From: an uncultured Acidobacteriota bacterium | GTDB taxonomy: Bacteria > Acidobacteriota > Thermoanaerobaculia > Multivoradales > UBA5704 | DNA length: 64,000 bases | Assembly: GCA_963770895.1 (NCBI GenBank) | Contig: CAVYRF010000001.1 | Coordinates: forward strand, 1,728,001-1,792,000 | Direction of reading: 5' to 3' | Shown here: positions 1 through 64,000 of the stretch, piece by piece | How the letters are laid out: each line of letters opens with the position of its first letter | How positions within the stretch are numbered: position 1 is the first letter of the stretch | Notes under the pieces: generated by a model | Seen by the model: only the letters and a program-made list of their open reading frames with translations | Told to the model about the DNA's origin: nothing | Databases searched by the model: none | Program-made: the position numbers and the translations under genes

Positions 1-496
1 GGTAGGCCTCATCCTCCAGGTTGGCCTCGCCCTTGGGGAGGCTCTGCGCGCGGATGACGCCGGCGCGATCGATCACCACCAGCTGCGGCACCTGCATGCG
101 ATCGGCGGCGCCGCGGCCCAAAAAGGCGTCCACCTTGTCGGCGGAGGTGAAGCCGACGGGAAACGTGATCCGTGAGCGGGTCACGAAGTCGGCCACCAGC
201 GGTCCGTTGACGTCGTTGTCGAACGCCACGGCGACCGGCGTGAAGCCGTTCGGGTCCAGCTCTTTGCGCAGCTTGTCGAGCGTCTGGGCCAGGCGCCAGC
301 AGTGTGGGCAGTGGGTGAGCAGGAACTCGACGACGACCACCTTTCCCTTGAGCGCCGGCAGCGAGATCGCCGGCTTGGCGGGCGGCGCCGACAGCGGCAG
401 GTCGCCGGCCGGCCGCGGCACCGGCGCGGCGGCGCCCATCCAAAGCGCGGCGACCATCAAGATCAAGACTGCCGTGGCGCGGTTGCGTGCAATCAT
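1..496 (-). CDS. TlpA/thioredoxin-like disulfide reductase, secreted (3' end off window)
   Basis: Not in the ORF track (no stop in window). Minus-strand translation MIARNRATAVLILMVAALW...LKGKVVVVEFLLTHCPHCW...VPQLVVIDRAGVIR has a signal peptide, a CxxC motif and the cis-Pro loop typical of TlpA. Confidence 0.8.
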   Translation of the reverse strand, partial: MIARNRATAVLILMVAALWMGAAAPVPRPAGDLPLSAPPAKPAISLPALKGKVVVVEFLLTHCPHCWRLAQTLDKLRKELDPNGFTPVAVAFDNDVNGPLVADFVTRSRITFPVGFTSADKVDAFLGRGAADRMQVPQLVVIDRAGVIRAQSLPKGEANLEDEAY

Positions 497-527
497 AGGA
501 TCGACCCCCTCATGAAAGAGATGTGCG

Positions 528-1892
528 TCAAGCTTGCTGCCAGGTGTCAGCGATCCGTTTCACCTCTTCCTCCGCCGTGTGCGCCGCCTCGTCGGGATTC
601 TGTTCGCCCTTGAGAACACGTAGGAACATCCGCGGCACGACGAAGGTGTTGAACGCTTCCATCGCCACCGGGTTGGCGAATCCGGGATAGCCGAGGTTGG
701 TGGTCCAGTGCAGCGCGTCCTTGAGCTCCTTGTACTTGTAAGGCGGCTCGCCGCGCGCATCGTTTTCCAACCGGACGATGAGGTTCGGCACCGTTTTTTG
801 AAAGATCGGAAAGTTACAGCCCAGCGTCTGCTCGTAGATGACCCTGGAGCTGTCGATCATGTCGACCAGGAACTGCCGCGCCGCCGCGCCGTTGTCGGCA
901 AAATTCCACACTGTCGAGCAGTTGGTGGCGTGGGGAAACGCCATGATGCCGGTGACGCCGAGCAGCGGCGGGCTCAGGCGCATCTGCCTGGCCGCTTCGG
1001 GGTTCTCCTTTTCGGCCATGCGCAGCACGGCGATCGAGCCGACGGTGCAGGAGGTCTGGCGCGCCACCATGGCGCGCAGGTTGGCCGCCGACCCCCAGGC
1101 CAGCTGTTCGGCGGCGCCGGCTTCGTCGACCAGCTTTTTGACGTACTTGAGCGCCGCCTGGGTGCGGGAGCCGCGATTGATCAGGATATTGCCGGCGGCG
1201 TCCAGCACGCTGCCGCCAAAGGAGCAGAGCAGGCCGTTCAGGGTGATGTTGCCTTCCAGGGTCGGCGTCAGCGCCAGGCCGCAGGGCGCGCCCAGCTGGG
1301 AGCGGATTCTGCCGCCGCCGCTGGCCAGCCCGTTGTAGTGCGTCGGCCCCAGCGGCATCTTGACCGCGCCCCACGAGTCCGCAAAGTAGTGGATCGGCGT
1401 CGGCAGCCACGAATCGGCGAAGGCATAGTACCGTTTGCTCTTGGGATCGAACGTGGAGCGGTGCCCCAGCCGGTCGATCGAGCCGTGCTTGAAGCTGACG
1501 TCCTGGTAGACCACCGCGTGATCGATCGCATGGCGCGCGAACTCGGCCGGCGGCCAGGGAAACATGAACAGGTCGTGTCCCTTGCCGGCAGCCGTTTCGG
1601 CGGCGGCGCGCGCATGGACTTCCTCCACCGGGATGAGATCGACGATCACCTTGGTGTCGTTGCGCTCGCCCCACTGCTTGGCCAGCACCTGCTCGAACCA
1701 CACGTCGTACTCGGGAATGAAATGCGCCCACTTGGCGATCTTCAAGGTGCCCGGCGCGAGCGAGGCGCCGGCGCGGCCTGCGGTCAGCAGCGCCGGTCCC
1801 GCCGCGGTGGCGGCCGCCGCCGTGCCCGCCGCCAGCCGCAGGAAGTCCCGCCGCGACACGCCTCGCTGCTGCGGCGGCGTCGTGCTTGCCAT
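528..1892 (-). CDS. Tat-exported ABC-type extracellular solute-binding protein
   Basis: VSRRDFLRLAAG Tat motif; sugar-SBP-like layout; GGAGGA RBS before ATG at 1892. Confidence 0.75.
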   Translation of the reverse strand: MASTTPPQQRGVSRRDFLRLAAGTAAAATAAGPALLTAGRAGASLAPGTLKIAKWAHFIPEYDVWFEQVLAKQWGERNDTKVIVDLIPVEEVHARAAAETAAGKGHDLFMFPWPPAEFARHAIDHAVVYQDVSFKHGSIDRLGHRSTFDPKSKRYYAFADSWLPTPIHYFADSWGAVKMPLGPTHYNGLASGGGRIRSQLGAPCGLALTPTLEGNITLNGLLCSFGGSVLDAAGNILINRGSRTQAALKYVKKLVDEAGAAEQLAWGSAANLRAMVARQTSCTVGSIAVLRMAEKENPEAARQMRLSPPLLGVTGIMAFPHATNCSTVWNFADNGAAARQFLVDMIDSSRVIYEQTLGCNFPIFQKTVPNLIVRLENDARGEPPYKYKELKDALHWTTNLGYPGFANPVAMEAFNTFVVPRMFLRVLKGEQNPDEAAHTAEEEVKRIADTWQQA

Positions 1893-1988
1893 CTGCTTGC
1901 TCCTCCCGTTACCGCGCCTGTTCCAAAGCCGGCCATGGAGCCGCACCGGCGATCGCGCGCGACCGCCGGCTTTGCGTCTACGGAGCGT

Positions 1989-3188
1989 CTACCGCATGCT
2001 GCTCGCGGGGGCCGGCAGGATGCCCTGCGCCACCGCCGCGTTTTGCTGCGTCGGCGTCAATTCCGCGCAGTATGCCCCAAAGAACTGCAGGCAGAGGAAG
2101 TCGGCCAGGATGTGCACGTCGACCGGGAGGCCGTTCGGCTGGCTGACGTGATCGAGGAACGCGTCCAGCGTGATCGCCCCGTTGCGCGGATCGGGCAGCG
2201 CCGGGCAGATGAGCCACACCGAGCCGCCGTCGGCGCCGCCCGGATCCTCGTTGCCTTCCATGGCGCAACCCGGACTGGGCGGATTGGTACCCAGGAAGCC
2301 TGGAATCGGATTGGAGCCGACCACCTGGCCCTCCAGGAAGTTCAGCTCGTCCGGCGTCTTGATGATCGGGGTGCCGTCCAGGGTGAGGCCGTTTTTCTGC
2401 TGCAACGACGCCAGCATCGCGTGGCACTGCGCGGTCTGGTGCGGGCCGAAGCCGGTGTCCATGTACCAGAAGTAGGTGATGATCCACATGCCGAGCAGGT
2501 CGTCGCAGAAGTAGCCGAAGGGGGCGCTGCCGTCCACGGCGTTGCGGTTGGTGGCGAAGCGCCAGTCCTGCCGCAGGGTTGGCGTGGCGACGCTGGTCAC
2601 CGGGAAGCACGGCTTGGTGCCGTCGCCCATGGTGCCGCAGGGGGTGCCGGCGAAGACGCCGTTGACGAACTGTTTGGGCGCGGCGTAGGCCTCGAAGTTG
2701 CCGACGATGTCGACCATCTGCAGGCCGCGCGCGTTGGCGACGCCGGTGAAGAAGTTCTGATTCAGGACAAAGGCGATGATCGAGATGAACTGCGTCGGTG
2801 CCGTCGGGTCGTCGCTGTAGCCGCCGGTGGTCGCCAGGATGCGGATGTTCTTGCGATCGGGGTCGTCGACGGAGTTGTCCACCACCCAGTTCACCTGGCC
2901 GTGGCCGGCCGGTGGACCGGTCTGGCGGAAGAAGCCGAAGCGTGCCGCCGCCGCCGTGTCGAGCTCGGTCAGGTTGATGCCGTTGGCGGTATAGAACGCA
3001 TCGTTGAAGTCGAACGGGGGGGCGTTGAACACCGGGAAATTGAGGAAGCCGGGCGGCTCCGCGGGCGCCGCGCCCGCGGCTTGCGCCGCAAGCCGGGTCG
3101 CCGGGGCCAGCCAAAGCAGCAGCAGTGCCACCACTGTCAAAGCCGCGACGCGGGCAGCGAGCGGCCTGTTGTCGATCGTCCTGTTCAC
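1989..3188 (-). CDS. Secreted hypothetical protein with 8 Cys
   Basis: Signal peptide (AALTVVALLLLWLAPA), strong GC3 codon bias, GGAGGA RBS, co-oriented with the copper genes. Confidence 0.75.
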   Translation of the reverse strand: MNRTIDNRPLAARVAALTVVALLLLWLAPATRLAAQAAGAAPAEPPGFLNFPVFNAPPFDFNDAFYTANGINLTELDTAAAARFGFFRQTGPPAGHGQVNWVVDNSVDDPDRKNIRILATTGGYSDDPTAPTQFISIIAFVLNQNFFTGVANARGLQMVDIVGNFEAYAAPKQFVNGVFAGTPCGTMGDGTKPCFPVTSVATPTLRQDWRFATNRNAVDGSAPFGYFCDDLLGMWIITYFWYMDTGFGPHQTAQCHAMLASLQQKNGLTLDGTPIIKTPDELNFLEGQVVGSNPIPGFLGTNPPSPGCAMEGNEDPGGADGGSVWLICPALPDPRNGAITLDAFLDHVSQPNGLPVDVHILADFLCLQFFGAYCAELTPTQQNAAVAQGILPAPASSMR

Positions 3189-3336
3189 AAATCTATCCTC
3201 CTCCGAGCGGCCCGGCCGGCGCCTGTCGCCAGGCGATGCGGGCCCCCGGAATCACGAGTTTTGACAAACTGAACGCCAGGGTCGATGGTCTCCATCGCGG
3301 AAGCCTGCGCTCGCGGCAGCGCCGTGAGCCGTCGCT

Positions 3337-3975
3337 TCACGCGCCCGTCCTCGCCGCATCCGGATGGATCATCCAGCCGACCGATTCGGCGATCCATTCG
3401 GCACGCGCCTGTCCGGGGCAGGCCCCCCACAGCATCAGCGGCTCGTTGCCGTAGCGGATGTTGCCGATGTGCTGGTTGACGTCCTGATCCAGCTTGACGT
3501 CCGGATTGGTGAAGCCCAGGCTGCGGCGCAGCCGTTCGACGTCGCCGCGGTCGCCGGTCAGGAACGTCCAGCCCGGACCCGCGCCGTGCATCTTGGCGAA
3601 GGCCTTCAACACGTCGGGCCGGTCCTGATCGGGCTTGAGCGTGATCGAGGTCATGAACACCTCGCGACCGACCTTGTCGCCCAGCAGGTGCTGCACCTTG
3701 GCGAGGTTGGCCATGACCAGCGGACAGATCTCCTTGCATTCGGCAAAGAAGAAGTTGATCGTCACCACCTTGTCCTTCACCAGGTCGTCATACAGGCGCA
3801 CCGGCTGATCGTCCTGGTTGCGCAGCACGACGTCGGGGAAGTAGCGCTGACGGATGCGATCGCGCGGCGCCGAGGGGGTGAACTGCGTTGCTTCCGCAGC
3901 TCTTCCCAGGACGGTTCCCGCCAGGGGAGCCAGCGCCGCCAGACCGAGAAGCTTGCGTCTTGAAGGCTGTTGCAT
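3337..3975 (-). CDS. SCO1/SenC family copper chaperone (Tat signal)
   Basis: SRRKLLG Tat motif; FFFAECKEICP CxxxC motif; SITLKPDQD, WTFLTG and a distal His (NQHIG). Confidence 0.88.
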   Translation of the reverse strand: MQQPSRRKLLGLAALAPLAGTVLGRAAEATQFTPSAPRDRIRQRYFPDVVLRNQDDQPVRLYDDLVKDKVVTINFFFAECKEICPLVMANLAKVQHLLGDKVGREVFMTSITLKPDQDRPDVLKAFAKMHGAGPGWTFLTGDRGDVERLRRSLGFTNPDVKLDQDVNQHIGNIRYGNEPLMLWGACPGQARAEWIAESVGWMIHPDAARTGA

Positions 3976-4000
3976 AACCTTTGCTCCCTCCTTGGCCCGG

Positions 4001-5890
4001 CTACGGCACCAGGACGTTGTCCCCTTCGGGTTGGACGTGCCACAGGGCCATCATGGCGTGGTCTTCGTGCACGACGTTGTGGCAGTGGATCGGATACTTG
4101 CCCAGCCAATCGCGGAAGCGGAAGAACAGCAGCACGCGCTCGTTGGGATGGAGCTGCGTCACGTCCTTGCGCGAACGTTCGACGGCGAGCGGCGGCGGCA
4201 CCCGGTTGCGGGAGAGGATCTGGTGCTCTTCCAGGTGGATGTGGACCGGGTGGGTCCAATCGCCGGTGAGGTTCAACAAGATGAAGTTTTCGACGCTGTT
4301 CTGCTGCACCGTGAAGCGGAACGTGCCGCAGTCCATGAACTGGCCGTTGACCGACCACTGGCCGTTCAAGCGGTCGAACTTGAAGGTGCGGGTGATGCGC
4401 GGCGCGGCGTTGGTGCTCGGCAGTTGATAGAACGTCTGGGTCGCCGGGTTGGCGCTGCCGTCGTGCACCGCCGTGCCGCTCACCCTGAACTGCAGCAGCA
4501 GGTTACCCTGGCCCGCCGGGAGCACCGTGGGTACCGGGTTGCCGTTGGCGTCGGTGCATTCGCCGGCGTTGACCGGGCCCATGCCGTTGAGTTGATTCAG
4601 GCGGTTTTCCAGGTACATCGTCTTGCCGGCGTACTGGCTGAAGTCGATGATCACGTCCATGCGCTCGGCCGGGCCGATGCGGGCGCTGGTCACCTGCACC
4701 GGAGCGGGCAGCAGGTTGCCGTCGTTGGCGATCACCCAATACGGGTTGGTGGCGCCCAGATTGTTCAGGTTGGTCAGGTAGTACTCGTAGAAGCGCGACG
4801 GCCCGGTGTCGAGCAGGCGGAAGCGGTAGCGCCGCGGCTCGACGTTCAGATAGGGCTGGATCTGGCCGTTGACCAGGAACTTGTCGCCCAGGATGCCGTC
4901 CAGGCTGAACAGATCGAAGGCCAACTCGCCGCTCGAAGGGTCGTAGACCTTGTCGGCGAACACCAGCGGGATGTCGAACTGCGGGAAGCTGGGCAGCCGG
5001 AAGCCGGTGCTTTCGTTGCCGGTGTCGTACTGATTGAACAGCAGGTAGTACCCGACCAGTCCCTTGTAGGTGTTCTGCGACGTGAAGTCGACGCGGTGGT
5101 CGTGGTACCACAGGGTGCTGAGCGCCTCGTTGACGTCGCCGTTCGGCTTGTGATCGGAGTTGAAGCCGGCCAGGACGTTGGGGTAGTACTGGTCGCAGAA
5201 GTTGCCGATGCCGTAGAAGTCGCAGGGGTTGCCGTCGCTTTCCGACGGGTTGTGCGCGTTGTGCAGGTGGGTGGTCACCGATGGCATGCCGAAGCCGCCG
5301 TTTTGACTCACCGGCGGCAGCGCGTTGGTGTTGCGCGTCAGCTGCGGTACGCCGTAGTTGGCGACGTAGGTCGGACCGGGGCTGGAGATGTGCACGCCGT
5401 CGCTGAAGGCCCAGATGGTCTGCGGCGGCAGGTCCGGCGACTGCGACACCTGCGTCATCTTCTGGGTGAAGTGATACAGCCTGGGCGGCGGGAAGGGGAA
5501 GCCCAGGGCCGGCGCCTGGTGGGGCGCCGAGCGCACCTCGCCGGCGGCGGTGTTGGGTGCGATGGTCGGCGCCGGGCTGAGCGAGCTCACCGTCTGGGCG
5601 ATCGGCATGATCGTCAGCGGTTCGATGAACAACCGCGTTGGCGGGCTGGCCGGCAGGCCGGCCCCGGCGCACAGATTGGGGATCCCCTGCTGAAAGGTCT
5701 GCGCGAACGCGCGGCTGCTCAAGCCGTTCTTGAGAATCAGCATGCCGCTGGCGCTGAGCAGACCCATCTTGAACAGGTCCCGCCGGCTGGTCAGGCCCGC
5801 GGCGATCAGCTCGCGCCGATTGTTGGCGGCGTTGAGCATCTCGCGGTACCGCCTCCTCGACACCTTCTCGCCTAAAGAGTTGTAATACAT
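4001..5890 (-). CDS. Tat-exported multicopper oxidase (CotA/bilirubin oxidase-like)
   Basis: All four Cu motifs present: THLHN, WYHDH, HPVHIH, HCHNVVHEDHAMM; SRRDLFK Tat motif. Confidence 0.92.
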   Translation of the reverse strand: MYYNSLGEKVSRRRYREMLNAANNRRELIAAGLTSRRDLFKMGLLSASGMLILKNGLSSRAFAQTFQQGIPNLCAGAGLPASPPTRLFIEPLTIMPIAQTVSSLSPAPTIAPNTAAGEVRSAPHQAPALGFPFPPPRLYHFTQKMTQVSQSPDLPPQTIWAFSDGVHISSPGPTYVANYGVPQLTRNTNALPPVSQNGGFGMPSVTTHLHNAHNPSESDGNPCDFYGIGNFCDQYYPNVLAGFNSDHKPNGDVNEALSTLWYHDHRVDFTSQNTYKGLVGYYLLFNQYDTGNESTGFRLPSFPQFDIPLVFADKVYDPSSGELAFDLFSLDGILGDKFLVNGQIQPYLNVEPRRYRFRLLDTGPSRFYEYYLTNLNNLGATNPYWVIANDGNLLPAPVQVTSARIGPAERMDVIIDFSQYAGKTMYLENRLNQLNGMGPVNAGECTDANGNPVPTVLPAGQGNLLLQFRVSGTAVHDGSANPATQTFYQLPSTNAAPRITRTFKFDRLNGQWSVNGQFMDCGTFRFTVQQNSVENFILLNLTGDWTHPVHIHLEEHQILSRNRVPPPLAVERSRKDVTQLHPNERVLLFFRFRDWLGKYPIHCHNVVHEDHAMMALWHVQPEGDNVLVP

Positions 5891-6186
5891 GCCTTGCCCC
5901 CCTTTACTGCCACTCCATGATTGCCAACGTGCCGGCCGGCACGATGCCGTCAACGTCTCGCCGGCATGCCTGCGCTCACCGCCGGCCCAGGCCCCACGGA
6001 CGTGGGACCTGCGGTGGCGTCGTGTTATCGCTCAACCCAGCTTGCGATGGGCTTGAAAGCAGATTGGACGGCTATTTGGCAAAATGTGAGCTCCCCCAGA
6101 GCTCAGCGATACTCCCCGCCGGAAATCCCAGCTGAAAGGAGGTTCGCCAGTGTCGCGTTGCGCGATCGACTTTGAAAGCGACTGCG

Positions 6187-6215
6187 AAACTACAGGCTGC
6201 TAAGAATATTGTCAA
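6187..6215 (-). promoter_or_regulatory. sigma70-type promoter for the copper oxidase operon
   Basis: Minus strand reads TTGACA-17 nt-TAGTTT, in an AT-rich patch upstream of the oxidase. Confidence 0.6.
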
Positions 6216-6609
6216 CACCCAATGTGAAATTTTTATAAGACGGTTCGCAGAACTTATTTCACCAGTAACTCAGTCTCTCAAAGAAAGGCTCCCGCCCTAT
6301 GTGCTGCAGCAATAATTAAGGTCGCGTTGCGATAGAAAGATGGGCGCGGATGTATGTTCCCACGCTCAATTTGCTGCGCCACAAGGACGGCATCCATGCG
6401 TGCAGGCACGACGGCCGCGGTGTGTGATCGAAGAGGCCCGGCTCGGTGCGGATCTGCGCCCAGAGACAGTGCCGCGGACGACCCCTCTCCTTGTACCAAC
6501 AAACATCGTTGCACGATCTACATGCGATGAAAGTGCGGATTTACATCGGGCGGGGCCGGGCAAGCGGTGGCGCGAAACCAAGCAGCCCTGACACCACAGG
6601 TTCGGCCTG

Positions 6610-6915
6610 GCCTCGCCGCGCAGGCCGCAGTGGCCGGGTGCGGGCCGCAGTGGCCGGGCGCGGGCCGTTCGCCGCGCGCAGGCCGGCCGCTTGGCGCAGG
6701 CCGGTCGCTTGGCAGGCCGGTCGCTTGGCGCAGGCCGGTCGCCTGGCGCAGGCCGCGGTTACCAAGGCGCTGGCCCCGGTCGCCTGGCGCAGGCCGCGGT
6801 TACCAAGGCGCTGGCCGCGGTCGCCTGGCGCGGGGCGCGGTTACCAGGGCGCAGGGCCGCGGTCGCCAGGGCGCAGGCCGCGCCGTCGCCGTGCACAGGC
6901 CGCGGGGTCGCTGGT
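6610..6915 (+). repeat. Degenerate GC-rich tandem repeat (16-21 bp units)
   Basis: About a dozen units such as GGCGCAGGCCGGTCGCTT and GGCGCAGGCCGCGGTTACCA, with no unique spacers. Confidence 0.7.
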
Positions 6916-6976
6916 AACATCGCGGGGCGTAGAGACGCCAGAAGACGATGGGTGCTTACGACCAAAGGAGCCGTTC

Positions 6977-7915
6977 ATGCGAGTACGTCTGTTTGCTCAA
7001 CAAGCCGCGGTCCTGGCGGCCCTGGCGGCGTCGCTGCTCGTCCCAGGGTCCGCCGCCGGGGCGGTCACCTATGACGTGGCGGCGAGCTGTGCGTTTTCCG
7101 CCGACCCCGGCGACGACGTGAGCCGCGGGTTTTACGTCACCAATTACGGCGCGACCAACCTGGGAGAGGTCGAGCTGCTGTACAGCGCCAGCGTCGACGG
7201 CTTTTACCGGGTCGTGCTGGAGGCGCACCGCGGCTCCTTCGACGGGCCGCTCATCGGCTCGCCGCAGATCGCGACCCCCTTCGTGGTTTCGACCAGCCAG
7301 ACCTTTACGCTGTTCGACTTCAACGGCGCCCCCGTCACGCCGGGCGACACCATCGCCTTCACCCAGACCTATCAGCAGATCTCGGGGGGAACCACCGGCA
7401 GCTTGACCTACAACATCGGCAGCCCGGGCCAGAACTGCCCCGACGTCTTCGAAACCAACGGCACCAGCCCGCCCCTGGACTCCTTCCGGCGGCATGCCTT
7501 GGGCCTGCTGATCCGGTCGCAGGTCGCCAGCACCTCCTGCGTCGCCTCCGACACCGTGATGTGCATCGACGGTGTGCCCGGCGACCAGCGATTCCAGGTC
7601 TCGGTCACCTACAAGACTTCGCAAGGCGGCGGCTCGTCGGGGAGCGGCCAGGAGATTCCGCTGACGCCGCTCGGCGTGAGCCACGGCGGCCTGATGTGGT
7701 TCTTCGACTCCACCAATCCCGAGATGGTGCTCAAGATCCTCAACGGCTGCCTGGTCAACGGCAAGTACTGGGTCTTCATCTCGGCGGGAACCAACGTCGG
7801 GTTCGAGGTGACGATCACCGACACGCTCTTCCACAAGACCGTGACCTACAGCAACCCCGACCTCACGCCGGCAGTGCCGGTCGAGGATGTCGGCGCCCTG
7901 CCGGGTTGCGTGTAA
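6977..7915 (+). CDS. Secreted hypothetical protein with a WFF..N.E.vlKilnGC..NG.yWVF C-terminal domain
   Basis: AAAGGAG RBS, ATG at 6977, signal peptide. The ORF-track N-terminal extension is translated repeat. Confidence 0.75.
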   Translation: MRVRLFAQQAAVLAALAASLLVPGSAAGAVTYDVAASCAFSADPGDDVSRGFYVTNYGATNLGEVELLYSASVDGFYRVVLEAHRGSFDGPLIGSPQIATPFVVSTSQTFTLFDFNGAPVTPGDTIAFTQTYQQISGGTTGSLTYNIGSPGQNCPDVFETNGTSPPLDSFRRHALGLLIRSQVASTSCVASDTVMCIDGVPGDQRFQVSVTYKTSQGGGSSGSGQEIPLTPLGVSHGGLMWFFDSTNPEMVLKILNGCLVNGKYWVFISAGTNVGFEVTITDTLFHKTVTYSNPDLTPAVPVEDVGALPGCV

Positions 7916-8061
7916 GCGGCCGCCGGGCCTGCTCACCTGTCAGCCGCGCGCGGCGTCGAAAGCCGGCGCCGCGCGGAGTCGATCGCGGAGTCGTTGCCCA
8001 GGAAGCGTGCGGCCTGGGCCTGGCCCATCCCAGTGCCTGCCGGCGACCTGCCGCCGGGAGC

Positions 8062-8604
8062 TTACGGCTGCGGCTGGCTGGGGGCCGCGCCGCTGCCGGC
8101 GCTGCCGTTGGTGGCGGCGTCGCTGTCGCTGCCACTGCCGCTGTTGGGATCGACGATGGCGAAGCGCTCGGTGTCGACCTTCTGGCCGCCCACCGAGAGG
8201 TCGGCGTGGTAGTCGCCCTTGGCCCAGCCGCTGGTCTGCTTGACGAAGTCCATGGTGTGCTGGCCCTTGCTCACGGTCTTGTCGTCGCCGCCCAGCGAAT
8301 CGCCGTTGGGGCCGACCCAATCGACGTGCACCGGCGTGCCGACCGGCGCCTTGCCGATGGTCAGGGCGACCATGACCGGCTGGCCGATGGTGAAGTTGTT
8401 GCCCTTCTGGTCGCCGGCGATCGAGCCGTCGGCGCCCACCTGGTGCCCCACCGACACGTCGGCCAGAGAAGCCTGCGCCTGGCGCGAGGTCATCTCGCCC
8501 GGCGGCATCTGGTTGGCCGATGCATCGTCGTGACAGGCCGCTACCGTCAGCGGCAGCGCCGCCACCATGAGGGATGCCATCCAAAGGCTTTTTTTCGTCT
8601 TCAT
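8062..8604 (-). CDS. Lipoprotein with an Ig-like domain
   Basis: Lipobox-like TVAAC after a hydrophobic stretch; AGGAGG RBS; low-complexity Ser/Gly tail. Confidence 0.7.
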   Translation of the reverse strand: MKTKKSLWMASLMVAALPLTVAACHDDASANQMPPGEMTSRQAQASLADVSVGHQVGADGSIAGDQKGNNFTIGQPVMVALTIGKAPVGTPVHVDWVGPNGDSLGGDDKTVSKGQHTMDFVKQTSGWAKGDYHADLSVGGQKVDTERFAIVDPNSGSGSDSDAATNGSAGSGAAPSQPQP

Positions 8605-8836
8605 CTCCAGCCTCCTGACTTGGAAGAATCACGTTGAAGGTACCGGCCGGCTCGACTGTTGCGTGCCCGATGCGCCGACGGTACCGGCTAGAGCTGCAAC
8701 CTGGCGGCGCCGCTGCTGCTGCCGGCGCCCACGCCATGATGGAGAGGCAATCAGCGTGCCAGGTACCGGGTAATGTCCGCCGGCGCGAGCTCGCCACCGC
8801 CGCCTCCGGCCGCATCTTGATCTACAATCGCCAGGC

Positions 8837-9316
8837 ATGAGCGACGACCTCGCGTCCACCCCCGGCCCGACCGATTGGCGGCACCATGGGGTCAAGGTGA
8901 TCCCCGGCAACGCGCTGGACTCCAACACCCCGCAGACCCCCGGCATGAGCCGCGCGGCGGCGATCAGCTTCGCCCGCTGCGGGGCGCAGAAGCTGTGGGC
9001 CGGCACGGTGCAGATCCATCCCAACGCCAAGACCGGCGCCCACCACCACGGCGCCCTCGAAAGCGTGATCTACGTGCTCAAGGGGCGCGCCCGCATGCGC
9101 TGGGGAGACCAGCTGGAATTCGTCGCCGAAGCGGGGCCCGGCGACTTCATCTTCGTGCCGCCCTACGTGCCGCACCAGGAGATCAACGCCTCCACCGAAG
9201 AGCCGCTGGAATGCGTGCTGGTGCGCAGCGACAACGAAGCCGTGGTGGTCAACCTGGACATCGAACCGGCGGAGAAGCCCGAACAGGTGCGCTGGGTCGA
9301 CCCGATCCATCGCTGA
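8837..9316 (+). CDS. Cupin domain protein
   Basis: GAHHHGALESVIYV...GPGDFIFVPPYVPHQE cupin motifs. Confidence 0.85.
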   Translation: MSDDLASTPGPTDWRHHGVKVIPGNALDSNTPQTPGMSRAAAISFARCGAQKLWAGTVQIHPNAKTGAHHHGALESVIYVLKGRARMRWGDQLEFVAEAGPGDFIFVPPYVPHQEINASTEEPLECVLVRSDNEAVVVNLDIEPAEKPEQVRWVDPIHR

Positions 9317-9343
9317 CCTGGCCGGATCAAGGGAGCTTGCAAC

Positions 9344-9544
9344 ATGTGGGGATTCATCGCCTGGCTGATCCTGCTCGTGGTCTACTGGCCGCTCGCGCTG
9401 CTGGCGCTGGTGCTCTATCCGATCGTCTGGCTGCTGCTGCTGCCGTTCCGCCTGGTCGGCATCACCTTCGAAGCGGTCTTCGTGCTGCTGAAGTCGATCC
9501 TCTTTCTGCCCGCCCGCCTGCTCGGCGAGCACCGCAACCGCTGA
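9344..9544 (+). CDS. Small hydrophobic membrane protein
   Basis: 66 aa, almost entirely hydrophobic; GGGAG RBS. Confidence 0.65.
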   Translation: MWGFIAWLILLVVYWPLALLALVLYPIVWLLLLPFRLVGITFEAVFVLLKSILFLPARLLGEHRNR

Positions 9545-9549
9545 GGCCA

Positions 9550-10299
9550 GTGGCCGCCGGCCCCACCTACCGCGAGCTGCCGCCGCCGCCCCACCTGGCA
9601 GCGGAAGTGGAATGCCTGTGGACGGTCGACACCGGCGGCGGCCACCCCGCCTACCTGGTGCTGCCGGACGGCTGCACCGACGTGCTGGTGCAGCCGGCGG
9701 CGGACGGCATGCCGCACGTGAGGATGGTCGGCACCATGACCCGCAGCCAGCACGTGGCGCTGCCGGCGGGGCAGCGGCTGTTCGGCGTCCGCTTTCGGCC
9801 CGGCATGGCCTTCCGCCACCTGCCGGTGGCGGCGGTCCATCTCACCGACCGCATGGTGCCGCTCGACGCCGTGTGGGGCGGAGCCGCCGCCGCCCTGGAG
9901 CGCCACCTGGCCGACGTCCCCACGGTGGAGCAGGCGCTGGATCTGCTGACCGCCCGCCTGGCGGCGCCGCGCGCTCCGGCGGGCGTCGTGCAGCGGCTGT
10001 GCGGATGGCTCGCGGCGCGCCGCGGCCAGGTCCGCGTCGACGACCTGGCGCGCCACTCCGGTCTGTCCTCCCGCCAGCTGCGGCGCCTCTTCCTGGAGCA
10101 GGCCGGCGTCGGTCCCAAGCACCTGGCCCGCATCCTGCGCTTTCGCCATGCGGCGGCGCTGGCCGTGGCCGGTCCGCGGCCCGACTGGGCGGGACTGGCG
10201 CTCGACGCGGGCTATGCCGACCAGGCCCACCTGATCCACGAGTTCGGCGCCTTCGCCGGCTGCACGCCGCGCCAGCTCGCCGCCGGCACCGGCCGCTGA
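9550..10299 (+). CDS. AraC family regulator (start uncertain)
   Basis: VLPDGCTD N-terminal domain; C-terminal HTH SSRQLRRLF...GPK...RILRF...GYADQAHLIHEF. Confidence 0.82.
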   Translation: MAAGPTYRELPPPPHLAAEVECLWTVDTGGGHPAYLVLPDGCTDVLVQPAADGMPHVRMVGTMTRSQHVALPAGQRLFGVRFRPGMAFRHLPVAAVHLTDRMVPLDAVWGGAAAALERHLADVPTVEQALDLLTARLAAPRAPAGVVQRLCGWLAARRGQVRVDDLARHSGLSSRQLRRLFLEQAGVGPKHLARILRFRHAAALAVAGPRPDWAGLALDAGYADQAHLIHEFGAFAGCTPRQLAAGTGR

Positions 10300-10551
10300 G
10301 CGCCGCCGGCGGTCGCCCCGGCGGGGGAGCGCCGTAGATCGATCCGCCGCTTCGCCCACCGCGGCCGCATCGGCATCCCTTGGCGGGTCCGCAGCCGCCG
10401 CCCCGGCGGCCGATTCTTACAATCCCGCGGCCCACCGGCTGGCATACGGTTGCTGCTGCGCACACGGCGCCGCCACCGGCGCCCGACGACATCGTTCCCG
10501 TCGGCGCCACCCGCGCCGGCGCCGGCGCCCACAACCGCAAGGAGAGATCGC

Positions 10552-10923
10552 ATGAAGATCACCCCCGTTCTGTACATGGACCGCATCGAGCCGTCGCTGG
10601 AGTTCTGGCTGGGGCGCCTGGGCTTCGAAAAGACCGTCGAGGTGCCGCATGAGGACGCCCTGGGCTTCGTCATCCTGCAGCGCGGCGCGGCGGAGCTGAT
10701 GCTGCAGACCCGCGCCAGCCTGGCCGCCGACCTGCCGGCGCTGGCCGACTACGCACACCCCGTCTGCGGCCTGTTCATCGAGGTCGAAGATTTTGCCGAC
10801 CTGCTGCGCCGCGTCCAGGGCGTGCCCATCGTCGTGCCCGTGCGCACCACCTTCTACGGCATGCAGGAGATCGTCGTGCGCGAGCCGGGCGGCAATCTGG
10901 CCTGCTTCGCCGCGCGCGCCTGA
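10552..10923 (+). CDS. VOC/glyoxalase family protein
   Basis: ITPVLYM...FW..RLGF...TFYGMQEIVVREPGGN; AAGGAG RBS. Confidence 0.82.
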   Translation: MKITPVLYMDRIEPSLEFWLGRLGFEKTVEVPHEDALGFVILQRGAAELMLQTRASLAADLPALADYAHPVCGLFIEVEDFADLLRRVQGVPIVVPVRTTFYGMQEIVVREPGGNLACFAARA

Positions 10924-11135
10924 CCCGCCTGGCCGGCCGAGCGCGGCGCGCACGCCGGCGCCACGGTGGGCGGGTAGTGGGTCAGTGAGCCACTCCTGGT
11001 GGGTGGTTCATCTTGCCCCGCCCTGGCAGGGATGTTAGGGTCCCTCATCATGTTCAGTGTTTGCGGATACACTGGCATCACGGCCCTGCGCACGTAGCGC
11101 CGGACGGCGGCTGGAAATCCAGCAAGGAGAGCACC

Positions 11136-12857
11136 TTGGTCTTCGACGGCGGCAAGAAACCCAACCTGGTACTTTTGATCACCGATCAGCAGAGCGGACA
11201 CCCGCATTGGCCGCCCGGCTGGGCGGAGGAGAACCTGCCGACGATGCGCCGCCTGCAGGAGTGCGGGCTGACGTTCGAAAACGGCTACACCAATTCGTGC
11301 ACCTGCTCGCCCAGCCGCACGACGCTCTTCACCGGGCTCTATCCGGCGCAGCATGGCGTCACCGAGGTGCTTGAATTTGGCAACTCGGGCCGCCCCGATC
11401 CGCAACCGGACGGCGCCAGCAGCGGCGCGCAAATGGCGGCCTCGGCGCAGCTGGTCAAGGAGCGCCGCCAGGTCGGTCTCTCCTCGCAGCTGCAAAACCT
11501 GGCGAAGATCCTGCGCACCGCCGGATATCACGTGGTGTACAAGGGCAAGTGGCACCTGACCAAACCGGTGCAGTACAGCCTGTCGCTCGATCAGAAGTAT
11601 TGGACCGAAGCGGACGCCGTGCACCTGGCCGACCTGTACGGCTTCGACGGCTGGAACATGCCCGACGCCGGCGACAACCTGGCGCTGGCCAACATGGCCG
11701 GCGGCCGGATCGACAACGACGGCCGCTTTGTCGACGGTCACGGCCAGGCCGCCCAATACGGCTACAGCATCCCGCTGGATCGCCGCGAGCGGCAGAGCGC
11801 CGTGCGCTTTCTGCAAACCTACGACGGCGCGGCGCCCTTCTGCCTGATCGTCTCGCTGGTCAACCCGCACGACGTGCTCGCCTTTCCCGGCACCGCCGGC
11901 AGCTACGTGACCCTCGCCAACGGCACCCAGGTGCCGCTCTACCTGGCGGCGGGCTATCGCGACAGTGAGTTCACCTCGCTGCCGATCGAGCCGCCGGCAA
12001 CGGTCGACGAGAGCCTCGATACCAAGCCGCACGCGCAGCGCCAGTTCCGCGTCCTGTCCAACCTGGGCAACGGCCCCATCGGCCCGAAGGACGTCGAAGA
12101 CCAGCGGCGCTACTGTCAGTTTTATGCCTACCTGAACCAGCTGGCCGACACCCACCTGGGCAAGGTGCTGGACGCCCTGTACGCCCGGCCCGGCGGCCGC
12201 GAAGAGACCGTGGTCTTCCGGCTGAGCGATCACGGCGACATGGCGATGTCGCACGGCCGGCAGCGGCAGAAGATGTACAACGTCTACCAGGAAACGGTGA
12301 ACGTGCCGTTCATCGTTTCCAATCCGCGCCTGTTTCCCAAGCCCGCAACCACCTCGGCGCTGGCCAGCCTGATCGACGTGTTGCCGACGGTGGCGACGCT
12401 CGCCGGCGTGCCGGAACGCGGCCGCTGGCTGTTCAAGGGGCGCGACCTGGCCCCCGTGCTCGCCGACCCGCGCGCCGACGTGCAGGACTACGTGCACTTC
12501 ACCTACGACGACCTCTACTTTTACGTGCCGGCCGCCAACCACATCCGCTGCCTGATCGAAAAGCAGTGGAAGTACGCGGTGTACTACGACATCTACACCG
12601 GCCGCGAACCCGAATACGAGATGTACGACCGCGCCACCGATCCGCTGGAGGTCCACAACCTGGCCCACCCCGGCGCCACCGTCTCCGCCGCCGTCCAGGC
12701 GCAGCGCCAGCGCCTGCACCAGCGCCTGACCCAGGCCATGGCGCACCTCGGCACCACCCCCGACACCATCGTCTGGCCCAAGGTCTCAGGCGGCGACGCC
12801 TTCGTCACCACCGACCTGCCGGACCGCAAGCTGAACCCGGAGGACTTCACCGAGTAG
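11136..12857 (+). CDS. Cys-type (formylglycine) sulfatase
   Basis: PNLVLLITDQQ, CSPSR signature, GKWHL, SDHG; probable TTG start after AAGGAG. Confidence 0.88.
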   Translation: MVFDGGKKPNLVLLITDQQSGHPHWPPGWAEENLPTMRRLQECGLTFENGYTNSCTCSPSRTTLFTGLYPAQHGVTEVLEFGNSGRPDPQPDGASSGAQMAASAQLVKERRQVGLSSQLQNLAKILRTAGYHVVYKGKWHLTKPVQYSLSLDQKYWTEADAVHLADLYGFDGWNMPDAGDNLALANMAGGRIDNDGRFVDGHGQAAQYGYSIPLDRRERQSAVRFLQTYDGAAPFCLIVSLVNPHDVLAFPGTAGSYVTLANGTQVPLYLAAGYRDSEFTSLPIEPPATVDESLDTKPHAQRQFRVLSNLGNGPIGPKDVEDQRRYCQFYAYLNQLADTHLGKVLDALYARPGGREETVVFRLSDHGDMAMSHGRQRQKMYNVYQETVNVPFIVSNPRLFPKPATTSALASLIDVLPTVATLAGVPERGRWLFKGRDLAPVLADPRADVQDYVHFTYDDLYFYVPAANHIRCLIEKQWKYAVYYDIYTGREPEYEMYDRATDPLEVHNLAHPGATVSAAVQAQRQRLHQRLTQAMAHLGTTPDTIVWPKVSGGDAFVTTDLPDRKLNPEDFTE

Positions 12858-12913
12858 CGGCCGAGGCGGCCGGTCGACGCACCTGACTGGCCGCCAGTGG
12901 CGCTTGGCCTCCG

Positions 12914-13906
12914 TCATGCGGGGAATGCGGATTGATCGCGGAGAGAAATTAGTTCCTGTGCCAGGATCTCTTCCAGGTGGCGAATTGATTTGTACACGAG
13001 CACCCGCTGGCCCTTTACGTTGAACTTCAGCTCTGCTTCATCGCGCACGGTGAGGATGGTCTGCCGGCTGCACCCCCAGGCGTAGCCAACCTCCAGATAG
13101 ACGTTCGGATTTGCCGTCGAAAGATCCGCAATGACCAGTGTTGCGCGCGAGATCCTCTGCTTGACCCATTCCACCACGTCGCCGCTAAATGCGGAGAGAT
13201 CGGCCCGCTCGCAAAGCAGTCCAGCTCGATGCACCGCTCCCTCGATACCATAATGAAACAGGTCCGTCATGGCGCCATCGAAGGGCATCGCCACAAACAC
13301 GTACGGTTTGGCAGCCGAGTCATAGCCTACGGTTCGCAGTAGCTCTCTCTGTCCATCGGCAAGCGCGGCAAGCGGATTTACCGTGTCGGTGGCAAGCCCA
13401 TCCGTGGGCACCAGCAGGGAGAGCGCGGTCTTCAGACGGTATGCGCGATTGGGGTCGCGCTCGACGAAGGACACTCTTGCAAGCGCGGCCGGGTAGCGGT
13501 TCCAACTGATCGCTTCGATGAGACCCGCAAGTTCAGCCCGAAATGCTTCCACTTCGTCCAGCCCATAGCCAGGCCCATGGATCGTCAAGGCGACATGCCT
13601 GGCCGCAGGCGCCTCAACGGCAAGGCATGCCAGCACCTTCCGCCCGAATTCTCTGATCTGGTGGTAATCAAGGTTGTGCAGTGGCACTACGCCGAGAAAC
13701 AAGACGGCATGCGCCCCAAGGCGGCTATCGGTAATTTCCAGCGTCCAGTCGTCGATCTCTGGCAGGCGAGGCGGACGTCTGCCAGAATCCGACAAATGCT
13801 TGTAGACCGCGAAGTCCACGCCGTACAGGCTCTGCGCGAACTTTAGGGCTAGCACGTCACATGGAAAATGGAGTGCGTCACCTTCGACGATCTCGATCTT
13901 GACCAT
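12914..13906 (-). CDS. Macro-like domain fused to a nucleoside 2-deoxyribosyltransferase-like domain
   Basis: N-term KIEIVEGDALHFPCDVL (macro-like start); C-term VFVAMPF...IADLSTANPNVYLEVGYAWG; visibly lower GC than neighbours. Confidence 0.6.
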   Translation of the reverse strand: MVKIEIVEGDALHFPCDVLALKFAQSLYGVDFAVYKHLSDSGRRPPRLPEIDDWTLEITDSRLGAHAVLFLGVVPLHNLDYHQIREFGRKVLACLAVEAPAARHVALTIHGPGYGLDEVEAFRAELAGLIEAISWNRYPAALARVSFVERDPNRAYRLKTALSLLVPTDGLATDTVNPLAALADGQRELLRTVGYDSAAKPYVFVAMPFDGAMTDLFHYGIEGAVHRAGLLCERADLSAFSGDVVEWVKQRISRATLVIADLSTANPNVYLEVGYAWGCSRQTILTVRDEAELKFNVKGQRVLVYKSIRHLEEILAQELISLRDQSAFPA

Positions 13907-13946
13907 GGCGCCAGTTCTCAGTTGTCCGCTGCCGGCGGGGCAGGCG

Positions 13947-14558
13947 TCAGGGGCAGGTCTTGATGACGACTTCGACGCGGCGGTTTTTCTGCCGGCCGGC
14001 GGGGTCGTCGCTGCCGTCGGGTTTGGTGTTGGGCGCGACGGGGCGCTTCTTGCCGTAGCCCTTGATCGGCGTCGCCGCTGGCACGAAGCCGTGCGACGCC
14101 AGCCAGTCGCGCACCGTCGTGGCGCGCTGCTCGCTGAGCGTCTGATTGTGGGCGTCCGAGCCGATCGCGTCGGTGTGGCCTTCGAACACCAGCGGATGCT
14201 TGCCGCGCTGCGCGATCTGCGGCCCCAGCACCGCCAGGGTCTGCTCGGCGTCGGGGTTGAGGGTGGCCTTGTTGAAGTCGAACAGGGCGTCCGCCACGGT
14301 GGTCAGGCGCTCCTCGCACGCCGACTTTTCGGCGTGGATCGCCTGGATCCCCTTGGGCACCTGGATGTCGCCGGGGGTCTGCCAGTTCCCTTTCGGCTGC
14401 TGGATCGCGCCCGGCTTCTGCCACGTCCCCGACGGTGCCTGCTGCGCACCCGACGCCGGCCAGGAGCCGCCCAGAGCCATCACCACCAGCACTGCGGCCG
14501 CGCTCGATGCCACGCTCCGCGCGGCACGGCCGCGCTCCGCCTTCCCCCCGTCGCCCAT
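13947..14558 (-). CDS. OmpA family protein
   Basis: LFDFNKATL, EGHTDAIG, NQTLSEQRA, NRRVEV OmpA_C motifs. Confidence 0.9.
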   Translation of the reverse strand: MGDGGKAERGRAARSVASSAAAVLVVMALGGSWPASGAQQAPSGTWQKPGAIQQPKGNWQTPGDIQVPKGIQAIHAEKSACEERLTTVADALFDFNKATLNPDAEQTLAVLGPQIAQRGKHPLVFEGHTDAIGSDAHNQTLSEQRATTVRDWLASHGFVPAATPIKGYGKKRPVAPNTKPDGSDDPAGRQKNRRVEVVIKTCP

Positions 14559-14652
14559 CCCGTATCCTCCCGTTGTTTGGTGACAGCTTAGGGAAGAAGG
14601 GGACGGCTGTCAAAGCCCGCTCGGACCAGGCGTAGCGCCCTGGGACGCCGCT

Positions 14653-15741
14653 TCAGCCGAGGTACTCGGGGTGCTGGGCGGTGGTGTCGAAGTGCTGCGA
14701 GATCTTGTACAGCTCGTACTTGCCGTCCTGGGCGGCGGCGGCGGTTCTGGCCAGGAGCGCTTTGGACTGGTCGGCGGTGAGCGGCTGGAAGGTGCGGGCG
14801 GCGTCCAGGGCTTGGTGGAGGATGGGGAGGGAGTCGCAGCCGGTGATGACGACGCTCACCGGCAGGCTCATGGCGTAGTGCAGGCACTCGACGGGAGTGA
14901 CGACCTTGCTGTCGAGGATGAAGTGGCTGCCCATCGGCTTCATCGCCAGGACGCCCATGCCGCGGCCCAGGGCGGCCGGCAGCACGCGCTGGCCGAAGCT
15001 GTTGAAGTGGGCGTCCATGACGTTGAGCGGCATCTGCACGGTGTCGAACACGAAGCCGTGGGCGGCGGCCACCTCCAGCATGTGGAGGTGGATGTCGGGG
15101 CTCTTGTGGCCGGTGAAGCCGATGTAGCGGATCTTGCCCGCCTGGCGCGCCTGGAGCGCGGCTTCCATGCCGCCGCCCGGCGCGAAGATGCGGTCGGCGT
15201 CGGTCATGCGGATATTTTCGTGGAACTGCCACAGGTCGACGCGATCCGTCTGCAGGCGGCGCAGCGAATCGTCCAGCTGCTTGGCGGCGGACAGCCGGGT
15301 GCGGCCGTCCACCTTGGTCATCAGGAACACCTTCTGGCGATAGCCGTCGCGCAGCGCCTTGCCCATCCGCTCTTCGCTCTTGCCGCCGTTGTAATCCCAG
15401 CAGTTGTCCAGGAAGGTGACGCCGTTGTCGATCGCGGTGCGGACGATGCGAATGCTCTCCTGTTCGTCCTTCTGGGTGCCGATGTGCGAGCCGCCGATGC
15501 CGATCAGCGACACCTTCTCACCGGTGCGTCCGAGCGTCCGGTAGGGCATGGCGCCGCTCGCCGGGGCGGGGGCCGCGCCCGCCCAGCGCGCGCCGCCGGC
15601 GGCGACCGCGGTGGCAAGCGACAGCTCCAGGAAGCTCCGCCGGCTGACGGCGCCGTGCTCTGATCCCTGCGATGCCTGCGATCGCAGCGATTCCGCGGTT
15701 GCCGCGGTCCGCGGCGAGGGCTCTTTCCCGCTGTCGTGCAT
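14653..15741 (-). CDS. Aldo/keto reductase with a Tat-like leader
   Basis: YRTLGRTGEKVSLIGIGG, FLDNCWDY, SLRRLQTDRVDL, GKIRYIGFTGH; SRRSFLEL. Confidence 0.88.
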   Translation of the reverse strand: MHDSGKEPSPRTAATAESLRSQASQGSEHGAVSRRSFLELSLATAVAAGGARWAGAAPAPASGAMPYRTLGRTGEKVSLIGIGGSHIGTQKDEQESIRIVRTAIDNGVTFLDNCWDYNGGKSEERMGKALRDGYRQKVFLMTKVDGRTRLSAAKQLDDSLRRLQTDRVDLWQFHENIRMTDADRIFAPGGGMEAALQARQAGKIRYIGFTGHKSPDIHLHMLEVAAAHGFVFDTVQMPLNVMDAHFNSFGQRVLPAALGRGMGVLAMKPMGSHFILDSKVVTPVECLHYAMSLPVSVVITGCDSLPILHQALDAARTFQPLTADQSKALLARTAAAAQDGKYELYKISQHFDTTAQHPEYLG

Positions 15742-15835
15742 CGGCCTGCCTCCTTCCATCGTCCGCCGCAGGCATCCGCAAAAACCATGCCGGTGCGGCA
15801 CCGCTCGGCCGCCGGCGGTGCCGCGCCGGCGCGGG

Positions 15836-16240
15836 TCACCGGCAGCTCAGGGAGGCGAACAGGTCGTGCCACTGCGCCGCGATGCGATCCCAGCGATAGC
15901 GCAGGGCGGTGGCGGTACGAAAGGCGCTGCGGCCACGCTCGGCGCGGTAGCACGGGTCGTCGTACAGGCGGGCGAGGCTCGCGGCGAGCGCGTCGGCGCT
16001 GACGTCCTGGCCTTCGCACAGGGCGCAGGGAGCGCGGCACGTGGCGACCGGCTCCAGGAAGACGCCGGCGTCCTGCCACAGCTCGGCGCAGGCGCTGTGC
16101 CGCGGCACGATCTGCGGCGCCCCCGCCGCCGCGGCATGCTCGAACGCCACCAGCCCCCAGCCTTCGCCGGAGGAGGTGTTGACCCCCACGTCGCAGGCGT
16201 TGTAGAGCCGGTTGAGCTCGCCGGGCGTCAGCTCGCGATG
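15836..16240 (-). pseudogene. C-terminal fragment of a GT4 glycosyltransferase
   Basis: LNRLYNACDVGVNTSSGEGWGLVAFEHAAAAGAPQIVP (ExxxxxxxE GT-B motif) without an N-terminal domain. Confidence 0.65.
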
Positions 16241-16385
16241 GCGATTTGGCGTCCACCTGGTTGAGCAGATCGCGCTCCGCGTCGCCGCCGCCCTTGACGC
16301 GGATGGCGACGGTCTTGCTGGCGCGATAGCTTTTCCATTCCTGCTCGCTCGACATCTCCGCCTCGATCGGTGGTGCTCAGCCATG

Positions 16386-16414
16386 CTCTGCCGCGTCGGC
16401 GCGATTCATCTCAC
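16386..16414 (-). promoter_or_regulatory. Putative ECF promoter motif, copy 1
   Basis: Minus strand GTGAGAT-GAATCGCGCCGAC-GCGGCAGAG, about 30 nt upstream of ATG 16355. Confidence 0.55.
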
Positions 16415-16459
16415 CTGGCTTGCCGCCTCGCATCCAGGATGGAAAGATTGGCCGCGAAT

Positions 16460-19400
16460 ATGGGAAGATCGCTGCACTTGGCCCACATATTCCCTCTGGT
16501 TCTGGGTTTGGTTTTGGCGCCGGCGCCGCCGCTGCTGCCAGGGCAGACGCTCACCGCGACCCTCGCTCCCGGCGCGACGTTCGCGGCCGTGCTCACCAAG
16601 GGCGCCGACGGTGCGCCGGCGGGCGGCGCCGCGCTCCTGGTCGCCGCCGACCAGCTGGGCGTCGACGTCGTGCTCGACGTGGTGGCTCCGGGCGGCGCGC
16701 ATCTCGGGCCGGTGGACAGCCCGACCGATCGCGAAGGCGCCGAATCGCTGCTCATCCCCGCCGCCGCCGCGCCCGGCGTCTATCGCGTCGAGGTGCGGGC
16801 GGCGGCCGGCGCCCTGCCGCCGGGCAGGGTCGAGCTGCGCGCCGAAGCGCTGCCGGCGGCCAGCGCCAGCGACCGCCGGCGCCTGGCGGCGGAGGGCGCG
16901 ATGAGCGAAGCCGGCCGCCTGTTCGCGGCCGGCGGCGCGGTGGCGCGGCGCGCCGCGGCGGCGCGGCTGGCGACGGCGCTCGACCTGTGGCGCGCGGCGG
17001 GGGAGCGCGGCCAGCAGGCGCGCACCCTCTACTGGCTGGCGCAGATCCAAGGCGCCCTGGGCGAGTCGCGCCAGGCGCTCGATCTCTACGGCTAGGCGCT
17101 GCCGCTGTGGCAGGCGGCCGGCGATGCCGGGCGCGAAGCCGACACCCTGACCGGCATGGGGCTGGCCAGCTGGCGGCTGGGCGACAACCCGTCGGCGCTG
17201 GCGGCGTTCCAGCGGGCGATGGCGCTCGAGCGGCAGCTGGGCGACCGCCACCGTGAGGCGGTGACGCGCAACAACCTCTGCCTGGTCGAGCACGCGCGCG
17301 GCGAGCTGCGCCAGGCGCTCACCTGTTACCAGGACGCCCTGGCGTCGCTCGCCGGCCAGGGCGAGGAGCGGCAGCAAGCCGTGCTGCTGCTCAATGCCGG
17401 CGCGGCGTCGGAAAGCCTGGGCGAGCCGCGCCTGGCGATCGCGCGCTTCCAGCAGGCGCTCGTCCTGCTGCGCGCCGCCGGCGACCGCAAGCAGCAGGCG
17501 CAGGCGCTCAACAACCTCGCGGTGGTGTGGAGCGAGCTGGGCGACAAGGACCGGGCGCTGACCACCTATGGGCAGGCGCTCGACCTCTTCCGCCAGGCCG
17601 GCGACCGCCTGGGCGAGGCGCGGGCGCTGCACAATCTCGGCGTCACCTACTTTGCGCTCGGCGAACCGCGGCGCGCGGAGGCGCACTACGAGCAGGCGCT
17701 GGCGCTGCGGCGCGAGCTGGGCGACCGCCGCGGCGAAGCCAGCACGCTGGAAAAGCTGGCCGCCGCCTACGGCGCGGAGGGCGACGCCGCCAAGGCGCTG
17801 GCCGCGGCCAGCCAGGCGCTGGCCCTGGCGCGCGCCGCCACCGATGGCGCCGACCGCGGCGCCCTGGCCGACGCGCTCGCCCTGCTGGGCAGGGAGCAGG
17901 CGGCCGGCGGCGACCTGGCCGCGGCGACGGCCAGCCTCGGCGACGCCGCCGCGGCGCGGCGGGCGACCGGCGATCGTGGCGGGACCGCCCAAGCCTTGGA
18001 GCAGCTGGGGGAGGTGCAGGCGCAGGCGGCGGCCGCCGCCGCGGGCCTGGCGCCGGCGGCCGCCGCGGTCGCAGAGGCGCTGGCCATCCGCCGCGAGATC
18101 GCCGATCCCGGCGCCCAGGTCGAGTCGCTCGACGCCCTGGCGCGGATCGAGCGGCGGCGCGGCCGCGCGGCGGCGGCGCGCGCCGACGCCGAGGAGGCGA
18201 TGCGCCTGGTGGAGTCGCTGCGCACGGCCATTGCCGGCCCGGCGCTGCGCGCCTCCTTCCTGGGCGCCCGCCACAGCGCCTACGAAACCGAGATCGACCT
18301 GCTGATGGATCTCGACGCCGCCGATCCCGGCCAGGGCCACGCCCGTCAGGCGTTCGAGGTCAGCGAGAGGGCGCGGGCGCGCGCCCTGCTCGACCTGCTC
18401 GGGGAGGCCCGCGCCGGCGCCCCCGCCGGCGGCCTGCCGCCCGACGCGGCGGAATTCGCGCGCCGCCGCCAGGCGCTCGACGAGCGCCTGCGGGCCAAGC
18501 AGCGCCGCCGCCTGGAGGCGAGCGCCGGGACCGGCGCCGCCGCCCCCGGCCAGGACCCGCCGCCAGCGGCCGAGCGGGCGGCAGCCGAGCGGCGGGCGGT
18601 GGCAGCGCAGGTCGCCGGGCGCGAGGTCGCAGCGGTGCTGCGCGAGCTCGACCAGCTGGACATCGAAATGCGTGCCGAGCGGCCGCGCTACCTGCAGCTG
18701 GCCGACCCGCGGCCGCTCACCGCGGCGCAGATCCAGGCGCTGCTCGATCCCGCGACGCTGCTGCTGGAGTTCGCGTTGGGGGAGGAGCACAGCTTCCTGT
18801 GGGTGGTGGGCAGCGACCGCCTCGACAGCTACCAGCTGCCCGGCCGCGCGGCGGTCGAAGAGCAGGCGCGCCGGGTGTACGGCCAGCTCGCCGCGCCCAG
18901 CCTGGACGCGCACGAGGCGGGCGCGGCGCGGCGCGACGCGGCGGCGCTCTCCCGGCTGCTGCTCGGCCCGGCCGCCGGCCGCCTGGGGGATCGCCGGCTG
19001 GTGGTGGTGGCCGACGGCGCGCTGGTCTACCTGCCTTTCGCGGCGCTGCCGCAGCCCGGCGACCCCGACCAGCCGCTGCTGGCGCGCCACCAGTTGGTGT
19101 CGCTGCCGGCGGCGTCGCTGCTGCCGCTGCTGCGGCAGGGCGCCGCCGCGCTGCCGCCGGCCGCTGCCGGCGCGGCGCCGCCGGCGATGACAGCGCCGGC
19201 GGCGGGGGTGGCGCGGACCCTGGTGGTGCTGGCCGACCCGGTGTTCTCCGCCGACGACCCGCGGGTGGCGGCCGGCGGTGGCGCCGTTGCGCGGGGCGCC
19301 GCGGGCGCCGCACCCGTCCTCGATCGCCTGCCGGCGACGCGGCGCGAAGCCGAGACGATCGCCGCCTTGTTGCCGGCGGACCAGGAGCGCCTGGCCCTGG

Positions 19401-19897
19401 ATTTCGCTGCCAGCCGCGACCTGGTGCTGGCCGGGGGCCTGGCGCCCTATCGCTACGTGCACTTTGCGACGCACGGGCGGATCGACGCCCAGGACCCGGC
19501 GCTCTCCGGCCTGGAGCTTGCCGGCGTCGCTCCCGACGGCACGCCGCGCGACGGCTTTCTGAGCGTCGGCGACATCTACGGCCTGCGCCTGGCCGCCGAC
19601 CTGGTGGTGCTGTCGGGCTGCGAGACCGCCCTGGGCAAGGCCATCCGCGGCGAGGGGCTGGTCGGCCTGGTGCAGGGATTCCTGGTCGCCGGCGCCGACC
19701 GGGTGGTGGCCAGCCTGTGGCGGGTGCCGGACCGCGCCACCGCCCAGCTGATGGGGAGCTTCTATCGCGCGCTGCTGGTCGACCGGCTGCCGCCCGCGGC
19801 GGCGTTGCGGCAGGCGCAGCTGGCGCTGGCCGGGGAGCGGCGCTGGCGAGCGCCGTACTATTGGGCGTCGTTCGTGCTGCTGGGCGACTGGCGGTGA
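16460..19897 (+). pseudogene. TPR-CHAT (caspase-like) protease interrupted by one in-frame TAG at 17093-17095
   Basis: ORFs 16370..17095 and 17156..19897 are in the same frame and the TPR repeats continue across the stop. CHAT dyad motifs HFATHG and VLSGCET are intact. Confidence 0.75.
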
Positions 19898-20493
19898 TCG
19901 ACGCCGACGTCCACGCGGTCGTCGACCAGGCGGCGATCGAGCTGGCGCGGCGCATCGGCAGCGGCGACGCCGCGGCGGAAGGCGAGCTGGTCGAGCGCTA
20001 TAGCAAGGGCGTGCTCTTCCTGCTGCGCCGCATGACGCGCGATCGGGCGCTGGCCGACGATCTGCATCAGGAAACCTTTCGCGTCGTGCTCGAACGCCTG
20101 CGCGGCGCCAGCCTGGAAGAGCCCGGCAAGCTCCCGGCCTTCGTCTTGCGCACGGCGCGCAATCTCTTCCTGGCCGGCTACCGCAAGCGCGTGCGGCGCG
20201 GCGAGCACCACGACCTGGCGCCGCCCGAAAGCGTGCCCGATCCGGCGCCCGGCCAGCTGGAGGAGGTGCTGCGCGCCGAGCGGCGGGCGCAGGTGCGGCA
20301 GGTGATCGAAGAGCTGCCCACCGAACGCGACCGCCTCATCCTGCTGCGCTACTACGCCGCCGACCAGGACAAGGAGCGGATCTGCGCCGATCTCAACCTG
20401 TCGGCGCAGCACTTTCATCGCGTACTGTTCCGCGCGCGGCAACGTCTGCGGGAGCTGCTGGTGCGGTCGCCGCGCGATCGGGGGGTGAGATGA
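19894..20493 (+). CDS. ECF-type RNA polymerase sigma factor
   Basis: GTGA overlap with the CHAT stop; ADDLHQETF (region 2); LPTERDRLILLRYY...FRARQRLR (region 4). Confidence 0.88.
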   Translation: MIDADVHAVVDQAAIELARRIGSGDAAAEGELVERYSKGVLFLLRRMTRDRALADDLHQETFRVVLERLRGASLEEPGKLPAFVLRTARNLFLAGYRKRVRRGEHHDLAPPESVPDPAPGQLEEVLRAERRAQVRQVIEELPTERDRLILLRYYAADQDKERICADLNLSAQHFHRVLFRARQRLRELLVRSPRDRGVR

Positions 20494-20513
20494 ACCGCAC
20501 GCTGGCGGCAGCT
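20485..20513 (+). promoter_or_regulatory. Putative ECF promoter motif, copy 2
   Basis: GTGAGAT-GAACCGCACGCTG-GCGGCAGCT immediately upstream of the anti-sigma gene. Confidence 0.6.
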
Positions 20514-20542
20514 CTAAAGCGGTGGGAGCGTTGGTGACAGTG

Positions 20543-21484
20543 ATGGAACACCGAAAGATCGAAGACGAAGACTGGATCGCGCGCTATGCCGCCGGTACCC
20601 TGCCGGACGAGCAGGCGGAGCTCTTCGCCCAGCACCTGCTGCTATGCGGCGAATGCCGCGAGCAGCTGGAGCTTGAGGAGACGCTGCGCGACGGGGTGCG
20701 CGCCTGGAGCGTCGAGCAGGCGGCGCGCCAGCAGGTGGTGGTGCGCGCAAGCCTCGCCGCCTGGCTGGCCCGGCACGGCCGGTCGCGCACGCTGGCGATC
20801 GCCTGGACGCTGCTGCTGGTGGTCGCCTTGACTCCCGGCGGATGGCTGCTGCGTCAGGCGGTGGAGCAGCGCGGCCAGCTGGCGCGCGAGCGTGCCGCCG
20901 CCACCGCCGCGGCCGCGGCCGCGGGAGCGGTCGCCCCCGCCGCCGCCACCGCCGCCGCCGCGGCGCGCCGCATCGAGCAGCTGCAGGCCCAGCTGGCGGC
21001 GCAGCAGCTGGCCGCCGACCGCGCCGGCGCCGCCGAGCGCCGTGAGCGCGAGGGCCGCCAGGCCCTGGCGCGCCAGCTGGACCTGGAGCGCCAGCCGCGC
21101 GTCGACACGCCGATCGCCGTCCTGAGCGCGCTGCGCTCGGCGGCGGCGGGTGGGGGAGCGGCGCCGCCGGTGCGCATCGCCCTTCCCGTTGCCGCCGCCG
21201 CGCCGGCCCCGGCCGGTGCCGCGCCGCCCACCGCCTGGATCGCGCTGGCGCTGGAGCTGGACGGCCCGCGTCTTGCCTCGTACGCGGTGACCCTGGCCAC
21301 GGCGCGGGGCAAGACCGTCTGGCGCTGCCAGGGGCTGCACCTGGACGCGGCGGACCAGCTCACCTTGAGCCTGCCCGCATCGCTCCTGGCGCCGGGCGAC
21401 TACGAGCTGCGGGTCCAAAGCCTGGCGGCGGGCGCGCCGCCGGTCCCCGTCGCCCGCTTTGCGTTCCGCGCCGTGGCCAGGTGA
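20543..21484 (+). CDS. Membrane anti-sigma factor with a zinc finger (zf-HC2-like)
   Basis: QHLLLCGEC (HxxxCxxC), one TM helix, coiled coil, C-terminal beta domain; follows the ECF gene. Exact start uncertain (20522-20543). Confidence 0.75.
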   Translation: MEHRKIEDEDWIARYAAGTLPDEQAELFAQHLLLCGECREQLELEETLRDGVRAWSVEQAARQQVVVRASLAAWLARHGRSRTLAIAWTLLLVVALTPGGWLLRQAVEQRGQLARERAAATAAAAAAGAVAPAAATAAAAARRIEQLQAQLAAQQLAADRAGAAERREREGRQALARQLDLERQPRVDTPIAVLSALRSAAAGGGAAPPVRIALPVAAAAPAPAGAAPPTAWIALALELDGPRLASYAVTLATARGKTVWRCQGLHLDAADQLTLSLPASLLAPGDYELRVQSLAAGAPPVPVARFAFRAVAR

Positions 21485-21509
21485 GATCATCCGCGCTCTC
21501 GCGGCAGCT
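21481..21509 (+). promoter_or_regulatory. Putative ECF promoter motif, copy 3
   Basis: GTGAGAT-CATCCGCGCTCTC-GCGGCAGCT; 24/29 identical to copy 2 with the same spacing. Confidence 0.6.
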
Positions 21510-21570
21510 ACTTGCTGACCACCCAAGCACCGCCGGCCGGCTGCCGGCTCGACCCTCGAAAGGAGCGCCC

Positions 21571-21912
21571 ATGGATCGCCAGTCTTCGCTTCCCGCTTCC
21601 TGGAGCATCACCGAGTCGGACAACCCCACGATCTACCCGGTCGGCGCCCAGGTGGCGATGACCCCCGCGGACGACGGGCTCTACCAGCTGGGCTGGGGCG
21701 GATACCTGCTCGCCAACCTGGTGCATTTCGGCGGTGAAACCTTTCATTCGCTGCACGGCCACCCGGCCTTCGACGGCGCGCAGACTCCCTATCAGGTCGA
21801 AGTCCGGTTCGCCGCCGACGCCGGCCACATCCACGTCACCGTGCGCGCCGGCAACAGCGGCAGCGATCCGGGAGACCTGTCCGGCACCTGGGGCGCCGAC
21901 GCCAAGAACTGA
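21571..21912 (+). CDS. Small hypothetical protein (113 aa) ending DLSGTWGADAKN
   Basis: AAAGGAG RBS, good codon bias. Confidence 0.7.
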   Translation: MDRQSSLPASWSITESDNPTIYPVGAQVAMTPADDGLYQLGWGGYLLANLVHFGGETFHSLHGHPAFDGAQTPYQVEVRFAADAGHIHVTVRAGNSGSDPGDLSGTWGADAKN

Positions 21913-21920
21913 TGAGGCCA

Positions 21921-21952
21921 GCCGGGGCGGGGCGCCGCCGCCCCGCCCCGGC
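21921..21952 (+). terminator. Perfect 14-bp GC hairpin (terminator-like, no U-tract)
   Basis: GCCGGGGCGGGGCG-CCGC-CGCCCCGCCCCGGC, 8 nt after the stop codon. Confidence 0.5.
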
Positions 21953-21980
21953 CATAGCCCACCGTGCTAGCATTTGCGGG

Positions 21981-22442
21981 ATGGGTGAGGAAGACGAATT
22001 CAAGGCGCGCATCGGCCGCCTGTTCGATCGCCACGGCGAGGGTAAGCAGGTTGCCGCCAACGTGTCCAAGGCCATGCGCGAACGGGGCGAGCGGTCCCTG
22101 ATGCACTTCCGCGACAAGCTCCACCAGGTCATCCTGCCGATCCTGCGCCAGGCGCATGAAAGCAGCGCGGAAGCGCAAAAGCTCCTGACCGTCAAGCACG
22201 ACGACGGCTCGGCCGCGCGTCCGGCCATGGCGCTGATCGGCACCCAGGACAGCTGGCTCGAGTTTCGCGCCGATATCAACCTGGGCAGGGTGGACATCTA
22301 TCGCGAGATCAACCGCCCCTCGTTTGCCTCGGTCAAGCCGGCCGCCCTGGCCTTCCTGCCGATCGCCAAGATCGAAAAGCCGGTCGTGCAGGAATACGTG
22401 GAGCGCTTCATCCTCCTGCTGTTCAAAGCCAAGAAGCTGTAA
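21981..22442 (+). CDS. Hypothetical protein
   Basis: Natural amino-acid composition and GC3 bias from MGEEDEFK onward. Confidence 0.65.
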   Translation: MGEEDEFKARIGRLFDRHGEGKQVAANVSKAMRERGERSLMHFRDKLHQVILPILRQAHESSAEAQKLLTVKHDDGSAARPAMALIGTQDSWLEFRADINLGRVDIYREINRPSFASVKPAALAFLPIAKIEKPVVQEYVERFILLLFKAKKL

Positions 22443-22703
22443 CAGAGCGCAAGCTCAGGCGCCGCGAGCCGCGCTGCGGCGGCGGCTCGTCCGGATGCCG
22501 AACCATCCTCCGCGGAGCGCAGTGCGCATTGCACACTGCGCAGGTGGCGCCCCGGGGCTCCGGCTTGCTCAGGTCGTGCTTGACAGCTGCACGGCTTCAA
22601 GAGATACACTTAAGCATCATTCGCGCAGCTTGAAAGCCATTGCACCCGCCGGTCGCGAGCCCATCTGGTGCCGATCGGTTGCCAGGCGGTGAGGAGTCAT
22701 CGA

Positions 22704-23948
22704 ATGTCTCCGATGCAGCTTTCCCATCCGGCTCGCAGGCGCTACGAACCGATCCGGGACCTGGCGGCGTTGCAGTTGCACCTGCAATGGGCGACGTCGC
22801 TCGAACTGTCGACCATCGCGCCGTATCTGTGCGCGCTCTACTCGGTGCAGGACCAGACCAGCGCCGCCGCGACGCTGGTGCGCGGCGTCGCCATCGAGGA
22901 GATGCTGCACATGATGCTGGCCAGCAACCTGATGAACTCGGTCGGCGCCAGCCCGAAGCTGTCGGGGGAGTTCGTCGCCAAGTACCCGACCTTCCTGCCG
23001 CACCACGCGGCCGGCGGCCCGTACGTGCAGCTGCAGGCGCTGTCGCCGGCGCTCGCGTCGACGACGTTCATGCCCATCGAGCAGCCCGAGGCGTCGCCGC
23101 AGGCGCCGCCACAGGGCGACTACTTTCAAACCATCGGCCAGTTCTACAAGGCGATCGAGCTGGGTTTCCGCCACCTGGCGGCGGAGCACGGCGAAAAATG
23201 GCTGTTCGGGCACGACACCGGGTGCCAGCACGGCGATACCTACTTCGGCGGCGGCGGCGGTCACCTGGTGGTGGTCGAAGACCTCCAGTCGGCACTGCTG
23301 GCGCTCCAGGAGATCACCGAGCAGGGCGAGGGCGCCGCCTGGCCCCACCCGCCGCTGCCCGGCGAAGACCCCTTCGGCAGCTACGAGCAGTACGGCATCC
23401 GCCTTGACGGCACCTACGGCCCCATCCTGGGAACGCCCTGGGAGATGTCGCACTACTACAAGTTCAAGCAGCTGGCCGACGGCACGGTGGCCGCTCCCGC
23501 GGTCTATCCGATGCAGGCAAACCCGGACAGCGATTCGCTCAGCGGTGCCGTTCGCAAGCTTTCGGAGCTGTGCGACGCCAGCTACGGCCTGCTGCTGCGC
23601 GCCCTCGAAAAGGCGCTCGGCACGCGGCGCGAGCAGGCCGACTTCTTTGGCATCGCCTTCCCGGTGATGCAGTTCGTGCTGCCGCGGCTCTCGGCTCTGC
23701 TGATGCAGACCGCCCTGCTGCCCGAGGCCGACCCCACGCTGGGTCCGAACGCCGGCCCCAGCTTCATGCCGCGCAACGTGCCGGCCGCGGAGGTCGCTCG
23801 CCAGGCCGAAGAGCTGCTCGCCGCGCCGCCGGCCGACCGCGGCGACAGCTACGCGACGTTGTGGGTTACGACCCTGGGCGCGGTGACCCCCGTCCTGCGC
23901 CACGCGGCAGCGCTGGCCCGCGGCCACGCCGCGCTGGACGCTCCCTAG
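22704..23948 (+). CDS. Ferritin-like domain protein (VioB/chromopyrrolate synthase-related domain)
   Basis: LELSTIAPYLCALYS, IEEMLHM, TIGQFY, ITEQGEG, SHYYKF motifs; GAGGAG RBS. Confidence 0.8.
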   Translation: MSPMQLSHPARRRYEPIRDLAALQLHLQWATSLELSTIAPYLCALYSVQDQTSAAATLVRGVAIEEMLHMMLASNLMNSVGASPKLSGEFVAKYPTFLPHHAAGGPYVQLQALSPALASTTFMPIEQPEASPQAPPQGDYFQTIGQFYKAIELGFRHLAAEHGEKWLFGHDTGCQHGDTYFGGGGGHLVVVEDLQSALLALQEITEQGEGAAWPHPPLPGEDPFGSYEQYGIRLDGTYGPILGTPWEMSHYYKFKQLADGTVAAPAVYPMQANPDSDSLSGAVRKLSELCDASYGLLLRALEKALGTRREQADFFGIAFPVMQFVLPRLSALLMQTALLPEADPTLGPNAGPSFMPRNVPAAEVARQAEELLAAPPADRGDSYATLWVTTLGAVTPVLRHAAALARGHAALDAP

Positions 23949-23999
23949 GCCCGCGGACCCGACACCAGGCCCGCGGCGATCGCACTTCGAGGGGACAGC

Positions 24000-26060
24000 A
24001 TGGACCCGCAACCGCACTTCAAGATCCATCCGGCCATCGGCGTCGCCCGCCTGGGCGACAGCGAGGAGTACTACCTGGCGCCCGAAACCGCGGGCGGCCT
24101 GCCGCTGCTGCCGGATGGGCGGCCGTTTGAGGCCGGCGACTTCCGCGATTCCCATCACGGCCTGCGCCGCCAGGGGGCCCGCTTCACGATCTATCGTTAC
24201 GACGGTCCCGACGACGCCGGCGTCGAGGTGAAGGCGGGCGACCACGGCGTCGCCCGCATCGAATGGCAGGTGCATCTCGCCAACAAAAAGGCCATCTGGT
24301 ACCAGTTCGAAGTGCTGCTCGGCGAATTCGGCTATTCCCCCGACCATCCGCTGCGCAACGCCCAGGTGACCGAACCGGCGAAACGCCGGGCGATGATCAT
24401 CGATCCGGGCCCGCGCCGGCTGACCGGTCCCGGCCAGGCGGTGGAGTTTTCGCGCGCCGACAACCCGCACCACTACCCGATGACCTGGCCGCCCAAGGAC
24501 CTGCAGCCGTTCACCATCGATTCGCTGGGCGGCCTGCGCACCGACGCCCAGGGGCGCCTGGTGGTGCTCGGCGGCTACGGCCGTTCGGGATCGTCGATCC
24601 ATCCGCCGCAGATCCAGCAGTACGCCAACAATCCCGGCTGGTGGGACGACACCGCCGACGGGCCGGTGACCGCGGAGATCGTGTTCGAAGACGGCCGCCG
24701 CCAGCCGGTGGAGGTGCCGTCCTGGGTGTTCGTGGCGCCGCCGCGCTACGCGCCGCAGCTGCTCAACCTGGTGACGCTGTACGACACGGTGTTCGACACC
24801 TTTGTGCGCAACGCCGGCCTGCGGCCGGAGGTCTTCGCCGAGGGTCAATGGCAGCGCGACTACCACCCGGACTGGAACGGCGAGATCCTGCCGATCCTGG
24901 AACGCATCCGCCGCTACCACTGGGTGGTGGCAATCCCGCCGCAGGCGCACGACCTGGACCTGCCCAAGCTGGGCGACCGCGCCGCCGAATACAACGCCCT
25001 GCGCCAGTTCTATCTCAGCGTCATCCGGCCGCCGGCAAGGCCCAACTCGCTCACCGGCGCCGCCAACGGGCTGACCCAGATGCCCTACCTGGCGGGCGAC
25101 AACTGCCTGCAACCGGATGCGCTCAACTCCAACTACCTGACGGTCACCAACACGCAATATTTCTTTTTGCAGCAGTGGGCGCTCGGCAGGTTCCGCCACG
25201 GCACCGCGGCGGCGCCCGTCGCGCCGACCCCGCCGGGCATGGCGCTCGACCGCGCGGCGCTCGAAAACTGCGTTGGCGGCGCCTTCTCGCCCGGCATCGA
25301 AATGACCTGGATCAGCCGCGACCTGCGCATCTACGCGCAGCCGTTCCGCATCAAACACAAGCCGCACGTGGTGCCGCCGCTCAGCCTGGGCGAAGACTTC
25401 GCGCAGGGCCTGGAGCCGGGCGACGTCGGCAAATACATGGCCCAGCCCTGGCAAGCCGATTTCAACGAATGTTCGTCGCAGCCGATCGGCGATCGCGTGT
25501 TCTGGTGGTGGCCGGTGCAGCGGCCGCTGTTCGTGCACGTCGAAACGGAAGGCATGCTCAGGCAGGTCCCCTGGCTGGGCACCGACGCCGACCAGAACGC
25601 CGACGACTACCTGCAATTCGGCATGGACATCCAGATGGTGTCGGGTTGGAAAGACCTCGGTTTCGTGATCGATCAGGGCACGCCGGGTCACCCCCGCTTC
25701 GTCGAGGTCCAACGCAACCTGCCGCGGCCTCCCGCGCCTGCCGCCTCCCACGCCGCCACGCAGGCCGGCCACGGCGGCCAGGCCAGCCGCGGCGGCGGGC
25801 ACCAGACCCACCACGTGGCGGAGGCCGGCGCTGCCGGCGCTCCCGGCGGCGGCGGCGTCCACGGCGCCGGCGTCCATGGTGCTGCAGAGCATGGCGAAGC
25901 GAGCCCCGGCGGCGGCTCTCACGGCGGCGTCCCTGACGGTGGCGGCGTGCGCGGTGGCGGCGTCGCCGGCGGTGGCGGTGTGCACGGCGGCGGCAGCGGC
26001 GTGCACGGCAGCGGCAGGGGTGGCGGGGGAGCCCGTGGCGGCGGCGACGGCCAGGTTTGA
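24000..26060 (+). CDS. LodA/GoxA family CTQ-dependent amino-acid oxidase with a Gly/His-rich tail
   Basis: KIHPAIGVARLGDS, VHLANKKA, WWDDTADGP, ENCVGGAFSPGIEMTW (CTQ Cys), PWQADFNEC, WWPVQRP (CTQ Trp). Confidence 0.92.
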   Translation: MDPQPHFKIHPAIGVARLGDSEEYYLAPETAGGLPLLPDGRPFEAGDFRDSHHGLRRQGARFTIYRYDGPDDAGVEVKAGDHGVARIEWQVHLANKKAIWYQFEVLLGEFGYSPDHPLRNAQVTEPAKRRAMIIDPGPRRLTGPGQAVEFSRADNPHHYPMTWPPKDLQPFTIDSLGGLRTDAQGRLVVLGGYGRSGSSIHPPQIQQYANNPGWWDDTADGPVTAEIVFEDGRRQPVEVPSWVFVAPPRYAPQLLNLVTLYDTVFDTFVRNAGLRPEVFAEGQWQRDYHPDWNGEILPILERIRRYHWVVAIPPQAHDLDLPKLGDRAAEYNALRQFYLSVIRPPARPNSLTGAANGLTQMPYLAGDNCLQPDALNSNYLTVTNTQYFFLQQWALGRFRHGTAAAPVAPTPPGMALDRAALENCVGGAFSPGIEMTWISRDLRIYAQPFRIKHKPHVVPPLSLGEDFAQGLEPGDVGKYMAQPWQADFNECSSQPIGDRVFWWWPVQRPLFVHVETEGMLRQVPWLGTDADQNADDYLQFGMDIQMVSGWKDLGFVIDQGTPGHPRFVEVQRNLPRPPAPAASHAATQAGHGGQASRGGGHQTHHVAEAGAAGAPGGGGVHGAGVHGAAEHGEASPGGGSHGGVPDGGGVRGGGVAGGGGVHGGGSGVHGSGRGGGGARGGGDGQV

Positions 26061-27360
26061 CGTTGCCGTCGCCGGCGGCGGTCCCGCCGGAGCCGCCGCG
26101 GCCATTGCCCTGGCGCGCGCCGGCCTGCGCGTGGCGTTGATCCAACCGGCTCCGCCCGCCGCCGTCGCGCCGGGCGTTGGTCTGGTCTACCCGCACGGCG
26201 CCGTTTTCACCGATGGTGCCACCCTTGCCGCCGGTGCCGCATCGGCGGTGGCGCCTGCTTGCGCCACTGCCGCGTCGGCCGCCGGCGCCGGTTCGGCGGC
26301 AGACTCTGCCGGCGCCGCTGTAACGCCTGACGAGGCTCCCGATCGTGGCGCCGGCGCGCTGCGCCTGGGCGAAAGCGTGCCAGCGGATGTCCGCCCGGAA
26401 CTGGAGGCTCTGGGCGCCTGGAGCTCCTTTGCGGCCGCCTCCCACCTGGCATCGCGCGGCACGGCGTCCAGCTGGGGGAGCGGCCAGCTGCTCCTGCGCG
26501 ACGCCTTCTGTTCCGCGACCGGCGCCGGCTGGCAGCTGGACCGGGCGCGCTTCAACGCCGACCTTGTGGCTCATGCGCACCGCGCCGGCGCGCAGCCGCT
26601 GGCCGGCCATGTCGTCGCCGCCTGGCGCGCGGCAGGCGGCTGGTCCGTGGACCTGGCGCGGACCGGTGGTGGCGGCAGTGGCCCCTTGCGCTTGGCCGCC
26701 GGCTTCCTGGTCGACGCCACCGGCCGCCACGCCGCGGTCGCCCGGCGGTGCGGCGTGTCGCGCCTGCGCCTGGACCGGCTGGTCGGCGCCGGCGCCGTCT
26801 TCGCCTGGCCCGGCGGCGCGGCGCCGCCGCCGCGCCACATGCTGGTCGAGGCCGCCGAACAGGGCTGGTGGTATGCCGCGCGCCTGCCGCGGGACCGCGC
26901 CGTGGTGTGTTGGATGAGCGACGGCGACCTGCTGCGCCAGATGGGCCTGCACCGCGCCGCCCCCTGGGAGGCGCACGCGGCGCAGGCGCCGCACCTGCGC
27001 CAGCTGCTGGCGGGCGCCGGGCGCGTCTCGCCGCTGGCGGTGGTGTCCGCCGCCTCCCACCGGCTGGCTCGCTGCGCCGGTGCCGGCTGGCTCGCCGCGG
27101 GCGATGCCGCGGCGGCGTTCGATCCGCTCTCCTCGGCGGGCATCGTGCTGGCGCTGCGGTCGGGCCGCGAGGCGGCGGCGGCCGCCGCCGCATGGCTGGG
27201 CGGCGACGCCTGCGCCCTGGAGGCCTACGAGCAGCGGGTGGCCGGCCGGTATCGCCACTACCTGCTGGGGCGGCGCCAGATGTATGCGCTGGAGACTCGC
27301 TTTCCAACCGCCGAATTCTGGCGCCGGCGGCACGCTGCCGCCGCGGCGCTCGCCGCTTGA
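26035..27360 (+). CDS. LodB/GoxB-like FAD-dependent oxidoreductase (CTQ maturation)
   Basis: FDVAVAGGGPAG, GESVP, LVDATGR, AGDAAAAFDPLSSAGI; probable GTG start at 26035 after GGGGGAG. Confidence 0.85.
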   Translation: MAAATARFDVAVAGGGPAGAAAAIALARAGLRVALIQPAPPAAVAPGVGLVYPHGAVFTDGATLAAGAASAVAPACATAASAAGAGSAADSAGAAVTPDEAPDRGAGALRLGESVPADVRPELEALGAWSSFAAASHLASRGTASSWGSGQLLLRDAFCSATGAGWQLDRARFNADLVAHAHRAGAQPLAGHVVAAWRAAGGWSVDLARTGGGGSGPLRLAAGFLVDATGRHAAVARRCGVSRLRLDRLVGAGAVFAWPGGAAPPPRHMLVEAAEQGWWYAARLPRDRAVVCWMSDGDLLRQMGLHRAAPWEAHAAQAPHLRQLLAGAGRVSPLAVVSAASHRLARCAGAGWLAAGDAAAAFDPLSSAGIVLALRSGREAAAAAAAWLGGDACALEAYEQRVAGRYRHYLLGRRQMYALETRFPTAEFWRRRHAAAAALAA

Positions 27361-27505
27361 TATCTTGATTGCTGTATAGCTTCATGATGGACCGAGGGCA
27401 ACAGGAGTGGTTCCCGATCCGGGGCGCGTCCCCGCGACCTGCGTCCACGAGGGGCGCCGGCGCCGAGGAAACGCGTGCCGGGTCGGGTCAGCAAGGAGGT
27501 CATTG

Positions 27506-29431
27506 ATGCGCACTGCATCGCAACGCCGGTCGCTTGGCCCGGCTGCCCTGGCCGTGGTGGCGGCGCTCGCCGCTTCCGGTCCGGGTCTGCGGGGACCGCT
27601 GTGGAGCCAGAGCCCGGTGATCACGCCCCAGGTGAGCATCGACCAGGACCAGCTGCAAGCCGGCAAGTACCCGCTGGCGAAGGTGCTCGAATCGGGCGGC
27701 CAGTTCTTCAGCACGCCGTTCCTGCCCTACGACGCGGCCACCAACAGCGGCGACGGCTACGGCGAGGGCAAGTACGGACCGCGCACCCTACAACGAAAAG
27801 CTTTCTATCCTCCCGCCTGGCCCGACTATCACTTCCTGCGCCTCAACGGCCTGGATTCCCAGAGCTGCTTCGAATGCCATAACTCGATCGGCAGCTACGT
27901 GCCGCCCGGCAGCAGCGCCTTAATCCGCAAGCCCGGCACCGTCGCCGGCTCGGCGGGTTCCAACAGCAACGCCTTCATCAACTCGAAGTTTCCGAATCCG
28001 CTCACGTTTCTCATCCGCCAGCCGCCGCACGTCTTCGGCAGCGGCTACACGCAGACCCTGGCGAGCGAAATGACCGGCGACCTTGCCGCCGAGGTGGAAG
28101 CGGCCCGCGCCACCATCCAGGGGCATCCCGGCAAGTCGGTCAAGGTCAATCTCCAGTCCAAGGGCATGGCGTTCGGCACCTTCGTCACCACCTATACCGG
28201 CGGCGCCGCGCGCGTCGTCGGCTGCACCGAGGCGTGCCCCAACACCCAGCCCACTTACGGCGCCAAGGGTTTCACCGACAACGTCAAGGGTGTCACCGGC
28301 GTGGCCTGCGACCTGGTGGTGCGGCCCTTCCAATGGAAAGGCATTTCGTCCAGCATCCGCCACTTCGCGCGCGACGCCCTGGACTTCCACTTCAGCATGC
28401 AGGCGGTGGAGAAGTACGGCCACCTCGATTGCGACAAGGACGGCAAGATCGACGAGATGACCCTGGGCAACGTCTCGGCGCTGGTGTCCTTCGTCACCAT
28501 GACGCGCCCGCCCGACCAGGTCATCCCGGCGGACCAGAAGCACCAGGTGGAGCTGGGCCGCGACATCTTCATCGGCAAGAGCGCCGACACCGCGCTGCAA
28601 GCCAAGCTTTCGGGCCAGATGTGCGCCACCTGCCACATGCCGACCCTGACCGTCGACAAGGCGCAGCTCTTCATCGACAATCCGGGCATCGCCAACGTCA
28701 CCCAGAAGGACTGCAAGACGCTCGATGCCGGACTGGTGACGCCGCTCGCGTCGCACCAGCAGCTGGAAGCCTACCGTCTGATCCAGAAACCGCTGCGCGA
28801 CGCCCGCCAGGCGGCCGTCGCCAATGCCGACAGCCCGGCCCATGCCATGCTGGCGGCGCACGCGGAGGCCTCCTCGCCGGAGCTGATCAAGGCACTGAAG
28901 CAGGCCGCCGCCGCCCAGCCGGCGCCTCCCGGCTACACCATCGACCTGTCCCACCCCGGGCCGGGGCCGGTGCCCACCTTCTCCCTGCCGCGCCTGCCGG
29001 CGGAGGACGACGGCAAGGTGGCCGTGCCGCTGTTCAGCGACCTGCGCACGCACAACATGGGCATCCGCCTGCAGGACCGCGGCGCCCAGGGCGCGGACGT
29101 GGCCGACATCTGCATCCCGGCGCCGATCTTCCTCACCCGGCCGCTGTGGGGTGTCGCCGACACCGGTCCCTGGCTCCACGACGGCCGCGCCCTCACCCTG
29201 CGCGACGCCATCCTGATGCACGAAGGCAAAGGCAGCGAAGCCAACCCGGTGGTGGCGGCGTTCAAGCTGCTGACCCCCGCCGAGCAGCAGTCCGTGGTGG
29301 ATTTCCTGCTCACCCTCCATCTGCCGATCGAATCCGACCTGGTCCCCGGCAGGACCGCCGCCATGACCCCGGTCCCCGCCGCCCCGGCCGGCGCGGCCGG
29401 CGCGACCCTTGCCGCCCACGCCGCACCCTGA
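27506..29431 (+). CDS. Secreted di-heme oxidoreductase (DHOR / cytochrome c peroxidase-like)
   Basis: Two CxxCH motifs (SCFECHN, CATCHM); PLFSDLRTHNMG, LWGVADTGPWLHDGRA; AAGGAGG RBS. Confidence 0.85.
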   Translation: MRTASQRRSLGPAALAVVAALAASGPGLRGPLWSQSPVITPQVSIDQDQLQAGKYPLAKVLESGGQFFSTPFLPYDAATNSGDGYGEGKYGPRTLQRKAFYPPAWPDYHFLRLNGLDSQSCFECHNSIGSYVPPGSSALIRKPGTVAGSAGSNSNAFINSKFPNPLTFLIRQPPHVFGSGYTQTLASEMTGDLAAEVEAARATIQGHPGKSVKVNLQSKGMAFGTFVTTYTGGAARVVGCTEACPNTQPTYGAKGFTDNVKGVTGVACDLVVRPFQWKGISSSIRHFARDALDFHFSMQAVEKYGHLDCDKDGKIDEMTLGNVSALVSFVTMTRPPDQVIPADQKHQVELGRDIFIGKSADTALQAKLSGQMCATCHMPTLTVDKAQLFIDNPGIANVTQKDCKTLDAGLVTPLASHQQLEAYRLIQKPLRDARQAAVANADSPAHAMLAAHAEASSPELIKALKQAAAAQPAPPGYTIDLSHPGPGPVPTFSLPRLPAEDDGKVAVPLFSDLRTHNMGIRLQDRGAQGADVADICIPAPIFLTRPLWGVADTGPWLHDGRALTLRDAILMHEGKGSEANPVVAAFKLLTPAEQQSVVDFLLTLHLPIESDLVPGRTAAMTPVPAAPAGAAGATLAAHAAP

Positions 29432-29501
29432 CCCTCGCTGGTGACCCACCCACCCGTCGCCGGGCAGCGATCGCTGCCCGGCGGCGGGTCCGCCGGAGGC
29501 G

Positions 29502-30884
29502 TCACAGGTAGCTCAGCCAGCGGGCGTCGCCGCGCCGTTTCACCCCCGCGTACCAGCGGCAGAGCGGGTAGAGGGAAAGCACGACGGCGATCCAGATCAG
29601 GTAGACGATCGGCAGATCGAAGCCCCAGCCGGGCGGCGTAGTGAACGGGAAGCGGTCGCGGCTCGGCGACTGGAACATCCAGTGCGCATCGCCGTACCGG
29701 ATCAGGCAGACGGCGGCGGCGGCCAGGTGGATCAAGGGCATGTGCACCAGGTAGTAGAACAGCGGCACGCGGCCGAACACCAACGCCGGCTGCAGCGGGC
29801 GCCCGTCTCGCGGGGGTCGCCCGGCTTGCGCGGCTGATCTGGCGTGCGCGGCTGACCCGGCGTGCCCGGCCGGCCCGGCTCCCGCGGCTGCCCCGGCTCG
29901 CGCCGCTGCCTCGGCTCCCGCGGCCGGCCCGGCTCCCGCGGTTGGCCCGGCTCCCACGGTTGGCGAGGGCGCCGCCGGCCGGCGCTCCAGCGCCGCCAGC
30001 AGCAGCAGGATCGGCCCCAGGGTCATCAGCAGGAACAGCAGCGACGGCGGGTACTTGACGGTGCTCAGAAACGACATCGCCGTGCGCAGCGCCGAAGCCT
30101 GGCGCGACCAGCGCAAGGGGTCGCCGTACAGGTTGAGCGCCCGCAGCGCCACGAAGCCGGCGCAGCACCCGGTGCCGAGCCGTGCCAGCAACGCCCGGCG
30201 CCGTCCCTCCGGCCAGGCGTACGTCCGGCCCAGCACCCAGCCCGCGGCCGTGACCGCGATCCAGGGGACCAGCGGATAGCCCACCAGCACCGTCACCCGC
30301 GGCGTCGCCAGCAGCACGCCGGGCACGTGCAGGATCGACCACAGCGGCGCCAGGGCGCCGAACGCCGCCGGCGCCACCCCATCGAACGCGTTGTGCGCCG
30401 CGATCGTCACCACCGCGAACGCCAGGATGGCCCCGTCCGGCAGGTGGATCAAGCCGGCCAGCACGATCATCGCCCAGCCCAGCGCCCAAAGCACGATCAG
30501 CATCGTCACGCGATAGTCGACGTTGAACTGCAGCCCGAAGCAGCGCACCACGAACACGTCCAGCACCAGCAGCCACACCCCGCGCGCCGCCAGAAACCGC
30601 GACAGCTGCGCCTTTGACTTCTGCCGCAGACCCAGGCGGGCGCCCACCCCCGTCAACAGAAAGAACCCGGGCGCGCAAACGTGCGTCACCCAGCGCGTCA
30701 GGAACAGCCCGGCGCCGGCATGCGCCACGTCCAGCGGATTGGCTCCGGGCTGGCCGAAAAAGTCGCGCACGTGGTCCAAGGCCATCAAGATCATGATTAC
30801 GCCGCGCACCGCGTCGATCGAATCCAGGCGGGGAAGGGGAGCGCGCGGCACGTCCAGCGCCCCCGCGGTCGGCAAGCTCGTCAA
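29502..30884 (-). CDS. DUF1624 / HGSNAT-like membrane acyltransferase
   Basis: RLDSIDAVRGVIMILMALDHVRDF, TRWVTHVCAPGF, KYPPSL, FGRVPLFYY; TTG start after GAGGAG. Confidence 0.85.
   Translation of the reverse strand: MTSLPTAGALDVPRAPLPRLDSIDAVRGVIMILMALDHVRDFFGQPGANPLDVAHAGAGLFLTRWVTHVCAPGFFLLTGVGARLGLRQKSKAQLSRFLAARGVWLLVLDVFVVRCFGLQFNVDYRVTMLIVLWALGWAMIVLAGLIHLPDGAILAFAVVTIAAHNAFDGVAPAAFGALAPLWSILHVPGVLLATPRVTVLVGYPLVPWIAVTAAGWVLGRTYAWPEGRRRALLARLGTGCCAGFVALRALNLYGDPLRWSRQASALRTAMSFLSTVKYPPSLLFLLMTLGPILLLLAALERRPAAPSPTVGAGPTAGAGPAAGAEAAARAGAAAGAGPAGHAGSAAHARSAAQAGRPPRDGRPLQPALVFGRVPLFYYLVHMPLIHLAAAAVCLIRYGDAHWMFQSPSRDRFPFTTPPGWGFDLPIVYLIWIAVVLSLYPLCRWYAGVKRRGDARWLSYL
29815..29965 (-). repeat. 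In-frame 18-bp tandem repeat inside the DUF1624 gene
   Basis: Units like CCCGGCTCCCGCGGTTGG encode PTVGAG/PTAGAG/PAAGAE/AAARAG/AAAGAG hexapeptides. Confidence 0.7.
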
Positions 30885-31249
30885 GGCATCTCTCCTCTCC
30901 CGTTGGCATCCGGCTTCAGCCACCATCCTCGCTCCGCGTCCCCACCCCAGGCTATCCCGCCACCTTCCACCGCCGGGCCGCCGATCCGAAGGCCGCCGGA
31001 GGCACCCTTGCGCGCGGCGGCAGGAAGCCCGTCCGGCGAACGGCCGCCCGCGCCGCGGTAAGATCGCGGCGGCGGCGTTCGCAGCTTGCTGCTGACGCCC
31101 GCAATCCCTGACCGCGGCGGCTTTGCACAAAGGGCACCGGCTCGGGAGCGTGCCGGGCGCGCGGCAACAGCGACAAGCTCGGCCCGGTCAGGCGGGCAAC
31201 GCTGTCGCCGGCGCGCGACATGAAACGCGACACGAAAGGGGACGCGACG

Positions 31250-32281
31250 ATGGAATTTCGACAGCTGGGCGGCTCGGGTCTGAAGGTGCCCGCGCTGACC
31301 TTGGGTACCGGTACGTTTGGCGGCGGCGGCAAGCTGTTCGGCGCCTGGGGGGCGAGCGACGCGGCGGAGGCGACGCACCTGCTCGACGTCTGCCTGGACG
31401 CCGGCCTGAACATGTTCGATTCGGCGGACGTGTACTCCAACGGCATGGCCGAAGAGATCCTGGGCCAGGCGATCCGCGGCCGCCGCGACAAGGTGCTGAT
31501 TTCCACCAAGGGGACGTTCCGCACCGGCGAGGGGCCCAACGACGCCGGCTCCTCACGCCAACACCTGCCGCGGGCGGTGGACGCCAGCCTGCGGCGCCTC
31601 GGCACCGACTACATCGACCTGTACCAGCTGCACGGCTTCGACGCCCTGACCCCGGTCGAAGAGGTCCTCGCCACCTTGGGCGACCTGGTGCGCGCCGGCA
31701 AGATCCGCTACGTCGGCTGCTCCAACTTCTCCGGCTGGCACCTCATGAAGTCGCTGTCAGCGGCAGACCGCGGCGGACTGCCGCGCTACGTCGCCCACCA
31801 GGCCTATTACTCCCTGGTCGGGCGCGACTTCGAGTGGGAGCTGATGCCCCTGGCCCTGGACCAGAAGGTCGGCACGGTCGTCTGGAGCCCGCTCGGCTGG
31901 GGCCGGTTGACCGGCAAGGTGCGCCGCGGCCAGCCGCTTCCCGCCACCAGCCGCCTGCACAGCCAGGTTTCCAACGAAATCGGCCCGCCGGTGCCCGACG
32001 ACAGGCTCTACAAGATCGTCGACGCGCTCGATCAGGTGGCCCACGACACCGGCAAGACGGTGCCGCAGATCGCCCTCAATTGGCTCCTCCAGCGGCCCAC
32101 CGTGGCGACCGTCATCATCGGCGCGCGCAACGAAGAGCAGCTGCGGCAAAACCTGGGAGCCGTCGGCTGGGACCTCTCCCCGGACGCCGTCGCGGCGCTG
32201 GATGCCGCGAGCGCCACCACCCTGGCCTATCCCTACTGGCACCAGCGCGGCTTCGCCGAGCGCAACCCGCCGCCGGTCTGA
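31250..32281 (+). CDS. Aldo/keto reductase
   Basis: MEFRQLGGSGLKV, FDSADVYS, SLRRLGTDYIDLYQLH, GKIRYVGCSNF. Confidence 0.92.
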   Translation: MEFRQLGGSGLKVPALTLGTGTFGGGGKLFGAWGASDAAEATHLLDVCLDAGLNMFDSADVYSNGMAEEILGQAIRGRRDKVLISTKGTFRTGEGPNDAGSSRQHLPRAVDASLRRLGTDYIDLYQLHGFDALTPVEEVLATLGDLVRAGKIRYVGCSNFSGWHLMKSLSAADRGGLPRYVAHQAYYSLVGRDFEWELMPLALDQKVGTVVWSPLGWGRLTGKVRRGQPLPATSRLHSQVSNEIGPPVPDDRLYKIVDALDQVAHDTGKTVPQIALNWLLQRPTVATVIIGARNEEQLRQNLGAVGWDLSPDAVAALDAASATTLAYPYWHQRGFAERNPPPV

Positions 32282-32475
32282 CGACCGCTCCACGCAAGTG
32301 TCCGGGGCATGCGAAGGAACCGGACGGGTCGCCTAGCGCCGCCGCGATCCAAGGTCCCGCCGGGTGGCCGTTCCATACCACCTGGCGCAGGCCGATGCGC
32401 CGTCAGTTCAGATAGTATTGCGCTTCGATGGTCACGTCCTGCTGCACTTCGACTTTGCTAACCAAAGGAGGAAGC

Positions 32476-32781
32476 ATGCGCACCTGGATCGTCGCCCTGT
32501 TTGTCCTCACCTGTCTGGTCGCTCCGCTCGCCGCTCACGCCGCATCGCAACCCGCGGCGGCCGCTTCCTTCCAACCCGCCGCCGTCGCGGCCAACCCGTT
32601 CCAGCTCCCCGCGGAGCCCGCGGCGCAGCCGGCGGTGGCGCCGCAGGTCGCCGGCTTCCTGCAGTTCATCGCCACGACCGGCACCAGCCGCCAGCTGGGC
32701 AAGGTCTGCTCGATCTCCTGCCGCGAATGCGTGTCCACCTGCCCGCCCGGCGAAGGGGTCTGCTTCCACGGCGGTTGCTGA
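32476..32781 (+). CDS. Secreted Cys-rich peptide precursor (signal + Ala/Pro linker + 6-Cys core)
   Basis: AAAGGAGG RBS; Sec signal ending AHA; C-terminus VCSISCRECVSTCPPGEGVCFHGGC. Confidence 0.75.
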   Translation: MRTWIVALFVLTCLVAPLAAHAASQPAAAASFQPAAVAANPFQLPAEPAAQPAVAPQVAGFLQFIATTGTSRQLGKVCSISCRECVSTCPPGEGVCFHGGC

Positions 32782-32942
32782 CCCTACCTTCGTTGCAGCC
32801 AGGCGTCGTCGTCCACGGTGAGCCGTGGCGCGACGCCTGCGCCCCCCCGTCGTCCCTCCTGCCAGCCTTGCCGGCGACCGGTGCATCCCGCGGCCTCTCT
32901 GTGAGAGCATGACGCCGGCACCGACCGGCGAAAGGACCAGCG

Positions 32943-33749
32943 ATGCGCGACGACCTGGCGGGAAAATCCATCATCGTTACGGGCGCGTCGCAAGGCATCG
33001 GCAAGGCGCTCTGCCTCGACCTGGCGGCGCGGCGCGCCAAGCTCACGCTGGTGGCGCGCGATGCCGCGGCGCTCGAGCAGGTCGCCGGGGCCTGCCGCGC
33101 CCTGGGCGGCCAGACGCTGGTGGCGCCGGCCGACGTCGCGCAGCCCACTGAGTGCGAAAACGTGGTCCGCCAGGCGATCGCGGCCTGGGGCGGCATCGAC
33201 GTGCTGATCAACAACGCGGGCATCAGCATGAGCGTCCGCTTCGATCAGGTGCAGGACCTGTCGGTTTTCGAGCGCCTCATGCGGGTCAACTACCTGGGAT
33301 ACGTCTATCTCACCTTTTTCGCCCTGCCCGAGCTCAAGCGCACCCAAGGCCGCCTGGTGGCGGTTTCCAGCCTGGCCGGCGTGAACGGCGTGCCCGAGCA
33401 CACCGGCTACGCCGCCACCAAGCACGCCATCTTCGGCTTCTTCGATTCCCTGCGCATCGAGCTCGCCGGCAGCGGCGTCTCCGTAACCCTGGTGGCGCCC
33501 GACTTCGTCCTCTCCGAGATCCACCGCCGCGCCGCCGGCGCCGACGGCCAGCCGATCGGCAAAAGCCCGCTGCAGGAATCCCGCATCATGACCGCGCAAG
33601 CCTGCGCGCGGGCGATCGTCGACGCAACCGAAAAGCGCCAACGCCTGCGCATCCTCTCCCTGCGCGGCCGCGTCGGCCGCATCGTCCGCCTCTTCGCCCC
33701 CGGCCTCATCGACGCCATCGCCGCCCGAGCCGTCCGCCGCGGCGTCTGA
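32943..33749 (+). CDS. Short-chain dehydrogenase/reductase
   Basis: TGASQGIG, NNAG, YAATK motifs. Confidence 0.92.
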   Translation: MRDDLAGKSIIVTGASQGIGKALCLDLAARRAKLTLVARDAAALEQVAGACRALGGQTLVAPADVAQPTECENVVRQAIAAWGGIDVLINNAGISMSVRFDQVQDLSVFERLMRVNYLGYVYLTFFALPELKRTQGRLVAVSSLAGVNGVPEHTGYAATKHAIFGFFDSLRIELAGSGVSVTLVAPDFVLSEIHRRAAGADGQPIGKSPLQESRIMTAQACARAIVDATEKRQRLRILSLRGRVGRIVRLFAPGLIDAIAARAVRRGV

Positions 33750-33760
33750 CCCGCGCAAAG

Positions 33761-33880
33761 GACTGGAGAGGTTTGCGAGCGGCGGTCGCGGCGGCAGGTT
33801 GCGCGCTGCCGCCGCTCGCGGCCATGCCGCACGGCGTCGATACTGCGACCTTCCGGCCGCTCGCCGCCTCCGAGCCGCGG
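33761..33880 (+). pseudogene. Short internal fragment of a GT4 glycosyltransferase
   Basis: Translates as LRAAVAAAGCALPPLAAMPHGVDTATFRPL, matching the interdomain PHGVD..F.P motif of GT4 enzymes; no start context. Confidence 0.45.
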
Positions 33881-33900
33881 GTACCCCACCGCCGCCAAGC

Positions 33901-33998
33901 CAGCACCGTGTACACCTGGTGGCTCATCTTCGCCCCCGCAACAGGCAGCAGGCTGCATCGTGGTGATGCGGTGAGATTCCCAGGATGTTCAGTGCCAA
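33901..33998 (-). pseudogene. Collapsed relic of a carbamoyltransferase paralog (first 62 nt fused to last 36 nt)
   Basis: 55/62 nt match to 44373-44434 and 32/36 nt match to 46113-46148 by manual alignment. Confidence 0.8.
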
Positions 33999-34113
33999 TC
34001 GCCTGCTTTCCGCGGTCCGCAAGGCCGCGGACAGCGCACCATCGCGCACCACCGCCGCGAAACCCATCCGCAGGGCACGATGTGCCGGCTCCCGAGGTGG
34101 AGTGACGGACGGC

Positions 34114-36354
34114 TCAACCGGCCACATCGATGGGCGCTTGCTGTCTCAGGGTGATCAACCCATGGCCGGCGAGTTTCTTGAGGTACCGCACCAGCCTCTC
34201 CACCTGCGGACTCTCGATGCTGCGCAGCAGATCGTCCAGCACGACCGGCTGGGGCGACTCCGTCAGCAACCGGTAGACCAGCGGGTCGAGGCAGATGCAC
34301 TTGGCACCCGCCATGCTCCAATATTTCCGCTGCCGTCCCGGCGCCAGGTTGGGCCGCGCCTCGGCCCACTCCTGAAACGAGCGGAGCGTCGGCTCGCGCG
34401 GCGTCTTGTCGAGCTGGCGCAGGTATGACGCCATGCTCTGGCGTTCTTTGATGATCTTGGCAAGATCGAATGGCGTATCGCGAACCACTCCCCGCGGTAC
34501 CACCACGCAGCCGTGCAAACCGGCATCGGCAATCTCGGTGCCATCGTCGCTGGTTTGTTGCAAATCGCGAAAAAAACGCCGTCCGTAATGATCGAAATAG
34601 ATCATGCTGTGCAGGCTGTCCACCCCTCCCGCCCAGGGCCTGCCCAGCAGGGCAGGAAAGACTCCCCCACGGTCTTCGAAGGAGGCATCCCGGTCCTCGG
34701 TGAGCAGCGTGCGCCCCTCGGCCTCGCCCGCTGCCTGTCCGTCCATCTCGTAGCCGGGAGCCCGTTCGATGTCGGCATCCTGCTTGTCGATCAACCGCAG
34801 TCCGAAACGCGAGGGGTCGCGGGCGACAATGGCCGACCCGGTGAGCTGGAAGGTCCCCATCCCGCCGGCGGACCAGAACCCGTCGTGCTCGCGGACGAAG
34901 CGCAGGGTCTCCTCTTTTTCGGCTGCGGTTTCCGACGGGAAGCCGCTGAATGTCATCAGCTGCACCGCCACTCCGGCGCCGGCAAAGTTCTTCATGGTCT
35001 CGCCCATGAAGGCAACCTTGGTGCCCTTGTCGATCAGATCGAGGACGCGCTGGTTGCCCGACTCCATGCCGAACGACACGCAGACGCAGCCGCTCTTCGC
35101 CAGCTTCTTGCAGCGCTCGGCGGAGAAGACCCTTTCCATGCGCAGCTCGGCGCCCCAGCGGATGTCCAGGCCGGCATCGACGATCGCATCGGTCAGGCGG
35201 TCCAGGTAGGCGGGCGACATCACGTCCACTGCGAAGTACACATAGCGGGTGTGGGTCGCGCCGACGATGTGAGCCAGATCCTCGATCACTTGATCCACGC
35301 CGCGCTCGCGCCACGGCGATGTCGGCTTCGAGGTGTTCAACCCATAGTCGCAGAAGGTGCAGCGATTCCAGTAGCAGCCGCGGGTCGGCGAGTAGTTGAT
35401 GCCGCGCTCCGGTGCCAGGTAGAGCTCCCATGGATAGCGGTAGAGGGGGCGGCCCAGCTGGGGTACGTTTTCATAGTGGATGTGCTGCGGCAGGAAGAGC
35501 TTCCCAGACCGTTTGTCGAAGGTGATCAGGTTCTGCACCCTGGCGCCAGGCACGACGCCGCCCGCATCGGCAATCTCGCACAGCGCAGTCTCGCCTTCGC
35601 CGACCACGATGCCGTCGCAGACGGCGAAAAAATCGGCCATGCGCTGCTTGTCTTTCATGTACTTGTAGAGCTGACTGATGGAGGTGCCGCCGAACAGCAC
35701 CTGCTTGGCAGGCCAGGCCTGCTTCACCCAGCGCGCCAGGTGCAAGGCGTGGAAAATCTGATGATCGTAGGCGACGCTGATGCCGACGCAATCGGCGGAG
35801 GAGAATTGCTCGTCCGCCGCCAGGCGCCCATCGAGGAAGCGGTCGAAGACCTGGCAGATCCTGCCGCCCAGGATCGGATCGAATAGATCGCGCAGATTGT
35901 AGGGTGAAAAGCGGCCGCGATTTGCCAGCCTGAAAGTGGTCAGCTCGCTCGGATAGCCGAGCGCTCCGAGCATCTCCATATAATCAGAGAGATCTGTTTG
36001 GTAGCGCTGGTAGTCTGGAAACGAAAGAAAGCAGCGGCGGTCACGCATCCCGGCGGCGGCGTGTCGAAGATCGTCATACCGCACCCGCCGCTGGCGCCAG
36101 AGTGCCAGATATTCTTCCTGCTCGGCAAAGCTGAGCGCAGCCTGGCGCTCGAAGGCGCTCAGCCGTCGCGCGGCCTCCTCGTAGAAGGCTGCGACGTTCT
36201 GCTCTTCCAGGGCCCAGTTGACCATCTCGATGTTGACGTCGCGGATCACCACGTCCGCAAACCCGGAATGAACCAGATGGCCGGCCAGGTAGGCGGTGGC
36301 GTGGTACGGCAGCGTCGGATCGTCGAGCGGAGGATGGGCCAACAGGATCTTCAT
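34114..36354 (-). CDS. B12-binding-type radical SAM enzyme, copy 1 (putative RiPP maturase)
   Basis: HPPLDDPTLPY N-terminus; Rossmann-like VGIS...FGG...IVVGEGE; RGCYWNRCTFCDY CxxxCxxC; FGMESG. Confidence 0.85.
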   Translation of the reverse strand: MKILLAHPPLDDPTLPYHATAYLAGHLVHSGFADVVIRDVNIEMVNWALEEQNVAAFYEEAARRLSAFERQAALSFAEQEEYLALWRQRRVRYDDLRHAAAGMRDRRCFLSFPDYQRYQTDLSDYMEMLGALGYPSELTTFRLANRGRFSPYNLRDLFDPILGGRICQVFDRFLDGRLAADEQFSSADCVGISVAYDHQIFHALHLARWVKQAWPAKQVLFGGTSISQLYKYMKDKQRMADFFAVCDGIVVGEGETALCEIADAGGVVPGARVQNLITFDKRSGKLFLPQHIHYENVPQLGRPLYRYPWELYLAPERGINYSPTRGCYWNRCTFCDYGLNTSKPTSPWRERGVDQVIEDLAHIVGATHTRYVYFAVDVMSPAYLDRLTDAIVDAGLDIRWGAELRMERVFSAERCKKLAKSGCVCVSFGMESGNQRVLDLIDKGTKVAFMGETMKNFAGAGVAVQLMTFSGFPSETAAEKEETLRFVREHDGFWSAGGMGTFQLTGSAIVARDPSRFGLRLIDKQDADIERAPGYEMDGQAAGEAEGRTLLTEDRDASFEDRGGVFPALLGRPWAGGVDSLHSMIYFDHYGRRFFRDLQQTSDDGTEIADAGLHGCVVVPRGVVRDTPFDLAKIIKERQSMASYLRQLDKTPREPTLRSFQEWAEARPNLAPGRQRKYWSMAGAKCICLDPLVYRLLTESPQPVVLDDLLRSIESPQVERLVRYLKKLAGHGLITLRQQAPIDVAG

Positions 36355-36396
36355 CGCACATCTCCTCGCGCCTTGAAGCTCATCAAGGGGGCCGCG

Positions 36397-36975
36397 CTAC
36401 TCCTGCCTGGCAAGCCTGGCGGCCTGCGCAGCCTGGTGCTCGGCGACGAGCGACTTGAGCTTCGGCCACATCTCCTTGTAGGGGCAAAGGGAGCTGTTGA
36501 GGAACCGGCCGGCGGCCGCCGACCAGCCCCTGCCCAGCGGCAGCATGCAGGCGCCGAACTCGACCAGCCGGGCTACATTGGCGCGCACCGCCGGATGCGC
36601 CCACATCTCCGGCGCCATCGCCGGGCCGAAGGCGACCGGCCCGGTGAAGCTCAGATAACAGTGGGCGAGCAGCGTCTCCGCCGAACCTCCGGCGCAGCGC
36701 GCAAGGGTGGTGGCGCTGGCCGGTGCGACCAGGAAGAGATCGATGTCCTTGACCAGTTCGGGCGGGGAACGCATCGGACGCGGGTCGGACCACGGATCGA
36801 CATGCACGTCGACGCGCACCATGGCCTCGAGCGCCTGCGGATTGACAAAGCGAGCGGCGGCTGACGTCATGACCACCCGCAGCTCCTCGACCTCGGGCTC
36901 GGCCCGGAGGTTGATCAGGTAGGAGTGGATGTTAAGGACGCCGATCGAGCCGCTCACGCCGACCAGGATTCTCAT
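36397..36975 (-). CDS. EpiD/LanD-like HFCD flavoprotein
   Basis: ILVGVSGSIG, APASATT, PAMAPEMW; stand-alone 192 aa with no CoaB domain; adjacent to a Cys-terminal peptide. Confidence 0.82.
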   Translation of the reverse strand: MRILVGVSGSIGVLNIHSYLINLRAEPEVEELRVVMTSAAARFVNPQALEAMVRVDVHVDPWSDPRPMRSPPELVKDIDLFLVAPASATTLARCAGGSAETLLAHCYLSFTGPVAFGPAMAPEMWAHPAVRANVARLVEFGACMLPLGRGWSAAAGRFLNSSLCPYKEMWPKLKSLVAEHQAAQAARLARQE

Positions 36976-36997
36976 CGCGCAGGCTCCGCGCGCTGCC

Positions 36998-37044
36998 GCC
37001 GGTCTGCCGGAGAGGGCGTGCGACCGCCGTCTTGGCAGACCGGC
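36998..37044 (-). promoter_or_regulatory. Stem-loop directly downstream of precursor 1
   Basis: GCCGGTCTGCC (36998-37008) pairs with GGCAGACCGGC (37034-37044). Confidence 0.55.
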
Positions 37045-37053
37045 CCTGACAGC

Positions 37054-37197
37054 TCAACAGCCGCCGTTGTTGTTGATATTGGTTTCTTCGTCTGAGGATG
37101 CCGCGCCGCCCGAGACATCTTCCAGCACGGTTTCGTCGATCTCACCGCTGCCAGCGTCCTCGAGTTCCTTTGCAACGTCTTCCGGTTTCTGGTCCAT
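37054..37197 (-). CDS. RiPP precursor peptide 1 (47 aa)
   Basis: MDQKPEDVAKELEDAGSGEIDETVLEDVSGG|AASSDEETNINNNGGC; AAGGAGG RBS; double-glycine leader. Confidence 0.88.
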   Translation of the reverse strand: MDQKPEDVAKELEDAGSGEIDETVLEDVSGGAASSDEETNINNNGGC

Positions 37198-37280
37198 GGA
37201 TTGCCTCCTTTGCCGGATCGCGACCGGCATTTGTCTGGTAAGGCACGCGGCACATGCCGCGCCCGTCGAAACCCTTACAT

Positions 37281-38756
37281 CTACTCGACGCCAGCCGCGG
37301 CGGTCTCGCCGTGCAACGGCACCGATGTCGATTCGCTTCGCCCCTCGACGGCGTCGATCAGTTCGAACTTGGCATTCCGGCGCAGCGGCGAGCACGGCGA
37401 ACTGCCGGTGTCCATGCGGATCTGCGGGCAGTAGACACCCTGGCAAACCGGCAGGATGGTGCACTTCCGGCACTTGGGGTCCTGCTCGAAGGCCGGTTCG
37501 GTCCACAACGCAAGCTTGTCCTGATCGAGCTCCATGCGACCGTCGGGGCGGAGGTAGCCCACCACGTTGCGGTCGTGCTTGTCGAGGTCGACCGTGCACT
37601 TCATCACCTTGCCGCTCGCCCCGATCAGGAAGTTGTAAGGCCGCGCCGCGTAGCAGACGTGCGAGCCCAGGCCCACTTCGGTGATCCCCGAGGCAAGGCT
37701 GAGGCCGCGCCGCTGGGCCTCCTTTTTCATCTCGCGTTCCATGCTCCAGGCGTCCTCGACGCCGCAGACCGCAAGGCTGGCGTCGTTCGGCCCACCCCAC
37801 TTGCCGACGGCGTAGAAGCGCATCTTGAAGCGCGGATCGCCGCCGAGCTCGCGCTCGATGATGTCGAGAAAGCCGCGGTAGCTCATCACGTTGTTGCGGT
37901 CGAAGTTGAAGCGCAACATGACCGTGAAGTCCTCGCTGCGGCGTGACAGCGCCTTGAGGTTGGCGAGGATGGTGCCGAAGGTTTCCTGGCCGTCGCGGGT
38001 GGGTCGAGTGCGGTTGTGGTCCTCCGGCACTCCGTCGATGGTGATCTGGAAAAACGCCACTTCCCAGGCCAGGAGCCGCTCGGCCACCTCCGGTGTGAGC
38101 AGGAAGGCGTTGGTGGTCATGTTGCTGGAGAAGCGGACCGAGTGTTCGCGGGCGATCGCCTGGAAGAACGGCGCGAGGTCCTCGATGGCCTCGAAGCCGT
38201 AGAGCGGCTCGCCGCCGAACCACGCCACCGACAGAGAGCTGAGCGAGCGGATGCGCGATTCGGTCAGCTTCTTGATGGCGGTGCGCACCGCCGGCTGCAT
38301 GGTGCCGCGGGCGAAGTCCTCGTAGCAGTAGGTGCAGCGGAAGTTGCAGTCTTCGGAGGCGAGGAGGATGAGTTGCAGGATGTCGGTGCGGTACTGGGCC
38401 TGGCCGAATTCGAGCTGGATGCGCCGGTATTCGTCAGTCCCCTCCTGGACCAGGAAGCCACGCTCGTAAAGGAGCTTGACGGCGCCCCGCCGTGCCGCCG
38501 TAAAACCCTTCTGCGTCAACAGGGTCTCGATCTTACGCCGGACTGCGACGGGGAAGACGCTCATCGTGCCGCGCAAGCTGTTCCACAGCACCAGACGGCC
38601 GTCGGTGGTGGTGGCGCGGGTGTTGTAGCGCGAGGGCACCCACCGCGTGGCGCCGGCCTCGGCCATCGCACTCCCTCCGGCGGGCACCGAGGGGATCTCC
38701 GTGTCGAGAGGAGATCGCACCAGAATGGGAAGCTTATCGCCGAGGCCGAGACTCAT
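37281..38756 (-). CDS. Radical SAM/SPASM peptide maturase
   Basis: RRE-like N-term (SRYN...LVLWNSLRG...GFLV); CNFRCTYCY; WFGGEPL; SPASM cysteines CYAA..KC..KCRKCTILPVCQGVYCP..C. Confidence 0.9.
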   Translation of the reverse strand: MSLGLGDKLPILVRSPLDTEIPSVPAGGSAMAEAGATRWVPSRYNTRATTTDGRLVLWNSLRGTMSVFPVAVRRKIETLLTQKGFTAARRGAVKLLYERGFLVQEGTDEYRRIQLEFGQAQYRTDILQLILLASEDCNFRCTYCYEDFARGTMQPAVRTAIKKLTESRIRSLSSLSVAWFGGEPLYGFEAIEDLAPFFQAIAREHSVRFSSNMTTNAFLLTPEVAERLLAWEVAFFQITIDGVPEDHNRTRPTRDGQETFGTILANLKALSRRSEDFTVMLRFNFDRNNVMSYRGFLDIIERELGGDPRFKMRFYAVGKWGGPNDASLAVCGVEDAWSMEREMKKEAQRRGLSLASGITEVGLGSHVCYAARPYNFLIGASGKVMKCTVDLDKHDRNVVGYLRPDGRMELDQDKLALWTEPAFEQDPKCRKCTILPVCQGVYCPQIRMDTGSSPCSPLRRNAKFELIDAVEGRSESTSVPLHGETAAAGVE

Positions 38757-38782
38757 GGCCGATCCTCCTTGGTAACACGCTT

Positions 38783-38811
38783 ACTGTAGATAAGCAATTT
38801 CATTTTGTCAA
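38783..38811 (-). promoter_or_regulatory. sigma70-type promoter for the SPASM-precursor-flavoprotein-rSAM operon
   Basis: Minus strand TTGACA-17 nt-TACAGT, then AAGGAGGA RBS and ATG at 38756. Confidence 0.65.
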
Positions 38812-38997
38812 GTTATGCGTAAGTCTATTATTCCTACATAGATGCAAGTTGGCGCGAAGGAACGCGCATGCTCTCCTCCCGCTTGGGGTCCGCGATGGCC
38901 GGCTTGCGCAGACGCGCTGGTGGTCGCGCCTTGCCTTCTGGCGTTAGGCCAGGGCAGCCCTCATAATCCGCCCCATGGAATGGAAAGGAGTCTCAGG

Positions 38998-39993
38998 ATG
39001 ACCTGTCGCCCGCCGCGGCCGCCGGCCTTTGCCATCGCCCTGCTGTGCGGAGCGCCGCTGTTCGCCCCTGGCGTCGCCGCCGCGCAGCAGGGCGCGCCGC
39101 CCGATCCCGCGGCGTATCAGCAGGAGATCGAAGCGTGGCGCGCCAACCGCGTCGCCAGCCTCAAGCAGGACCAGGGGTGGCTGGCCGACGCGGGCAGGTT
39201 CCGGCTGGACGAGGGAGAAAGCCGCGTCGGCAGCGATCCGGCGTCGCGCGTGCTGCTGCCGTCCGGCAGGGCGCCCGCCTTTGCCGGCACGCTGGCGCGG
39301 CACGGCGACGCGGTAACCTTCGTGCCCGCTCCCGGCCTGGCTCCGCCGCCCACCGCCGAGCGCCACCAGAACGGCGACCACGGCGCCCTGCTGGCCGCGC
39401 CGGCCGGCGGCGCCTTTGCGGGATCGCTGGTCCTGGCGGACGACAGCACCGAAGGCGGCCCGACCGTCGTCCACCTGGGCGCGATTTCGTTCTATGTCAT
39501 CCGGCGCTTCGACAAGATGATCGTCCGCGTCAAGGACGCCCAGGCCCCGGCGATCGCCGCCTTCCAGGGCATCGACAACTTCCCGCTGCGCGCCGACTGG
39601 CGGGTCCAGGCCCGCTTCGAGCCCTACAAGCCCCCCAAGCCGCTCACCATCACCAACGTCGTCGGTGAGATCGACGACGGCCTGGTGCCCGGCGCGGTCG
39701 TCTTCGACCACGACGGCCACTCCTACCGCCTGGACGCTTTCGACGAGGCCGACGGCCGCCTCTTCATCGTCTTCGGCGACCAGACCAACGCCTTCGAAAC
39801 CTACGGCGCCGGCCGCTTCCTGGACGCCGAAAAGCCCGCCAAGGACGGCCGCCTGATTCTCGATTTCAACAAAGCGTACAACCCCCCGTGCGCCATCTCC
39901 ACCTACGCCGTCTGCCCTCTGCCGCCGCGCCAGAACCGCCTCCCCGTCCAGGTCCAGGCCGGCGAAAAGACCTTCCGCGGGGCCCACGGCTGA
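38998..39993 (+). CDS. DUF1684 family secreted protein
   Basis: FGDQTNAFETYGAGRFL, LDFNKAYNPPCA..CPLPP..N.L...V.AGEK. Confidence 0.88.
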   Translation: MTCRPPRPPAFAIALLCGAPLFAPGVAAAQQGAPPDPAAYQQEIEAWRANRVASLKQDQGWLADAGRFRLDEGESRVGSDPASRVLLPSGRAPAFAGTLARHGDAVTFVPAPGLAPPPTAERHQNGDHGALLAAPAGGAFAGSLVLADDSTEGGPTVVHLGAISFYVIRRFDKMIVRVKDAQAPAIAAFQGIDNFPLRADWRVQARFEPYKPPKPLTITNVVGEIDDGLVPGAVVFDHDGHSYRLDAFDEADGRLFIVFGDQTNAFETYGAGRFLDAEKPAKDGRLILDFNKAYNPPCAISTYAVCPLPPRQNRLPVQVQAGEKTFRGAHG

Positions 39994-40122
39994 GACGCCT
40001 CCCTTCTCAATGGCAGCCGCGCGACCTTGACTTGCCGCAGGGTTGCGCACAGCATATTGCGAAGATGCGTTAGTGCAAGCCACTGGACCTGACTCGGCCC
40101 GGTGGCGGGGGAGCGTGGCACC

Positions 40123-41364
40123 ATGATTCCCTACTTTCTGAACCTCGGCCAGAGCATCGAACGGGCCTGGCTGGCGCGGGGCTACGACGAAGAGGTGTTC
40201 CCTACGCTGGCGGTGGATCTCCTGGCGGAGAATCCACCGCAGCAGCATGTCGGGACGGCGGATGTCGTCGATTGGGTCTTCGGTACTTCCCACCCCTTTT
40301 TGCAGCCCGCTGGACGCGCCTTTTTCGGCGAGCCGCCGGTGCTGGTCTACCAGGGGCCGCGGTTCTATATCGAAGTTCTGTTCTGGATGGCGGCGACCAC
40401 CTCCATCCACGAGCATGGCTTCAGCGGCGCTTTCGCGGTCCTGGCCGGATCGAGCGTGCACAGCCACTGGCGTTTCGCGCGCGAGCGGACGATCAATTCC
40501 CGCCTGCTGTGCGGCCGGCTGGAGCGCGTGTCGACCGAGATCCTGCGGCCCGGCGCCATCCGCCAGATCGACTCCGGCAGCCGGCTGATCCACCAGCTTT
40601 TCCACCTGGAGCTGCCGTCGGTCACGATCGTCGTGCGTACCTATTCCGATCGCAAACATCAGCCGCAGTATCAGTACCTGCCGCCGGGACTGGCGATCGA
40701 CCCCGAGGACCACGACCCGCTGCGGGCGCGGCGCCTGCTGCTGCTCGACAACATGGCCCGCGGCCGGCTTCCGGGCCTGCCGGAGTACGCCGGCAGGCTC
40801 ATCGCCGTCGCCGATCCGGAGACGCTGTGGCAGATGTTCTCGACCTTGACCCGCCGCAAGGTGGACCGCGGCCTGCTCGACGGCCTGTTCCGGCTTGCCC
40901 GCGACCGCCACGGCGACGTGGTGGACCTGTTCCGCCGGGTGTGCGAAGACGAGCGGCGCACCCGCGTGGTGACCGCGCTGCGGGAAAAAGTCGTCGATCC
41001 GCAGGCGCGGTTCCTGCTGGCGCTGCTGATGCTGATGCCCGATCGCGACGCGATCGTCGAAACCGTGCAGCAACAGTTTCCCAACCTGCAGCCGGTGCCG
41101 GCGATCGAAACCTGGGTCGCATCCATGGCCGGCAAGGAAACCATCGGCTTTCACCTCACCGACCTCAACCGCCTCATCTTCCGCGGCCTGGTGGAAGGTG
41201 TCGACGCGGATGGCCTCTTGCAGCGGTTGCGGACCCAGCTCCAGGACGGCGCCGCCACCGATCCCGAGCACGCGCTCGACCACGCCAAGCGCATGGCGCG
41301 GCTGGACCTGTTCTATCCGTTGTTTTCACGTTCGCCGCTGCGCGAAGCGGCGCGGATGGCCTGA
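40123..41364 (+). CDS. Hypothetical protein with a cupin (thiol-dioxygenase-like 3-His) domain
   Basis: TTSIHEHGFSGAFAVLAG and distal LIHQLFH; helical C-terminal half. Confidence 0.6.
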   Translation: MIPYFLNLGQSIERAWLARGYDEEVFPTLAVDLLAENPPQQHVGTADVVDWVFGTSHPFLQPAGRAFFGEPPVLVYQGPRFYIEVLFWMAATTSIHEHGFSGAFAVLAGSSVHSHWRFARERTINSRLLCGRLERVSTEILRPGAIRQIDSGSRLIHQLFHLELPSVTIVVRTYSDRKHQPQYQYLPPGLAIDPEDHDPLRARRLLLLDNMARGRLPGLPEYAGRLIAVADPETLWQMFSTLTRRKVDRGLLDGLFRLARDRHGDVVDLFRRVCEDERRTRVVTALREKVVDPQARFLLALLMLMPDRDAIVETVQQQFPNLQPVPAIETWVASMAGKETIGFHLTDLNRLIFRGLVEGVDADGLLQRLRTQLQDGAATDPEHALDHAKRMARLDLFYPLFSRSPLREAARMA

Positions 41365-41470
41365 ACGGCCGGCGGGCTACGGGCGAAGGGGCGGCGTCCT
41401 GCGATGGCGTGCCGGTGCGACGCCCCCGGCCCTGCTGTGTACAACCAGACGGGCCAGGGGCACCGGGAGC

Positions 41471-41584
41471 TCAGTTGGGATTGTTGATGATGTTGTTGTT
41501 GTCGTCCGGCTTCGCATCGCCGCCCGACACGTCTTCCAGAACCTCGTCATCCAGCTCTGCACTCTTGGACTTCTCGTCGGCCAT
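41471..41584 (-). CDS. RiPP precursor peptide 2 (37 aa)
   Basis: Hand translation MADEKSKSAELDDEVLEDVSGG|DAKPDDNNNIINNPN*; AAAGGAG RBS; same LEDVSGG leader as peptide 1; below the ORF-track cutoff. Confidence 0.88.
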   Translation of the reverse strand: MADEKSKSAELDDEVLEDVSGGDAKPDDNNNIINNPN

Positions 41585-41676
41585 GGGATGGCTCCTTTGG
41601 GTGAATACCTCCGTTCAACATGAACGAAGGCCGTCATCAGCGTGGTTGCTATCCGCCATTGCAAGGTCAGGCGGGC

Positions 41677-44001
41677 TCATCTGGGCGCCGCCACCATCGG
41701 CGCGGGATCGGAACCCGGTTCCGAGTGTCGCGGCGTCCACCCCTGCCGGGGCCCGCGGGATCTCCCGGCAGCCGTCGGCATTGCCGCCTTCTGCGACGCC
41801 GTCAATACGATCAGGCCTTGCGCGGCGAGCCGCCGGAAGTAGCGCAGGAACCTGGCGGCCTCCGGCTGGTCGACACGGCCGAGCAGCTCCCGCAGCGTGA
41901 CCGTCTGCGTCTCGGTCGCCGCCAGCAGCTGGTAGACGAACGGATCGATCCGCACACACTTGGCGCCGGCCATCGCCCAGTAGCGGCGTTGCGGGCCGGC
42001 TGCCAGCGCGGTGCGGCCGGCAGCCCATTCGCGATAGGCCTGCTGCGTCGGTTCGCGCGGGACCTTGGCCAGCGCCGCCAGATAGGACGCCATCTGTTTG
42101 CGTTCGCGCAGGATCGTGGCCAGGTCGTACGGTGAGTCCCGCAGCACCCCCGGCACCCCGACGGCGCACGCCAGCAGCTGCTCGTCCGACATCGCATCGT
42201 CGGTGTCGAGGTTGTCGCGGAAAAAGCGCCGGCCGTAGAAATCGTAATAAATCATGCTGTGCAGGCTGTCGGTGCCGCCGGCCCAAGGTCTTCCCAGCAT
42301 CAGGGGAAAGATGTTGCCGCGGGCGTCGAACGAAGCGTCGCGGTCTTCGGTGAGCATCGCCTTGCTCTCTTCGCCCCGCGCGTCGTCTTCCAGCTCGTAG
42401 GCCGGCGCCCGCAGCACGTCGACGTCCTGCTTTTCGATCAGGCGCACGCCGAAGCGGCCGGGGTCCTTGGCGACGATCGCCGTGCCGGTCAGCAGGAAGG
42501 TGCCGATGCCGCCGGTGGACCAGTAGTCGTCGTGGTCGCGGACGAAGCGATGGGTCTCCGCCTTTTCTGCCGCGGTTTCCGATGGGAAGTCGGAGAACGC
42601 CATGAGCTGGACCGCGACGCCGGCCTCCGCGAAGTTCTTCATCGTTTCGCCCATGAAGGCGACCTTGGTGCCTTTGTCGATCAGGTCCAGGATGCGCTGG
42701 CTGCCGGACTCCATGCCGAACGAGACGCAGACGCAGCCGCTGGCCGCCAGCTTGGCGCAGCGGTCTTGCGTGAAAACCTTTTCCAAGCGCATTTCCGCCG
42801 CCCAGCGGATGTCCAGATCGGCGGCGGCGATGGCGTCGGACAGCCTGTCCAGGTAGGCGGGCGCCATGACGTCGACGGCGAAATAGACATACCGGGCACC
42901 GGTTTCGCCAATGGCGCTGCGCAGGTCGTCGACCGCCTGGTCGACCCGGCGCTCGCGCCATGGGGAGGTCGGCTTGGAGGTGTTGAGGCCGTAGTCGCAA
43001 AACGTGCAGCGATTCCAATAGCAGCCGCGCGTGGGCGAATAGTTGATGCCGCGCGCCGGCGCCAGGTACAGGTCCCACGGGTAGCGGAAAAGCGGGCGGC
43101 CCAGGGCCGGCACGTTCTCGTAATGGATGCAGTCGGGCAGGTACAGCTTGTCCGCCGTGCGGTCGTACGAGATGAGGTTGTGGACCTTGGCGCCGGGCTT
43201 GACCTGCCCGGCGTCGGCGATCTGGCACAGCGCCGTCTCGCCTTCGCCGACGACGATGCCATCGCACATTTCGAAAAAGCGCCGCATCTGCTGCTTGTCG
43301 CGGATGTACTTGTAAAACTGGCTGATCGAGGTGCCGCCCAGCAGGATCTGCTTGTCCGGCCAGCGCCGCTTCGCCCACCGTGCCATGTGCAGGGCGTGAA
43401 ACATCTGGTGGTCGTAGACGATGCTGAGCCCCAGGCAGTCCGCGGCGGCGAGCTGGGCGTCGTCCGCCAGCCGCTCGTCGAGGAAGCGATCGAAGACCTG
43501 GCAGATCGTTGCGGTCAGGCCGGGTTCGAAAAGATCGCGGAAGTTGTAGGGCGAAAAGCGGCCGCGGCTGACCTGCCTGAAGTTGGTCACGTCGCCGGGG
43601 TAGCTGAGGCTGCCGAGCATGCTTTCGTAACGCAGCAAGCTCATCCGAAAGGTCTTGTACTCATCGAAAGCAAGGAAGGCGTCGCGATCGCGCAATCCGG
43701 CGAGCGATCGTTGCAGCTGTTCGTAGGAGACGCGATGCTGGCGCCAGAGGCCGAGGTACTCTTCCTGCTCCAGGAAGGACAGCGACCCTTTGCGTTCCAA
43801 GGCCTTCAACCGCCGGTCGGCCTCTTCGTAGAACGACGAGAAGACCGCTTCCTCGAACGTCCAATTCACCATCTCGATGTTGACGTCGCGGATGGCGACG
43901 TCGTCGAAGCCGCAATGCACCAGGTGGCCGGCGAGGTAGGCGGTCGAATGGTACGGCAACGTGGGATCGTCGAGCGGCGGGTGCGCGAGCACGATCTTCA
44001 T
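41677..44001 (-). CDS. B12-binding-type radical SAM enzyme, copy 2
   Basis: MKIVLAHPPLDDPTLPY; shares the block RGINYSPTRGCYWNRCTFCDYGLNTSKPTSPWRER with copy 1; AAGGAGG RBS. Confidence 0.85.
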   Translation of the reverse strand: MKIVLAHPPLDDPTLPYHSTAYLAGHLVHCGFDDVAIRDVNIEMVNWTFEEAVFSSFYEEADRRLKALERKGSLSFLEQEEYLGLWRQHRVSYEQLQRSLAGLRDRDAFLAFDEYKTFRMSLLRYESMLGSLSYPGDVTNFRQVSRGRFSPYNFRDLFEPGLTATICQVFDRFLDERLADDAQLAAADCLGLSIVYDHQMFHALHMARWAKRRWPDKQILLGGTSISQFYKYIRDKQQMRRFFEMCDGIVVGEGETALCQIADAGQVKPGAKVHNLISYDRTADKLYLPDCIHYENVPALGRPLFRYPWDLYLAPARGINYSPTRGCYWNRCTFCDYGLNTSKPTSPWRERRVDQAVDDLRSAIGETGARYVYFAVDVMAPAYLDRLSDAIAAADLDIRWAAEMRLEKVFTQDRCAKLAASGCVCVSFGMESGSQRILDLIDKGTKVAFMGETMKNFAEAGVAVQLMAFSDFPSETAAEKAETHRFVRDHDDYWSTGGIGTFLLTGTAIVAKDPGRFGVRLIEKQDVDVLRAPAYELEDDARGEESKAMLTEDRDASFDARGNIFPLMLGRPWAGGTDSLHSMIYYDFYGRRFFRDNLDTDDAMSDEQLLACAVGVPGVLRDSPYDLATILRERKQMASYLAALAKVPREPTQQAYREWAAGRTALAAGPQRRYWAMAGAKCVRIDPFVYQLLAATETQTVTLRELLGRVDQPEAARFLRYFRRLAAQGLIVLTASQKAAMPTAAGRSRGPRQGWTPRHSEPGSDPAPMVAAPR

Positions 44002-44372
44002 TTGCGACCTCCTTGGCGTTGCGTTCCGCCTGCCGTCGGAGCGAAGGATCTGCCGGGGCGTCTCCTTCGTCTCATGGTGCTTCGTATATGCCAACATTAC
44101 CCTATAACAGTGAGTAGTTGATACGCAATACAACGTACAAATGAAATCATGTTTAATACCTGACAGGGGTGGTCAGTTTATGGGACAAGCGCCCCAATTA
44201 CAGGCCGCGCCAGACTCTTTTCGCCGGGTTTTTGTGCTGCTCAATCTGTGCTAAGTGCCTTGTAGAAATCGATGCTTACGTAGTACTCTCTGTTTTGCGC
44301 GGTTTTGTGAGGCCGCGGGGCGCTGTCCTGGGCCTGGCAGGCCTCTCCTCGTGGAGCGCGGGACAAGGGCGA

Positions 44373-46151
44373 ATGGCACTGAACATCCTGGGGATCTCAG
44401 CGCACTACCACGATGCATCCTGTTGCCTGTTGCGCGACGGGCAGCTCATCTGCGCGGCGGAGGAAGAGCGCTTCTCCCGCGTCAAGCACGACAGCCGCCT
44501 GCCCTGGCGCTCTTTTCGCTTCTGCCTCGAACAGGGGGGCATCACCCTGCCCGAGGTCGACTGCGTCGCCTACTATGAAAATCCTGAAAAGAAGCTGTCC
44601 CGGCAGATCTGGATGGCCCTGCATCCGGATGCCTCCGACTCCATCCGCCGCAGCGTTCTGAGCCGGCTGCCGGATCGCGTCGACCGGGTCGAACGGCAGA
44701 TCCGCCACCAGCTCGGCTACACCGGCCGGTTGGAGCTTTTCGATCATCACCAGTCTCACGCCGCCAGCAGCTTTTTTTACTCCGGGTTCGAAGAGGCCGC
44801 GGTGTTGACCGTGGACGGCGTGGGCGAATGGGCGACGACCGCCTTCGGCGCCGCCGCCGGCGCCGCCATCGATCTGTTCGAAGAGGTCCGCTTCCCCAAC
44901 TCGCTGGGCATGCTGTACAGCGCCATGACCGCGTATCTGGGCTTTGACGTCAACGACGGCGAATACAAAGTCATGGGGCTCGCCCCCTACGGAGAGCCGC
45001 GCTACGTCGACCAGGTGCGCGCCCTGGTGACGCGGCAAGGGGACGGCCAGTACCGGCTCAACCTCCAGTATTTCGATTTCCTGCGGCGCAACCGGATGTA
45101 TTCGGACCAACTGGTGGATCTATTCGGGGCACCGCCGCGGTTGCCCGAGGCGGAGCTGCTGGCATTTCACCAGGACGTCGCGCGCAGCGTCCAGTGGGTG
45201 CTCGAAGAGATCCTGCTCGAAAAAGTGCACTACCTCCACGACCGGGTTCCCAGCCGCAACCTCTGCATGGCGGGCGGCGTCGCGCTCAACTGCGTGGCCA
45301 ACAGCCGCATCCTCCGCGACGGGCCCTTCGCCCAGCTGTTCGTACAGCCCGCCGCGAGCGATGCCGGCGGCTGCCTGGGCGCCGCCGCCCTGGCGCACGT
45401 GCGCCTGACCGGCGAGCGGCCGGCCCAGGGCCGCCTGGCCCACATGTACTGGGGCCCCGCCACGCCGGTCGAAGACGTCGCCGGCATGCTCGCCGGAACC
45501 GCGCTGCCGGCCCTCGACTTCCGCTGCCGGCCCGACGACCTGCTGCAGGCGACCGTCGAGCGCCTGGCGGCCGGCAAGGTCGTGGGCTGGTTCCAGGGCC
45601 GCATGGAGTTCGGACCGCGCGCGCTGGGGGCCAGGTCGATCCTGGCGGACCCGCGCGACGAAGGCATGCGCGACCGGATCAACGCCCTGGTCAAGATGCG
45701 CGAAAGCTTCCGTCCCTTCGCCCCGGCGGTTCTCGAAAGCCGGGCGCGGGATCACTTCGCCATCGACCATCCCTCTCCCTTCATGCTGGAAACCTGCCCG
45801 GTCAGCTCGCCGATCCATCTGCCGGCGGTCACCCACGTCGACCGCTCGGCCCGCCTGCAGACCGTCGACCCGGCGTCGAGCCCGCGCTTCGCCGCCCTCC
45901 TGGAGCGCTTTGCCGATCGCACCGGCTGCCCGATCCTGCTCAACACCTCCTTCAACGTCCGCGGCGAACCCATCGTCCGCACGCCGGAGGAGGCGCTGCT
46001 CTGTTTTGCACGCTCGGGCATCGATACCCTGGTCCTCGAAGACTTCGTCATCGACCGCCAATCGGTGCCGCCGGCCTGGAGCCAGCTGCTGCCGAAGCAG
46101 GAGCGACCCGGCGGGCCGAGGGTGAGCCACCAGGTGTACACGCTGCTGTAG
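44373..46151 (+). CDS. CmcH/NodU family carbamoyltransferase
   Basis: ILGISAHYHD, EEERFSRVKH, HHQSHAAS, DGVGEW, GEYKVMGLAPYG, AGGVALN, EFGPRALG, LLNTSFN. Confidence 0.93.
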   Translation: MALNILGISAHYHDASCCLLRDGQLICAAEEERFSRVKHDSRLPWRSFRFCLEQGGITLPEVDCVAYYENPEKKLSRQIWMALHPDASDSIRRSVLSRLPDRVDRVERQIRHQLGYTGRLELFDHHQSHAASSFFYSGFEEAAVLTVDGVGEWATTAFGAAAGAAIDLFEEVRFPNSLGMLYSAMTAYLGFDVNDGEYKVMGLAPYGEPRYVDQVRALVTRQGDGQYRLNLQYFDFLRRNRMYSDQLVDLFGAPPRLPEAELLAFHQDVARSVQWVLEEILLEKVHYLHDRVPSRNLCMAGGVALNCVANSRILRDGPFAQLFVQPAASDAGGCLGAAALAHVRLTGERPAQGRLAHMYWGPATPVEDVAGMLAGTALPALDFRCRPDDLLQATVERLAAGKVVGWFQGRMEFGPRALGARSILADPRDEGMRDRINALVKMRESFRPFAPAVLESRARDHFAIDHPSPFMLETCPVSSPIHLPAVTHVDRSARLQTVDPASSPRFAALLERFADRTGCPILLNTSFNVRGEPIVRTPEEALLCFARSGIDTLVLEDFVIDRQSVPPAWSQLLPKQERPGGPRVSHQVYTLL

Positions 46152-46181
46152 GTTTGCCAGCGCCCTTACCCTGGAGGAGCC

Positions 46182-48212
46182 GTGCCGGAACAGCCTGACC
46201 ACGACCAGCTTTTGAAAGCGGTCGCCGACGCGACGGCGGGCCTGCTCAGCCAGGGCGACGGCGCCGCCGCCGTTCTGATCCTGGAGCGCCTGGGCCTGCT
46301 GAAGGCGGCGGCCAGGAAGACCGCCGCCGCCTCGCCCGGCACGATCGGCGTGTGGGAGGCCGGGCCGCAGGGGCACCAGCGTTCGGCCGCGCGGCGCGAC
46401 GACTGGCATTTCTGGGCCGATGTCCAGTCCATTCCGCCCAAGGGGGAGCGGCCGCGGGTGGCGCTGGTGGGCGAATCGGTGGCCCGCGGTTTTCTCTACG
46501 ACCCGGCGTTCAATCCGGCCCAGGCCCTGGAGGCTTGCCTGACGGCGGCCCTCGGACAGCCGGTCGAAGTGCTCGACCTCGCCAAGATCGACCTGCTGCC
46601 CCAGGAGCTCATGAGCCTCACCGAGGCGGCGACCACGCTGGCGCCCGACGTGCTGGTGGTCTTCGCTGGCAATAACTGGTTCATGCACGACCAGCGCGAC
46701 CTGCCGATCGAAGCGGCCGCCCTGCGCGAGCGGGGAGCTGCCGGGCTCAAGGAGCTGCGCGAGCAGCGCCTGGCCGCCTTTGCCGCCGGCACTTTCCGGC
46801 AGCTGCTCACCGAGCTATCCCAGCGCCAGCCGCTGGTGGTGGTGGTTCCAGAGATCAACCTCGCCGACTGGCGCCTGGATGCGGAAGCGGATGCGCCCTG
46901 GCTGCCGGACGGACGCAACCGCCTCTGGCTGGAATGCCGCGCGGCGGCCCGCGCCGCGCTGGCCGCCGGTCGCCTGGACCAAGCGGCGGCCCTGGCGCGC
47001 CAGATGATCGACCTGGACGGCGGCACCGCGGCTTCCGGCTGGACCCTGCTGGCCGACTGCGCGCGCGCCACGGCAGAGACGGAAACCGCCCGCGCCTGCC
47101 TTGAAAAGGCGCGCGACGCTCACACCTGGGACTACACCCACCAGACGCCGCGGATTCTCTCTCTCGCCCAGGGCGCCTTGCGGGACTGCGCGCTGCCCGG
47201 CCGCATCGCAATCGTCGACCTGCCGCGCTGTTTCGCCGCCTGGCGCCCCGGCGAGCTCCCCGGCCGGCGCCTGTTCCTGGACTACTGCCACATGAGCGCG
47301 GAGGGGATCCGCGTCGCCATGGCGGCGACGGCATTACAGGTTGCGACGCTGCTGGACGCCAGCCGGCCGCTTCCGGCGCTGGCGAGCGTGGTCGAAGCTG
47401 CCCCCGCCCCCGACGCCCGCATCGAGGCGGCGGCCCAGTTTGCCGGGGCGCTCCATTCCGCGCATTGGGGCCAGGTGAGCCCGTTCGTCTCGGCTCTCTG
47501 TCACCAGGCCGCCCAGACGTCCCCCGAAATCGCCCAGGCGATGCGGCTCTACCTGGAATTGCAGGTCCGGCAGGCGCCGGTGTGGGCCTGCGCGGCGGCC
47601 GGGCAGCTGGCCGACGTGGCGCCGCCTTTCCTGCGCCGCTACATCCTGCATCCCCACAAAAGGCTTTTCGACCCGGTGCTGCTGCCGGCCATCGCCGGCG
47701 CGCTCGAAGAAACCGGCCTGCCCACGCTGGCCTTTCTCACCGAGCTGCGCCAGCAGGAGAGGAGCCTTTCCAACCGTCCGCGCAACCTCCTGGACCCCTA
47801 CCATCGCGCGTCCTGGGCGGACCTCGACTGGCTGGACTGGCCCAACCATTTCTGCCGCGCCTACAGCCCCAGGTCGCGCTACCCCTGGGTTTCCCGCACG
47901 CCGCGCGACCTGGCGTTCACCCTGACCTGCCGGCGCCGGCACGCGGCCGGCCCCAGCGAGTGCCACCTGTCGATCAACGGCACCTGCGCCGGACGCCTGT
48001 CCCTCACCGCCGGCTGGAGCACCTATCGCTTCAGCGCCCCCGCGGCGCTGGTGCAGGCCGGAGTGAACTGGCTGGAGATCGACTGGCCTGCCGATCCTGC
48101 GGATGGCGAACAGGCGATCGGCAGCATCGCTCATCAGCTGGAGCTTCGCCGCTACACCCCGCTGCTTCCGGTCTTTGCGGAGATCTATTCGCTGACCGCC
48201 GTCGAGACCTGA
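46182..48212 (+). CDS. SGNH-hydrolase-like protein with a TPR-like insert
   Basis: LVGESVARG (block I-like), FAGNNW (block III-like), FLDYCH (DxxH, block V); GGAGGAG RBS. Confidence 0.55.
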   Translation: MPEQPDHDQLLKAVADATAGLLSQGDGAAAVLILERLGLLKAAARKTAAASPGTIGVWEAGPQGHQRSAARRDDWHFWADVQSIPPKGERPRVALVGESVARGFLYDPAFNPAQALEACLTAALGQPVEVLDLAKIDLLPQELMSLTEAATTLAPDVLVVFAGNNWFMHDQRDLPIEAAALRERGAAGLKELREQRLAAFAAGTFRQLLTELSQRQPLVVVVPEINLADWRLDAEADAPWLPDGRNRLWLECRAAARAALAAGRLDQAAALARQMIDLDGGTAASGWTLLADCARATAETETARACLEKARDAHTWDYTHQTPRILSLAQGALRDCALPGRIAIVDLPRCFAAWRPGELPGRRLFLDYCHMSAEGIRVAMAATALQVATLLDASRPLPALASVVEAAPAPDARIEAAAQFAGALHSAHWGQVSPFVSALCHQAAQTSPEIAQAMRLYLELQVRQAPVWACAAAGQLADVAPPFLRRYILHPHKRLFDPVLLPAIAGALEETGLPTLAFLTELRQQERSLSNRPRNLLDPYHRASWADLDWLDWPNHFCRAYSPRSRYPWVSRTPRDLAFTLTCRRRHAAGPSECHLSINGTCAGRLSLTAGWSTYRFSAPAALVQAGVNWLEIDWPADPADGEQAIGSIAHQLELRRYTPLLPVFAEIYSLTAVET

Positions 48213-48224
48213 CCCCTCCGCGGA

Positions 48225-50642
48225 TTACCGCGAACGCAGCGTCGCCGCGGTGTCCAGCCGCAAGGAGCGTCGCGAGGCGCCCAGCCCGGCCAGCGCCGCC
48301 GTCGCCAGCAGCACGACCGCCACCAGGCAGAACACCAGCGGATCGCGTGCGTCGATGCCGTAGAGCAGGCTGGCTAAAAAGCGCACCAGGACGAGCGCCG
48401 CCGCAAGCCCCAGCCCGATGCCGATCAGGGTCAGCCTGAGCGGCTGCGCCAGCAGCGCACCGAGCACCTGCCGCACGCTGGCGCCGAGCGCCACGCGGAT
48501 GGCGATCTCGCGCGTCCGCAGCGAGGCGTTGTAGGCGATGACGCCGTAGATGCCGAGGGTGGCGAGCAGCAGGCCCGCCGAGCCGAAAAACAGGAACAGA
48601 AAGTTGAAGAATCGGTTGCGCGCGCCGGCGCTCTCGACCAGATCGGTCAAGGCGAAGCTCTTGAGGATCGGCTGGTTGGGATCCACGGCGGCGATCTGCC
48701 GCTGCACCGCGACCTGCGGGATCTGCTGCGCGCCGGCGGTGCGCAAGACCACCACCATGCTGCTGTGCGGCAGCTGCAGGAAGGGAGCGTAGATCGCCGG
48801 CTCGGGGTCCGACTTGAGATCGGTGATGCGAGTGTCGCCCACCACGCCGACGACCTCGTAGGCCGTCTTGACGCTGCCGCGCACGGCCAGCATCAGGCGG
48901 CTGCCCAAGGGCTCGCGGTGGGCGAAGAAGCGGTCGGCCATGCGCTGGTTGATGACCACGACCGGTTGGGCGGCGGCGCCGTCCCGGTCGCTGACGTCGC
49001 GGCCCTTGATCAGCGGAATGCCCATGGTGTGGAAGTAACCGGGGGAGACGGCGCTGAACTGCGCGAAGACCCCGGCGGTCGGCGCCGCCGGGTCCGGCTT
49101 TTCAAGATCGAAGGCCTGGAGGTTGCGGCCGAAGGTTTCGAGCGGCACGCTGCTGGCGGCTGCCACGGCGCGCACACCCGGATAGGCCCGCAGCCGGTCG
49201 AGCAGCTGGGTGACGAACTGCACCCGGTCCGCGTCGCGGTCGTAGTGCTTGGGCGGTAGCGCGATCTCGATGCCGCTGGCACCCGCGGGCTGGAACCCCA
49301 GGTTCACCCCCTGCAGCCTGGCTGAGCTCAGCAGCATCAGGCCGGCGCCGATCAACAGGATGGTGGCGAGCGTGCTTTCGGCCATGACCAGGGCGGCGCG
49401 GAAGCGGCCGGCGCCGCGGCCCGACGAAGCTCCCGCCTGGTCCTTGAGGGCCTGCTGCACGCCGGCCCGCGCCATGCGCAGGCCCGGCGCCGCGCCGCAG
49501 GCGATTCCCGCCACCACCACCAGGCACAGGGCGAAGGCCAGCACCCATGGATCCACCCGGATCGTGCCCGCCAGCGGCAGCAGGCGCGGATTGCTGGCGA
49601 GCGCCGCGTGCAGCCCCCAGCTCGCCAGCGCCACGCCGACCACGCCGCCGGCCACCGCCACCACCAGGCTCTCGACCAGGAACAGCCGGAACAGGCTGCC
49701 GTCGCCGGCGCCGAGCGCGATGCGCAGCGCCGTTTCGTGACCCCGCGCCGCGGCCCGCACCAGGAACAGGTTGGTGACGTTGGTGCAGGCGATCAGCAGC
49801 ACCAGCAGGGCGGCGCCGAACAGCAGCAGCAGCGCCGGCCGGACCCGCCGCACCGTGCTGTCGCGCAGATCCTGCACGTCGCAGGACCAACCCCGGTTGG
49901 AGACCGGGTAGGCCGTCTCGAGATGCCGCGCCAGGGCGTTGATCTCCTGGCGCGCCTGGGCCAGCGAGGCGCCGGGCGCCAGCCTGCCGACGACCTGAAG
50001 GTAGTGGCTCTGGCGGTCGTCGGCGCCGCCGGGCGCCGGCAGCGCCAGCCACAGCTCGGTCGCCGCGCTGGGGAAGGCGAAATCCGCCGGCATGATGCCG
50101 ACGACGGCATAGGCGTCGTCGTCCAGCCGCAGGACCTTGCCGAGGACCGCCGGATCGCCGCCCAGGCGCCGCCGCCAGAACTCGTGGCTGACCACCACCG
50201 CCCGCGCCTGGCCGGGTTCCTGGTCTTGCGGCAGGAGCGTCCGGCCGCGGTCCGCCGCGGTGCCCAGCAGGTGGAACAGCTCGGGAGATACGGCGGCGAT
50301 GGGCACCGCCAGCGGCTCCTCGCCCCGCGTCCAGTTGGCGTTCCGGCTGGTGGCGGCGGCGAGCCCGCTCAGCGTGCGCAGCTGAGCACGGTAGTCGTAG
50401 AAGTCGCCAAGCGCCAGGCCGGCGCCCTCCAGCCCCCGCTCCAGGTTGGCGGCGCTGACCTGCACCAGGCGGTCGGCGTCCCGGTAGGGGAGGGGCCGCA
50501 GCAGCACGGCATACACGACGCTGAAGATCATCGTGCCGGCGCCAATGCCCAGCGCCAGGGTGGCTACCGAAACCAGGGAAAAGCTGGGCCGCTTGCGCAG
50601 CGCGCGGAAGGCTATCCGAAGTTCGCGAAGTACCGCCGCCAT
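48225..50642 (-). CDS. Duplicated MacB/FtsX-type ABC permease (ADOP-like)
   Basis: ALRKRPSFS..TLALGIGA, LLIACTNVTNL, E.ALRIALGA, REIAIRVALGA; no cognate ATPase adjacent. Confidence 0.88.
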   Translation of the reverse strand: MAAVLRELRIAFRALRKRPSFSLVSVATLALGIGAGTMIFSVVYAVLLRPLPYRDADRLVQVSAANLERGLEGAGLALGDFYDYRAQLRTLSGLAAATSRNANWTRGEEPLAVPIAAVSPELFHLLGTAADRGRTLLPQDQEPGQARAVVVSHEFWRRRLGGDPAVLGKVLRLDDDAYAVVGIMPADFAFPSAATELWLALPAPGGADDRQSHYLQVVGRLAPGASLAQARQEINALARHLETAYPVSNRGWSCDVQDLRDSTVRRVRPALLLLFGAALLVLLIACTNVTNLFLVRAAARGHETALRIALGAGDGSLFRLFLVESLVVAVAGGVVGVALASWGLHAALASNPRLLPLAGTIRVDPWVLAFALCLVVVAGIACGAAPGLRMARAGVQQALKDQAGASSGRGAGRFRAALVMAESTLATILLIGAGLMLLSSARLQGVNLGFQPAGASGIEIALPPKHYDRDADRVQFVTQLLDRLRAYPGVRAVAAASSVPLETFGRNLQAFDLEKPDPAAPTAGVFAQFSAVSPGYFHTMGIPLIKGRDVSDRDGAAAQPVVVINQRMADRFFAHREPLGSRLMLAVRGSVKTAYEVVGVVGDTRITDLKSDPEPAIYAPFLQLPHSSMVVVLRTAGAQQIPQVAVQRQIAAVDPNQPILKSFALTDLVESAGARNRFFNFLFLFFGSAGLLLATLGIYGVIAYNASLRTREIAIRVALGASVRQVLGALLAQPLRLTLIGIGLGLAAALVLVRFLASLLYGIDARDPLVFCLVAVVLLATAALAGLGASRRSLRLDTAATLRSR

Positions 50643-50715
50643 GGTCACCTCGTCGTCCTGGTTCACCAGCAGATCGACAGCTAAGCAGTGTAGCAGGCTC
50701 GCGTCGTAGCGGGCG

Positions 50716-51903
50716 TCATGCCGGCGGCACGCCGGCCGCCTGCTGCGGCCGCCAGCCGCAGGTGCGATCGTACGCGGCCGCGAGACGCACCGGAGCGCTG
50801 GCGTCCGCCAGGTCTTCCAGGCGCAGCGTGGCGAGCGCGGCGATGACCAGGGCGCGGTCGCGCGGCGTCGCCAGCGGCGGCCGGCGGTCGTCGTCGAAGC
50901 GTCCCAGGTTGGCTGCCGCGGCATGGACCAGCGCCCGCAGCACGGCAAAGGCGCCGTCCGACAGCGGCGGCGTGCCGCGATACACCTGCAGGCGGCCGGC
51001 CGGCCGGTAGCGCGGGAAGTCCTCGAGGCCCAGGAAGCGCAGCAGCCAGTCGGGACGGAAGCGGCCCAGGGCCGAGCCGATGCCGACAAAGTCGGCGATC
51101 AGCTCGTCGAGCAGGTTGTTGCGCATGACGCCGAACAGCCGGCGGGTGAAGTAGTGCGCTCCTTCGTGCTCGCGGCGGATGGCGAGCGACAGCTGCCGCC
51201 ATCGGCCGCCGTCCACGCCCAGCTGCTCGGCGGGCACGGCGCTGTACGGGCCGTCGCTGAGCAGGATGAGACGGTCCTGGTAGAGGTCCTTTTGCGGCCG
51301 CAGCCGCTCCATCTCCGCGGCCCAGGAGGCGGTCGCCCGCAGCGCGGCGGGCGTCGCCTCCCATGCCCGGCGCAGCTCGTGGAGCCGCGCCCAGTTGACG
51401 TAGCCGGAGATCATCTGGGCGCCCATCGCCTCGGGCACCGGCCACGGCTCGTTGCGCCGGCTGAGCGCCTGGACCAGCAGCACGAAGTCCTGGCGGCAGC
51501 CGGCGACGAGCAGGGGGATCCTGCCGGCGGGGCTCTGGTGCAGGACGATCTGCAACCGCTCCGGGGCGCTGAGCGTCAGGCCCTGGCCGCCCGGCGGCGG
51601 GTCGGGCGCCACGCCCTGCCGCGTCGCCGCCAGGTAGGGAGCGGTCTGGCTGATGCCCGCGGCGACGGGGAAGCGCAGCTGCGGCAGCTTGGCGCGCAGC
51701 ACCGCGAAGCTGCCGCGGTCGGCGGCCTCCAGGACACAGCTCTCCCAGAAGGCGATGAACGGTTCGTCGGCCAGGGGCAGCCGCGGCGCCGCGAAGATCG
51801 CCTCGCTGGCGAACAGGTTTTCGTTGTAGGCCAGGAGCTCCGCCACCTCGCCGGCGGCGGCGCCGAAGGTCGTCAGGGTGCCAGCTTGCCGAGCTTCAGC
51901 CAT
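50716..51903 (-). CDS. Hypothetical protein with an HExxH motif (DUF7005-like)
   Basis: LILLSDGPYSAV, IRREHEGAHYFT..DELIAD. Confidence 0.65.
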   Translation of the reverse strand: MAEARQAGTLTTFGAAAGEVAELLAYNENLFASEAIFAAPRLPLADEPFIAFWESCVLEAADRGSFAVLRAKLPQLRFPVAAGISQTAPYLAATRQGVAPDPPPGGQGLTLSAPERLQIVLHQSPAGRIPLLVAGCRQDFVLLVQALSRRNEPWPVPEAMGAQMISGYVNWARLHELRRAWEATPAALRATASWAAEMERLRPQKDLYQDRLILLSDGPYSAVPAEQLGVDGGRWRQLSLAIRREHEGAHYFTRRLFGVMRNNLLDELIADFVGIGSALGRFRPDWLLRFLGLEDFPRYRPAGRLQVYRGTPPLSDGAFAVLRALVHAAAANLGRFDDDRRPPLATPRDRALVIAALATLRLEDLADASAPVRLAAAYDRTCGWRPQQAAGVPPA

Positions 51904-51932
51904 CGCTATAGCATATGGTGGAGAGAGCGAGC

Positions 51933-53537
51933 ATGAAAGTATTGTCGGGCCAGGGCAACCGGGTCAGAGAGGGGTGGGGAGGCCGGCTGCTGGCGCTGCT
52001 GACCTGCGGCACCGTGGCCCTGGGAACAGCCGGCGGCCAGCTGCCCGCCGCCGCCCCGGCGCCCGCTCCAGGCCTCGGCCTGCTCGAGTCGGTGCGCCTG
52101 ATGCTCGCCAACGACCCCAACGTGGTGGTGGCACGCGCACACCTGACCAGCGCCCTGGGCGCACTGTCGGTGCAGAGCGGCACCTTCGACTCGGTGATCA
52201 CCGCCAGCACCTCCTACAGCGACACCCGCACGCCGGTCTTCAGCTTTCCCGCGGACCGCGAAACCGCCCTCACCAGCACCCTGGGCCTGACCCAGGAGCT
52301 GCGCTCCGGCACCACCCTGACGCCGCAGGTGAGCCTCAGCAGCGACAGCGAAAACACCGCGCTCAGCGGTCTGTCCGGTCCGCCGGTGATCTTCAATACC
52401 GCCAACGTCTCCTTCGCGCTGCGCCAGCCGCTGCTGCGCGGCCGCGGCGTCAAGGTGGCGGACGCTCCCGAGCGTGCGGCGCAGCGCGAAGCCGAAGCTG
52501 CCGCCCTCGACCTGCGGTTCACCGTCTCGCAGCGCATCCTCACCGTGGCGACGCAGTACTGGACGGCCATGGCCGCCCGCTACAGCCTCGACATCCTGCG
52601 CACCAACGAAGAGACCTCGCGCCGGCTGCTGACCACCACGCGGCGCCTGATCGAAGCCGACATCACGGCGCCGGCCGAAGCGGTGCAGCTGGAGGCCAAC
52701 CTGGCCGCCGCCGAGGCTTCCCGCGTCGCCGGCGAAAACGCGCTGTTCCGGGCGCGCCAGGACCTGGGCCGCGAGATCGGGCTCGACGGCGCCCGCACCG
52801 CGGCGCTGCCGGCGCCGGCCGGCCCCTTCCCGGAGCTGGCGCCGGGCGCCTTGGACAGCGCCGGCGCGGCGCGCTTCGTCGCCGCCGCGCTGCGCCGCCG
52901 CGCCGACCTGCAGGCGGCGCGCAAGCGCCTGGAAGAAAGCGACATGCTGGTCACGGCCGCCGCCAACGCGCTGCTGCCGCAGCTCGATCTGGTGCTCACG
53001 CCGAGCTATTCCGGGCTGATGGGCGGCGGCGGCGTCGCCGCGTCCCTCGCCGCGCTGACGCACCAGATCCCCGGCGTCAGCTCGTTGCTGTCGCTCAATC
53101 TCACCTGGCCGGTGCGCCGCGACGCGGCCTACGGCCAGTGGCTGCAGGCGACCGCCACGCGGCAGCAGAACGCGGCGCTGCTCGACCAGCTGGAAAAAAG
53201 CGTCGGCACCGACGTCCCCACCGACGTGGACACCGTGGCCCGCGGCGCCCAGCAGCTGGACCGGGCGCACGCGGCGGTCCATCTGTTCGAACGCGCGGTG
53301 GCCAACGAGGAGCGCAAGCTGCGCGCCGGCAGCTCGACGGTGCTGGACGTCATCACCCAGCAGGACCGGCTGCTGACCGCGGCGCAGACCGAGGTGGCGG
53401 CGGAGCTGTCGCTGGCCCAGGCGCTGGCGCAGCTGCGCTTCGCCACCGGCACGCTGATGGCCGAGAGCGGCGACCTGGAGGTGGTGGACGCCGACCGCAT
53501 CACCAGCGTACCGGCAGGCCAGGAGACGAGCCCATGA
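51933..53537 (+). CDS. TolC family outer-membrane efflux protein
   Basis: Signal peptide; RQPLLRG, LLPQLDL, EERKLRAGSSTVLDV; first gene of the exporter operon. Confidence 0.85.
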   Translation: MKVLSGQGNRVREGWGGRLLALLTCGTVALGTAGGQLPAAAPAPAPGLGLLESVRLMLANDPNVVVARAHLTSALGALSVQSGTFDSVITASTSYSDTRTPVFSFPADRETALTSTLGLTQELRSGTTLTPQVSLSSDSENTALSGLSGPPVIFNTANVSFALRQPLLRGRGVKVADAPERAAQREAEAAALDLRFTVSQRILTVATQYWTAMAARYSLDILRTNEETSRRLLTTTRRLIEADITAPAEAVQLEANLAAAEASRVAGENALFRARQDLGREIGLDGARTAALPAPAGPFPELAPGALDSAGAARFVAAALRRRADLQAARKRLEESDMLVTAAANALLPQLDLVLTPSYSGLMGGGGVAASLAALTHQIPGVSSLLSLNLTWPVRRDAAYGQWLQATATRQQNAALLDQLEKSVGTDVPTDVDTVARGAQQLDRAHAAVHLFERAVANEERKLRAGSSTVLDVITQQDRLLTAAQTEVAAELSLAQALAQLRFATGTLMAESGDLEVVDADRITSVPAGQETSP

Positions 53538-54775
53538 TCTTCCGCAAGGTGGCGCTGGAGCGCCTGTCGTCGCCCGAGCAGCTGGACCAGCTCCTGGAAG
53601 TCACCACGCCCATCGGCTGGCTGGCGCTCGCGGCGCTCGGCGCGCTGGTGGCGGCGGGGATGGCCTGGGCGCTGTTCGGCTCCATCCCGACGCTGGCCGC
53701 CGGCGAAGGCATCCTGCTGCGCCGCAGCGGCGTCATGGACTTGGTGGCGACCGCCGGCGGCCAGGTCGACGAAGTGCTGGTCCACGTCGGCGACGTGATC
53801 GAAAAGGGCCAGCGCGTGGCCTCCATCCGCCAGCAGGGGCTGCTGCGCCAGATGGAAGACCTGCGCGGCAAGCGCGCGGTCCTCGACCAGGAGTACCAGG
53901 CGCTGCTGCGGTTCACCGCCGGGCAGCAGCAGCTCAAGCAGAGCGAGCTCGAGCAGCAGCGCGCCAACCTGCAGCGCACCGTGGCCGCGCTGGGCAGAAA
54001 CGTGCAGCTGCTGGTCGAGCGCGTCACCGCCGAGCAGAAGCTGGTCGACGACGGATTGATCACCAAGCAGACCCTGCTGGCCTCCGAGCAGAGCTTGAAC
54101 ACCGGCCGCGACCAGCTGGCCGCCGCCCGCGTCGACCTCGCCGACCTCGAGCTCAAGCGGCGGGAATCGGAGGAGGCGCAAAAGGAGCAGCTGCTGGCGC
54201 GCAGCGCCCTGATCCGCGACCTGGACTCGCAGATCCACGAGCTGCAGGCCAGACTGCGCGAAGACGTCGACGTGGTTTCGCCCTACCGCGGCCGGGTGCT
54301 CGAACTGATGGTCAATCGCGGCGACCTGGTCAACCCGGGAGCGCCGATGCTCAACCTGGAGATGATCGGCGACGATCTGCTGGCGGTCCTCTTCGTGCCG
54401 GCGACGATGGGCAAGCGGGTGCAGCAGGGGATGCTGGTGCGGATCTCGCCGTCGACCGTCAACAGCGAAGAATACGGCTACATGCTCGGGCGGGTGAACT
54501 GGGTCGCCGACTACCCGTCCACGGCGCGCGGCATGACCCGCCTGCTGGCCAACGAAGCGCTGGTCAACCGCCTGATGGCGGCCGGGCCGCCGGTGCAGGT
54601 CAACGTGGCGCTGATCGCCGACGCCGCGACGCCGACCGGCTACCGGTGGTCGTCGATGCGCGGCCCCAGCCTCAAGATCAGCAGCGGCACGCTGGCCTCC
54701 GGCAGCATCGTGGTGCGCCAGGACCATCCCCTGCACCTGCTGGTGCCGACGGTGCGCGAGCGGCTCGGTGTCTGA
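53534..54775 (+). CDS. NHLM bacteriocin system secretion protein (HlyD-like)
   Basis: MIFRKVALERLSSPEQLDQLL signature; coiled coil; TPTGYRWSS; ATGA overlap with the TolC gene. Confidence 0.9.
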   Translation: MIFRKVALERLSSPEQLDQLLEVTTPIGWLALAALGALVAAGMAWALFGSIPTLAAGEGILLRRSGVMDLVATAGGQVDEVLVHVGDVIEKGQRVASIRQQGLLRQMEDLRGKRAVLDQEYQALLRFTAGQQQLKQSELEQQRANLQRTVAALGRNVQLLVERVTAEQKLVDDGLITKQTLLASEQSLNTGRDQLAAARVDLADLELKRRESEEAQKEQLLARSALIRDLDSQIHELQARLREDVDVVSPYRGRVLELMVNRGDLVNPGAPMLNLEMIGDDLLAVLFVPATMGKRVQQGMLVRISPSTVNSEEYGYMLGRVNWVADYPSTARGMTRLLANEALVNRLMAAGPPVQVNVALIADAATPTGYRWSSMRGPSLKISSGTLASGSIVVRQDHPLHLLVPTVRERLGV

Positions 54776-56981
54776 ACCTGCCGCCCCTGCCGATCCCGCC
54801 GCCGCCGCTGCCGCACCGGGCGAGCGGCGGCGGCCGCGGCGGGTGCGCACGCCGACGGTGCTGCAGATGGAGGCGGTGGAGTGCGGCGCCGCGGCGCTCG
54901 CCATCGTCCTGGCCACCTTCAACCGCTGGGTGCCGCTCGAGCAGCTGCGCGTCGCCTGCGGCGTGTCGCGCGACGGCAGCAAGGCCAGCAACGTGGTCAA
55001 GGCGGCGCGCACCTTCGGCCTGGAAGCCAAGGGCTACAAGAAGGAGCCGGCGGCGCTGCGCGACCTCGTGCCGCCGATGATCCTGCACTGGAACTTCAAC
55101 CATTTCGTGGTGCTCGAAGGGTGGAAGCGCGGCCGCGTCTACCTCAACGACCCGGCCTCGGGGCCGCGTACCGTCAGCGAAGAAGAGCTCGACCAGGCGT
55201 TCACCGGCGTCGTGCTGGTCTTCCGGCCGGGTCCCGGCTTCCAGCCCGGCGGCGGCGCCCCCAGCCTGCTCGCCGCGCTGCGCCAGCGGCTGGCCGGAAT
55301 GCGCGCGGCGCTGGCCTTCGCGCTGCTCACCGGCCTGGCGCTGGTGGTCCCCGGCCTGGCGGTGCCGGCGTACTCCAAGGTGTTCGTCGACGAAGTGCTG
55401 CTCGCCGGGCACCACGACTGGATGCTGCCGCTGATGGGGCTGATGGTGGTGACGGCGCTCGCCAGCGCCGCCCTGATCTGGCTGCAGCAGGCCTACTTGC
55501 TGCGCATGGAAACCAAGATGGCGCTGGCCGGTTCCAGCCGTTTCCTGTGGCACGTCCTGCGGCTGCCGCTGGAATTTTTCAACCAGCGCTTCGCCGGCGA
55601 CATCAGCTCGCGGGTGGCGATCAACGACCAGGTGGCGGGCCTGCTGTCGCGCGACCTCGCCTCGGGCGCCCTGGGGGCCCTGGTGGTGGTCTTCTACGCC
55701 ATCCTGATGCTGCGCTACGACGTGCCGCTGACCGTCCTGGGGCTGGTGATCGTGTCGCTCAACGTCGCCGCCCTGCGCTACGTGTCGCGCCAGCGGGTGG
55801 ACGGCAACCGCCGCCTGGCGCAGGACCGCGGCAAGCTCCTGTCGACCGCCATCGGCGGCTTGCAGATGATCGAGACGCTCAAGGCCATGGGCTCGGAGTC
55901 GGACCTGTTCGCGCGCTGGGCGGGCCACCAGGCCAAGGTGGTCAACGCGCGCCAGGGTCTGGAACGCTACACCCAGGTGCTCGGCGCCGTGCCGCCCGCG
56001 CTCGCGGCGCTCAACACCGCGGCGATCCTGGGCGTCGGCGGCCTGCGCGTCGCCAACGGCGGCCTCAGCCTGGGCGGCCTGGTGGCCTTCCAGGTGCTGA
56101 TGGCGGGGTTGACGGCGCCGGTCGAACGGCTGGTGAACCTCGGCGGCCAGCTGCAGACCGCGGAAGGAGACATGAGGCGCCTCGACGACGTGCTGCGCTA
56201 CCCGGAGGTGGCGGGCGGCGACGCGCCATCCGAGCCGCTGCCCGCCGGCCAGCCGGTGCGCCTGGCCGGACACCTCGAGCTGCGCGACGTCTCGTTCGGC
56301 TACAGCCGCCTGGATCCGCCGCTCATCGAAGGCTTCCACCTGGACCTCAAGCCGGGCGCGCGGGTGGCGCTGGTGGGCGGCTCGGGCAGCGGCAAATCGA
56401 CCATCGCCAAGCTGGTGCTGGGACTCTACGAGCCCTGGGAGGGCCAGATCCTGTTCGACGGCCGGCCGCGCCGCCAGGTGCCGCGGCGGGTGCTCGCCAA
56501 CTCGCTGGCGTACGTCGACCAGTCGATCTTCCTGTTCGAGGGCACGGTGCGCGACAACCTGACGCTGTGGGACTCGACCGTGCCGCTGCCGGAGATGATC
56601 GGCGCGGCCAAGGACGCCTGCATCCACGACGTCATCGCGGCCAAGGTGGGCGGCTACAGCAGCACGGTGCAGGAAGACGGCGCCAATTTCAGCGGCGGCC
56701 AGCGGCAGCGCCTGGAGATCGCCCGCGCGCTGGTCGGCCGGCCGCGCCTGATCGTGCTCGACGAAGCCACCAGCGCGCTCGACCCGGTGACCGAAGCAGA
56801 GATCGATCGGCACCTCAGGCGGCGTGGCGTCACCTGCCTGATCGTCGCCCACCGGTTGAGCACCATCCGCGATGCCGACGAGATCATCGTGCTCGACAAG
56901 GGCAAGGTGGCGCAGCGCGGCACCCACGACCAGCTCAAGGACGCGGCCGGCGCCTACGCCCGCCTGATCGGCGCCGAATGA
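54768..56981 (+). CDS. NHLM-type ABC transporter, C39 peptidase/permease/ATPase
   Basis: TPTVLQMEAVECGAA (catalytic Cys), HWNFNHFVV, NDPA; GGSGSGKST, FSGGQRQR, LDEATS. Confidence 0.93.
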   Translation: MSEPAAPADPAAAAAAPGERRRPRRVRTPTVLQMEAVECGAAALAIVLATFNRWVPLEQLRVACGVSRDGSKASNVVKAARTFGLEAKGYKKEPAALRDLVPPMILHWNFNHFVVLEGWKRGRVYLNDPASGPRTVSEEELDQAFTGVVLVFRPGPGFQPGGGAPSLLAALRQRLAGMRAALAFALLTGLALVVPGLAVPAYSKVFVDEVLLAGHHDWMLPLMGLMVVTALASAALIWLQQAYLLRMETKMALAGSSRFLWHVLRLPLEFFNQRFAGDISSRVAINDQVAGLLSRDLASGALGALVVVFYAILMLRYDVPLTVLGLVIVSLNVAALRYVSRQRVDGNRRLAQDRGKLLSTAIGGLQMIETLKAMGSESDLFARWAGHQAKVVNARQGLERYTQVLGAVPPALAALNTAAILGVGGLRVANGGLSLGGLVAFQVLMAGLTAPVERLVNLGGQLQTAEGDMRRLDDVLRYPEVAGGDAPSEPLPAGQPVRLAGHLELRDVSFGYSRLDPPLIEGFHLDLKPGARVALVGGSGSGKSTIAKLVLGLYEPWEGQILFDGRPRRQVPRRVLANSLAYVDQSIFLFEGTVRDNLTLWDSTVPLPEMIGAAKDACIHDVIAAKVGGYSSTVQEDGANFSGGQRQRLEIARALVGRPRLIVLDEATSALDPVTEAEIDRHLRRRGVTCLIVAHRLSTIRDADEIIVLDKGKVAQRGTHDQLKDAAGAYARLIGAE

Positions 56982-56994
56982 GCCGCGGCCAGCC

Positions 56995-59967
56995 ATGACC
57001 GAGCCCGCCGCGCAGGACCGCCTGGCGACGTCGCTCGCGGCCGCCGCCCAGGGGCTGGCGCTCACCGCCGCCTCGCCGCTGCGCCTGGACACCTCGGCGG
57101 CGCTCTGGCTGGTCGACTCCGGGCGGCTGGAGGTGTTCGCGGTGGTGGAGAAGGAGGGACCCGGCGCGGAGCCCGGCGCGCGCAGCCACCTCGCCACCGC
57201 GACCGCCGGCCAGCTGCTCTGCGGGCTGGCGTCGGCGGCGGGCGATGCCGGCGTCGGCGTCGGCGTCCTCGCGGTGGCAGCCCCCGCGGCGCGCCTGCTG
57301 CGGCTGGAGCCGGCCGCGGTGCGGCGGCTGGCCGCCGAGCCGGCGCTGCGCGAGCCGCTGGCAGTGCTGCTGGACGGCTGGCTGAGCCTGCTGGCGGCGG
57401 CGCTCGCCACGGAGCCGGGGCCGCGCGCCTTCACCGAGCTGCGGCGCGGCACCCAGGTGGATCTCGAGGCCGGGCGCCCGGCGCGGTGCCGCGAGGGCGC
57501 CGTCTGGGTGCGCCAGGTGAGCGGCGCGAGCGCGCTGCTGGGGCGGCCCGACCTGACCGTCGCGGCGGGCGAGCTGGCGCCGGTCGCGGCGGAGAGCTGG
57601 CTGGTCGCCGCCGAGCCGTCGTGCCTGACGGTCAGCGGCGGCGCCCACCTGGTGGCGGGCGACGACCTGTGGGCGGCGCTCGCACGCTTCCACGGCCGCT
57701 GGCTGGCGACGCTGGCGCGGCAGCGGGCCGGCAGCGAACGGCTGGACCGCGACCGCCTGGAGCGCAAGACGGCACTGGACCGCCAGCTGCTGCGCGGCGC
57801 CTTCACGCGCCTGGCCTCCGTGCTGGCGGCGGACCACCCGGCCGCCGGTGCTGAAGTCGCCGGCCAGGACGCCGCGGCCCAGCCCCTGCTGGCGACCTGC
57901 CGGCTGGTGGCGGCGGCGCAAGGCATGCGCTTCCAGGGCCGCCCCGAAAGCGCCGCCGGCGACCGCCGCCCGCCGGCCGGCGAGCACCTGGCCAGCCTCT
58001 GTGCGGCGGCGCGGGTGCGCCACCGGCGGGTGATCCTGCGCGGCGCCTGGTGGCGCCACGACAACGGCCCGCTGGTGGGCTTCCTGACGCCGCCGGCGGG
58101 GCCGGGGCCGACGGCGAGCCGGCCGGTCGCCTTGCTGCCCAGCTCGCGCACCAGCTACGACCTGGTGGACCCGGCGGCGGGCCGGCGGGCGACGGTCGAC
58201 CAGGCGACGGCCGAAAGCCTGGGGGCCGAAGCGTTCATGCTGTACACGCCGCTGCCCGAACGGCCGGTGACCGCCCGCGACCTGCTGCGCGCGGCGCTCG
58301 GCGGCCGGCGCGGCGACCTGTGGACGTTGCTGCTGATGGGGCTCGCCAGCGGCATTCTGGCGCTGCTGGTGCCGATCGTCACCGGCCAGGTGTTCGGCCA
58401 CGCGATCCCGGACGCCGACCGGCCGGGGCTGCTCCAGCTCACCCTGGTGCTGGTGGTCGGGGCGCTCGCGGCGAGCGCTTTCCAGCTCACCCGCAGCTTC
58501 ACCGTGGTGCGCCTGAGCGCCCGCCTGGAAGGCAGCGTCCAGGCGGCGATCTGGGATCGCCTGCTGGCGCTGCCAGTGGCCTTCTTCCGCCGCTACTCGG
58601 TCGGCGACCTGGCCGACCGCTCGCTGGGCGTCGAGCGCATCCGCGAGCTGCTCACCGGCAACGTCGTCACCTCGATCCTGGCCGCCGTCTTTTCGGTCTT
58701 CAGCTTTGCCCTGCTGTTCTATTACAGCTGGTCGATGGCCCTCATGGCCACGGCCCTGGTGGCGGTGCTGGTGGCCGCCACCGCGCTGCTCACCTGGATG
58801 CAGCTGCGCCATCAGCGCAGCCTGCTGGCCCGCCAGGGCAAGATTGCCAGCCTGCTGCTGGGCCTCATCCGCGGCATCGCCAAGCTGCGGGTGGCGGCGG
58901 CGGAGGAGCGCGCCTTCAGCCGCTGGGCGGAGAGCTTCGCCGAGCAGCGGCGCTTCTCGGTCGAGGCGCGGCGGATCGCCAACGCCCAGTCGGCTTTCAA
59001 CGCCGGCTATGGCGTGCTCACCTCGCTCGCCATCTTCGCCATGGTCACCTGGTCCAGCGCCGCCGGCATGCCGGTGGGCGACTTCCTGGCCTGGAACGCG
59101 GCGTTCGCCCAGTTCCTCACCGCCGCGCTGGCCACCGTCGCGCTGCTGTCGAGCATGCTCACCATCGTGCCCCTCTACGAGCGCCTGCAGCCCATCCTGG
59201 CGGCGGTCCCCGAAGTCGACGCCGGCCAGGCGGACGCCGGGGACCTGACCGGCGACATCGAATGCAGCCACCTGTGCTTCCGCTACGACGAACAGGGACC
59301 GCTGATCCTGGACGACGTCTCGTTCCACGCCGCCGCCGGCGAGTTCGTGGCGCTGGTCGGCGCCTCGGGCTCGGGAAAATCGACCTGCCTGCGCCTGCTG
59401 CTGGGCTTCGATCGGCCGGAGTCGGGATCGATCTATTTCGACGGCCAGGACCTGGCGGCGCTCGGCGTGCAATCGGTGCGCCGCCAGATCGGCGTGGTCA
59501 TGCAGCACAGCCGGATCGCGGTGGGCGACATCTTCACCAACATCGTCGGCGGCTCCAACCTGACGCTCGACGACGCCTGGGAGGCGGCCCGCATGGCCGG
59601 CATCGAGGACGACGTCCGCGCCATGCCGATGGGCATGCACACGGTGGTGAGCGAGGGGGGCGAAACGTTCTCGGGCGGTCAGAAGCAGCGGCTGCTGATC
59701 GCCCGCGCCATCATCAACCGGCCGCGCATCCTGCTGTTCGACGAAGCCACCAGCGCGCTCGACAACCGCACCCAGGAGATGGTGAGCCGCAGCCTCGAAG
59801 GGCTCAAGGCGACGCGCATCGTCATCGCCCATCGCCTGAGCACCATCGTCAACGCCGACCGCATCTACGTTTTCGACGCCGGGAAGGTGGTGGAGGTCGG
59901 CAGCTACCGCGAGCTGGTCGAGCGCGGCGGCATCTTCTCCGCCCTGGCGAGGCGGCAGCTGGCGTGA
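56995..59967 (+). CDS. NHLM-type ABC transporter, permease/ATPase (no peptidase)
   Basis: WWRHDNGPLV, GASGSGKST, FSGGQKQR, FDEATS; degenerate cNMP-like N-terminus. Confidence 0.92.
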   Translation: MTEPAAQDRLATSLAAAAQGLALTAASPLRLDTSAALWLVDSGRLEVFAVVEKEGPGAEPGARSHLATATAGQLLCGLASAAGDAGVGVGVLAVAAPAARLLRLEPAAVRRLAAEPALREPLAVLLDGWLSLLAAALATEPGPRAFTELRRGTQVDLEAGRPARCREGAVWVRQVSGASALLGRPDLTVAAGELAPVAAESWLVAAEPSCLTVSGGAHLVAGDDLWAALARFHGRWLATLARQRAGSERLDRDRLERKTALDRQLLRGAFTRLASVLAADHPAAGAEVAGQDAAAQPLLATCRLVAAAQGMRFQGRPESAAGDRRPPAGEHLASLCAAARVRHRRVILRGAWWRHDNGPLVGFLTPPAGPGPTASRPVALLPSSRTSYDLVDPAAGRRATVDQATAESLGAEAFMLYTPLPERPVTARDLLRAALGGRRGDLWTLLLMGLASGILALLVPIVTGQVFGHAIPDADRPGLLQLTLVLVVGALAASAFQLTRSFTVVRLSARLEGSVQAAIWDRLLALPVAFFRRYSVGDLADRSLGVERIRELLTGNVVTSILAAVFSVFSFALLFYYSWSMALMATALVAVLVAATALLTWMQLRHQRSLLARQGKIASLLLGLIRGIAKLRVAAAEERAFSRWAESFAEQRRFSVEARRIANAQSAFNAGYGVLTSLAIFAMVTWSSAAGMPVGDFLAWNAAFAQFLTAALATVALLSSMLTIVPLYERLQPILAAVPEVDAGQADAGDLTGDIECSHLCFRYDEQGPLILDDVSFHAAAGEFVALVGASGSGKSTCLRLLLGFDRPESGSIYFDGQDLAALGVQSVRRQIGVVMQHSRIAVGDIFTNIVGGSNLTLDDAWEAARMAGIEDDVRAMPMGMHTVVSEGGETFSGGQKQRLLIARAIINRPRILLFDEATSALDNRTQEMVSRSLEGLKATRIVIAHRLSTIVNADRIYVFDAGKVVEVGSYRELVERGGIFSALARRQLA

Positions 59968-60022
59968 GGCCGCATGCCGCCGCCGCGCCCGACCGATCCA
60001 CCCGTTTCCCTCAGGGGGGGCC

Positions 60023-60592
60023 ATGCGCAAAGTACTCTTCCTCTTCGGCCAGCTCAACGACGACGACGTCGAGTGGCTGATCGCGAGCGGCACGGTGCGC
60101 CAGGTGGCGCCGGGCGAAATCCTCATCCGCCAGGGGACCCACGTCGACGCCGTGTTCATCCTGCTCGCCGGCCGCCTGTCGGTGCTGCTGGCGCGGACAG
60201 GCGATCGTGAGATCGCGCGCCTGCAGGCCGGCGAGATCGCCGGCGAGATGTCGTTCCTGGATTCACGGCCGCCGTCGGCGACGGTGTGCGCCCTGGAGAC
60301 GTCGACGGTGTACGCCATCCCGCGCGCGATGCTGGCGGCGCGGCTCGCCGCCGACCTGGGCTTCGCCGCCCGCTTCTACCGGGCGCTGGCGATCTTCCTC
60401 GCCACCACCGTGCGCGAGCGCCACCGCAGCCTGGTGCTGACCGCCGGGGACGTCGGCCCGGCACCGCAGGCGGCCTTGGTCGCGGACGACGAAGAGGACG
60501 ACGCCGACGAGCTCGAAGGCAACGTGCTCGACAACGTCTACCTGGCGGGCGAGCGCTTCAACCGCATGGTCCGGCGCCTGACCGGAGCCTAG
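60023..60592 (+). CDS. Cyclic-nucleotide-binding domain protein
   Basis: MRKVLFLFGQLNDDDVEWL, GEIAGEMSFLDSRPPSATV. Confidence 0.88.
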   Translation: MRKVLFLFGQLNDDDVEWLIASGTVRQVAPGEILIRQGTHVDAVFILLAGRLSVLLARTGDREIARLQAGEIAGEMSFLDSRPPSATVCALETSTVYAIPRAMLAARLAADLGFAARFYRALAIFLATTVRERHRSLVLTAGDVGPAPQAALVADDEEDDADELEGNVLDNVYLAGERFNRMVRRLTGA

Positions 60593-60706
60593 CGCAGGCC
60601 CCCGGCCGGCCGCCTGCGCCGTGCGGATCGGTCCGGCGGACCGGCGGCGGTCGCAAGGGCCGGTTTCAGCTGGGGTGTACACTGTACATTCAGGAAGTTC
60701 TCCAGC

Positions 60707-63700
60707 ATGCACTGTCCGCACTGCCAGTTCGCCAACCCGCCGGGGATGAAATTCTGCGGCGCCTGCGGCGAGCGCCTGGCGCTGGTGTGCACGCGGTGCG
60801 GCGCCGAGATCCCCGCCGGCTTCAAGTTCTGCGGCGGCTGCGGCACGCCGCTGGCGCCGGCGGAGGCGGCGGGGGCGCCGCAGCGCGCCGGTACGCCCGC
60901 GGCCGACGGCCGGGCGCAGCCGTCCGCCGCCGCGGGCGCGCCGCCGCCCCCGGTGGCGCCCTACACGCCGCCGCACCTGGAGGCGCAGGGCATGAGCTCG
61001 CGCGCCTCCTTCGAGGGCGAGCGCAAGCAGGTGACGGTGCTGTTCTGCGACCTGGTGAGCTCGACGGCGCTGGCCGACCGCATCGGGCCGGAAGCCATGC
61101 ACGCCTTGCTGCAGGGCTTTTTCGAGCTGGCGCTGGGCGAAGTGCACCGCTACGGTGGCACCATCAACCAGTTTCTGGGCGACGGCTTCATGGCGCTGTT
61201 CGGCGCGCCGGTGGCGCATGAGGACCACGCGCGCCGCGCCGTGCTGTCGGCCCTGGCGGTGCGGCGGGCGCTCGCCCAGGGCGACCTGGGCCGGTCCGGC
61301 GGCGCCGCCCCCGGCGCGGACCCGGCGCCGCCGGAGGGCCTGGCGGTGCGCATGGGCCTCAACACCGGCTGGGTGGTGGTCGGCAGCCTGGGCGACCACC
61401 TGCGGACGGACTACACCGCGGTGGGCGGCAGCACCAACCTGGCGGCGCGGCTGCAACAGCTGGCGGCGGCCGGCGACATCCTGATCAGCGAAGCCACGCG
61501 CGCCCTGGCCGGCAGCGACATGAACGTCGAGGCGCTGGCGCCGGCGATGGTGAAGGGCGTGGCGAACCCGGTGACGGCCTACCGCCTGCTGGACGTCGCC
61601 GAAAGCGCCGCGCCGCCGGCCGCGGCTCGCCGCGAGCAGAGCCCCCTGGTCGGGCGCGAAGCGGAGATGCGCAGCCTCGAGGCGCTGGTGGAGCGGGCGG
61701 CGGCCGGCCAGGGTCAGGTGGCGGGAATCGTCGGCGATGCCGGCCTCGGCAAGTCGCGCCTGGTCCTGGAGCTGCGGCGCCGCGTCGAACCGCGGCTCAA
61801 CGTCACCTGGTTCGGCGGCCGCTGCCTGTCGTACGGGCAGGGCATCCCGTACCTGCCGTTCCTCAACCTGCTGCGCGAGGCGTGGTCGATCTCCGACGCC
61901 GATCCGCCGGAGGAGGTCGCGGCCAAGGTCGACGCCGGCTTGGCGCAGGCGGGGATCGCGAGCCGTGAGCCCGTGCCGTACATCCTGGAGCTGATGGGGG
62001 TGAGCCAGGGCGGCCATGCGGCGGCCGAGCTGGGTTCCCAGGTGATGCAGCGGCGCATTTTCGCCGCCCTGCGGCAGCTCTTCCTGCAAGCCAGCCGGCG
62101 CTGCCTGGTGGTGGTCGAGATCGAAGACCTGCACTGGGTCGACCCCACCTCGGAAGAGCTGCTGCTCAGCCTGGTGGAGGAGCTGCCGGGGGTCGCCCTG
62201 CTGCTGCTCGTGACCTACCGCACCGGCTACCGGCCGCCCTGGGCGGAAAAGTCCTATGCCACCCAGGTCGGGGTGCAGTCGCTGTCGATGCACGAAAGCC
62301 GCGAGCTGATCGAGGCCACGCTGCGCCGCTCCGACGTTTCCTGGGAGCTCACCGCCGCCATCCTGGAGCGGGCGGAAGGCAACCCGTTCTTCCTCGAAGA
62401 GCTGGCGCGTGCCGTCGAGGATCGGGTCACGGGCAGCGACAGCGTCGTGCCCGACACCGTGCAGGCGGTGCTGATGGCGCGCATCGACCGCCTGCCCGAA
62501 GAGCACAAGCGTCTGCTGCAGACCGCCTCGGTGCTCGGGCGCGAGCTGCAGCGCAGCCTGCTGGCGGCGGTCTGGGAGAGCCCGTCGACCCTGGACGCGC
62601 TGCTGCAGGACCTCAAGCGCTGGGAGCTGCTCAAGGAAGTGCCCGCCGCCAACGGCGAAACGCTGCTGATGTTCCGCCACGTGCTGGCCCAGGAGGCCGC
62701 CTACGCCAGCCTGCTGACCCACCGCCGCGAAGCGCTGCACGCGGCGGCGGGGCGGGCGCTCGAAGTGCTCTTCCGCGGCCGCCTCGAAGAGGCCTACGCC
62801 GGTCTCGCCTATCACTTCCCGCAGGCCAACGACACGGCCAAGGCGGTCGAGTACCTGGCGCGCTCGGCCGAATGGTGGGCGCGCCGCTTCGCTCACCCCG
62901 AAGCCGCCAAAGCCTTGCAGGAGGCGTTGCAGCACGCCGAGCGCCTGCCGGAGGCGGAGCGCGATCGCCGGCTGGTAGAGCTGGTGCTGCAGCTGGCCCA
63001 CTCGCTGCTGCCGCTGGCCCGCTTCCCCGACACCCTGGAGCTCTGCCTGGACCACCGCGAGCGCGTCGACCGCCTGGGGGACCCGGCGCTGACCGGCCGC
63101 TTCTACTTCTGGCTGGCCCACACCCACAGCTACCTGGGGGACCAGGCGCAGGCGGAGGTGGCGGCCGAGCGCGCCCTGGCGCTCGCGACGCAGAGCGACG
63201 ACGACGTGACGCGCGCCAAGGCGCACTACGTGCTGGCGCGAGACGGCTTCTGGTCCGGGCGGTTCGCCCACGGCGCCCAGCACGCGCTGCAAGCGGTGGC
63301 GCTGCTCGAACGGCACGGCGAGCGCTGGTGGCGCGGCCAGGCCTACTGGGTGGCCGGCTTCAACGAGTACGCGCTGGGCCGCTTCGCGCCGGCGCTGGAC
63401 GCCATGGCGCAGGCGCAGGCGATCGGCGAGGCGCTGGCCGACCCGCGGCTCGACACCTCCTGGAGCACCGGCTATTTCTACGCCACGATGGGGGAGTGGG
63501 AAGCGGCGATCCGCGACTGCCGCGGCGCCCTGGCGCGCTCGCGCGATCCGCTCAACACCACGGCGGCGCTCGGCTTCCTGGGCTACGCCTACCTGGAGCG
63601 GGGCGACCTGCCGGAGGCGGTGCAGGCGCTGGAGGCGGCGGTCGACAGCCTGCGCAAGGCGGGCTTCCGGCAGATGCTGGGGTGGTTCTGCGCCTTCCTC

Positions 63701-64000
63701 GCCGAAGCCTGCCTGCGCACCGGCAAGGCGGCGCAGGGGCGGCTGCTGGCCAGGGAGGCGCTCGAGATCGCCCGCGAAACCCGCTTCGGCTACGGCGCCG
63801 GGCTGGCGCAGCGGGCGCTGGGCAGGATCGCGCGCCAGGCCGGCACCGGGGGCGAGGCGGCGGAATGGCTGGGGGAGGCGCTCGCCACCTTCACGCAGCT
63901 CGCGGCGCGCTTCGAGATCGGGCGCTCCCACCTCGACCTGGCGGCGCTGGCCGCCGATCGCGGCGACGACCCGGCGGCCGAGCGGCACCTGGGCCTTGCC
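60707..64000 (+). CDS. Class III adenylate/guanylate cyclase with double zinc ribbon, AAA ATPase and TPRs (3' end off window)
   Basis: Not in the ORF track. MHCPHCQFANPPGMKFCGACG...; GERKQVTVLFCDLVSST; NQFLGDGFMALFGAP; TNLAARLQ; GDAGLGKSRL; EDLHWVD. Confidence 0.9.
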   Translation, partial: MHCPHCQFANPPGMKFCGACGERLALVCTRCGAEIPAGFKFCGGCGTPLAPAEAAGAPQRAGTPAADGRAQPSAAAGAPPPPVAPYTPPHLEAQGMSSRASFEGERKQVTVLFCDLVSSTALADRIGPEAMHALLQGFFELALGEVHRYGGTINQFLGDGFMALFGAPVAHEDHARRAVLSALAVRRALAQGDLGRSGGAAPGADPAPPEGLAVRMGLNTGWVVVGSLGDHLRTDYTAVGGSTNLAARLQQLAAAGDILISEATRALAGSDMNVEALAPAMVKGVANPVTAYRLLDVAESAAPPAAARREQSPLVGREAEMRSLEALVERAAAGQGQVAGIVGDAGLGKSRLVLELRRRVEPRLNVTWFGGRCLSYGQGIPYLPFLNLLREAWSISDADPPEEVAAKVDAGLAQAGIASREPVPYILELMGVSQGGHAAAELGSQVMQRRIFAALRQLFLQASRRCLVVVEIEDLHWVDPTSEELLLSLVEELPGVALLLLVTYRTGYRPPWAEKSYATQVGVQSLSMHESRELIEATLRRSDVSWELTAAILERAEGNPFFLEELARAVEDRVTGSDSVVPDTVQAVLMARIDRLPEEHKRLLQTASVLGRELQRSLLAAVWESPSTLDALLQDLKRWELLKEVPAANGETLLMFRHVLAQEAAYASLLTHRREALHAAAGRALEVLFRGRLEEAYAGLAYHFPQANDTAKAVEYLARSAEWWARRFAHPEAAKALQEALQHAERLPEAERDRRLVELVLQLAHSLLPLARFPDTLELCLDHRERVDRLGDPALTGRFYFWLAHTHSYLGDQAQAEVAAERALALATQSDDDVTRAKAHYVLARDGFWSGRFAHGAQHALQAVALLERHGERWWRGQAYWVAGFNEYALGRFAPALDAMAQAQAIGEALADPRLDTSWSTGYFYATMGEWEAAIRDCRGALARSRDPLNTTAALGFLGYAYLERGDLPEAVQALEAAVDSLRKAGFRQMLGWFCAFLAEACLRTGKAAQGRLLAREALEIARETRFGYGAGLAQRALGRIARQAGTGGEAAEWLGEALATFTQLAARFEIGRSHLDLAALAADRGDDPAAERHLGLA

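What the first reader, a model, noticed from the sequence alone, without database searches (positions are those of the whole stretch)
33901..60592. Candidate new RiPP class: twin Asn-rich double-glycine peptides with three radical SAM enzymes, a LanD-like flavoprotein, carbamoyltransferase and NHLM exporter
Seen: two precursors with a shared LEDVSGG leader; two B12-type rSAM paralogs; one rSAM/SPASM; an HFCD flavoprotein; cupin, carbamoyltransferase, SGNH-like and HExxH proteins; a permease; and C39-ABC/ABC/HlyD/TolC. No LanB/C/M/KC, YcaO or TfuA. Known: C39 transporters cleave after GG and export the core. Inference: heavily modified 15-16-mer acidic, Asn-rich peptides; I know no characterised family with this enzyme set.
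Basis: partly seen in the sequence, partly recalled or inferred. Interest (0 to 1): 0.92.

Follow-up and report, generated by a model that had tools for sequence, protein, structure and literature searches.

The report
Asn-rich modified-peptide gene cluster in Acidobacteria
A soil acidobacterium carries a real gene cluster for two small exported, enzyme-modified peptides; one part resembles a known asparagine-cysteine ring-forming system, and the other pairs an unstudied, widespread enzyme family with asparagine-rich peptides.

Summary
Two Shine-Dalgarno-preceded ORFs share a leader ending LEDVSGG, with cores DAKPDDNNNIINNPN and AASSDEETNINNNGGC. Around them lie two 67%-identical B12-type radical SAM (rSAM) paralogs, an rSAM/SPASM enzyme, an HFCD flavoprotein, a cupin, an O-carbamoyltransferase, an SGNH/TPR protein, an ADOP permease, DUF7005 and a complete NHLP-type C39 exporter with TolC.

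"New RiPP class" is only partly right. SPASM + HFCD + a core ending N-x-x-C matches the published syc system, which makes AviCamCys, an Asn Cβ to decarboxylated-Cys thioether. The same trio plus the B12-rSAM recurs in 16 actinomycete loci. In 15 of them a precursor was found, each ending NxxC. However, the window's HFCD lacks the canonical His and Asn.

The unstudied part is the B12-rSAM family (784 representatives at E ≤ 1e-30). In 56 of 79 loci it sits beside peptides with Asn-rich cores, behind five different leader types. These include pure poly-Asn cores and one poly-Gln core, where it is the only modifying enzyme. I infer C-methylation of Asn. My searches found no paper describing this.

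The cupin has a thiol-dioxygenase-like fold. Its link to the peptides, and that of the carbamoyltransferase and SGNH protein, is uncertain.

Verdict: a real, composite cluster and a new variant of known kinds.

The parts
34114..36354 (-). B12-type radical SAM paralog a (746 aa), last gene of the SPASM-pre2-HFCD-B12a operon
   Evidence: Pfam Radical_SAM 1.3e-11. The B12-binding hit is 28.6 bits, below the cut-off. It is 67% identical to paralog b. It forms its own clade with three metagenome proteins.
36397..36975 (-). HFCD (LanD/CoaC-like) flavoprotein, 192 aa, non-canonical active site
   Evidence: Pfam Flavoprotein 8e-21. PDB matches are CoaBC, EpiD, MrsD and CypD. Pro stands at the position of EpiD His67, and the motif reads PAMAPEMW instead of PxMNxxMW.
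37054..37197 (-). Precursor 2: 31-aa leader ending LEDVSGG, core AASSDEETNINNNGGC
   Evidence: An ortholog on an 88.5%-identical metagenome contig keeps LEDVSGG and NINNNGGC while the rest of the core changes.
37281..38756 (-). Radical SAM/SPASM peptide maturase (491 aa by the longest ORF; start uncertain)
   Evidence: TIGR04463 at 190 bits over 1-430 of 438 profile positions, below the cut-off. CX3CX2C plus 8 C-terminal Cys. Best PDB match is CteB, 3e-14. It is the only hit in this genome for the Nonomuraea cluster's SPASM enzyme.
38842..39993 (+). DUF1684 protein, probably not part of the pathway
   Evidence: Pfam DUF1684 4e-44. No counterpart in any of the 79 related loci.
40123..41364 (+). 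Thiol-dioxygenase-like cupin with a C-terminal helical domain (413 aa)
   Evidence: No Pfam or NCBIfam hit. AF2 pLDDT 87.7. The Foldseek top hits are all CDO/ADO/PCO/3MDO-type thiol dioxygenases, E about 1e-5, covering the N-terminal half only. Invariant residues are H96, H98, H113, H157 and H161.
41471..41584 (-). Precursor 1: 22-aa leader ending LEDVSGG, core DAKPDDNNNIINNPN
   Evidence: Homologous peptides follow the B12-rSAM gene in G010, G020, G022 and L030.
41677..44001 (-). B12-type radical SAM paralog b (774 aa), immediately upstream of pre1
   Evidence: Pfam Radical_SAM 3.6e-9 and B12-binding 29.5 bits. Cluster motif CX4CX2C. Fold matches are OxsB, AprD4, MgmA and CysS.
44373..46151 (+). 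NodU/CmcH-type O-carbamoyltransferase (592 aa from MALNILG)
   Evidence: Pfam Carbam_trans_N/C. PDB matches are NovN 1.6e-103, GdmN and TobZ.
46182..48212 (+). SGNH-like/TPR protein (676 aa), always paired with the carbamoyltransferase
   Evidence: Lipase_GDSL_2 at 26.7 bits, below the cut-off. No PDB sequence match. The carbamoyltransferase-SGNH pair is conserved in L029, L030, L031, L113 and L116.
48225..50648 (-). ADOP-family duplicated FtsX/MacB permease
   Evidence: TIGR03434 at 823 bits, cut-off 622. Present in 17 of 26 acidobacterial B12-rSAM loci.
50716..51903 (-). DUF7005 protein with an HExxH motif
   Evidence: Pfam DUF7005 4.6e-138. It lies inside the TolC-HlyD-ABC1-ABC2-DUF7005-cNMP-B12-rSAM operon in L039, L044 and L045.
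51915..53537 (+). TolC-family outer membrane channel
   Evidence: Pfam OEP 1.2e-30.
53534..54775 (+). NHLP-system HlyD-type adaptor
   Evidence: TIGR03794 at 344.5 bits, cut-off 156.2.
54768..56981 (+). NHLP-system C39 peptidase/permease/ATPase (ABC1)
   Evidence: TIGR03796 at 1073 bits, cut-off 853. Peptidase_C39 1.1e-33. Cys in ECGAAAL and His in NHFVVL are present.
56995..59967 (+). NHLP-system permease/ATPase (ABC2) with a 295-aa N-terminal extension
   Evidence: TIGR03797 at 919.5 bits, cut-off 709.4.
60023..60592 (+). Cyclic-nucleotide-binding, bacteriocin-transport-associated protein
   Evidence: TIGR03896 at 149 bits, just below the cut-off of 161. Pfam cNMP_binding.
60707..64000 (+). 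Zn-ribbon/adenylate cyclase/AAA/TPR regulator, runs off the window; likely cluster-linked
   Evidence: Pfam. Homologs at 53-58% identity lie beside related clusters in L027, L030, G020 and L113.

Best explanation
This is a composite RiPP gene cluster in a soil acidobacterium (Thermoanaerobaculia-like). It makes two exported, modified Asn-rich peptides.

Shown by sequence:
- Two precursors share an acidic double-glycine leader.
- A complete NHLP-type exporter is present. Its C39 domain should cut after GG, and ABC1/ABC2, HlyD and TolC should carry the cores across both membranes.

Inferred for pre2 (core ending NINNNGGC):
- The rSAM/SPASM enzyme abstracts the Cβ hydrogen of the Asn three residues before the C-terminal Cys and joins it to the Cys sulfur. 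This gives a four-residue ring.
- If the flavoprotein first decarboxylates the Cys oxidatively, the ring is the unsaturated AviCamCys, as made by SycC/SycD.
- If the flavoprotein does not act this way, the ring is a saturated β-thioether, as made by NxxcB.

Inferred for both peptides:
- Each B12-type rSAM paralog (b with pre1, a with pre2) acts on the remaining Asn tract.
- The most likely reaction is iterative C-methylation at Cβ.

Less certain:
- The thiol-dioxygenase-like cupin, the NovN-like O-carbamoyltransferase and the SGNH/TPR protein add an oxidation and a carbamoylation, or a related tailoring step.
- The ADOP permease and DUF7005 serve export or immunity.
For: The precursors are real:
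- Both have a Shine-Dalgarno site, and they hold the only GG leaders and NNN runs in six frames of the window.
- In 11 aligned peptides the leader residues L, E, V, G, G are invariant while the cores vary.
- The pre2 ortholog on an 88.5%-identical contig keeps LEDVSGG and NINNNGGC.

Ring formation in pre2:
- The syc precedent has SycD make an enethiol and SycC link it to Asn19 Cβ, with Cys22 at the C-terminus (PMC10989515 section 14, read).
- pre2 ends N-G-G-C.
- B12-rSAM, SPASM and HFCD occur together in 16 of 79 loci. A precursor was found in 15 of these 16, and all 15 end N-x-x-C.
- The Nonomuraea SPASM and HFCD find the window's genes as their best hits in this genome.
- The SPASM enzyme's best PDB match is the thioether-forming CteB.

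B12-rSAM acting on Asn:
- 56 of 79 loci hold a leader-class peptide whose core has at least 2 Asn in 8 residues, behind five different leader types.
- Asn makes up 26.5% of 40 distinct cores, against 1.8% in the window's large proteins.
- In the minimal clusters examined (L036, L047) the B12-rSAM is the only modifying enzyme beside a poly-Asn core; the L032 precursor has a poly-Gln core instead.
- The fold matches B12-rSAM enzymes, including the glutamine C-methylase MgmA and the iterative methylase CysS.

Tailoring precedent:
- In crocagin biosynthesis a dioxygenase hydroxylates and the carbamoyltransferase CgnI then acts (PMC10070186, passages read).
- Cupin, carbamoyltransferase and SGNH stay beside LEDVSGG-type precursors in the window, L029, L030 and L113 despite a shuffled gene order.
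Against: - The window's HFCD lacks the canonical His (EpiD His67 aligns to Pro) and the Asn of PxMNxxMW (here PAMAPEMW). All 16 actinomycete HFCDs keep the His and 15 of 16 keep the Asn. Decarboxylation is therefore in doubt.
- The sequences of SycC and SycD were not available, so homology to them is untested.
- No chemistry is shown for the B12-rSAMs. They have CX4CX2C instead of CX3CX2C. They score far below the RiPP C-methyltransferase model (73 and 82 bits against 282). Their best fold matches, OxsB and AprD4, are not methylases.
- No precursor was recognised in 23 of 79 loci. Many of the 56 positive loci are near-identical Micromonospora loci, so they are not independent.
- pre1 has no Ser, Thr, Tyr or Cys for the carbamoyltransferase or a thiol dioxygenase to act on.
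- A second carbamoyltransferase-SGNH pair in G020 lies outside any RiPP context.
- The cupin occurs in genomes where no B12-rSAM was found.
- There is no expression evidence.
Confidence: 0.55

Rival explanations
1. The B12-type rSAM enzymes are not methyltransferases. They perform other radical chemistry on carboxamide side chains, such as a crosslink, rearrangement or dehydration, as OxsB, AprD4 and BchE depart from methyl transfer.
For: The best fold matches are OxsB (1.5e-11) and AprD4 (1.2e-10), both non-methylating. The cluster motif is the non-canonical CX4CX2C. The enzymes score far below every curated methylase model. The family forms its own large clade with a conserved N-terminal domain.
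Against: The methylases MgmA and CysS are also among the top six fold matches. The highest NCBIfam scores are to P- and C-methyltransferase families. All RiPP B12-rSAMs listed in the 2024 review are methylases (PMC11285071, passages read).
Confidence: 0.2
2. The B12-type rSAM enzymes methylate the aliphatic residues interspersed with Asn (Ile, Val, Thr, Pro), as PoyC and MpcB do. On this view Asn serves only as a recognition or structural element.
For: Many cores alternate Asn with Ile, Val or Thr: NNNIINN, TNINNN, DNNVNII, SNTNVV. MpcB β-methylates Pro, Val, Ile and Thr (PMC10849626 section 3, read).
Against: Poly-Asn cores of 7 to 13 consecutive Asn, and one poly-Gln core, offer almost nothing else to modify. 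In the minimal clusters examined (L036, L047) the B12-rSAM is the only modifying enzyme.
Confidence: 0.12
3. The cupin, carbamoyltransferase and SGNH/TPR genes are a separate module acting on a small molecule or glycan. They merely neighbour the peptide genes, and the peptides are modified only by the three rSAM enzymes, with or without the HFCD.
For: A second carbamoyltransferase-SGNH pair in G020 sits among unrelated genes. Carbamoyltransferase orthologs are 82-84% identical across genera, against 53-71% for the other cluster genes. The cupin is present in G005, G006, G027 and G030, where no B12-rSAM homolog was found. pre1 has no hydroxyl or thiol.
Against: The three genes lie beside LEDVSGG-type precursors in 4 loci from different genera, with a different gene order in each. 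In L113 the precursor lies directly between the cupin and the SPASM gene. The carbamoyltransferase's closest solved relatives are natural-product tailoring enzymes.
Confidence: 0.35
4. The small ORFs are chance ORFs and the enzymes are unrelated neighbours.
For: High-GC DNA throws up many spurious ORFs.
Against: Both ORFs have Shine-Dalgarno sites. Homologs with a conserved leader lie beside the same enzymes in at least 9 other loci, and an ortholog is kept in a close relative.
Confidence: 0.02

Closest known systems
syc system of Streptomyces ureilyticus (SycA/SycC/SycD; AviCamCys). Known here from the review PMC10989515 section 14 and a citation in PMC11162475; the original Angew 2023 paper is not held.
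   Same: An rSAM/SPASM enzyme, a LanD-like flavoprotein and a short precursor whose C-terminal Cys lies three residues after an Asn (SycA Asn19/Cys22; here N-G-G-C).
   Different: The window adds a B12-type rSAM, a double-glycine leader and an NHLP exporter where syc has an MFS transporter, plus further Asn residues. Its flavoprotein lacks the canonical His and Asn. Homology to SycC and SycD could not be tested.
NxxcB-type β-thioether formation (named in PMC10989515 section 14 as a relative of SycC)
   Same: An rSAM/SPASM enzyme links Cys sulfur to the Cβ of an Asn in an NxxC motif.
   Different: That ring is saturated and needs no flavoprotein. It would be the outcome here if the divergent HFCD is inactive.
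Clavusporin MpcB/MpcC (PMC10849626, sections 3 and 5 read)
   Same: A B12-type rSAM multiply modifies a short core in a leader-dependent way, and it too has a non-canonical cluster motif.
   Different: MpcB has CX7CX2C, needs the DUF5825 partner and β-methylates Pro, Val, Ile and Thr. Here the motif is CX4CX2C, no DUF5825 hit was found, and the cores are Asn-rich.
Proteusins (polytheonamide PoyB/PoyC) with NHLP-type export
   Same: B12-rSAM C-methylation of ribosomal peptides, Asn-rich cores and the TIGR03794/03796/03797 exporter family.
   Different: There is no NHLP or Nif11 leader domain, no rSAM epimerase and no Asn N-methyltransferase. The enzymes score 73 and 82 bits against the 282-bit cut-off of the PoyB/C model.
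Crocagin tailoring (dioxygenase CgnC, then carbamoyltransferase CgnI; PMC10070186, passages read)
   Same: An oxygenase and a NodU-type carbamoyltransferase in a RiPP cluster.
   Different: CgnC is described there only as a dioxygenase, whereas the cupin here is thiol-dioxygenase-like. Any link to the peptides here is inferred from gene neighbourhood only.

Membership tests
AviCamCys-type RiPP (syc) | Precursor ends in Cys with Asn at position -3 | tested here: met
   pre2 ends NGGC. All 15 precursors found in the 16 actinomycete loci with the same enzyme trio end NxxC.
AviCamCys-type RiPP (syc) | rSAM enzyme with CX3CX2C and a SPASM auxiliary-cluster domain | tested here: met
   Cys 137/141/144 and eight C-terminal Cys. 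Full-length match to SPASM maturase models. Best PDB match is CteB.
AviCamCys-type RiPP (syc) | LanD-like HFCD with catalytic His (EpiD His67) and the PxMNxxMW Asn (roles of these residues recalled) | tested here: not met
   The fold family is met. However, Pro aligns to the His, and the motif is PAMAPEMW. The close metagenomic relative shows the same.
AviCamCys-type RiPP (syc) | Sequence homology to SycC and SycD | not testable with these tools
   The sequences are not held. The original paper is not in the library.
Class B (cobalamin) rSAM RiPP C-methyltransferases (PoyB/C type, TIGR03975) | Score above the curated family cut-off | tested here: not met
   72.7 and 81.9 bits against 281.85.
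Class B (cobalamin) rSAM enzymes in general | N-terminal cobalamin-binding domain plus an rSAM barrel | tested here: inconclusive
   The Pfam B12-binding hits are below the cut-off. The predicted fold aligns over 340-420 columns to OxsB, MgmA and CysS. The model's pLDDT is only 72.9.
Class B (cobalamin) rSAM enzymes in general | Canonical CX3CX2C cluster motif | tested here: not met
   CX4CX2C (C327, C332, C335) is invariant in 15 aligned homologs.
NHLP/NHLM bacteriocin export system | TIGR03794, TIGR03796 and TIGR03797 proteins above cut-off, with a C39 domain | tested here: met
   344.5/156.2, 1073/853 and 919.5/709.4 bits. Peptidase_C39 1.1e-33.
NHLP/NHLM bacteriocin export system | Precursor with an NHLP or Nif11 leader domain | tested here: not met
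   The leaders are 22 and 31 aa with no NCBIfam hit. NHLP-type leaders do occur in the Micromonospora sibling clusters.
Thiol dioxygenases (CDO/ADO/PCO cupins) | Cupin fold closest to thiol dioxygenases | tested here: met
   The Foldseek rows listed down to rank 50 (43 rows) are all thiol dioxygenases or homologs, E 7e-6 to 9e-5, over the N-terminal half.
Thiol dioxygenases (CDO/ADO/PCO cupins) | Three-His iron site | tested here: inconclusive
   H96, H98, H113, H157 and H161 are invariant in 24 sequences. Their geometry was not examined. There is no Pfam CDO/PCO hit.
Lanthipeptides, thioamitides and YcaO RiPPs | LanB/C/M/KC, YcaO or TfuA enzyme in the cluster | tested here: not met
   None among the 26 proteins scanned between 16.4 kb and 64 kb.

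The most novel reading that the evidence does not exclude
The 750-aa B12-type rSAM family defines an undescribed and widespread RiPP family, mostly in soil Acidobacteria and actinomycetes, whose hallmark is enzymatic modification of the side chains of Asn (or Gln). In its simplest form it would convert homopolymeric poly-Asn or poly-Gln cores into poly(C-methyl-carboxamide) peptides. My searches and the reviews I read report no such modification for any natural product. In this window that chemistry would be combined with an Asn-Cys thioether ring made with a flavoprotein that has lost the canonical LanD catalytic residues. It would also be combined with a thiol-dioxygenase-like cupin and an O-carbamoyltransferase as peptide tailoring enzymes.
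Probability: 0.35. Interest if true: 0.85.

Novelty: new variant of a known kind. Interest (0 to 1): 0.66.

Why it matters
Acidobacteria are abundant in soil, hard to culture and chemically almost unexplored. This cluster points to a large, unstudied radical-enzyme family: 784 representatives at 50% identity with E ≤ 1e-30. Its substrate preference can be read from genomes, because Asn or Gln tracts recur behind five unrelated leader types.

The minimal relatives consist of a precursor, a protease, one enzyme and a permease. They give a clean one-enzyme test for a possibly new post-translational modification of asparagine.

The window also extends the recently found Asn-Cys (AviCamCys) ring logic from Streptomyces to a Gram-negative phylum. 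It offers a natural experiment on whether an HFCD flavoprotein without the canonical His and Asn still decarboxylates cysteine.

Tried and rejected
- Complex prediction with the cupin and pre2 gave no answer (score 0.13, mark 0.32). I draw no conclusion from it.
- The look-up of sequencing runs listed no RNA holder. It listed four soil-metagenome DNA runs from one study, each holding 0.29-0.41 of the words. Read laying was not used, so there is no expression evidence either way.
- A PDB sequence search with the B12-rSAM profile found nothing at E ≤ 0.01.
- PDB sequence searches with the cupin and with the SGNH protein found nothing useful.
- I tested whether the 447-aa gene between the poly-Asn precursors and the B12-rSAM is the cupin's homolog. 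It is not. It is a daptide-like intramembrane HExxH protease with a PqqD-like N-terminus.
- No precursor was recognised in 23 of 79 loci.
- The promoter and terminator scan did not exceed chance: 1 promoter-like site against 0.8 expected, and 6 terminator-like sites against 5.6.

Counting choices:
- One search dropped tblastn hits covering less than 40% of the query.
- One search dropped cores outside 5-45 aa and leaders over 140 aa. It does not count L052's SNNVCC peptide.
- The tree used the first 70 of 118 listed proteins longer than 700 aa.

Literature:
- All ten full-text searches found no paper on a B12-rSAM acting on Asn, on poly-Asn RiPPs, or on this enzyme set.
- Passages matching my search terms in two reviews (PMC11285071 and PMC12931638) mention none.
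- The library lacks most subscription journals, and the Angew 2023 syc paper is not held.
The sequences of MpcB, SycC and SycD could therefore not be compared, which bears on the homology claims.
- No antiSMASH/MIBiG comparison was possible.

Full report
**What is in the window**

The DNA is about 70% G+C. Calling genes by third-position GC and scanning them against Pfam and NCBIfam gives this map:

| Coordinates | Strand | Gene |
|---|---|---|
| 34114-36354 | - | B12-type rSAM paralog a |
| 36397-36975 | - | HFCD flavoprotein |
| 37054-37197 | - | pre2 |
| 37281-38756 | - | rSAM/SPASM |
| 38842-39993 | + | DUF1684 |
| 40123-41364 | + | 413-aa protein with no family hit (the cupin) |
| 41471-41584 | - | pre1 |
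| 41677-44001 | - | B12-type rSAM paralog b |
| 44373-46151 | + | carbamoyltransferase |
| 46182-48212 | + | SGNH-like/TPR |
| 48225-50648 | - | ADOP permease |
| 50716-51903 | - | DUF7005 (contains HEGAH) |
| 51915-53537 | + | TolC |
| 53534-54775 | + | NHLP HlyD |
| 54768-56981 | + | C39-ABC1 |
| 56995-59967 | + | ABC2 |
| 60023-60592 | + | cNMP-binding protein |
| 60707 onward | + | cyclase/AAA/TPR regulator |

- The three exporter proteins score above the curated NCBIfam cut-offs.
- Genes upstream, from 16.4 to 33.7 kb, are unrelated: CHAT/TPR, a ferritin-like protein, a LodA-like oxidase, an acyltransferase, an aldo-keto reductase and an SDR.
- The genome is 8.16 Mb in 3 contigs. Named relatives are Thermoanaerobaculia and other Acidobacteriota MAGs.

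**The precursors are real**

- pre1 is MADEKSKSAELDDEVLEDVSGG | DAKPDDNNNIINNPN.
- pre2 is MDQKPEDVAKELEDAGSGEIDETVLEDVSGG | AASSDEETNINNNGGC.
- Each has AAAGGAG 6-8 nt upstream of the ATG.
- In all six frames of the window they are the only acidic GG leaders and the only NNN runs.
- A profile of 11 such peptides finds only these two strongly in the whole genome, at 1e-15 and 7e-13.
- Homologous peptides lie next to the B12-rSAM gene in same-family genomes G010, G011, G020, G021 and G022, and in L030 and L031. One lies next to the cupin in G015.
- The alignment keeps L, E, V, G, G of the leader invariant, while the cores are variable but Asn-rich.
- Two short metagenome contigs from an 88.5-89.5% identical relative carry SPASM-pre2-HFCD-B12a. 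Their pre2 ortholog keeps LEDVSGG and the last eight residues NINNNGGC, but changes AASSDEET to ELSDAEPN.

**The pre2 operon has a known precedent**

A full-text search led to a review section on SycC and SycD (PMC10989515 section 14).
- In Streptomyces ureilyticus the LanD-like SycD turns the C-terminal Cys22 of the 22-aa SycA into an enethiol.
- The rSAM/SPASM enzyme SycC abstracts the Cβ hydrogen of Asn19 and closes an unsaturated thioether, AviCamCys.
- The original paper (Cheng et al., Angew 2023, cited in PMC11162475) is not held.

The window fits this logic.
- pre2 ends N-G-G-C.
- Among 79 loci found with the B12-rSAM profile, 16 carry B12-rSAM, SPASM and HFCD together. All 16 are actinomycetes.
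- In 15 of the 16 I found the precursor. Every one ends N-x-x-C: QADSNTNVVC, MNKNNCLC, MADTNNNLC, QNKNNTLC, VNDNQVNVLC, VNDNNNCLC, SNNVCC.
- The Nonomuraea SPASM enzyme's only hit in this genome is the window's SPASM (29% identity, 6e-34).
- The Nonomuraea HFCD's best hit is the window's HFCD (41%, 1.7e-19), ahead of the CoaBC-like second hit (1e-12).
- The SPASM enzyme has CX3CX2C and eight C-terminal Cys. Its best solved relative is the thioether-forming CteB.

**A caveat on the flavoprotein**

- Aligned to EpiD, CoaBC, PPCDC and thioviridamide-type decarboxylases, the window's HFCD has Pro where the catalytic His stands. It reads PAMAPEMW where the PxMNxxMW motif stands. That these residues are catalytic is recalled knowledge, not a call result.
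- All 16 actinomycete homologs keep the His, and 15 of 16 keep the Asn.
- The close metagenomic relative shares the window's substitutions.
- A ring between Asn(-3) Cβ and the Cys sulfur is therefore my firm prediction. Whether it is the decarboxylated aminovinyl form is open.

**The B12-type rSAM family is the unstudied part**

- The two paralogs are 67% identical. They belong to different clades, and paralog a groups with three metagenome proteins.
- The family has 690 proteins at E ≤ 1e-20 among 8000 scored candidates.
- It has 784 representatives at E ≤ 1e-30 in the 1.84-billion library.
- 206 stretches among one-per-species genomes encode a relative.
- No NCBIfam model reaches its cut-off.
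- Across the 79 loci kept, I recognised five leader types:
  - short acidic GG leaders;
  - PEELEPRLELQ...DP leaders, next to a daptide-like intramembrane protease;
  - NHLP leaders ending GG, with YcaO and TfuA;
  - NHLP leaders ending AAG;
  - actinomycete leaders ending VEGQ.
- In 56 of 79 loci such a peptide has at least 2 Asn within 8 core residues.
- Asn makes up 26.5% of 40 distinct cores, against 1.8% in the window's large proteins.
- Several acidobacterial cores are almost pure homopolymers: NNNNNNNNNNNN in L036 and L037, and QQQQQQQQQQQQQ in L032.
- In the minimal clusters examined (L036, L047) the only genes beside the precursor are the protease, the B12-rSAM and an ADOP permease.
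- The regular expressions were derived from the same data, and many Micromonospora loci are near copies. The count is therefore descriptive, not a statistical test. The argument rests on five independent leader architectures.

**What the B12-type enzyme may do**

- The cluster motif is CX4CX2C, invariant in 15 homologs.
- The predicted structure (pLDDT 72.9) matches OxsB, AprD4, the MCR glutamine C-methylase MgmA and CysS.
- From secondary structure alone I infer a C-terminal strand-strand-helix-helix-helix region (residues 673-734) that could be a leader-binding winged helix.
- I judge iterative C-methylation of Asn most likely, by analogy with PoyB/C and MpcB. Non-methyl chemistry remains a serious rival.

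**The cupin, carbamoyltransferase and SGNH module**

- The 413-aa protein folds with pLDDT 87.7. Its N-terminal half matches only thiol dioxygenases: CDO, ADO, PCO and 3-mercaptopropionate, mercaptosuccinate and ergothioneine dioxygenases. His 96, 98, 113, 157 and 161 are invariant.
- The carbamoyltransferase is close to NovN, GdmN and TobZ.
- Cupin, carbamoyltransferase and SGNH lie beside LEDVSGG-type precursors in the window, L029, L030 and L113, with a different gene order in each.
- Against a link to the peptides:
  - a second carbamoyltransferase-SGNH pair in G020 has no RiPP neighbours;
  - the cupin family has more than 539 members and occurs in genomes where no B12-rSAM was found;
  - pre1 offers no hydroxyl or thiol.
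- Crocagin gives a precedent for a dioxygenase followed by a carbamoyltransferase in a RiPP.

**Export and the remaining genes**

- The C39 domain keeps its Cys and His.
- In three Terriglobia loci the order TolC-HlyD-ABC1-ABC2-DUF7005-cNMP-B12-rSAM runs on one strand. DUF7005 therefore belongs to the system.
- ADOP permeases accompany 17 of 26 acidobacterial loci.
- DUF1684 has no counterpart elsewhere.

**Verdict**

The cluster is real and, as a whole, undescribed in the papers I could search, but it is a mosaic.
- One module is a variant of the AviCamCys/NxxC thioether kind, and the exporter is standard.
- The novelty lies in the B12-rSAM/Asn-tract pairing, in the divergent flavoprotein and possibly in the cupin-carbamoyltransferase tailoring.

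Noticed in passing
L032:8060-8638 (+) (G015, Holophagales MAG): The precursor beside a 57%-identical B12-rSAM has a poly-Gln core (13 consecutive Gln) in place of poly-Asn, behind the same PEELEPRLELQ leader.
   Followed up: partly
L036:8394-8585, L037:4733-4972, L033:8351-8524, L040:8023-8205, L047:8462-8629: These are minimal acidobacterial clusters: a poly-Asn precursor (7-13 Asn), a daptide-like intramembrane HExxH protease with a PqqD-like N-terminus, the B12-rSAM and an ADOP permease.
   Followed up: partly
L056-L100 (Micromonospora and Actinoplanes loci, e.g. L072:7017-12121): NHLP-leader precursors with cores such as VAPAADNNVNIIAVLIV or NNVNNNLYQSK lie next to YcaO, TfuA, a 36-38%-identical B12-rSAM and an NHLP exporter. 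I know of no characterised product.
   Followed up: partly
window 34001-46000: The biosynthetic half of the cluster has 64-68% G+C, against 70-76% in the flanks and the exporter half. This is compatible with horizontal acquisition.
   Followed up: no
G000 contig C2: L119:1450-1617 and L120:1474-1635: Two further double-glycine peptides with Cys-rich cores (leaders ending ERVAGG and DSVSGG) are encoded elsewhere in the same genome.
   Followed up: no
L113 (G015:C3:1251700-1271699): A B12-rSAM-free sibling cluster holds an NHLP exporter, SGNH, carbamoyltransferase, cupin, the precursor ...LEDVSGG|AEPTNNGCPVTNTNCPSCGPSDS and SPASM. By eye, further genes nearby resemble a LanB C-terminal-like protein and a JmjC-type cupin. 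These two were not tested.
   Followed up: partly
L051:3474-4382 (-): Three tandem small ORFs end FFPKCTINIKPA, FFPKCTINIQPA and FFPKCTINVPQ, behind an ITELEDRLEF leader. They lie about 6 kb from a 51%-identical B12-rSAM and a 32%-identical cupin homolog.
   Followed up: no
window 22668-26060: A ferritin-like protein is followed by a LodA-like L-lysine epsilon-oxidase (LodA_N and LodA_C domains). This is unrelated to the finding.
   Followed up: no
G020 and G027 (L020-L021 joined coordinates 8966-10351; L114:12150-12734): Long-leader precursors (Nif11-like by eye) with cores AWNDPPPPGTTGTGSGSGSTGG and WTGDPPPPGTGGGG lie beside homologs of the window's SPASM enzyme. That enzyme subfamily may therefore serve other substrates too.
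   Followed up: no

What the first reader, a model, noticed from the sequence alone, without database searches (positions are those of the whole stretch)
36397..38756. Cys-terminal NGGC peptide between an rSAM/SPASM and a LanD-like enzyme, with no dehydratase
Seen: order SPASM, precursor (...NNNGGC-stop), flavoprotein; the Cys-less precursor 2 has neither enzyme next to it. Known: LanD enzymes decarboxylate C-terminal Cys to an enethiol that normally adds to Dha/Dhb, and streptococcal NxxcB links Cys sulfur to the Asn beta-carbon in an NxxC motif. Inference: a radical-made thioether or aminovinyl-thioether ring onto Asn, a dehydratase-independent route to an AviCys-like macrocycle.
Basis: partly seen in the sequence, partly recalled or inferred. 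Interest (0 to 1): 0.85.

Follow-up and report, generated by a model that had tools for sequence, protein, structure and literature searches.

The report
Radical-SAM plus flavoprotein peptide-ring gene cluster
This is a small gene cluster for a ribosomal peptide whose last four residues (Asn-Gly-Gly-Cys) are probably tied into a sulfur-bridged ring by a radical enzyme and a flavoprotein; that chemistry was published in 2023, so this soil-bacterium version is a new variant and not a new principle.

Summary
On the minus strand lie a radical SAM/SPASM maturase (37281-38756), a 47-aa precursor ending NNNGGC (37054-37197) and an HFCD flavoprotein (36397-36975). No dehydratase was found in the 36 window ORFs scanned.

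In 30 related loci, all 11 with an adjacent HFCD gene have a precursor ending in Cys, and none of the 19 without one does. Asn sits three residues before 57 of 85 core cysteines.

The chemistry is not new. SycC (rSAM/SPASM) and SycD (LanD-like) make S-[2-aminovinyl]-3-carbamoylcysteine (AviCamCys) on a precursor with Asn19 and C-terminal Cys22 (Cheng et al. 2023, seen only through a review).

Four points differ here:
- The host is an acidobacterial lineage, and the precursor has a long double-glycine leader.
- A third enzyme, a 746-aa B12-type radical SAM protein, lies in the same operon. Its paralogue sits beside the Cys-less precursor 2.
- A C39-peptidase ABC exporter lies 16 kb away.
- The flavoprotein clade has Pro where EpiD has its essential His67, so decarboxylation is inferred and not assured.

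Verdict: new variant of a known kind; interest moderate.

The parts
37281..38756 (-). Radical SAM/SPASM peptide maturase, 491 aa; predicted to link Cys47 sulfur to Asn44
   Evidence: PF04055 5.3e-14. The best NCBIfam matches are thioether/ranthipeptide-type maturases (TIGR04463 5.5e-56, Clo7bot, geopeptide, CefB, PapB), all below their cut-offs. The best solved relative is CteB, 5wgg/5why, 3.3e-14. All 11 Cys are conserved in 10 of 10 aligned family members.
37054..37197 (-). Precursor 1, 47 aa: double-glycine leader, predicted core AASSDEETNINNNGGC with a C-terminal NxxC
   Evidence: Shine-Dalgarno AAGGAGG upstream. The leader is conserved in homologous loci. NxxC occurs in 31 of 35 family cores.
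36397..36975 (-). HFCD-family flavoprotein, 192 aa; predicted to act on the C-terminal Cys; lacks the canonical His
   Evidence: PF02441 8.3e-21. PDB sequence matches: CoaBC 2.1e-18, EpiD 9.5e-11, MrsD 2.9e-9, CypD 1.8e-5. S70-P71-P72 occupies the position of EpiD His67. The genome has a separate CoaBC-like gene.
34114..36354 (-). B12-type radical SAM protein 'B12a', 746 aa, last gene of the operon; function inferred as C-methylation or another radical step on the Asn/Ile-rich core
   Evidence: PF04055 1.3e-11; PF02310 1.4e-6, below gathering score. Weak matches to PhpK-type and RiPP C-methyltransferase families, below their cut-offs. The cluster motif is CYWNRCTFC, i.e. Cx4Cx2C. No PDB sequence match.
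41677..44001 (-). Paralogue 'B12b' (774 aa from MKIVLAHPP; the ORF is open to 44133), directly upstream of precursor 2
   Evidence: 68% protein identity to B12a. 72.7% DNA identity over 2222 nt, 34153-36354 against 41809-44001.
41471..41584 (-). Precursor 2, 37 aa, same leader type; predicted core DAKPDDNNNIINNPN, no Cys
   Evidence: These are the only two leader-bearing peptides found in the window.
40123..41364 (+). Conserved unknown protein, 413 aa, that recurs beside SPASM/precursor pairs in other loci
   Evidence: tblastn finds it at 57-66% identity in L013, L016, L018, L019, L020, L029 and L039. No Pfam or NCBIfam match. AF2 model pLDDT 68, with only weak Foldseek matches to thiol/cysteine dioxygenase cupins, E about 0.014.
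54768..56981 (+). C39-peptidase ABC exporter; candidate for cleavage after the GG of both leaders, and for export
   Evidence: PF03412 1.1e-33, PF00664 and PF00005. The link to this cluster is inferred from the GG leaders only.

Best explanation
The locus is a ribosomal-peptide (RiPP) operon, SPASM-precursor-flavoprotein-B12 rSAM. It belongs to an uncharacterised, mostly acidobacterial and myxobacterial family whose cores are built from NxxC motifs.

Inferred steps:
1. The flavoprotein acts on the free C-terminal Cys47. Most likely this is oxidative decarboxylation to an enethiol.
2. The SPASM enzyme abstracts the beta-hydrogen of Asn44 and joins that carbon to the sulfur. This closes a four-residue ring carrying S-[2-aminovinyl]-3-carbamoylcysteine, as published for SycD/SycC.
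3. The B12-type radical SAM enzyme adds a further modification to the Asn/Ile-rich stretch that precursors 1 and 2 share.
4. A C39-peptidase ABC exporter removes the leader after Gly-Gly.

Shown here: gene content, motifs and the co-variation across loci. Inferred: every chemical step.
For: (1) Association. I recognised a precursor beside the SPASM gene in 30 loci: the window, L102, L057/L058 and 26 of the 80 genome loci. All 11 loci with an adjacent HFCD gene have a precursor ending in Cys. None of the 19 without one does.

(2) Tree. On a quick SPASM tree, the 8 acidobacterial HFCD-associated rows on the tree sit in one 13-row clade (support 96) mixed with 5 HFCD-less rows. The label needs 4 changes, of which 2 are forced by well-supported branches.

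(3) NxxC motif. It is present in 31 of 35 cores. Asn is at -3 of 57 of 85 Cys, while Asn makes up 13% of core residues. The C-terminal Cys has Asn at -3 in 8 of 11 HFCD loci, Gln in 2 and Met in 1.

(4) SPASM features. CxxxCxxC plus 8 auxiliary Cys are conserved in 10 of 10 aligned members. The nearest solved relative is the thioether maturase CteB. The nearest NCBIfam families are thioether/ranthipeptide maturases.

(5) Second lineage. Paenibacillus loci L057/L058 carry the same triad plus an MFS transporter and a short precursor ending TINIFC. This matches the gene set described for syc.

(6) Precedent. SycD makes the enethiol and SycC couples it to Asn19 C-beta of SycA, whose last residue is Cys22 (PMC10989515, section 14 read in full; PMC11162475, passage and reference 54). 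NxxcB links Cys to Asn C-beta and also tolerates Gln, Ala and Asp as acceptor (PMC9389541 passages).

(7) No dehydratase in the window. The housekeeping CoaBC-like gene lies elsewhere in the genome.
Against: The flavoprotein and all its close relatives have Ser-Pro-Pro (Pro-Pro-Pro in L102; relatives are L003, L006-L011, L102 and the closest database clusters) where EpiD has His67. A review states that H67N abolishes EpiD activity (PMC8549060 passages).

The Asn of the PxMN motif (EpiD Asn117) is Ala here. An active mycobacterial CoaBC also lacks that Asn.

Of the 150 best representatives, 140 keep a His at this site.

The SPASM enzymes closest to the window's (63-64% identity: L002, L004) work without any HFCD gene. 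A plain saturated thioether is therefore within this enzyme clade's repertoire.

I could not compare sequences with SycC or SycD; the paper is not held. No syc-like locus turned up in 401 Streptomyces genomes.

The role of the B12-type enzyme is a guess. Its B12-domain match is below Pfam's threshold, and its cluster motif is Cx4Cx2C.

No expression or product data were examined.
Confidence: 0.6

Rival explanations
1. The SPASM enzyme makes an ordinary saturated Cys47-Asn44 beta-thioether, as NxxcB does. The His-less flavoprotein does not decarboxylate a free thiol. It has a different role tied to the C-terminal Cys, either acting after cyclisation or serving as a binding partner.
For: The canonical His is missing in the whole clade. 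Close SPASM relatives work on internal NxxC motifs without any HFCD gene. His67 is described as essential in EpiD.
Against: The 11 of 11 against 0 of 19 link with a C-terminal Cys shows that the protein needs a free C-terminal Cys, which is the LanD substrate feature. The flavin-site motifs GSGSI and PASATT are kept, and 85 columns are invariant among the 8 clade members aligned. The Paenibacillus relatives of the same triad keep His and Asn.
Confidence: 0.25
2. The SPASM enzyme does something other than Cys-Asn C-beta linkage. Examples are an alpha-carbon (sactionine) or gamma-carbon thioether, epimerisation, or a bond that does not involve Cys47.
For: All NCBIfam matches are below their family cut-offs, so no equivalog assignment exists. 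Related solved and named enzymes make alpha, beta or gamma links.
Against: Asn is strongly enriched exactly at -3 of Cys, 57 of 85. Every core has Cys, apart from precursor 2, which has no SPASM gene beside it.
Confidence: 0.1
3. An AviCys ring forms in the classical way, by addition of the enethiol to a dehydrated Ser or Thr made by a dehydratase encoded elsewhere in the genome.
For: The core has Ser33, Ser34 and Thr39. Two Lant_dehydr_N matches exist on contig C2.
Against: No dehydratase lies in the window. The Ser and Thr residues lie 8 to 14 residues from Cys47, whereas Avi(Me)Cys rings are described as holding 4-6 residues. This reading leaves the SPASM gene without a role.
Confidence: 0.03

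Closest known systems
syc cluster, SycA/SycC/SycD (AviCamCys); Cheng, Huang, Duan, Liu, Angew Chem 2023, e202308733. Known to me only through review PMC10989515 section 14 and reference 54 of PMC11162475
   Same: The precursor ends in Asn-x-x-Cys. A radical SAM/SPASM maturase and an HFCD (LanD-like) flavoprotein are encoded together, with no dehydratase. The predicted ring is the same, with the C-terminal Cys sulfur on Asn C-beta.
   Different: The window has a 47-aa precursor with a double-glycine leader, against 22 aa for SycA. It has a C39-ABC exporter candidate and no adjacent MFS transporter. It has an extra B12-type radical SAM gene and a second, Cys-less precursor. Its flavoprotein lacks the His67 equivalent. 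Sequence relatedness to SycC/SycD was not tested.
NxxcB / NxxcA (streptococcal NxxC RaS-RiPP)
   Same: The NxxC motif, with Asn as the acceptor three residues before Cys. The chemistry is a radical SAM/SPASM thioether. Gln at the acceptor position in L006/L007 fits NxxcB's reported tolerance.
   Different: The phylum and regulation differ. NxxcB makes saturated thioethers without a flavoprotein. Sequence relatedness was not tested.
LanD enzymes EpiD, MrsD, CypD
   Same: The HFCD fold family (E 9.5e-11, 2.9e-9 and 1.8e-5). A C-terminal Cys is required.
   Different: There is no Dha/Dhb partner. His67 is replaced by Pro and Asn117 by Ala. The top sequence matches are CoaBC-type.
CteB (thermocellin) and PapB (freyrasin) ranthipeptide maturases
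   Same: SPASM architecture with three predicted clusters. CteB is the best solved relative, 3.3e-14. The PapB family matches at 2e-27, below its cut-off.
   Different: Their acceptor residues are Thr C-gamma and Asp C-beta, and their core motifs differ.

Membership tests
AviCamCys (syc-type) RiPP system | Precursor ends in Asn-x-x-Cys with a free C-terminal Cys | tested here: met
   N44-G45-G46-C47-stop. SycA has Asn19 and Cys22 of 22 aa.
AviCamCys (syc-type) RiPP system | Radical SAM enzyme with CxxxCxxC and a SPASM auxiliary-cluster domain, of the thioether-forming group | tested here: met
   C137/C141/C144 plus 8 Cys, conserved in 10 of 10 aligned members. CteB is the best PDB match.
AviCamCys (syc-type) RiPP system | HFCD (LanD-like) flavoprotein encoded beside them | tested here: met
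   PF02441 8.3e-21. The gene lies 78 nt downstream of the precursor.
AviCamCys (syc-type) RiPP system | Flavoprotein has the catalytic residues of Cys decarboxylases (EpiD His67, Asn117) | tested here: not met
   Pro71/Pro72 and Ala121 occupy those positions. The same holds in the whole clade.
AviCamCys (syc-type) RiPP system | Sequence homology to SycC and SycD themselves | not testable with these tools
   The primary paper is not held. No syc-like locus was found in 401 Streptomyces genomes. Which genus 'S. ureilyticus' denotes is not stated in the text I saw.
AviCamCys (syc-type) RiPP system | Product carries S-[2-aminovinyl]-3-carbamoylcysteine | not testable with these tools
   This needs expression, MS and NMR.
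Lanthipeptide-type Avi(Me)Cys pathway | A dehydratase (LanB, LanM, LanKC or LanL) supplies the Dha/Dhb acceptor | tested here: not met
   None in the 36 window ORFs scanned. Lant_dehydr_N matches occur only on contig C2.
NxxC radical SAM RiPPs (NxxcB type) | Recurrent NxxC motif in the core | tested here: met
   31 of 35 family cores have it, and 57 of 85 Cys have Asn at -3. The window core has one.
NxxC radical SAM RiPPs (NxxcB type) | Maturase homologous to NxxcB | not tested
   No NxxcB sequence was on hand.
Class B (cobalamin) radical SAM methyltransferases, for B12a/B12b | B12-binding domain plus radical SAM core | tested here: inconclusive
   PF02310 scores 28.6 bits against a gathering score of 32.1, with PF04055 at 1.3e-11. 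All NCBIfam matches are far below their cut-offs. The motif is Cx4Cx2C.

The most novel reading that the evidence does not exclude
The His-less flavoprotein clade does not work like LanD. The residue said to acidify the thiol proton is gone. One possibility is that it acts after the SPASM enzyme, on a C-terminal Cys whose sulfur is already alkylated, converting a saturated thioether to the aminovinyl form by a different flavin mechanism. Another is that it performs a different C-terminal reaction altogether. Combined with B12-type radical SAM tailoring of the Asn/Ile stretch, this would give a scaffold and an order of steps not yet described.
Probability: 0.12. Interest if true: 0.7.

Novelty: new variant of a known kind. 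Interest (0 to 1): 0.42.

Why it matters
If the prediction holds, the radical SAM plus flavoprotein route to aminovinyl-thioether rings is not a single curiosity. It would recur in soil Acidobacteriota within a larger family of NxxC peptides.

In that family the same maturase clade serves both plain and C-terminally tailored cores. Relatives ending NxNCxC would carry two overlapping rings.

The flavoprotein clade without the canonical His is a natural test of what that residue does in cysteine decarboxylases.

The B12-type enzyme shared by a Cys-containing and a Cys-less precursor offers a handle on an uncharacterised radical SAM family. That family has hundreds of metagenomic members and no informative name.

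Tried and rejected
- The flavoprotein is rare in genomes: 3 of 401 genomes of the class at E <= 1e-30. The B12-type enzyme was found in 6 of 401 genomes of the phylum.
- To tie the window to SycC, I searched 401 genomes of the genus of L071. Twelve had a SPASM match at E <= 1e-40. None had an HFCD gene or an NxxC-ending peptide within the 1.5-kb flanks.
- A sample of 401 genomes of the class of L057 held no further copy of its flavoprotein.
- A homologue search with the Paenibacillus SPASM listed no named SycC.
- For loci L023, L026-L028, L030-L037 and L049 (about 50% identity) I found no precursor next to the gene, so they are left out of the counts.
- The careful tree did not finish in 288 s. 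The quick tree is what I cite.
- The conserved 413-aa protein stayed unexplained. It had no Pfam match even at E 1, only 'hypothetical' Atlas clusters, and weak cupin matches on a model whose residues 54-100 have pLDDT below 50. The pdb_via_wide library was not available.
- It shows no similarity to the JmjC protein of L099.
- The promoter scan gave one site (38811-38783, minus strand), which is what shuffles give. It carries no weight.
- I rejected a housekeeping CoaC role for the flavoprotein, because the genome has a separate CoaBC-like frame.
- Supplements were closed and not asked for. The primary paper's supplement would hold the Syc sequences.
Full report
**What is there.**
The window is GC-rich, 64-79%. 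It lies in an 8.16-Mb genome of three contigs. On the minus strand, four genes follow each other with gaps of 83, 78 and 42 nt:

- A 491-aa radical SAM/SPASM protein, 37281-38756.
- A 47-aa peptide, 37054-37197.
- A 192-aa flavoprotein, 36397-36975.
- A 746-aa B12-type radical SAM protein, 34114-36354.

The peptide has AAGGAGG six bases before its ATG and ends ...VLEDVSGGAASSDEETNINNNGGC.

Further upstream on the same strand lie a 68%-identical paralogue of the B12-type gene (41677-44001) and, right after it, a 37-aa peptide. That peptide has the same leader and the Cys-less core DAKPDDNNNIINNPN. These are the only two leader-bearing peptides in the window.

A C39-peptidase ABC exporter lies at 54768-56981. 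It fits the Gly-Gly leaders, but this link is an inference. No lanthipeptide dehydratase is among the 36 window ORFs I scanned. The genome's two Lant_dehydr_N matches are on another contig. The fourth operon gene was overlooked.

**Families.**
The SPASM protein has CNFRCTYC and eight further Cys. All are conserved in 10 of 10 aligned relatives, including a Paenibacillus one. Its best NCBIfam matches are thioether or ranthipeptide-type maturases (TIGR04463, Clo7bot, geopeptide, CefB, PapB), all far below their cut-offs. Its best solved relative is CteB, 3.3e-14.

The flavoprotein is PF02441 (8.3e-21). It matches CoaBC, EpiD, MrsD and CypD sequences in the PDB. A separate CoaBC-like frame elsewhere in the genome covers the housekeeping role.

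**Relatives.**
A scan of one genome per species found 249 relatives of the SPASM protein. The best 80 were kept:

| Group | Identity to the window's SPASM |
|---|---|
| Thermoanaerobaculia and other Acidobacteriota MAGs | 53-64% |
| Polyangium, Sorangium, Myxococcus | about 51-54% |
| Rhodanobacteraceae, Sphingomonadales | about 50% |
| Actinomycetes, Bacillota | 33-40% |

The big protein database holds 1600 scored relatives with no informative name.

In 26 of the 80 loci, one or two peptides with the leader ...ELDDxxLE[DE][AV][SA]GG follow the SPASM gene directly. Their cores are built from NxxC:

- 31 of 35 cores have the motif.
- Of 85 core Cys, 57 have Asn at -3.
- Asn is only 13% of core residues.

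An HFCD gene lies within the fetched flanks in 9 of the 80 genome loci: L003, L006-L011, L057 and L058. It is also present in the metagenome contig L102, which has the window's gene order and a flavoprotein 76% identical.

With the window that makes 11 loci, and in all 11 the precursor ends in Cys:

| Locus | Precursor ending |
|---|---|
| window | NNNGGC |
| L102 | TNGNCLC |
| L008 | NNNCLC |
| L009 | NNNCIC |
| L010 | NNNCVC |
| L011 | NGNCVC |
| L007 | NGSQCYC |
| L006 | NQLQCYC |
| L003 | NGFMCNC |
| L057, L058 | TINIFC |

In the 19 loci with a recognised precursor and no HFCD gene, none of 24 peptides ends in Cys. Three of those 19 sit on short contigs (L013, L018, L020), so a distant HFCD gene cannot be excluded there.

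Relatedness inflates such counts. On a quick tree, the eight acidobacterial HFCD rows share a 13-row clade (support 96) with five HFCD-less rows. The label needs four changes, two of them forced by well-supported branches. The careful tree did not finish. The link between the flavoprotein and a C-terminal Cys therefore rests on a few independent events, not eleven. Even so, it is clean.

**Precedent.**
It is already in print.

A review describes the syc cluster of 'S. ureilyticus YC419' (PMC10989515; I read section 14 in full). SycA is 22 aa. SycD, a LanD-like protein, forms the C-terminal enethiol. [quoted passage not shown] The product is AviCamCys. Without SycC an aldehyde shunt product forms.

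The primary paper is Cheng, Huang, Duan and Liu, Angew Chem 2023, e202308733. I saw it only as reference 54 and one sentence in PMC11162475. It is not held.

NxxcB's Cys-to-Asn beta-thioether, and its tolerance of Gln, Ala and Asp as acceptor, come from passages of PMC9389541.

The Paenibacillus loci carry the full syc-like set: a short precursor, SPASM, HFCD and an MFS transporter.

**What differs here.**

1. *The flavoprotein.* HMMER alignments to five solved HFCD proteins put Ser70-Pro71-Pro72 where they have the catalytic His, and Ala121 where EpiD has Asn117.
   - The motif is Ser-Pro-Pro in all eight aligned acidobacterial proteins and Pro-Pro-Pro in L102. The Paenibacillus proteins keep His and Asn.
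   - In a profile search of 1.84 billion representatives, only 13 clusters reach 1e-30. Of the 150 best, 140 have a His at this site. The 10 without it include the four closest.
   - A review states that EpiD H67N loses activity but still binds substrate, and that His67 is thought to acidify the thiol proton (PMC8549060 passages).
   - The clade is conserved, with 85 invariant columns among eight members. It keeps the GSGSI and PASATT motifs, so it is under selection. Whether it decarboxylates by the usual mechanism is open.
2. *The B12-type radical SAM proteins.* They are found beside both precursors here.
   - At 64% identity, one lies beside three peptides with the same leader in a same-family genome. 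One of those peptides carries a similar Asn/Ile stretch (...DNNINSN...). A LanC-like gene and a JmjC gene sit there too (L099).
   - No other SPASM locus has such a gene within 10 kb.
   - The family has hundreds of unnamed or misnamed metagenomic members and no solved relative.
   - Methylation is my guess from weak family matches.
3. *The core.* The window core has a single NxxC, whereas most HFCD-linked relatives end NxNCxC. Those would give two overlapping rings if both Cys react.

**Verdict.**
Its novelty claim does not hold.

I put 0.6 on the AviCamCys-type ring. I put 0.25 on a saturated thioether with a flavoprotein that does something else. The remaining weight goes to other radical SAM chemistry or a remote dehydratase.

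The locus is a new variant of a known kind. The most interesting open points are the His-less flavoprotein and the B12-type enzyme.

Noticed in passing
window 40123-41364 (+); also L013, L016, L018, L019, L020, L029, L039: A conserved 413-aa protein with no Pfam or NCBIfam family recurs beside SPASM/precursor pairs. It has invariant His96, His98, His113, His115, His157 and His161. A medium-quality model gives only weak Foldseek matches to cysteine/thiol dioxygenase cupins (E about 0.014).
   Followed up: partly
window 44169-46151 and 46182-48212 (+); L008-L010, L014, L029, L052: A carbamoyltransferase (PF02543/PF16861) and a 676-aa GDSL-like protein follow the SPASM/precursor genes in six other loci at 81-83% and 60-67% identity. 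This may be a functional link or only shared synteny.
   Followed up: no
window 33937-34024 (-): A remnant of a carbamoyltransferase start (LALNILGISPHHHDAACCLL...) lies just after the B12a stop. It is 83% identical over 88 nt to 44347-44434 in inverted orientation. This suggests a rearrangement or duplication that built the B12a/B12b pair.
   Followed up: partly
L099 (G365:C1:2723000-2742900), about 4474-12766: A same-family genome has a different cluster. It holds an 858-aa unknown protein, three precursors with the same leader (cores with ...ANACC...), a JmjC-domain protein, a LanC-like protein and a B12-type radical SAM protein 64% identical to B12a.
   Followed up: partly
window 34114-36354 and 41677-44001 (-): Both B12-type radical SAM proteins carry CYWNRCTFC, a Cx4Cx2C spacing where CxxxCxxC is usual.
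   Followed up: no
window 48225-59967: An export-gene group: a MacB-like permease, DUF7005, an outer-membrane efflux protein, a C39-peptidase ABC transporter and a second ABC transporter.
   Followed up: no
window 22668-26060 (+): A ferritin-like protein followed by a LodA-type L-lysine epsilon-oxidase homologue (PF17990 9.3e-64). A CHAT/TPR protein lies at 17156-19897.
   Followed up: no
L015 17295-17429, L017 18238-18324, L019 8446-8628, L039 6933-7088: Other small peptides with a ...ELSD[DE][DE]L[DE]QAAGG leader and Pro/Gly-rich tails lie within 10 kb of four SPASM loci. They may be a second peptide family.
   Followed up: no

Follow-up and report, generated by a model that had tools for sequence, protein, structure and literature searches.

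Can a flavoprotein of the LanD/HFCD type still act on cysteine when both residues around which the mechanism of these enzymes is taught, one His and one Asn, are missing? Apart from LanD/HFCD enzymes, no enzyme is known to make the aminovinyl-cysteine present in several potent antibiotics and antitumour peptides. The question is raised by a gene in a 64,000-nucleotide stretch of DNA (the window) from an uncultured member of the Acidobacteriota, whose natural products are little explored. For EpiD, thiol activation is assigned to His67 and a C-beta contact to Asn117, and the H67N variant is reported to have lost its activity (PMC8549060). The original prediction for the window protein, made from the sequence alone, was that the counterparts of both residues are missing, and it offered altered chemistry (for instance on a Cys that is already crosslinked, or the supply of electrons to radical SAM enzymes), a scaffold role or decay as explanations.

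Family placement and genomic context of the flavoprotein

By its profile and its predicted Rossmann-like HFCD fold, the window protein is a member of the HFCD/PF02441 superfamily. PF02441 matches residues 1–142 with 74.7 bits (cut-off 22.7), and the AF2 model reaches a pLDDT of 93.9. A Foldseek search with this model returned SpaF as the best match (E = 2.9e-15) and also recovered AtHAL3a, EpiD, MrsD and TvaF, with TM-scores of 0.69–0.88 for AtHAL3a, EpiD and MrsD. The best PDB matches of a profile built from the clade described below are the peptide decarboxylases SpaF (3.4e-28) and TvaF (1.6e-27). Against the NCBIfam equivalogs, every score of the window protein was far under its cut-off. 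The CoaC/CoaBC models scored 91.8 bits against 219.7 (TIGR00521) and 72.9 against 261.4 (TIGR02113), with neither a clamp Cys nor a CoaB domain present, and the UbiX flavin prenyltransferase model NF004685 scored 18.7 against 188. Assignment as a housekeeping enzyme was rejected, since a separate full-length CoaBC gene and a UbiX-like gene are found elsewhere in the source genome. Several homologues of the window protein bear the JGI annotation CoaBC. HFCD proteins are homo-trimers or homo-dodecamers that bind the flavin at their subunit interfaces. Predicted complexes of three flavoprotein chains, three FMN and the precursor, scored for the precursor chain, gave 0.00 in both runs, which were made without controls and count neither for nor against binding.

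The coordinates of the gene, its altered codons and its neighbours are given in Table 1. The stable hairpin between the genes for precursor A and the flavoprotein has a folding energy of −53 kcal/mol and a z-score of −4.2, equalled by none of 200 shuffles. The core of precursor A contains a single Cys, which is its C-terminal residue. In contrast, the core of the second precursor-like peptide, encoded just downstream of the B12-binding radical SAM enzyme B, has no Cys, and neither a flavoprotein gene nor a SPASM gene accompanies this pair. For the radical SAM/SPASM maturase, the best NCBIfam matches were TIGR04463 and the Clo7bot, geopeptide, CefB and PapB-type families, all below their cut-offs; a homologue of this maturase adjoins the clade flavoprotein in 18 loci. 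The gene for the B12-binding radical SAM enzyme A, which best matches PhpK-type and RiPP C-methyltransferase families in NCBIfam, lies 43 nt downstream of the flavoprotein gene, an arrangement repeated in locus L081. The carbamoyltransferase and GDSL-like genes travel with the cluster: in L001, L002 and L004 the pair directly follows the precursor gene (61–83% identity). No LanB, LanM or other dehydratase was found in the window.

Table 1. Features of the flavoprotein locus, in window coordinates.
Feature	Coordinates	Strand	Basis
B12-binding radical SAM enzyme A, 746 aa	34114..36354	minus	PF02310 + PF04055
HFCD-fold flavoprotein, 192 aa, His/Asn-less clade	36397..36975	minus	ORF, PF02441
Stretch with three clade-specific Cys: C94 (36694-36696), C106 (36658-36660), C164 (36484-36486)	36484..36696	minus	Column counts
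Ala121 codon, PxMNxxMW Asn column (EpiD Asn117)	36613..36615	minus	Alignments
Thr89 codon; PASANT reads PASATT	36709..36711	minus	Column counts
Pro71 codon, catalytic-His column (EpiD His67, MrsD His75, TvaF H85)	36763..36765	minus	Alignments
Stable RNA hairpin between precursor A and flavoprotein genes	36992..37053	minus	Folding energy
Precursor peptide A, 47 aa, leader end VLEDVSGG, core AASSDEETNINNNGGC	37054..37197	minus	Sequence + upstream ribosome-binding site AAAGGAGG
Radical SAM/SPASM peptide maturase, 491 aa	37281..38756	minus	PF04055
Second precursor-like peptide, leader VLEDVSGG as precursor A, core DAKPDDNNNIINNPN	41471..41584	minus	Sequence
B12-binding radical SAM enzyme B, 818 aa	41677..44133	minus	Profile matches
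Carbamoyltransferase (44169-46151), then GDSL-like protein (46182-48212)	44169..48212	plus	Pfam

Both canonical residues are replaced

The window protein contains RSPPELVKDIDLFLVAPASATT and PAMAPEMW. As originally read, Pro71 stands exactly 14 residues ahead of Pro85 of PASATT, and Ala121 occupies the Asn slot of PxMNxxMW. Three types of alignment were used to locate the catalytic-His column. In pairwise phmmer alignments to solved structures, S70/P71 lies opposite the His of M. smegmatis CoaBC, SpaF, human PPCDC, TvaF and S. aureus EpiD. A profile of 29 sequences aligned with the PDB places the His of SpaF, TvaF, CoaBC and MrsD on the first Pro of 'sppel', and MAFFT places the column on P71 or P72. 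All three agree, and no other His or Asn was found in the site; between H58, itself unconserved, and H105 the window protein has no His. His127 of the MW-x-HPA motif was considered as a compensating His and rejected: of 157 representatives outside the clade, 98 carry it too, and the majority of those 98 possess the catalytic His besides.

These column counts are based on 58 clade members and 157 other representatives of the family, and they showed the substitutions to be common to the orthologues. The canonical His is absent from all 58 members, which have Pro (57) or Thr (1) at position 71; a stray, unconserved His elsewhere in the loop (residues 59–83) occurs in four. Position 121 is Ser in 26 members, Ala in 19, Glu in nine, Pro in three and His in one, and never Asn. 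Of the 157 others, 114 have His in the catalytic column, and column 121 is most often Asn. Set against these representatives, the absence of His and Asn from the clade is genuine and far from what chance would give.

Beyond the substitutions first listed, the clade has fixed two more, to the same degree as the losses of His and Asn. Position 89 is Thr in 57 of 58 members (94 Asn, 20 Asp, 13 Thr and 10 His among the 157 others), a change in the PASANT motif that might affect flavin binding, and Thr101 replaces the D/N of G-x-A-D-[DN]-L in 56 of 58. Three Cys residues are specific to the clade, C94 (58/58), C106 (57/58) and C164 (57/58, lacking in P0057), and occur in 4–9% of the other representatives. 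Together with Tyr107, they are the only new invariant polar residues; the sequence columns near the site hold no newly conserved His, Asp or Glu. The N-terminal G-x-S-G-S, the Thr after strand 2 and the PASANT motif, which we take to be flavin-contact residues in the window protein, are conserved in the clade as G6/S8/G9/S10, T37 and P85-A86-S87-A88-x-T90, with Thr89 for the PASANT Asn. The putative flavin/phosphate-site columns are kept at S8 (53/58), S10 (58/58), T37 (54/58), S87 (56/58) and T90 (58/58).

Conservation and origin of the clade

At 53–92% identity with the window protein stand 57 homologues (58 in the column counts), and the next ones reach at most 41%. Judged by sequence, the clade flavoproteins are under purifying selection rather than in decay: the substitutions recur in 58 of 58 homologues and 34 columns are invariant in the 29-sequence alignment, which refutes the decay considered originally. 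In a quick tree search with an outgroup of our choice, the 21 His-less rows formed one clade (SH-aLRT 100, stem length 0.61), nested within a larger clade of 50 rows (support 100), made up otherwise of stand-alone flavoproteins with His and Asn. The identity of these His- and Asn-bearing relatives was checked for two of 29, whose best PDB matches were MrsD, SpaF and EpiD. P0076, among the most divergent His-less members and unresolved in the tree, lacks the His and keeps the Asn. The topology indicates a single origin among stand-alone LanD-like decarboxylases, not from CoaC, and identifies the His-less proteins as a conserved, monophyletic offshoot of LanD-type peptidyl-cysteine decarboxylases, so far in Thermoanaerobaculia/Acidobacteriota.

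Constant association with Cys-terminated precursors

Among 23 distinct clade loci, 17 have a readable precursor, five lie on contigs too short to judge and one is tentative. Like LanD-type genes, the flavoprotein gene adjoins a RiPP precursor ending in Cys in all 17, comprising 15 of 15 radical SAM/SPASM loci and two of two NHLP/YcaO/ThcOx loci (…FIFCCC and …ARACCCC). Relatives of precursor A were found in 14 other loci, Cys-terminated in every case. Most clade precursors end in C-x-C, the exceptions being those of the window, L095 and the L091/L092 type. The clade members in L089 and L090 (64–68% identity) reside in YcaO/ThcOx/NHLP operons without a radical SAM gene. Genome G176 encodes a SPASM homologue (50% identity) and no clade flavoprotein, and its precursors end in …CSAE, …GGGG and …GGGSN; four genomes besides have SPASM homologues but no clade member. 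A search up to 1.5 kb from the SPASM homologue of G062 (L166) yielded no precursor.

In L003, L005, L083 and L085 the flavoprotein gene is immediately preceded by a gene for a conserved 356-aa protein, and in L003 the two genes overlap. The 356-aa protein has no Pfam match, and the Atlas gives only hypothetical-protein clusters. Its AF2 model is all-helical (pLDDT 69.3), with only weak TPR-like structural matches (E = 0.027 or worse), which point to no catalytic role.

Comparison with characterised enzymes

The window protein resembles EpiD and MrsD, the LanD enzymes of lantibiotic pathways (1G63, 1G5Q, 1P3Y), in fold, Pfam family, stand-alone length of about 190 aa, adjacent Cys-terminated precursor and the GxSGS, PASA-T and P-x-M motifs. 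It differs in having Pro71 for His67/His75, Ala121 for Asn117/Asn125 and Thr for the PASANT Asn, and in its partner, a radical SAM/SPASM enzyme, with no dehydratase in the window. The best profile and structural matches, SpaF and TvaF (7CFU, 6JLS), are FMN-dependent thioamitide Cys decarboxylases that work in non-lanthipeptide RiPP clusters also holding YcaO proteins, and the clade relatives in L089 and L090 likewise adjoin a YcaO gene. TvaF, however, requires its own His, whereas the clade has Pro there and no PVMN Asn; the H85A variant is reported to be inactive (bioRxiv 10.1101/2020.02.13.947028).

The same preprint describes CypD, the cypemycin decarboxylase, as an active LanD-type enzyme with a natural Asn80 at the His column, whose activity rises about 4-fold upon the N80H exchange (bioRxiv 10.1101/2020.02.13.947028). 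Loss of the His alone therefore need not mean loss of activity. CypD (6JDD) keeps a hydrogen-bonding Asn where the clade has Pro, and it is a weak sequence match (E = 1.8e-5, residues 5–102; NF033753, 30.6 bits vs 215). The highest pairwise score (2.1e-18) belongs to CoaC/CoaBC proteins (M. smegmatis 6TGV, AtHAL3a 1MVN), which share the MW-x-HPA motif with His127; the window protein differs from them in lacking the CoaB domain and the catalytic His and in its clamp (SAAAG vs ACG). Several genuine CoaBCs have His or Asp for the PxMN Asn (PAMH, PAMD). The premise as first stated needs one correction: the His is not indispensable in the family, CypD being active with Asn80, and CoaBCs vary at the Asn.

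A search of the open-access literature and bioRxiv found no paper on an HFCD protein paired with radical SAM/SPASM or on a His-less clade, and no report of a flavin HFCD enzyme that decarboxylates an S-substituted C-terminal residue. Functional analogies for such a reaction are offered by the bottromycin P450 BotCYP and the rSAM-SPASM enzyme MftC, which have unrelated folds and cofactors. BotCYP converts a thiazoline to a thiazole by oxidative decarboxylation. Both enzyme classes are tabulated in PMC11350588.

Discussion

The His/Asn-less flavoprotein probably still works on Cys in an unusual way. On balance we lean slightly towards a catalytically active flavoprotein whose substrate is the C-terminal Cys of its precursor, most likely through oxidative decarboxylation in a remodelled active site. 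Such a flavin-dependent reaction would give an amino-enethiol or aminovinyl-thioether end and, in the window, would be coordinated with the adjacent radical SAM/SPASM maturase. Four columns of the site have been rebuilt: Pro stands for His, Thr for both the PASANT Asn and the D/N, and a small, variable residue for the PxMN Asn. The fold, the family placement, the conserved substitutions and the constant pairing with Cys-terminated precursors are established here; the proposal further presumes that the protein binds flavin, that it catalyses a decarboxylation and that it acts in a certain order with the SPASM enzyme. Several points count against a decarboxylase: both residues regarded as mechanistically central in the literature are missing, Pro, unlike the CypD Asn, cannot hydrogen-bond, no newly conserved His, Asp or Glu has taken their place, the PASANT change might affect flavin binding, and all NCBIfam equivalog scores lie far under their cut-offs. 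Since the Asn column is variable, whatever that Asn did has been lost.

More tentatively, the enzyme may act on a Cys that is already S-substituted, as a radical-SAM thioether or a YcaO thiazoline. A partner enzyme would substitute the sulfur of the C-terminal Cys, in SPASM loci by forming a radical-SAM thioether with a residue further upstream, perhaps the conserved Asn, and in NHLP loci through a YcaO thiazoline. The flavoenzyme would then take a hydride from C-beta while CO2 leaves C-alpha. With the sulfur already substituted, a thiol-activating His would be unnecessary, and the replacement of His, Asn and other polar site residues by small ones would follow from a second step that needs no thiol-activating base. 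With a single Cys in the window core, the SPASM enzyme and the flavoprotein would both need to use it, which lends some support to the pre-crosslinked Cys proposed originally; of the other initial interpretations, decay is refuted and electron transfer disfavoured. Such a path to an aminovinyl-thioether (AviCys-like) or a terminal thiazole would need no dehydratase; it is conceivable, though we would not call it likely.

We regard it as unlikely that catalysis has been lost and that the protein serves as a scaffold, binding the Cys-terminated tail or partner proteins and presenting the peptide to the SPASM/YcaO machinery. Replacements at four active-site columns that are conserved elsewhere, and free drift at the Asn column, are what a pseudoenzyme would allow, and the TPR-like protein directly upstream in four loci, with its gene overlap in L003, hints at complex formation. 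The almost invariant putative flavin/phosphate residues, however, would be needless for a mere peptide binder, the new invariant Cys and Tyr107 suggest function gained rather than lost, and conservation is tight beyond the long stem branch. The three clade-specific invariant Cys, the C-x-C end of most precursors and the loss of the canonical decarboxylation residues would also fit a non-decarboxylating flavin chemistry on the C-terminal Cys, such as dehydrogenation, thiol or thioether oxidation or formation of a C-x-C disulfide, maybe through a Cys redox relay. This, too, seems doubtful to us: the window, L095 and L091/L092-type precursors lack the C-x-C end, the window core having one Cys only, C164 is missing in P0057, and the single substrate feature that is kept strictly, a free carboxylate on the C-terminal Cys, is the one that a decarboxylase requires.

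Very improbable is a flavodoxin-like donor that reduces the iron-sulfur clusters of neighbouring radical SAM enzymes, even though the window gene has a radical SAM gene on either side and the decarboxylase residues are missing. Cys-terminated precursors also accompany the clade members of L089 and L090, in YcaO/NHLP loci without radical SAM, which argues against such a role; the second B12-binding radical SAM/precursor unit of the window manages without a flavoprotein, as do the SPASM homologues of G176 and the four other genomes without a clade member, and we know of no HFCD-fold protein that serves as an electron carrier. A decaying LanD/CoaC copy or a housekeeping phosphopantothenoylcysteine decarboxylase is scarcely credible. 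The missing residues and the JGI label of several homologues would suit one or the other, but the frame is intact and 58 of 58 homologues carry equal substitutions, and a housekeeping role is at odds with the separate full-length CoaBC, the TIGR00521 score (91.8 vs 219.7 bits) and the lack of both CoaB domain and clamp Cys.

In two unrelated RiPP settings, radical SAM/SPASM and YcaO, an entire conserved clade that lacks both residues stays linked to precursors ending in Cys. This would mean either that these enzymes can do without the textbook residues or that the fold now serves a new reaction on a modified Cys. Action on an S-substituted Cys, if true, would define a new functional class of HFCD enzymes and an unrecognised acidobacterial RiPP family. 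Either outcome would point to an undescribed peptide family in Acidobacteriota.

The flavoprotein lacks both canonical active-site residues

The flavoprotein ORF shows the codon-position bias expected of a true gene (GC3 0.88; window G+C 70%), and translation of the plus strand at 36397-36975 gives no meaningful reading. The protein scores 74.7 bits with Pfam PF02441 (Flavoprotein; cut-off 22.7) and lies far under all NCBIfam equivalog cut-offs (CoaBC 91.8 vs 219.7; CoaC 72.9 vs 261.4; CypD-type 30.6 vs 215). An AF2 model with 29 homologues as input was confident (pLDDT 93.9), and its top Foldseek matches in the PDB were SpaF, AtHAL3a, EpiD, MrsD, and TvaF.

The original prediction was that this EpiD-like protein appears to lack the canonical His and Asn, citing a Pro 14 residues before PASA and the motif PAMAPEMW. 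Both are found in the sequence, Pro71 being 14 residues ahead of Pro85 of PASATT and PAMAPEMW occupying residues 118-125. The catalytic His of CoaBC, SpaF, TvaF, MrsD, and EpiD falls on S70/P71 in pairwise HMMER alignments to solved structures and in the clade profile against the PDB, and on P71 or P72 in a MAFFT alignment, while Ala121 fills the PxMN Asn slot in every alignment. A scan of residues 59-104 found no His, confirming the absence. Excerpts of PMC8549060 describe EpiD H67N as abolishing activity, His67 as thought to acidify the thiol, and Asn117 as contacting the C-beta protons, so that columns 71 and 121 are those originally meant.

The substitutions are fixed across a clade

A word-indexed search returned 70 proteins, 57 of them at 53-92% identity to the window protein (next best 41%), and 13 of 1.84 billion representatives reached 1e-30 or better when searched with a profile. 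All retrieved proteins were aligned to a profile of the clade, defined as the window protein plus the 57 close homologues (58 sequences). Column 71 (catalytic His) is Pro in 57 and Thr in one; column 121 (PxMN Asn) is Ser (26), Ala (19), Glu (9), Pro (3), or His (1), never Asn. Thr occupies column 89 (PASANT Asn) in 57/58 and column 101 (the D/N of G-x-A-D-[DN]-L) in 56/58; in this profile alignment, 157 non-clade representatives have His at column 71 in 114 cases and Asn at column 89 in 94. Four of the 58 members carry a stray, non-conserved His elsewhere in the loop. C94 (58/58), C106, C164, and Tyr107 (57/58 each) are conserved, and G6, S8, G9, S10, T37, P85-A86-S87-A88, T90, G97, P118, and M120, which we take to be flavin/phosphate-binding residues, are near-invariant. 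A degenerate copy is ruled out by the recurrence of the same substitutions across this clade.

At the column of the PxMN Asn, genuine CoaBCs can have His or Asp (Asp in 23 rows with His in the catalytic-His loop; profile alignment, 224 rows), so the supposedly "invariant" Asn of PxMNxxMW does vary among real CoaBCs. The genome has a separate CoaBC (EAHIAAAAWADV, PAMHSTMW) and a UbiX-like gene; PAMH(S/T)xMW occurs in this CoaBC and in that of M. smegmatis (PDB 6TGV). The 739-aa protein P0075 has Flavoprotein domains in tandem, three or more in number; in none does the aligned loop contain the catalytic His (PSMN in two of three, PSMH in the third), and P0075 appears to represent a different His-less HFCD lineage.

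Origin within LanD-like enzymes

Five more distant proteins (P0071, P0072, P0073, P0074, and P0076) also lack the His; P0076 keeps the Asn (PVMNARM). Trees were built with FastTree (175 rows; fragments <140 aa removed, 16 of the 57 close homologues retained to thin the set) and by IQ-TREE quick search (66 rows: a 50-row neighbourhood and 16 outgroup rows evenly taken from the other 125). In the quick-mode IQ-TREE tree, with outgroup and root of our choosing, the 21 His-less rows all group together (SH-aLRT 100, stem length 0.61), nested inside a support-100 clade of stand-alone 182-250-aa proteins that read PH[IV]xL and PxMNxxMW and have no Cys in the clamp. Two of 29 His-bearing relatives were compared with the PDB, and MrsD, SpaF, and EpiD scored better than CoaBC. 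This nesting and the matches of these two relatives identify the His-less clade, as judged from sequence, as an offshoot of LanD-like enzymes. Given that search mode and rooting, the tree is compatible with His having been lost once; it does not resolve the branching of the most divergent His-less members, P0076 with its retained Asn among them. Four polar active-site columns turned to small residues together, after the long stem branch.

Gene neighbourhoods

On the minus strand of the window, the gene order is SPASM maturase, precursor, hairpin, flavoprotein, and B12-binding radical SAM enzyme A.

Features of the window and of related loci (L-numbers: L001-L007, genome contigs; L081-L096, metagenomes; L161, the window's own genome)
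Feature	Location	Strand	Remarks
Radical SAM/SPASM maturase	37281-38756	-	first gene in cluster order
Precursor peptide, 47 aa	37054-37197	-	ribosome-binding site AAAGGAGG upstream; leader end VLEDVSGG; core AASSDEETNINNNGGC
RNA hairpin	36992-37053	-	between precursor stop and flavoprotein start codons; -53 kcal/mol, z -4.2
Flavoprotein	36397-36975	-	192-aa ORF
B12-binding radical SAM enzyme A	34114-36354	-	after flavoprotein gene
Second precursor-like gene	41471-41584	-	same VLEDVSGG leader; Asn-rich core DAKPDDNNNIINNPN, no Cys
B12-binding radical SAM enzyme B	41677-44133	-	second precursor-like gene directly after it
NodU/CmcH-type carbamoyltransferase + 670-aa GDSL-like protein	44169-48212	+	5 kb off
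Same pair	L001 8321-12140; L002 10464-14290; L004 10445-14260		directly after precursor gene
LanC-like protein, 450 aa	L002 6331-7683; L004 6436-7788; L001 4188-5537	-	WCHG, C[TS]GH motifs
Conserved protein, 356 aa	L003 2224-3312; L005 6906-7976; L083 2714-3751; L085 4900-5967		directly upstream of flavoprotein
NHLP/YcaO/ThcOx operons	L089 1682-6558; L090 1638-6558		TonB-dependent receptor gene adjoining
Small coding-like ORF	L088 1075-1203	-	ends ...AAAAYCICIC; divergent from clade flavoprotein gene, on opposite strand
Ferritin-like, then LodA-type protein (L-lysine epsilon-oxidase family)	22668-26060	+
Genome's own CoaBC	L161 1258-2733

The very stable hairpin may function in attenuation or processing, raising the precursor transcript relative to the enzyme genes. 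The families nearest to the SPASM protein (TIGR04463, Clo7bot, geopeptide, CefB, and PapB-type maturases, every score under cut-off) suggest a thioether former. The second precursor-like gene lacks a dedicated flavoprotein or SPASM gene, and each of the two B12-binding paralogues may methylate a core rich in Asn/Ile. The ferritin-like/LodA-type pair appears unrelated to the RiPP cluster.

Among the best 80 of 425 relatives in genome contigs, L001-L007 (Thermoanaerobaculia/Acidobacteriota MAGs) belong to the clade, with 54-68% identity against ≤43% for all others; the best 80 of 244 metagenome relatives contributed 16 loci (L081-L096). As L086 duplicates L006, 23 distinct clade loci result, the window counted in, and a SPASM homologue adjoins the flavoprotein gene in 18 of them. 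Leaving out L081, L084, L087, L093, and L094 (contigs too short), the precursor ends in Cys in all 15 SPASM-type loci with a readable precursor (NNNGGC, NNNCLC, NNNCVC, GFMCNC, NNNCIC, QLQCYC, NGNCVC, NTNCFEC, TNGNCLC, QFQCYC, NNAAGC, NKAVAC, NTNCHTC). In L089 and L090, whose flavoproteins (68% and 64% identity to the window protein) still read SPPEL/SAPEL and PSMSPEM, the operon comprises an NHLP-type precursor ending ...FIFCCC or ...ARACCCC, YcaO (836 aa), a ThcOx/nitroreductase dehydrogenase, and the flavoprotein last, with no radical SAM gene. The L088 ORF may, tentatively, be a third precursor type, again Cys-ended.

SPASM homologues occur in 12 of 401 sampled genomes of the phylum. The closest of these (genome G176, 50% identity) adjoins precursors ending ...NQCTVINICSAE, ...GGGG, and ...GGGSN, and the clade flavoprotein is absent from the whole G176 genome; the five genomes tested gave CoaBC-level matches only (70-102 bits). 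Of 401 genomes sampled from the class, only 3 carry a clade member, one of them being the window's own.

In L001, L002, and L004 the LanC-like gene is transcribed divergently from the flavoprotein gene and located upstream of it, and L084 and L087 contain fragments of the LanC-like gene; its motifs are consistent with zinc ligands, and no lanthipeptide dehydratase is recognisable nearby in these five loci. The 356-aa protein, all-helical, without a Pfam family, and weakly TPR-like, is probably a TPR-like protein and may be a partner subunit of the flavoprotein, whose gene its own overlaps in L003. The window has neither a LanC-like nor a TPR-like gene. The carbamoyltransferase/GDSL-like pair accompanies the cluster in the window and in L001, L002, and L004; that O-carbamoylation of Ser/Thr followed by elimination would provide an undescribed route to dehydro-amino acids is pure speculation.

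Proposed function

The one constant partner of the flavoprotein, in both of two unrelated maturation systems, is a precursor that ends in a free Cys. Together with the absence of the flavoprotein where the peptide is not Cys-ended, this is the pattern expected of a terminal-Cys enzyme. The original prediction had offered altered chemistry (for instance action on a pre-crosslinked Cys, or electron transfer to radical SAM enzymes), a scaffold role, or decay. The same pattern speaks against an electron donor, as the link to Cys-ended precursors also holds in the rSAM-free L089/L090 operons, and, with the clade-wide fixed substitutions, against decay. The retained motifs, presumed to bind flavin, favour a redox enzyme over a pure scaffold. 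Overall, the original interpretation has partial support, action on a pre-crosslinked Cys being kept as a proposal.

By descent and substrate, oxidative decarboxylation of the terminal Cys is the most economical reading. Excerpts of bioRxiv 10.1101/2020.02.13.947028 describe TvaF H85A as inactive and CypD as active with Asn80 at the His column, N80H being ~4-fold more active. Active CypD and the His/Asp of real CoaBCs at the PxMN Asn column make the losses less damning, although the clade has Pro, which is not Asn, and four polar site columns changed at once. Since the window core has a single Cys, a thioether-forming SPASM enzyme and the flavoprotein must share the same residue. A bolder, unifying idea, held here as inference only, is that the flavoprotein would act on an already S-substituted terminal Cys in both types of loci: the SPASM enzyme would substitute its sulfur as a thioether, or YcaO would convert it to a thiazoline, making a thiol-activating base pointless; hydride transfer from C-beta to flavin would then be coupled to CO2 loss, giving an aminovinyl thioether or a terminal thiazole. 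The LanC-like genes beside the flavoprotein in five loci agree equally well with the classical order, enethiol first and Michael addition next.

We found no open-access paper or bioRxiv preprint on a His-less HFCD clade or an HFCD-SPASM pairing. The flavoprotein appears to be a new conserved LanD-type variant with a rebuilt active site, and its clade goes with acidobacterial RiPPs that end in Cys and seem to form an undescribed family.
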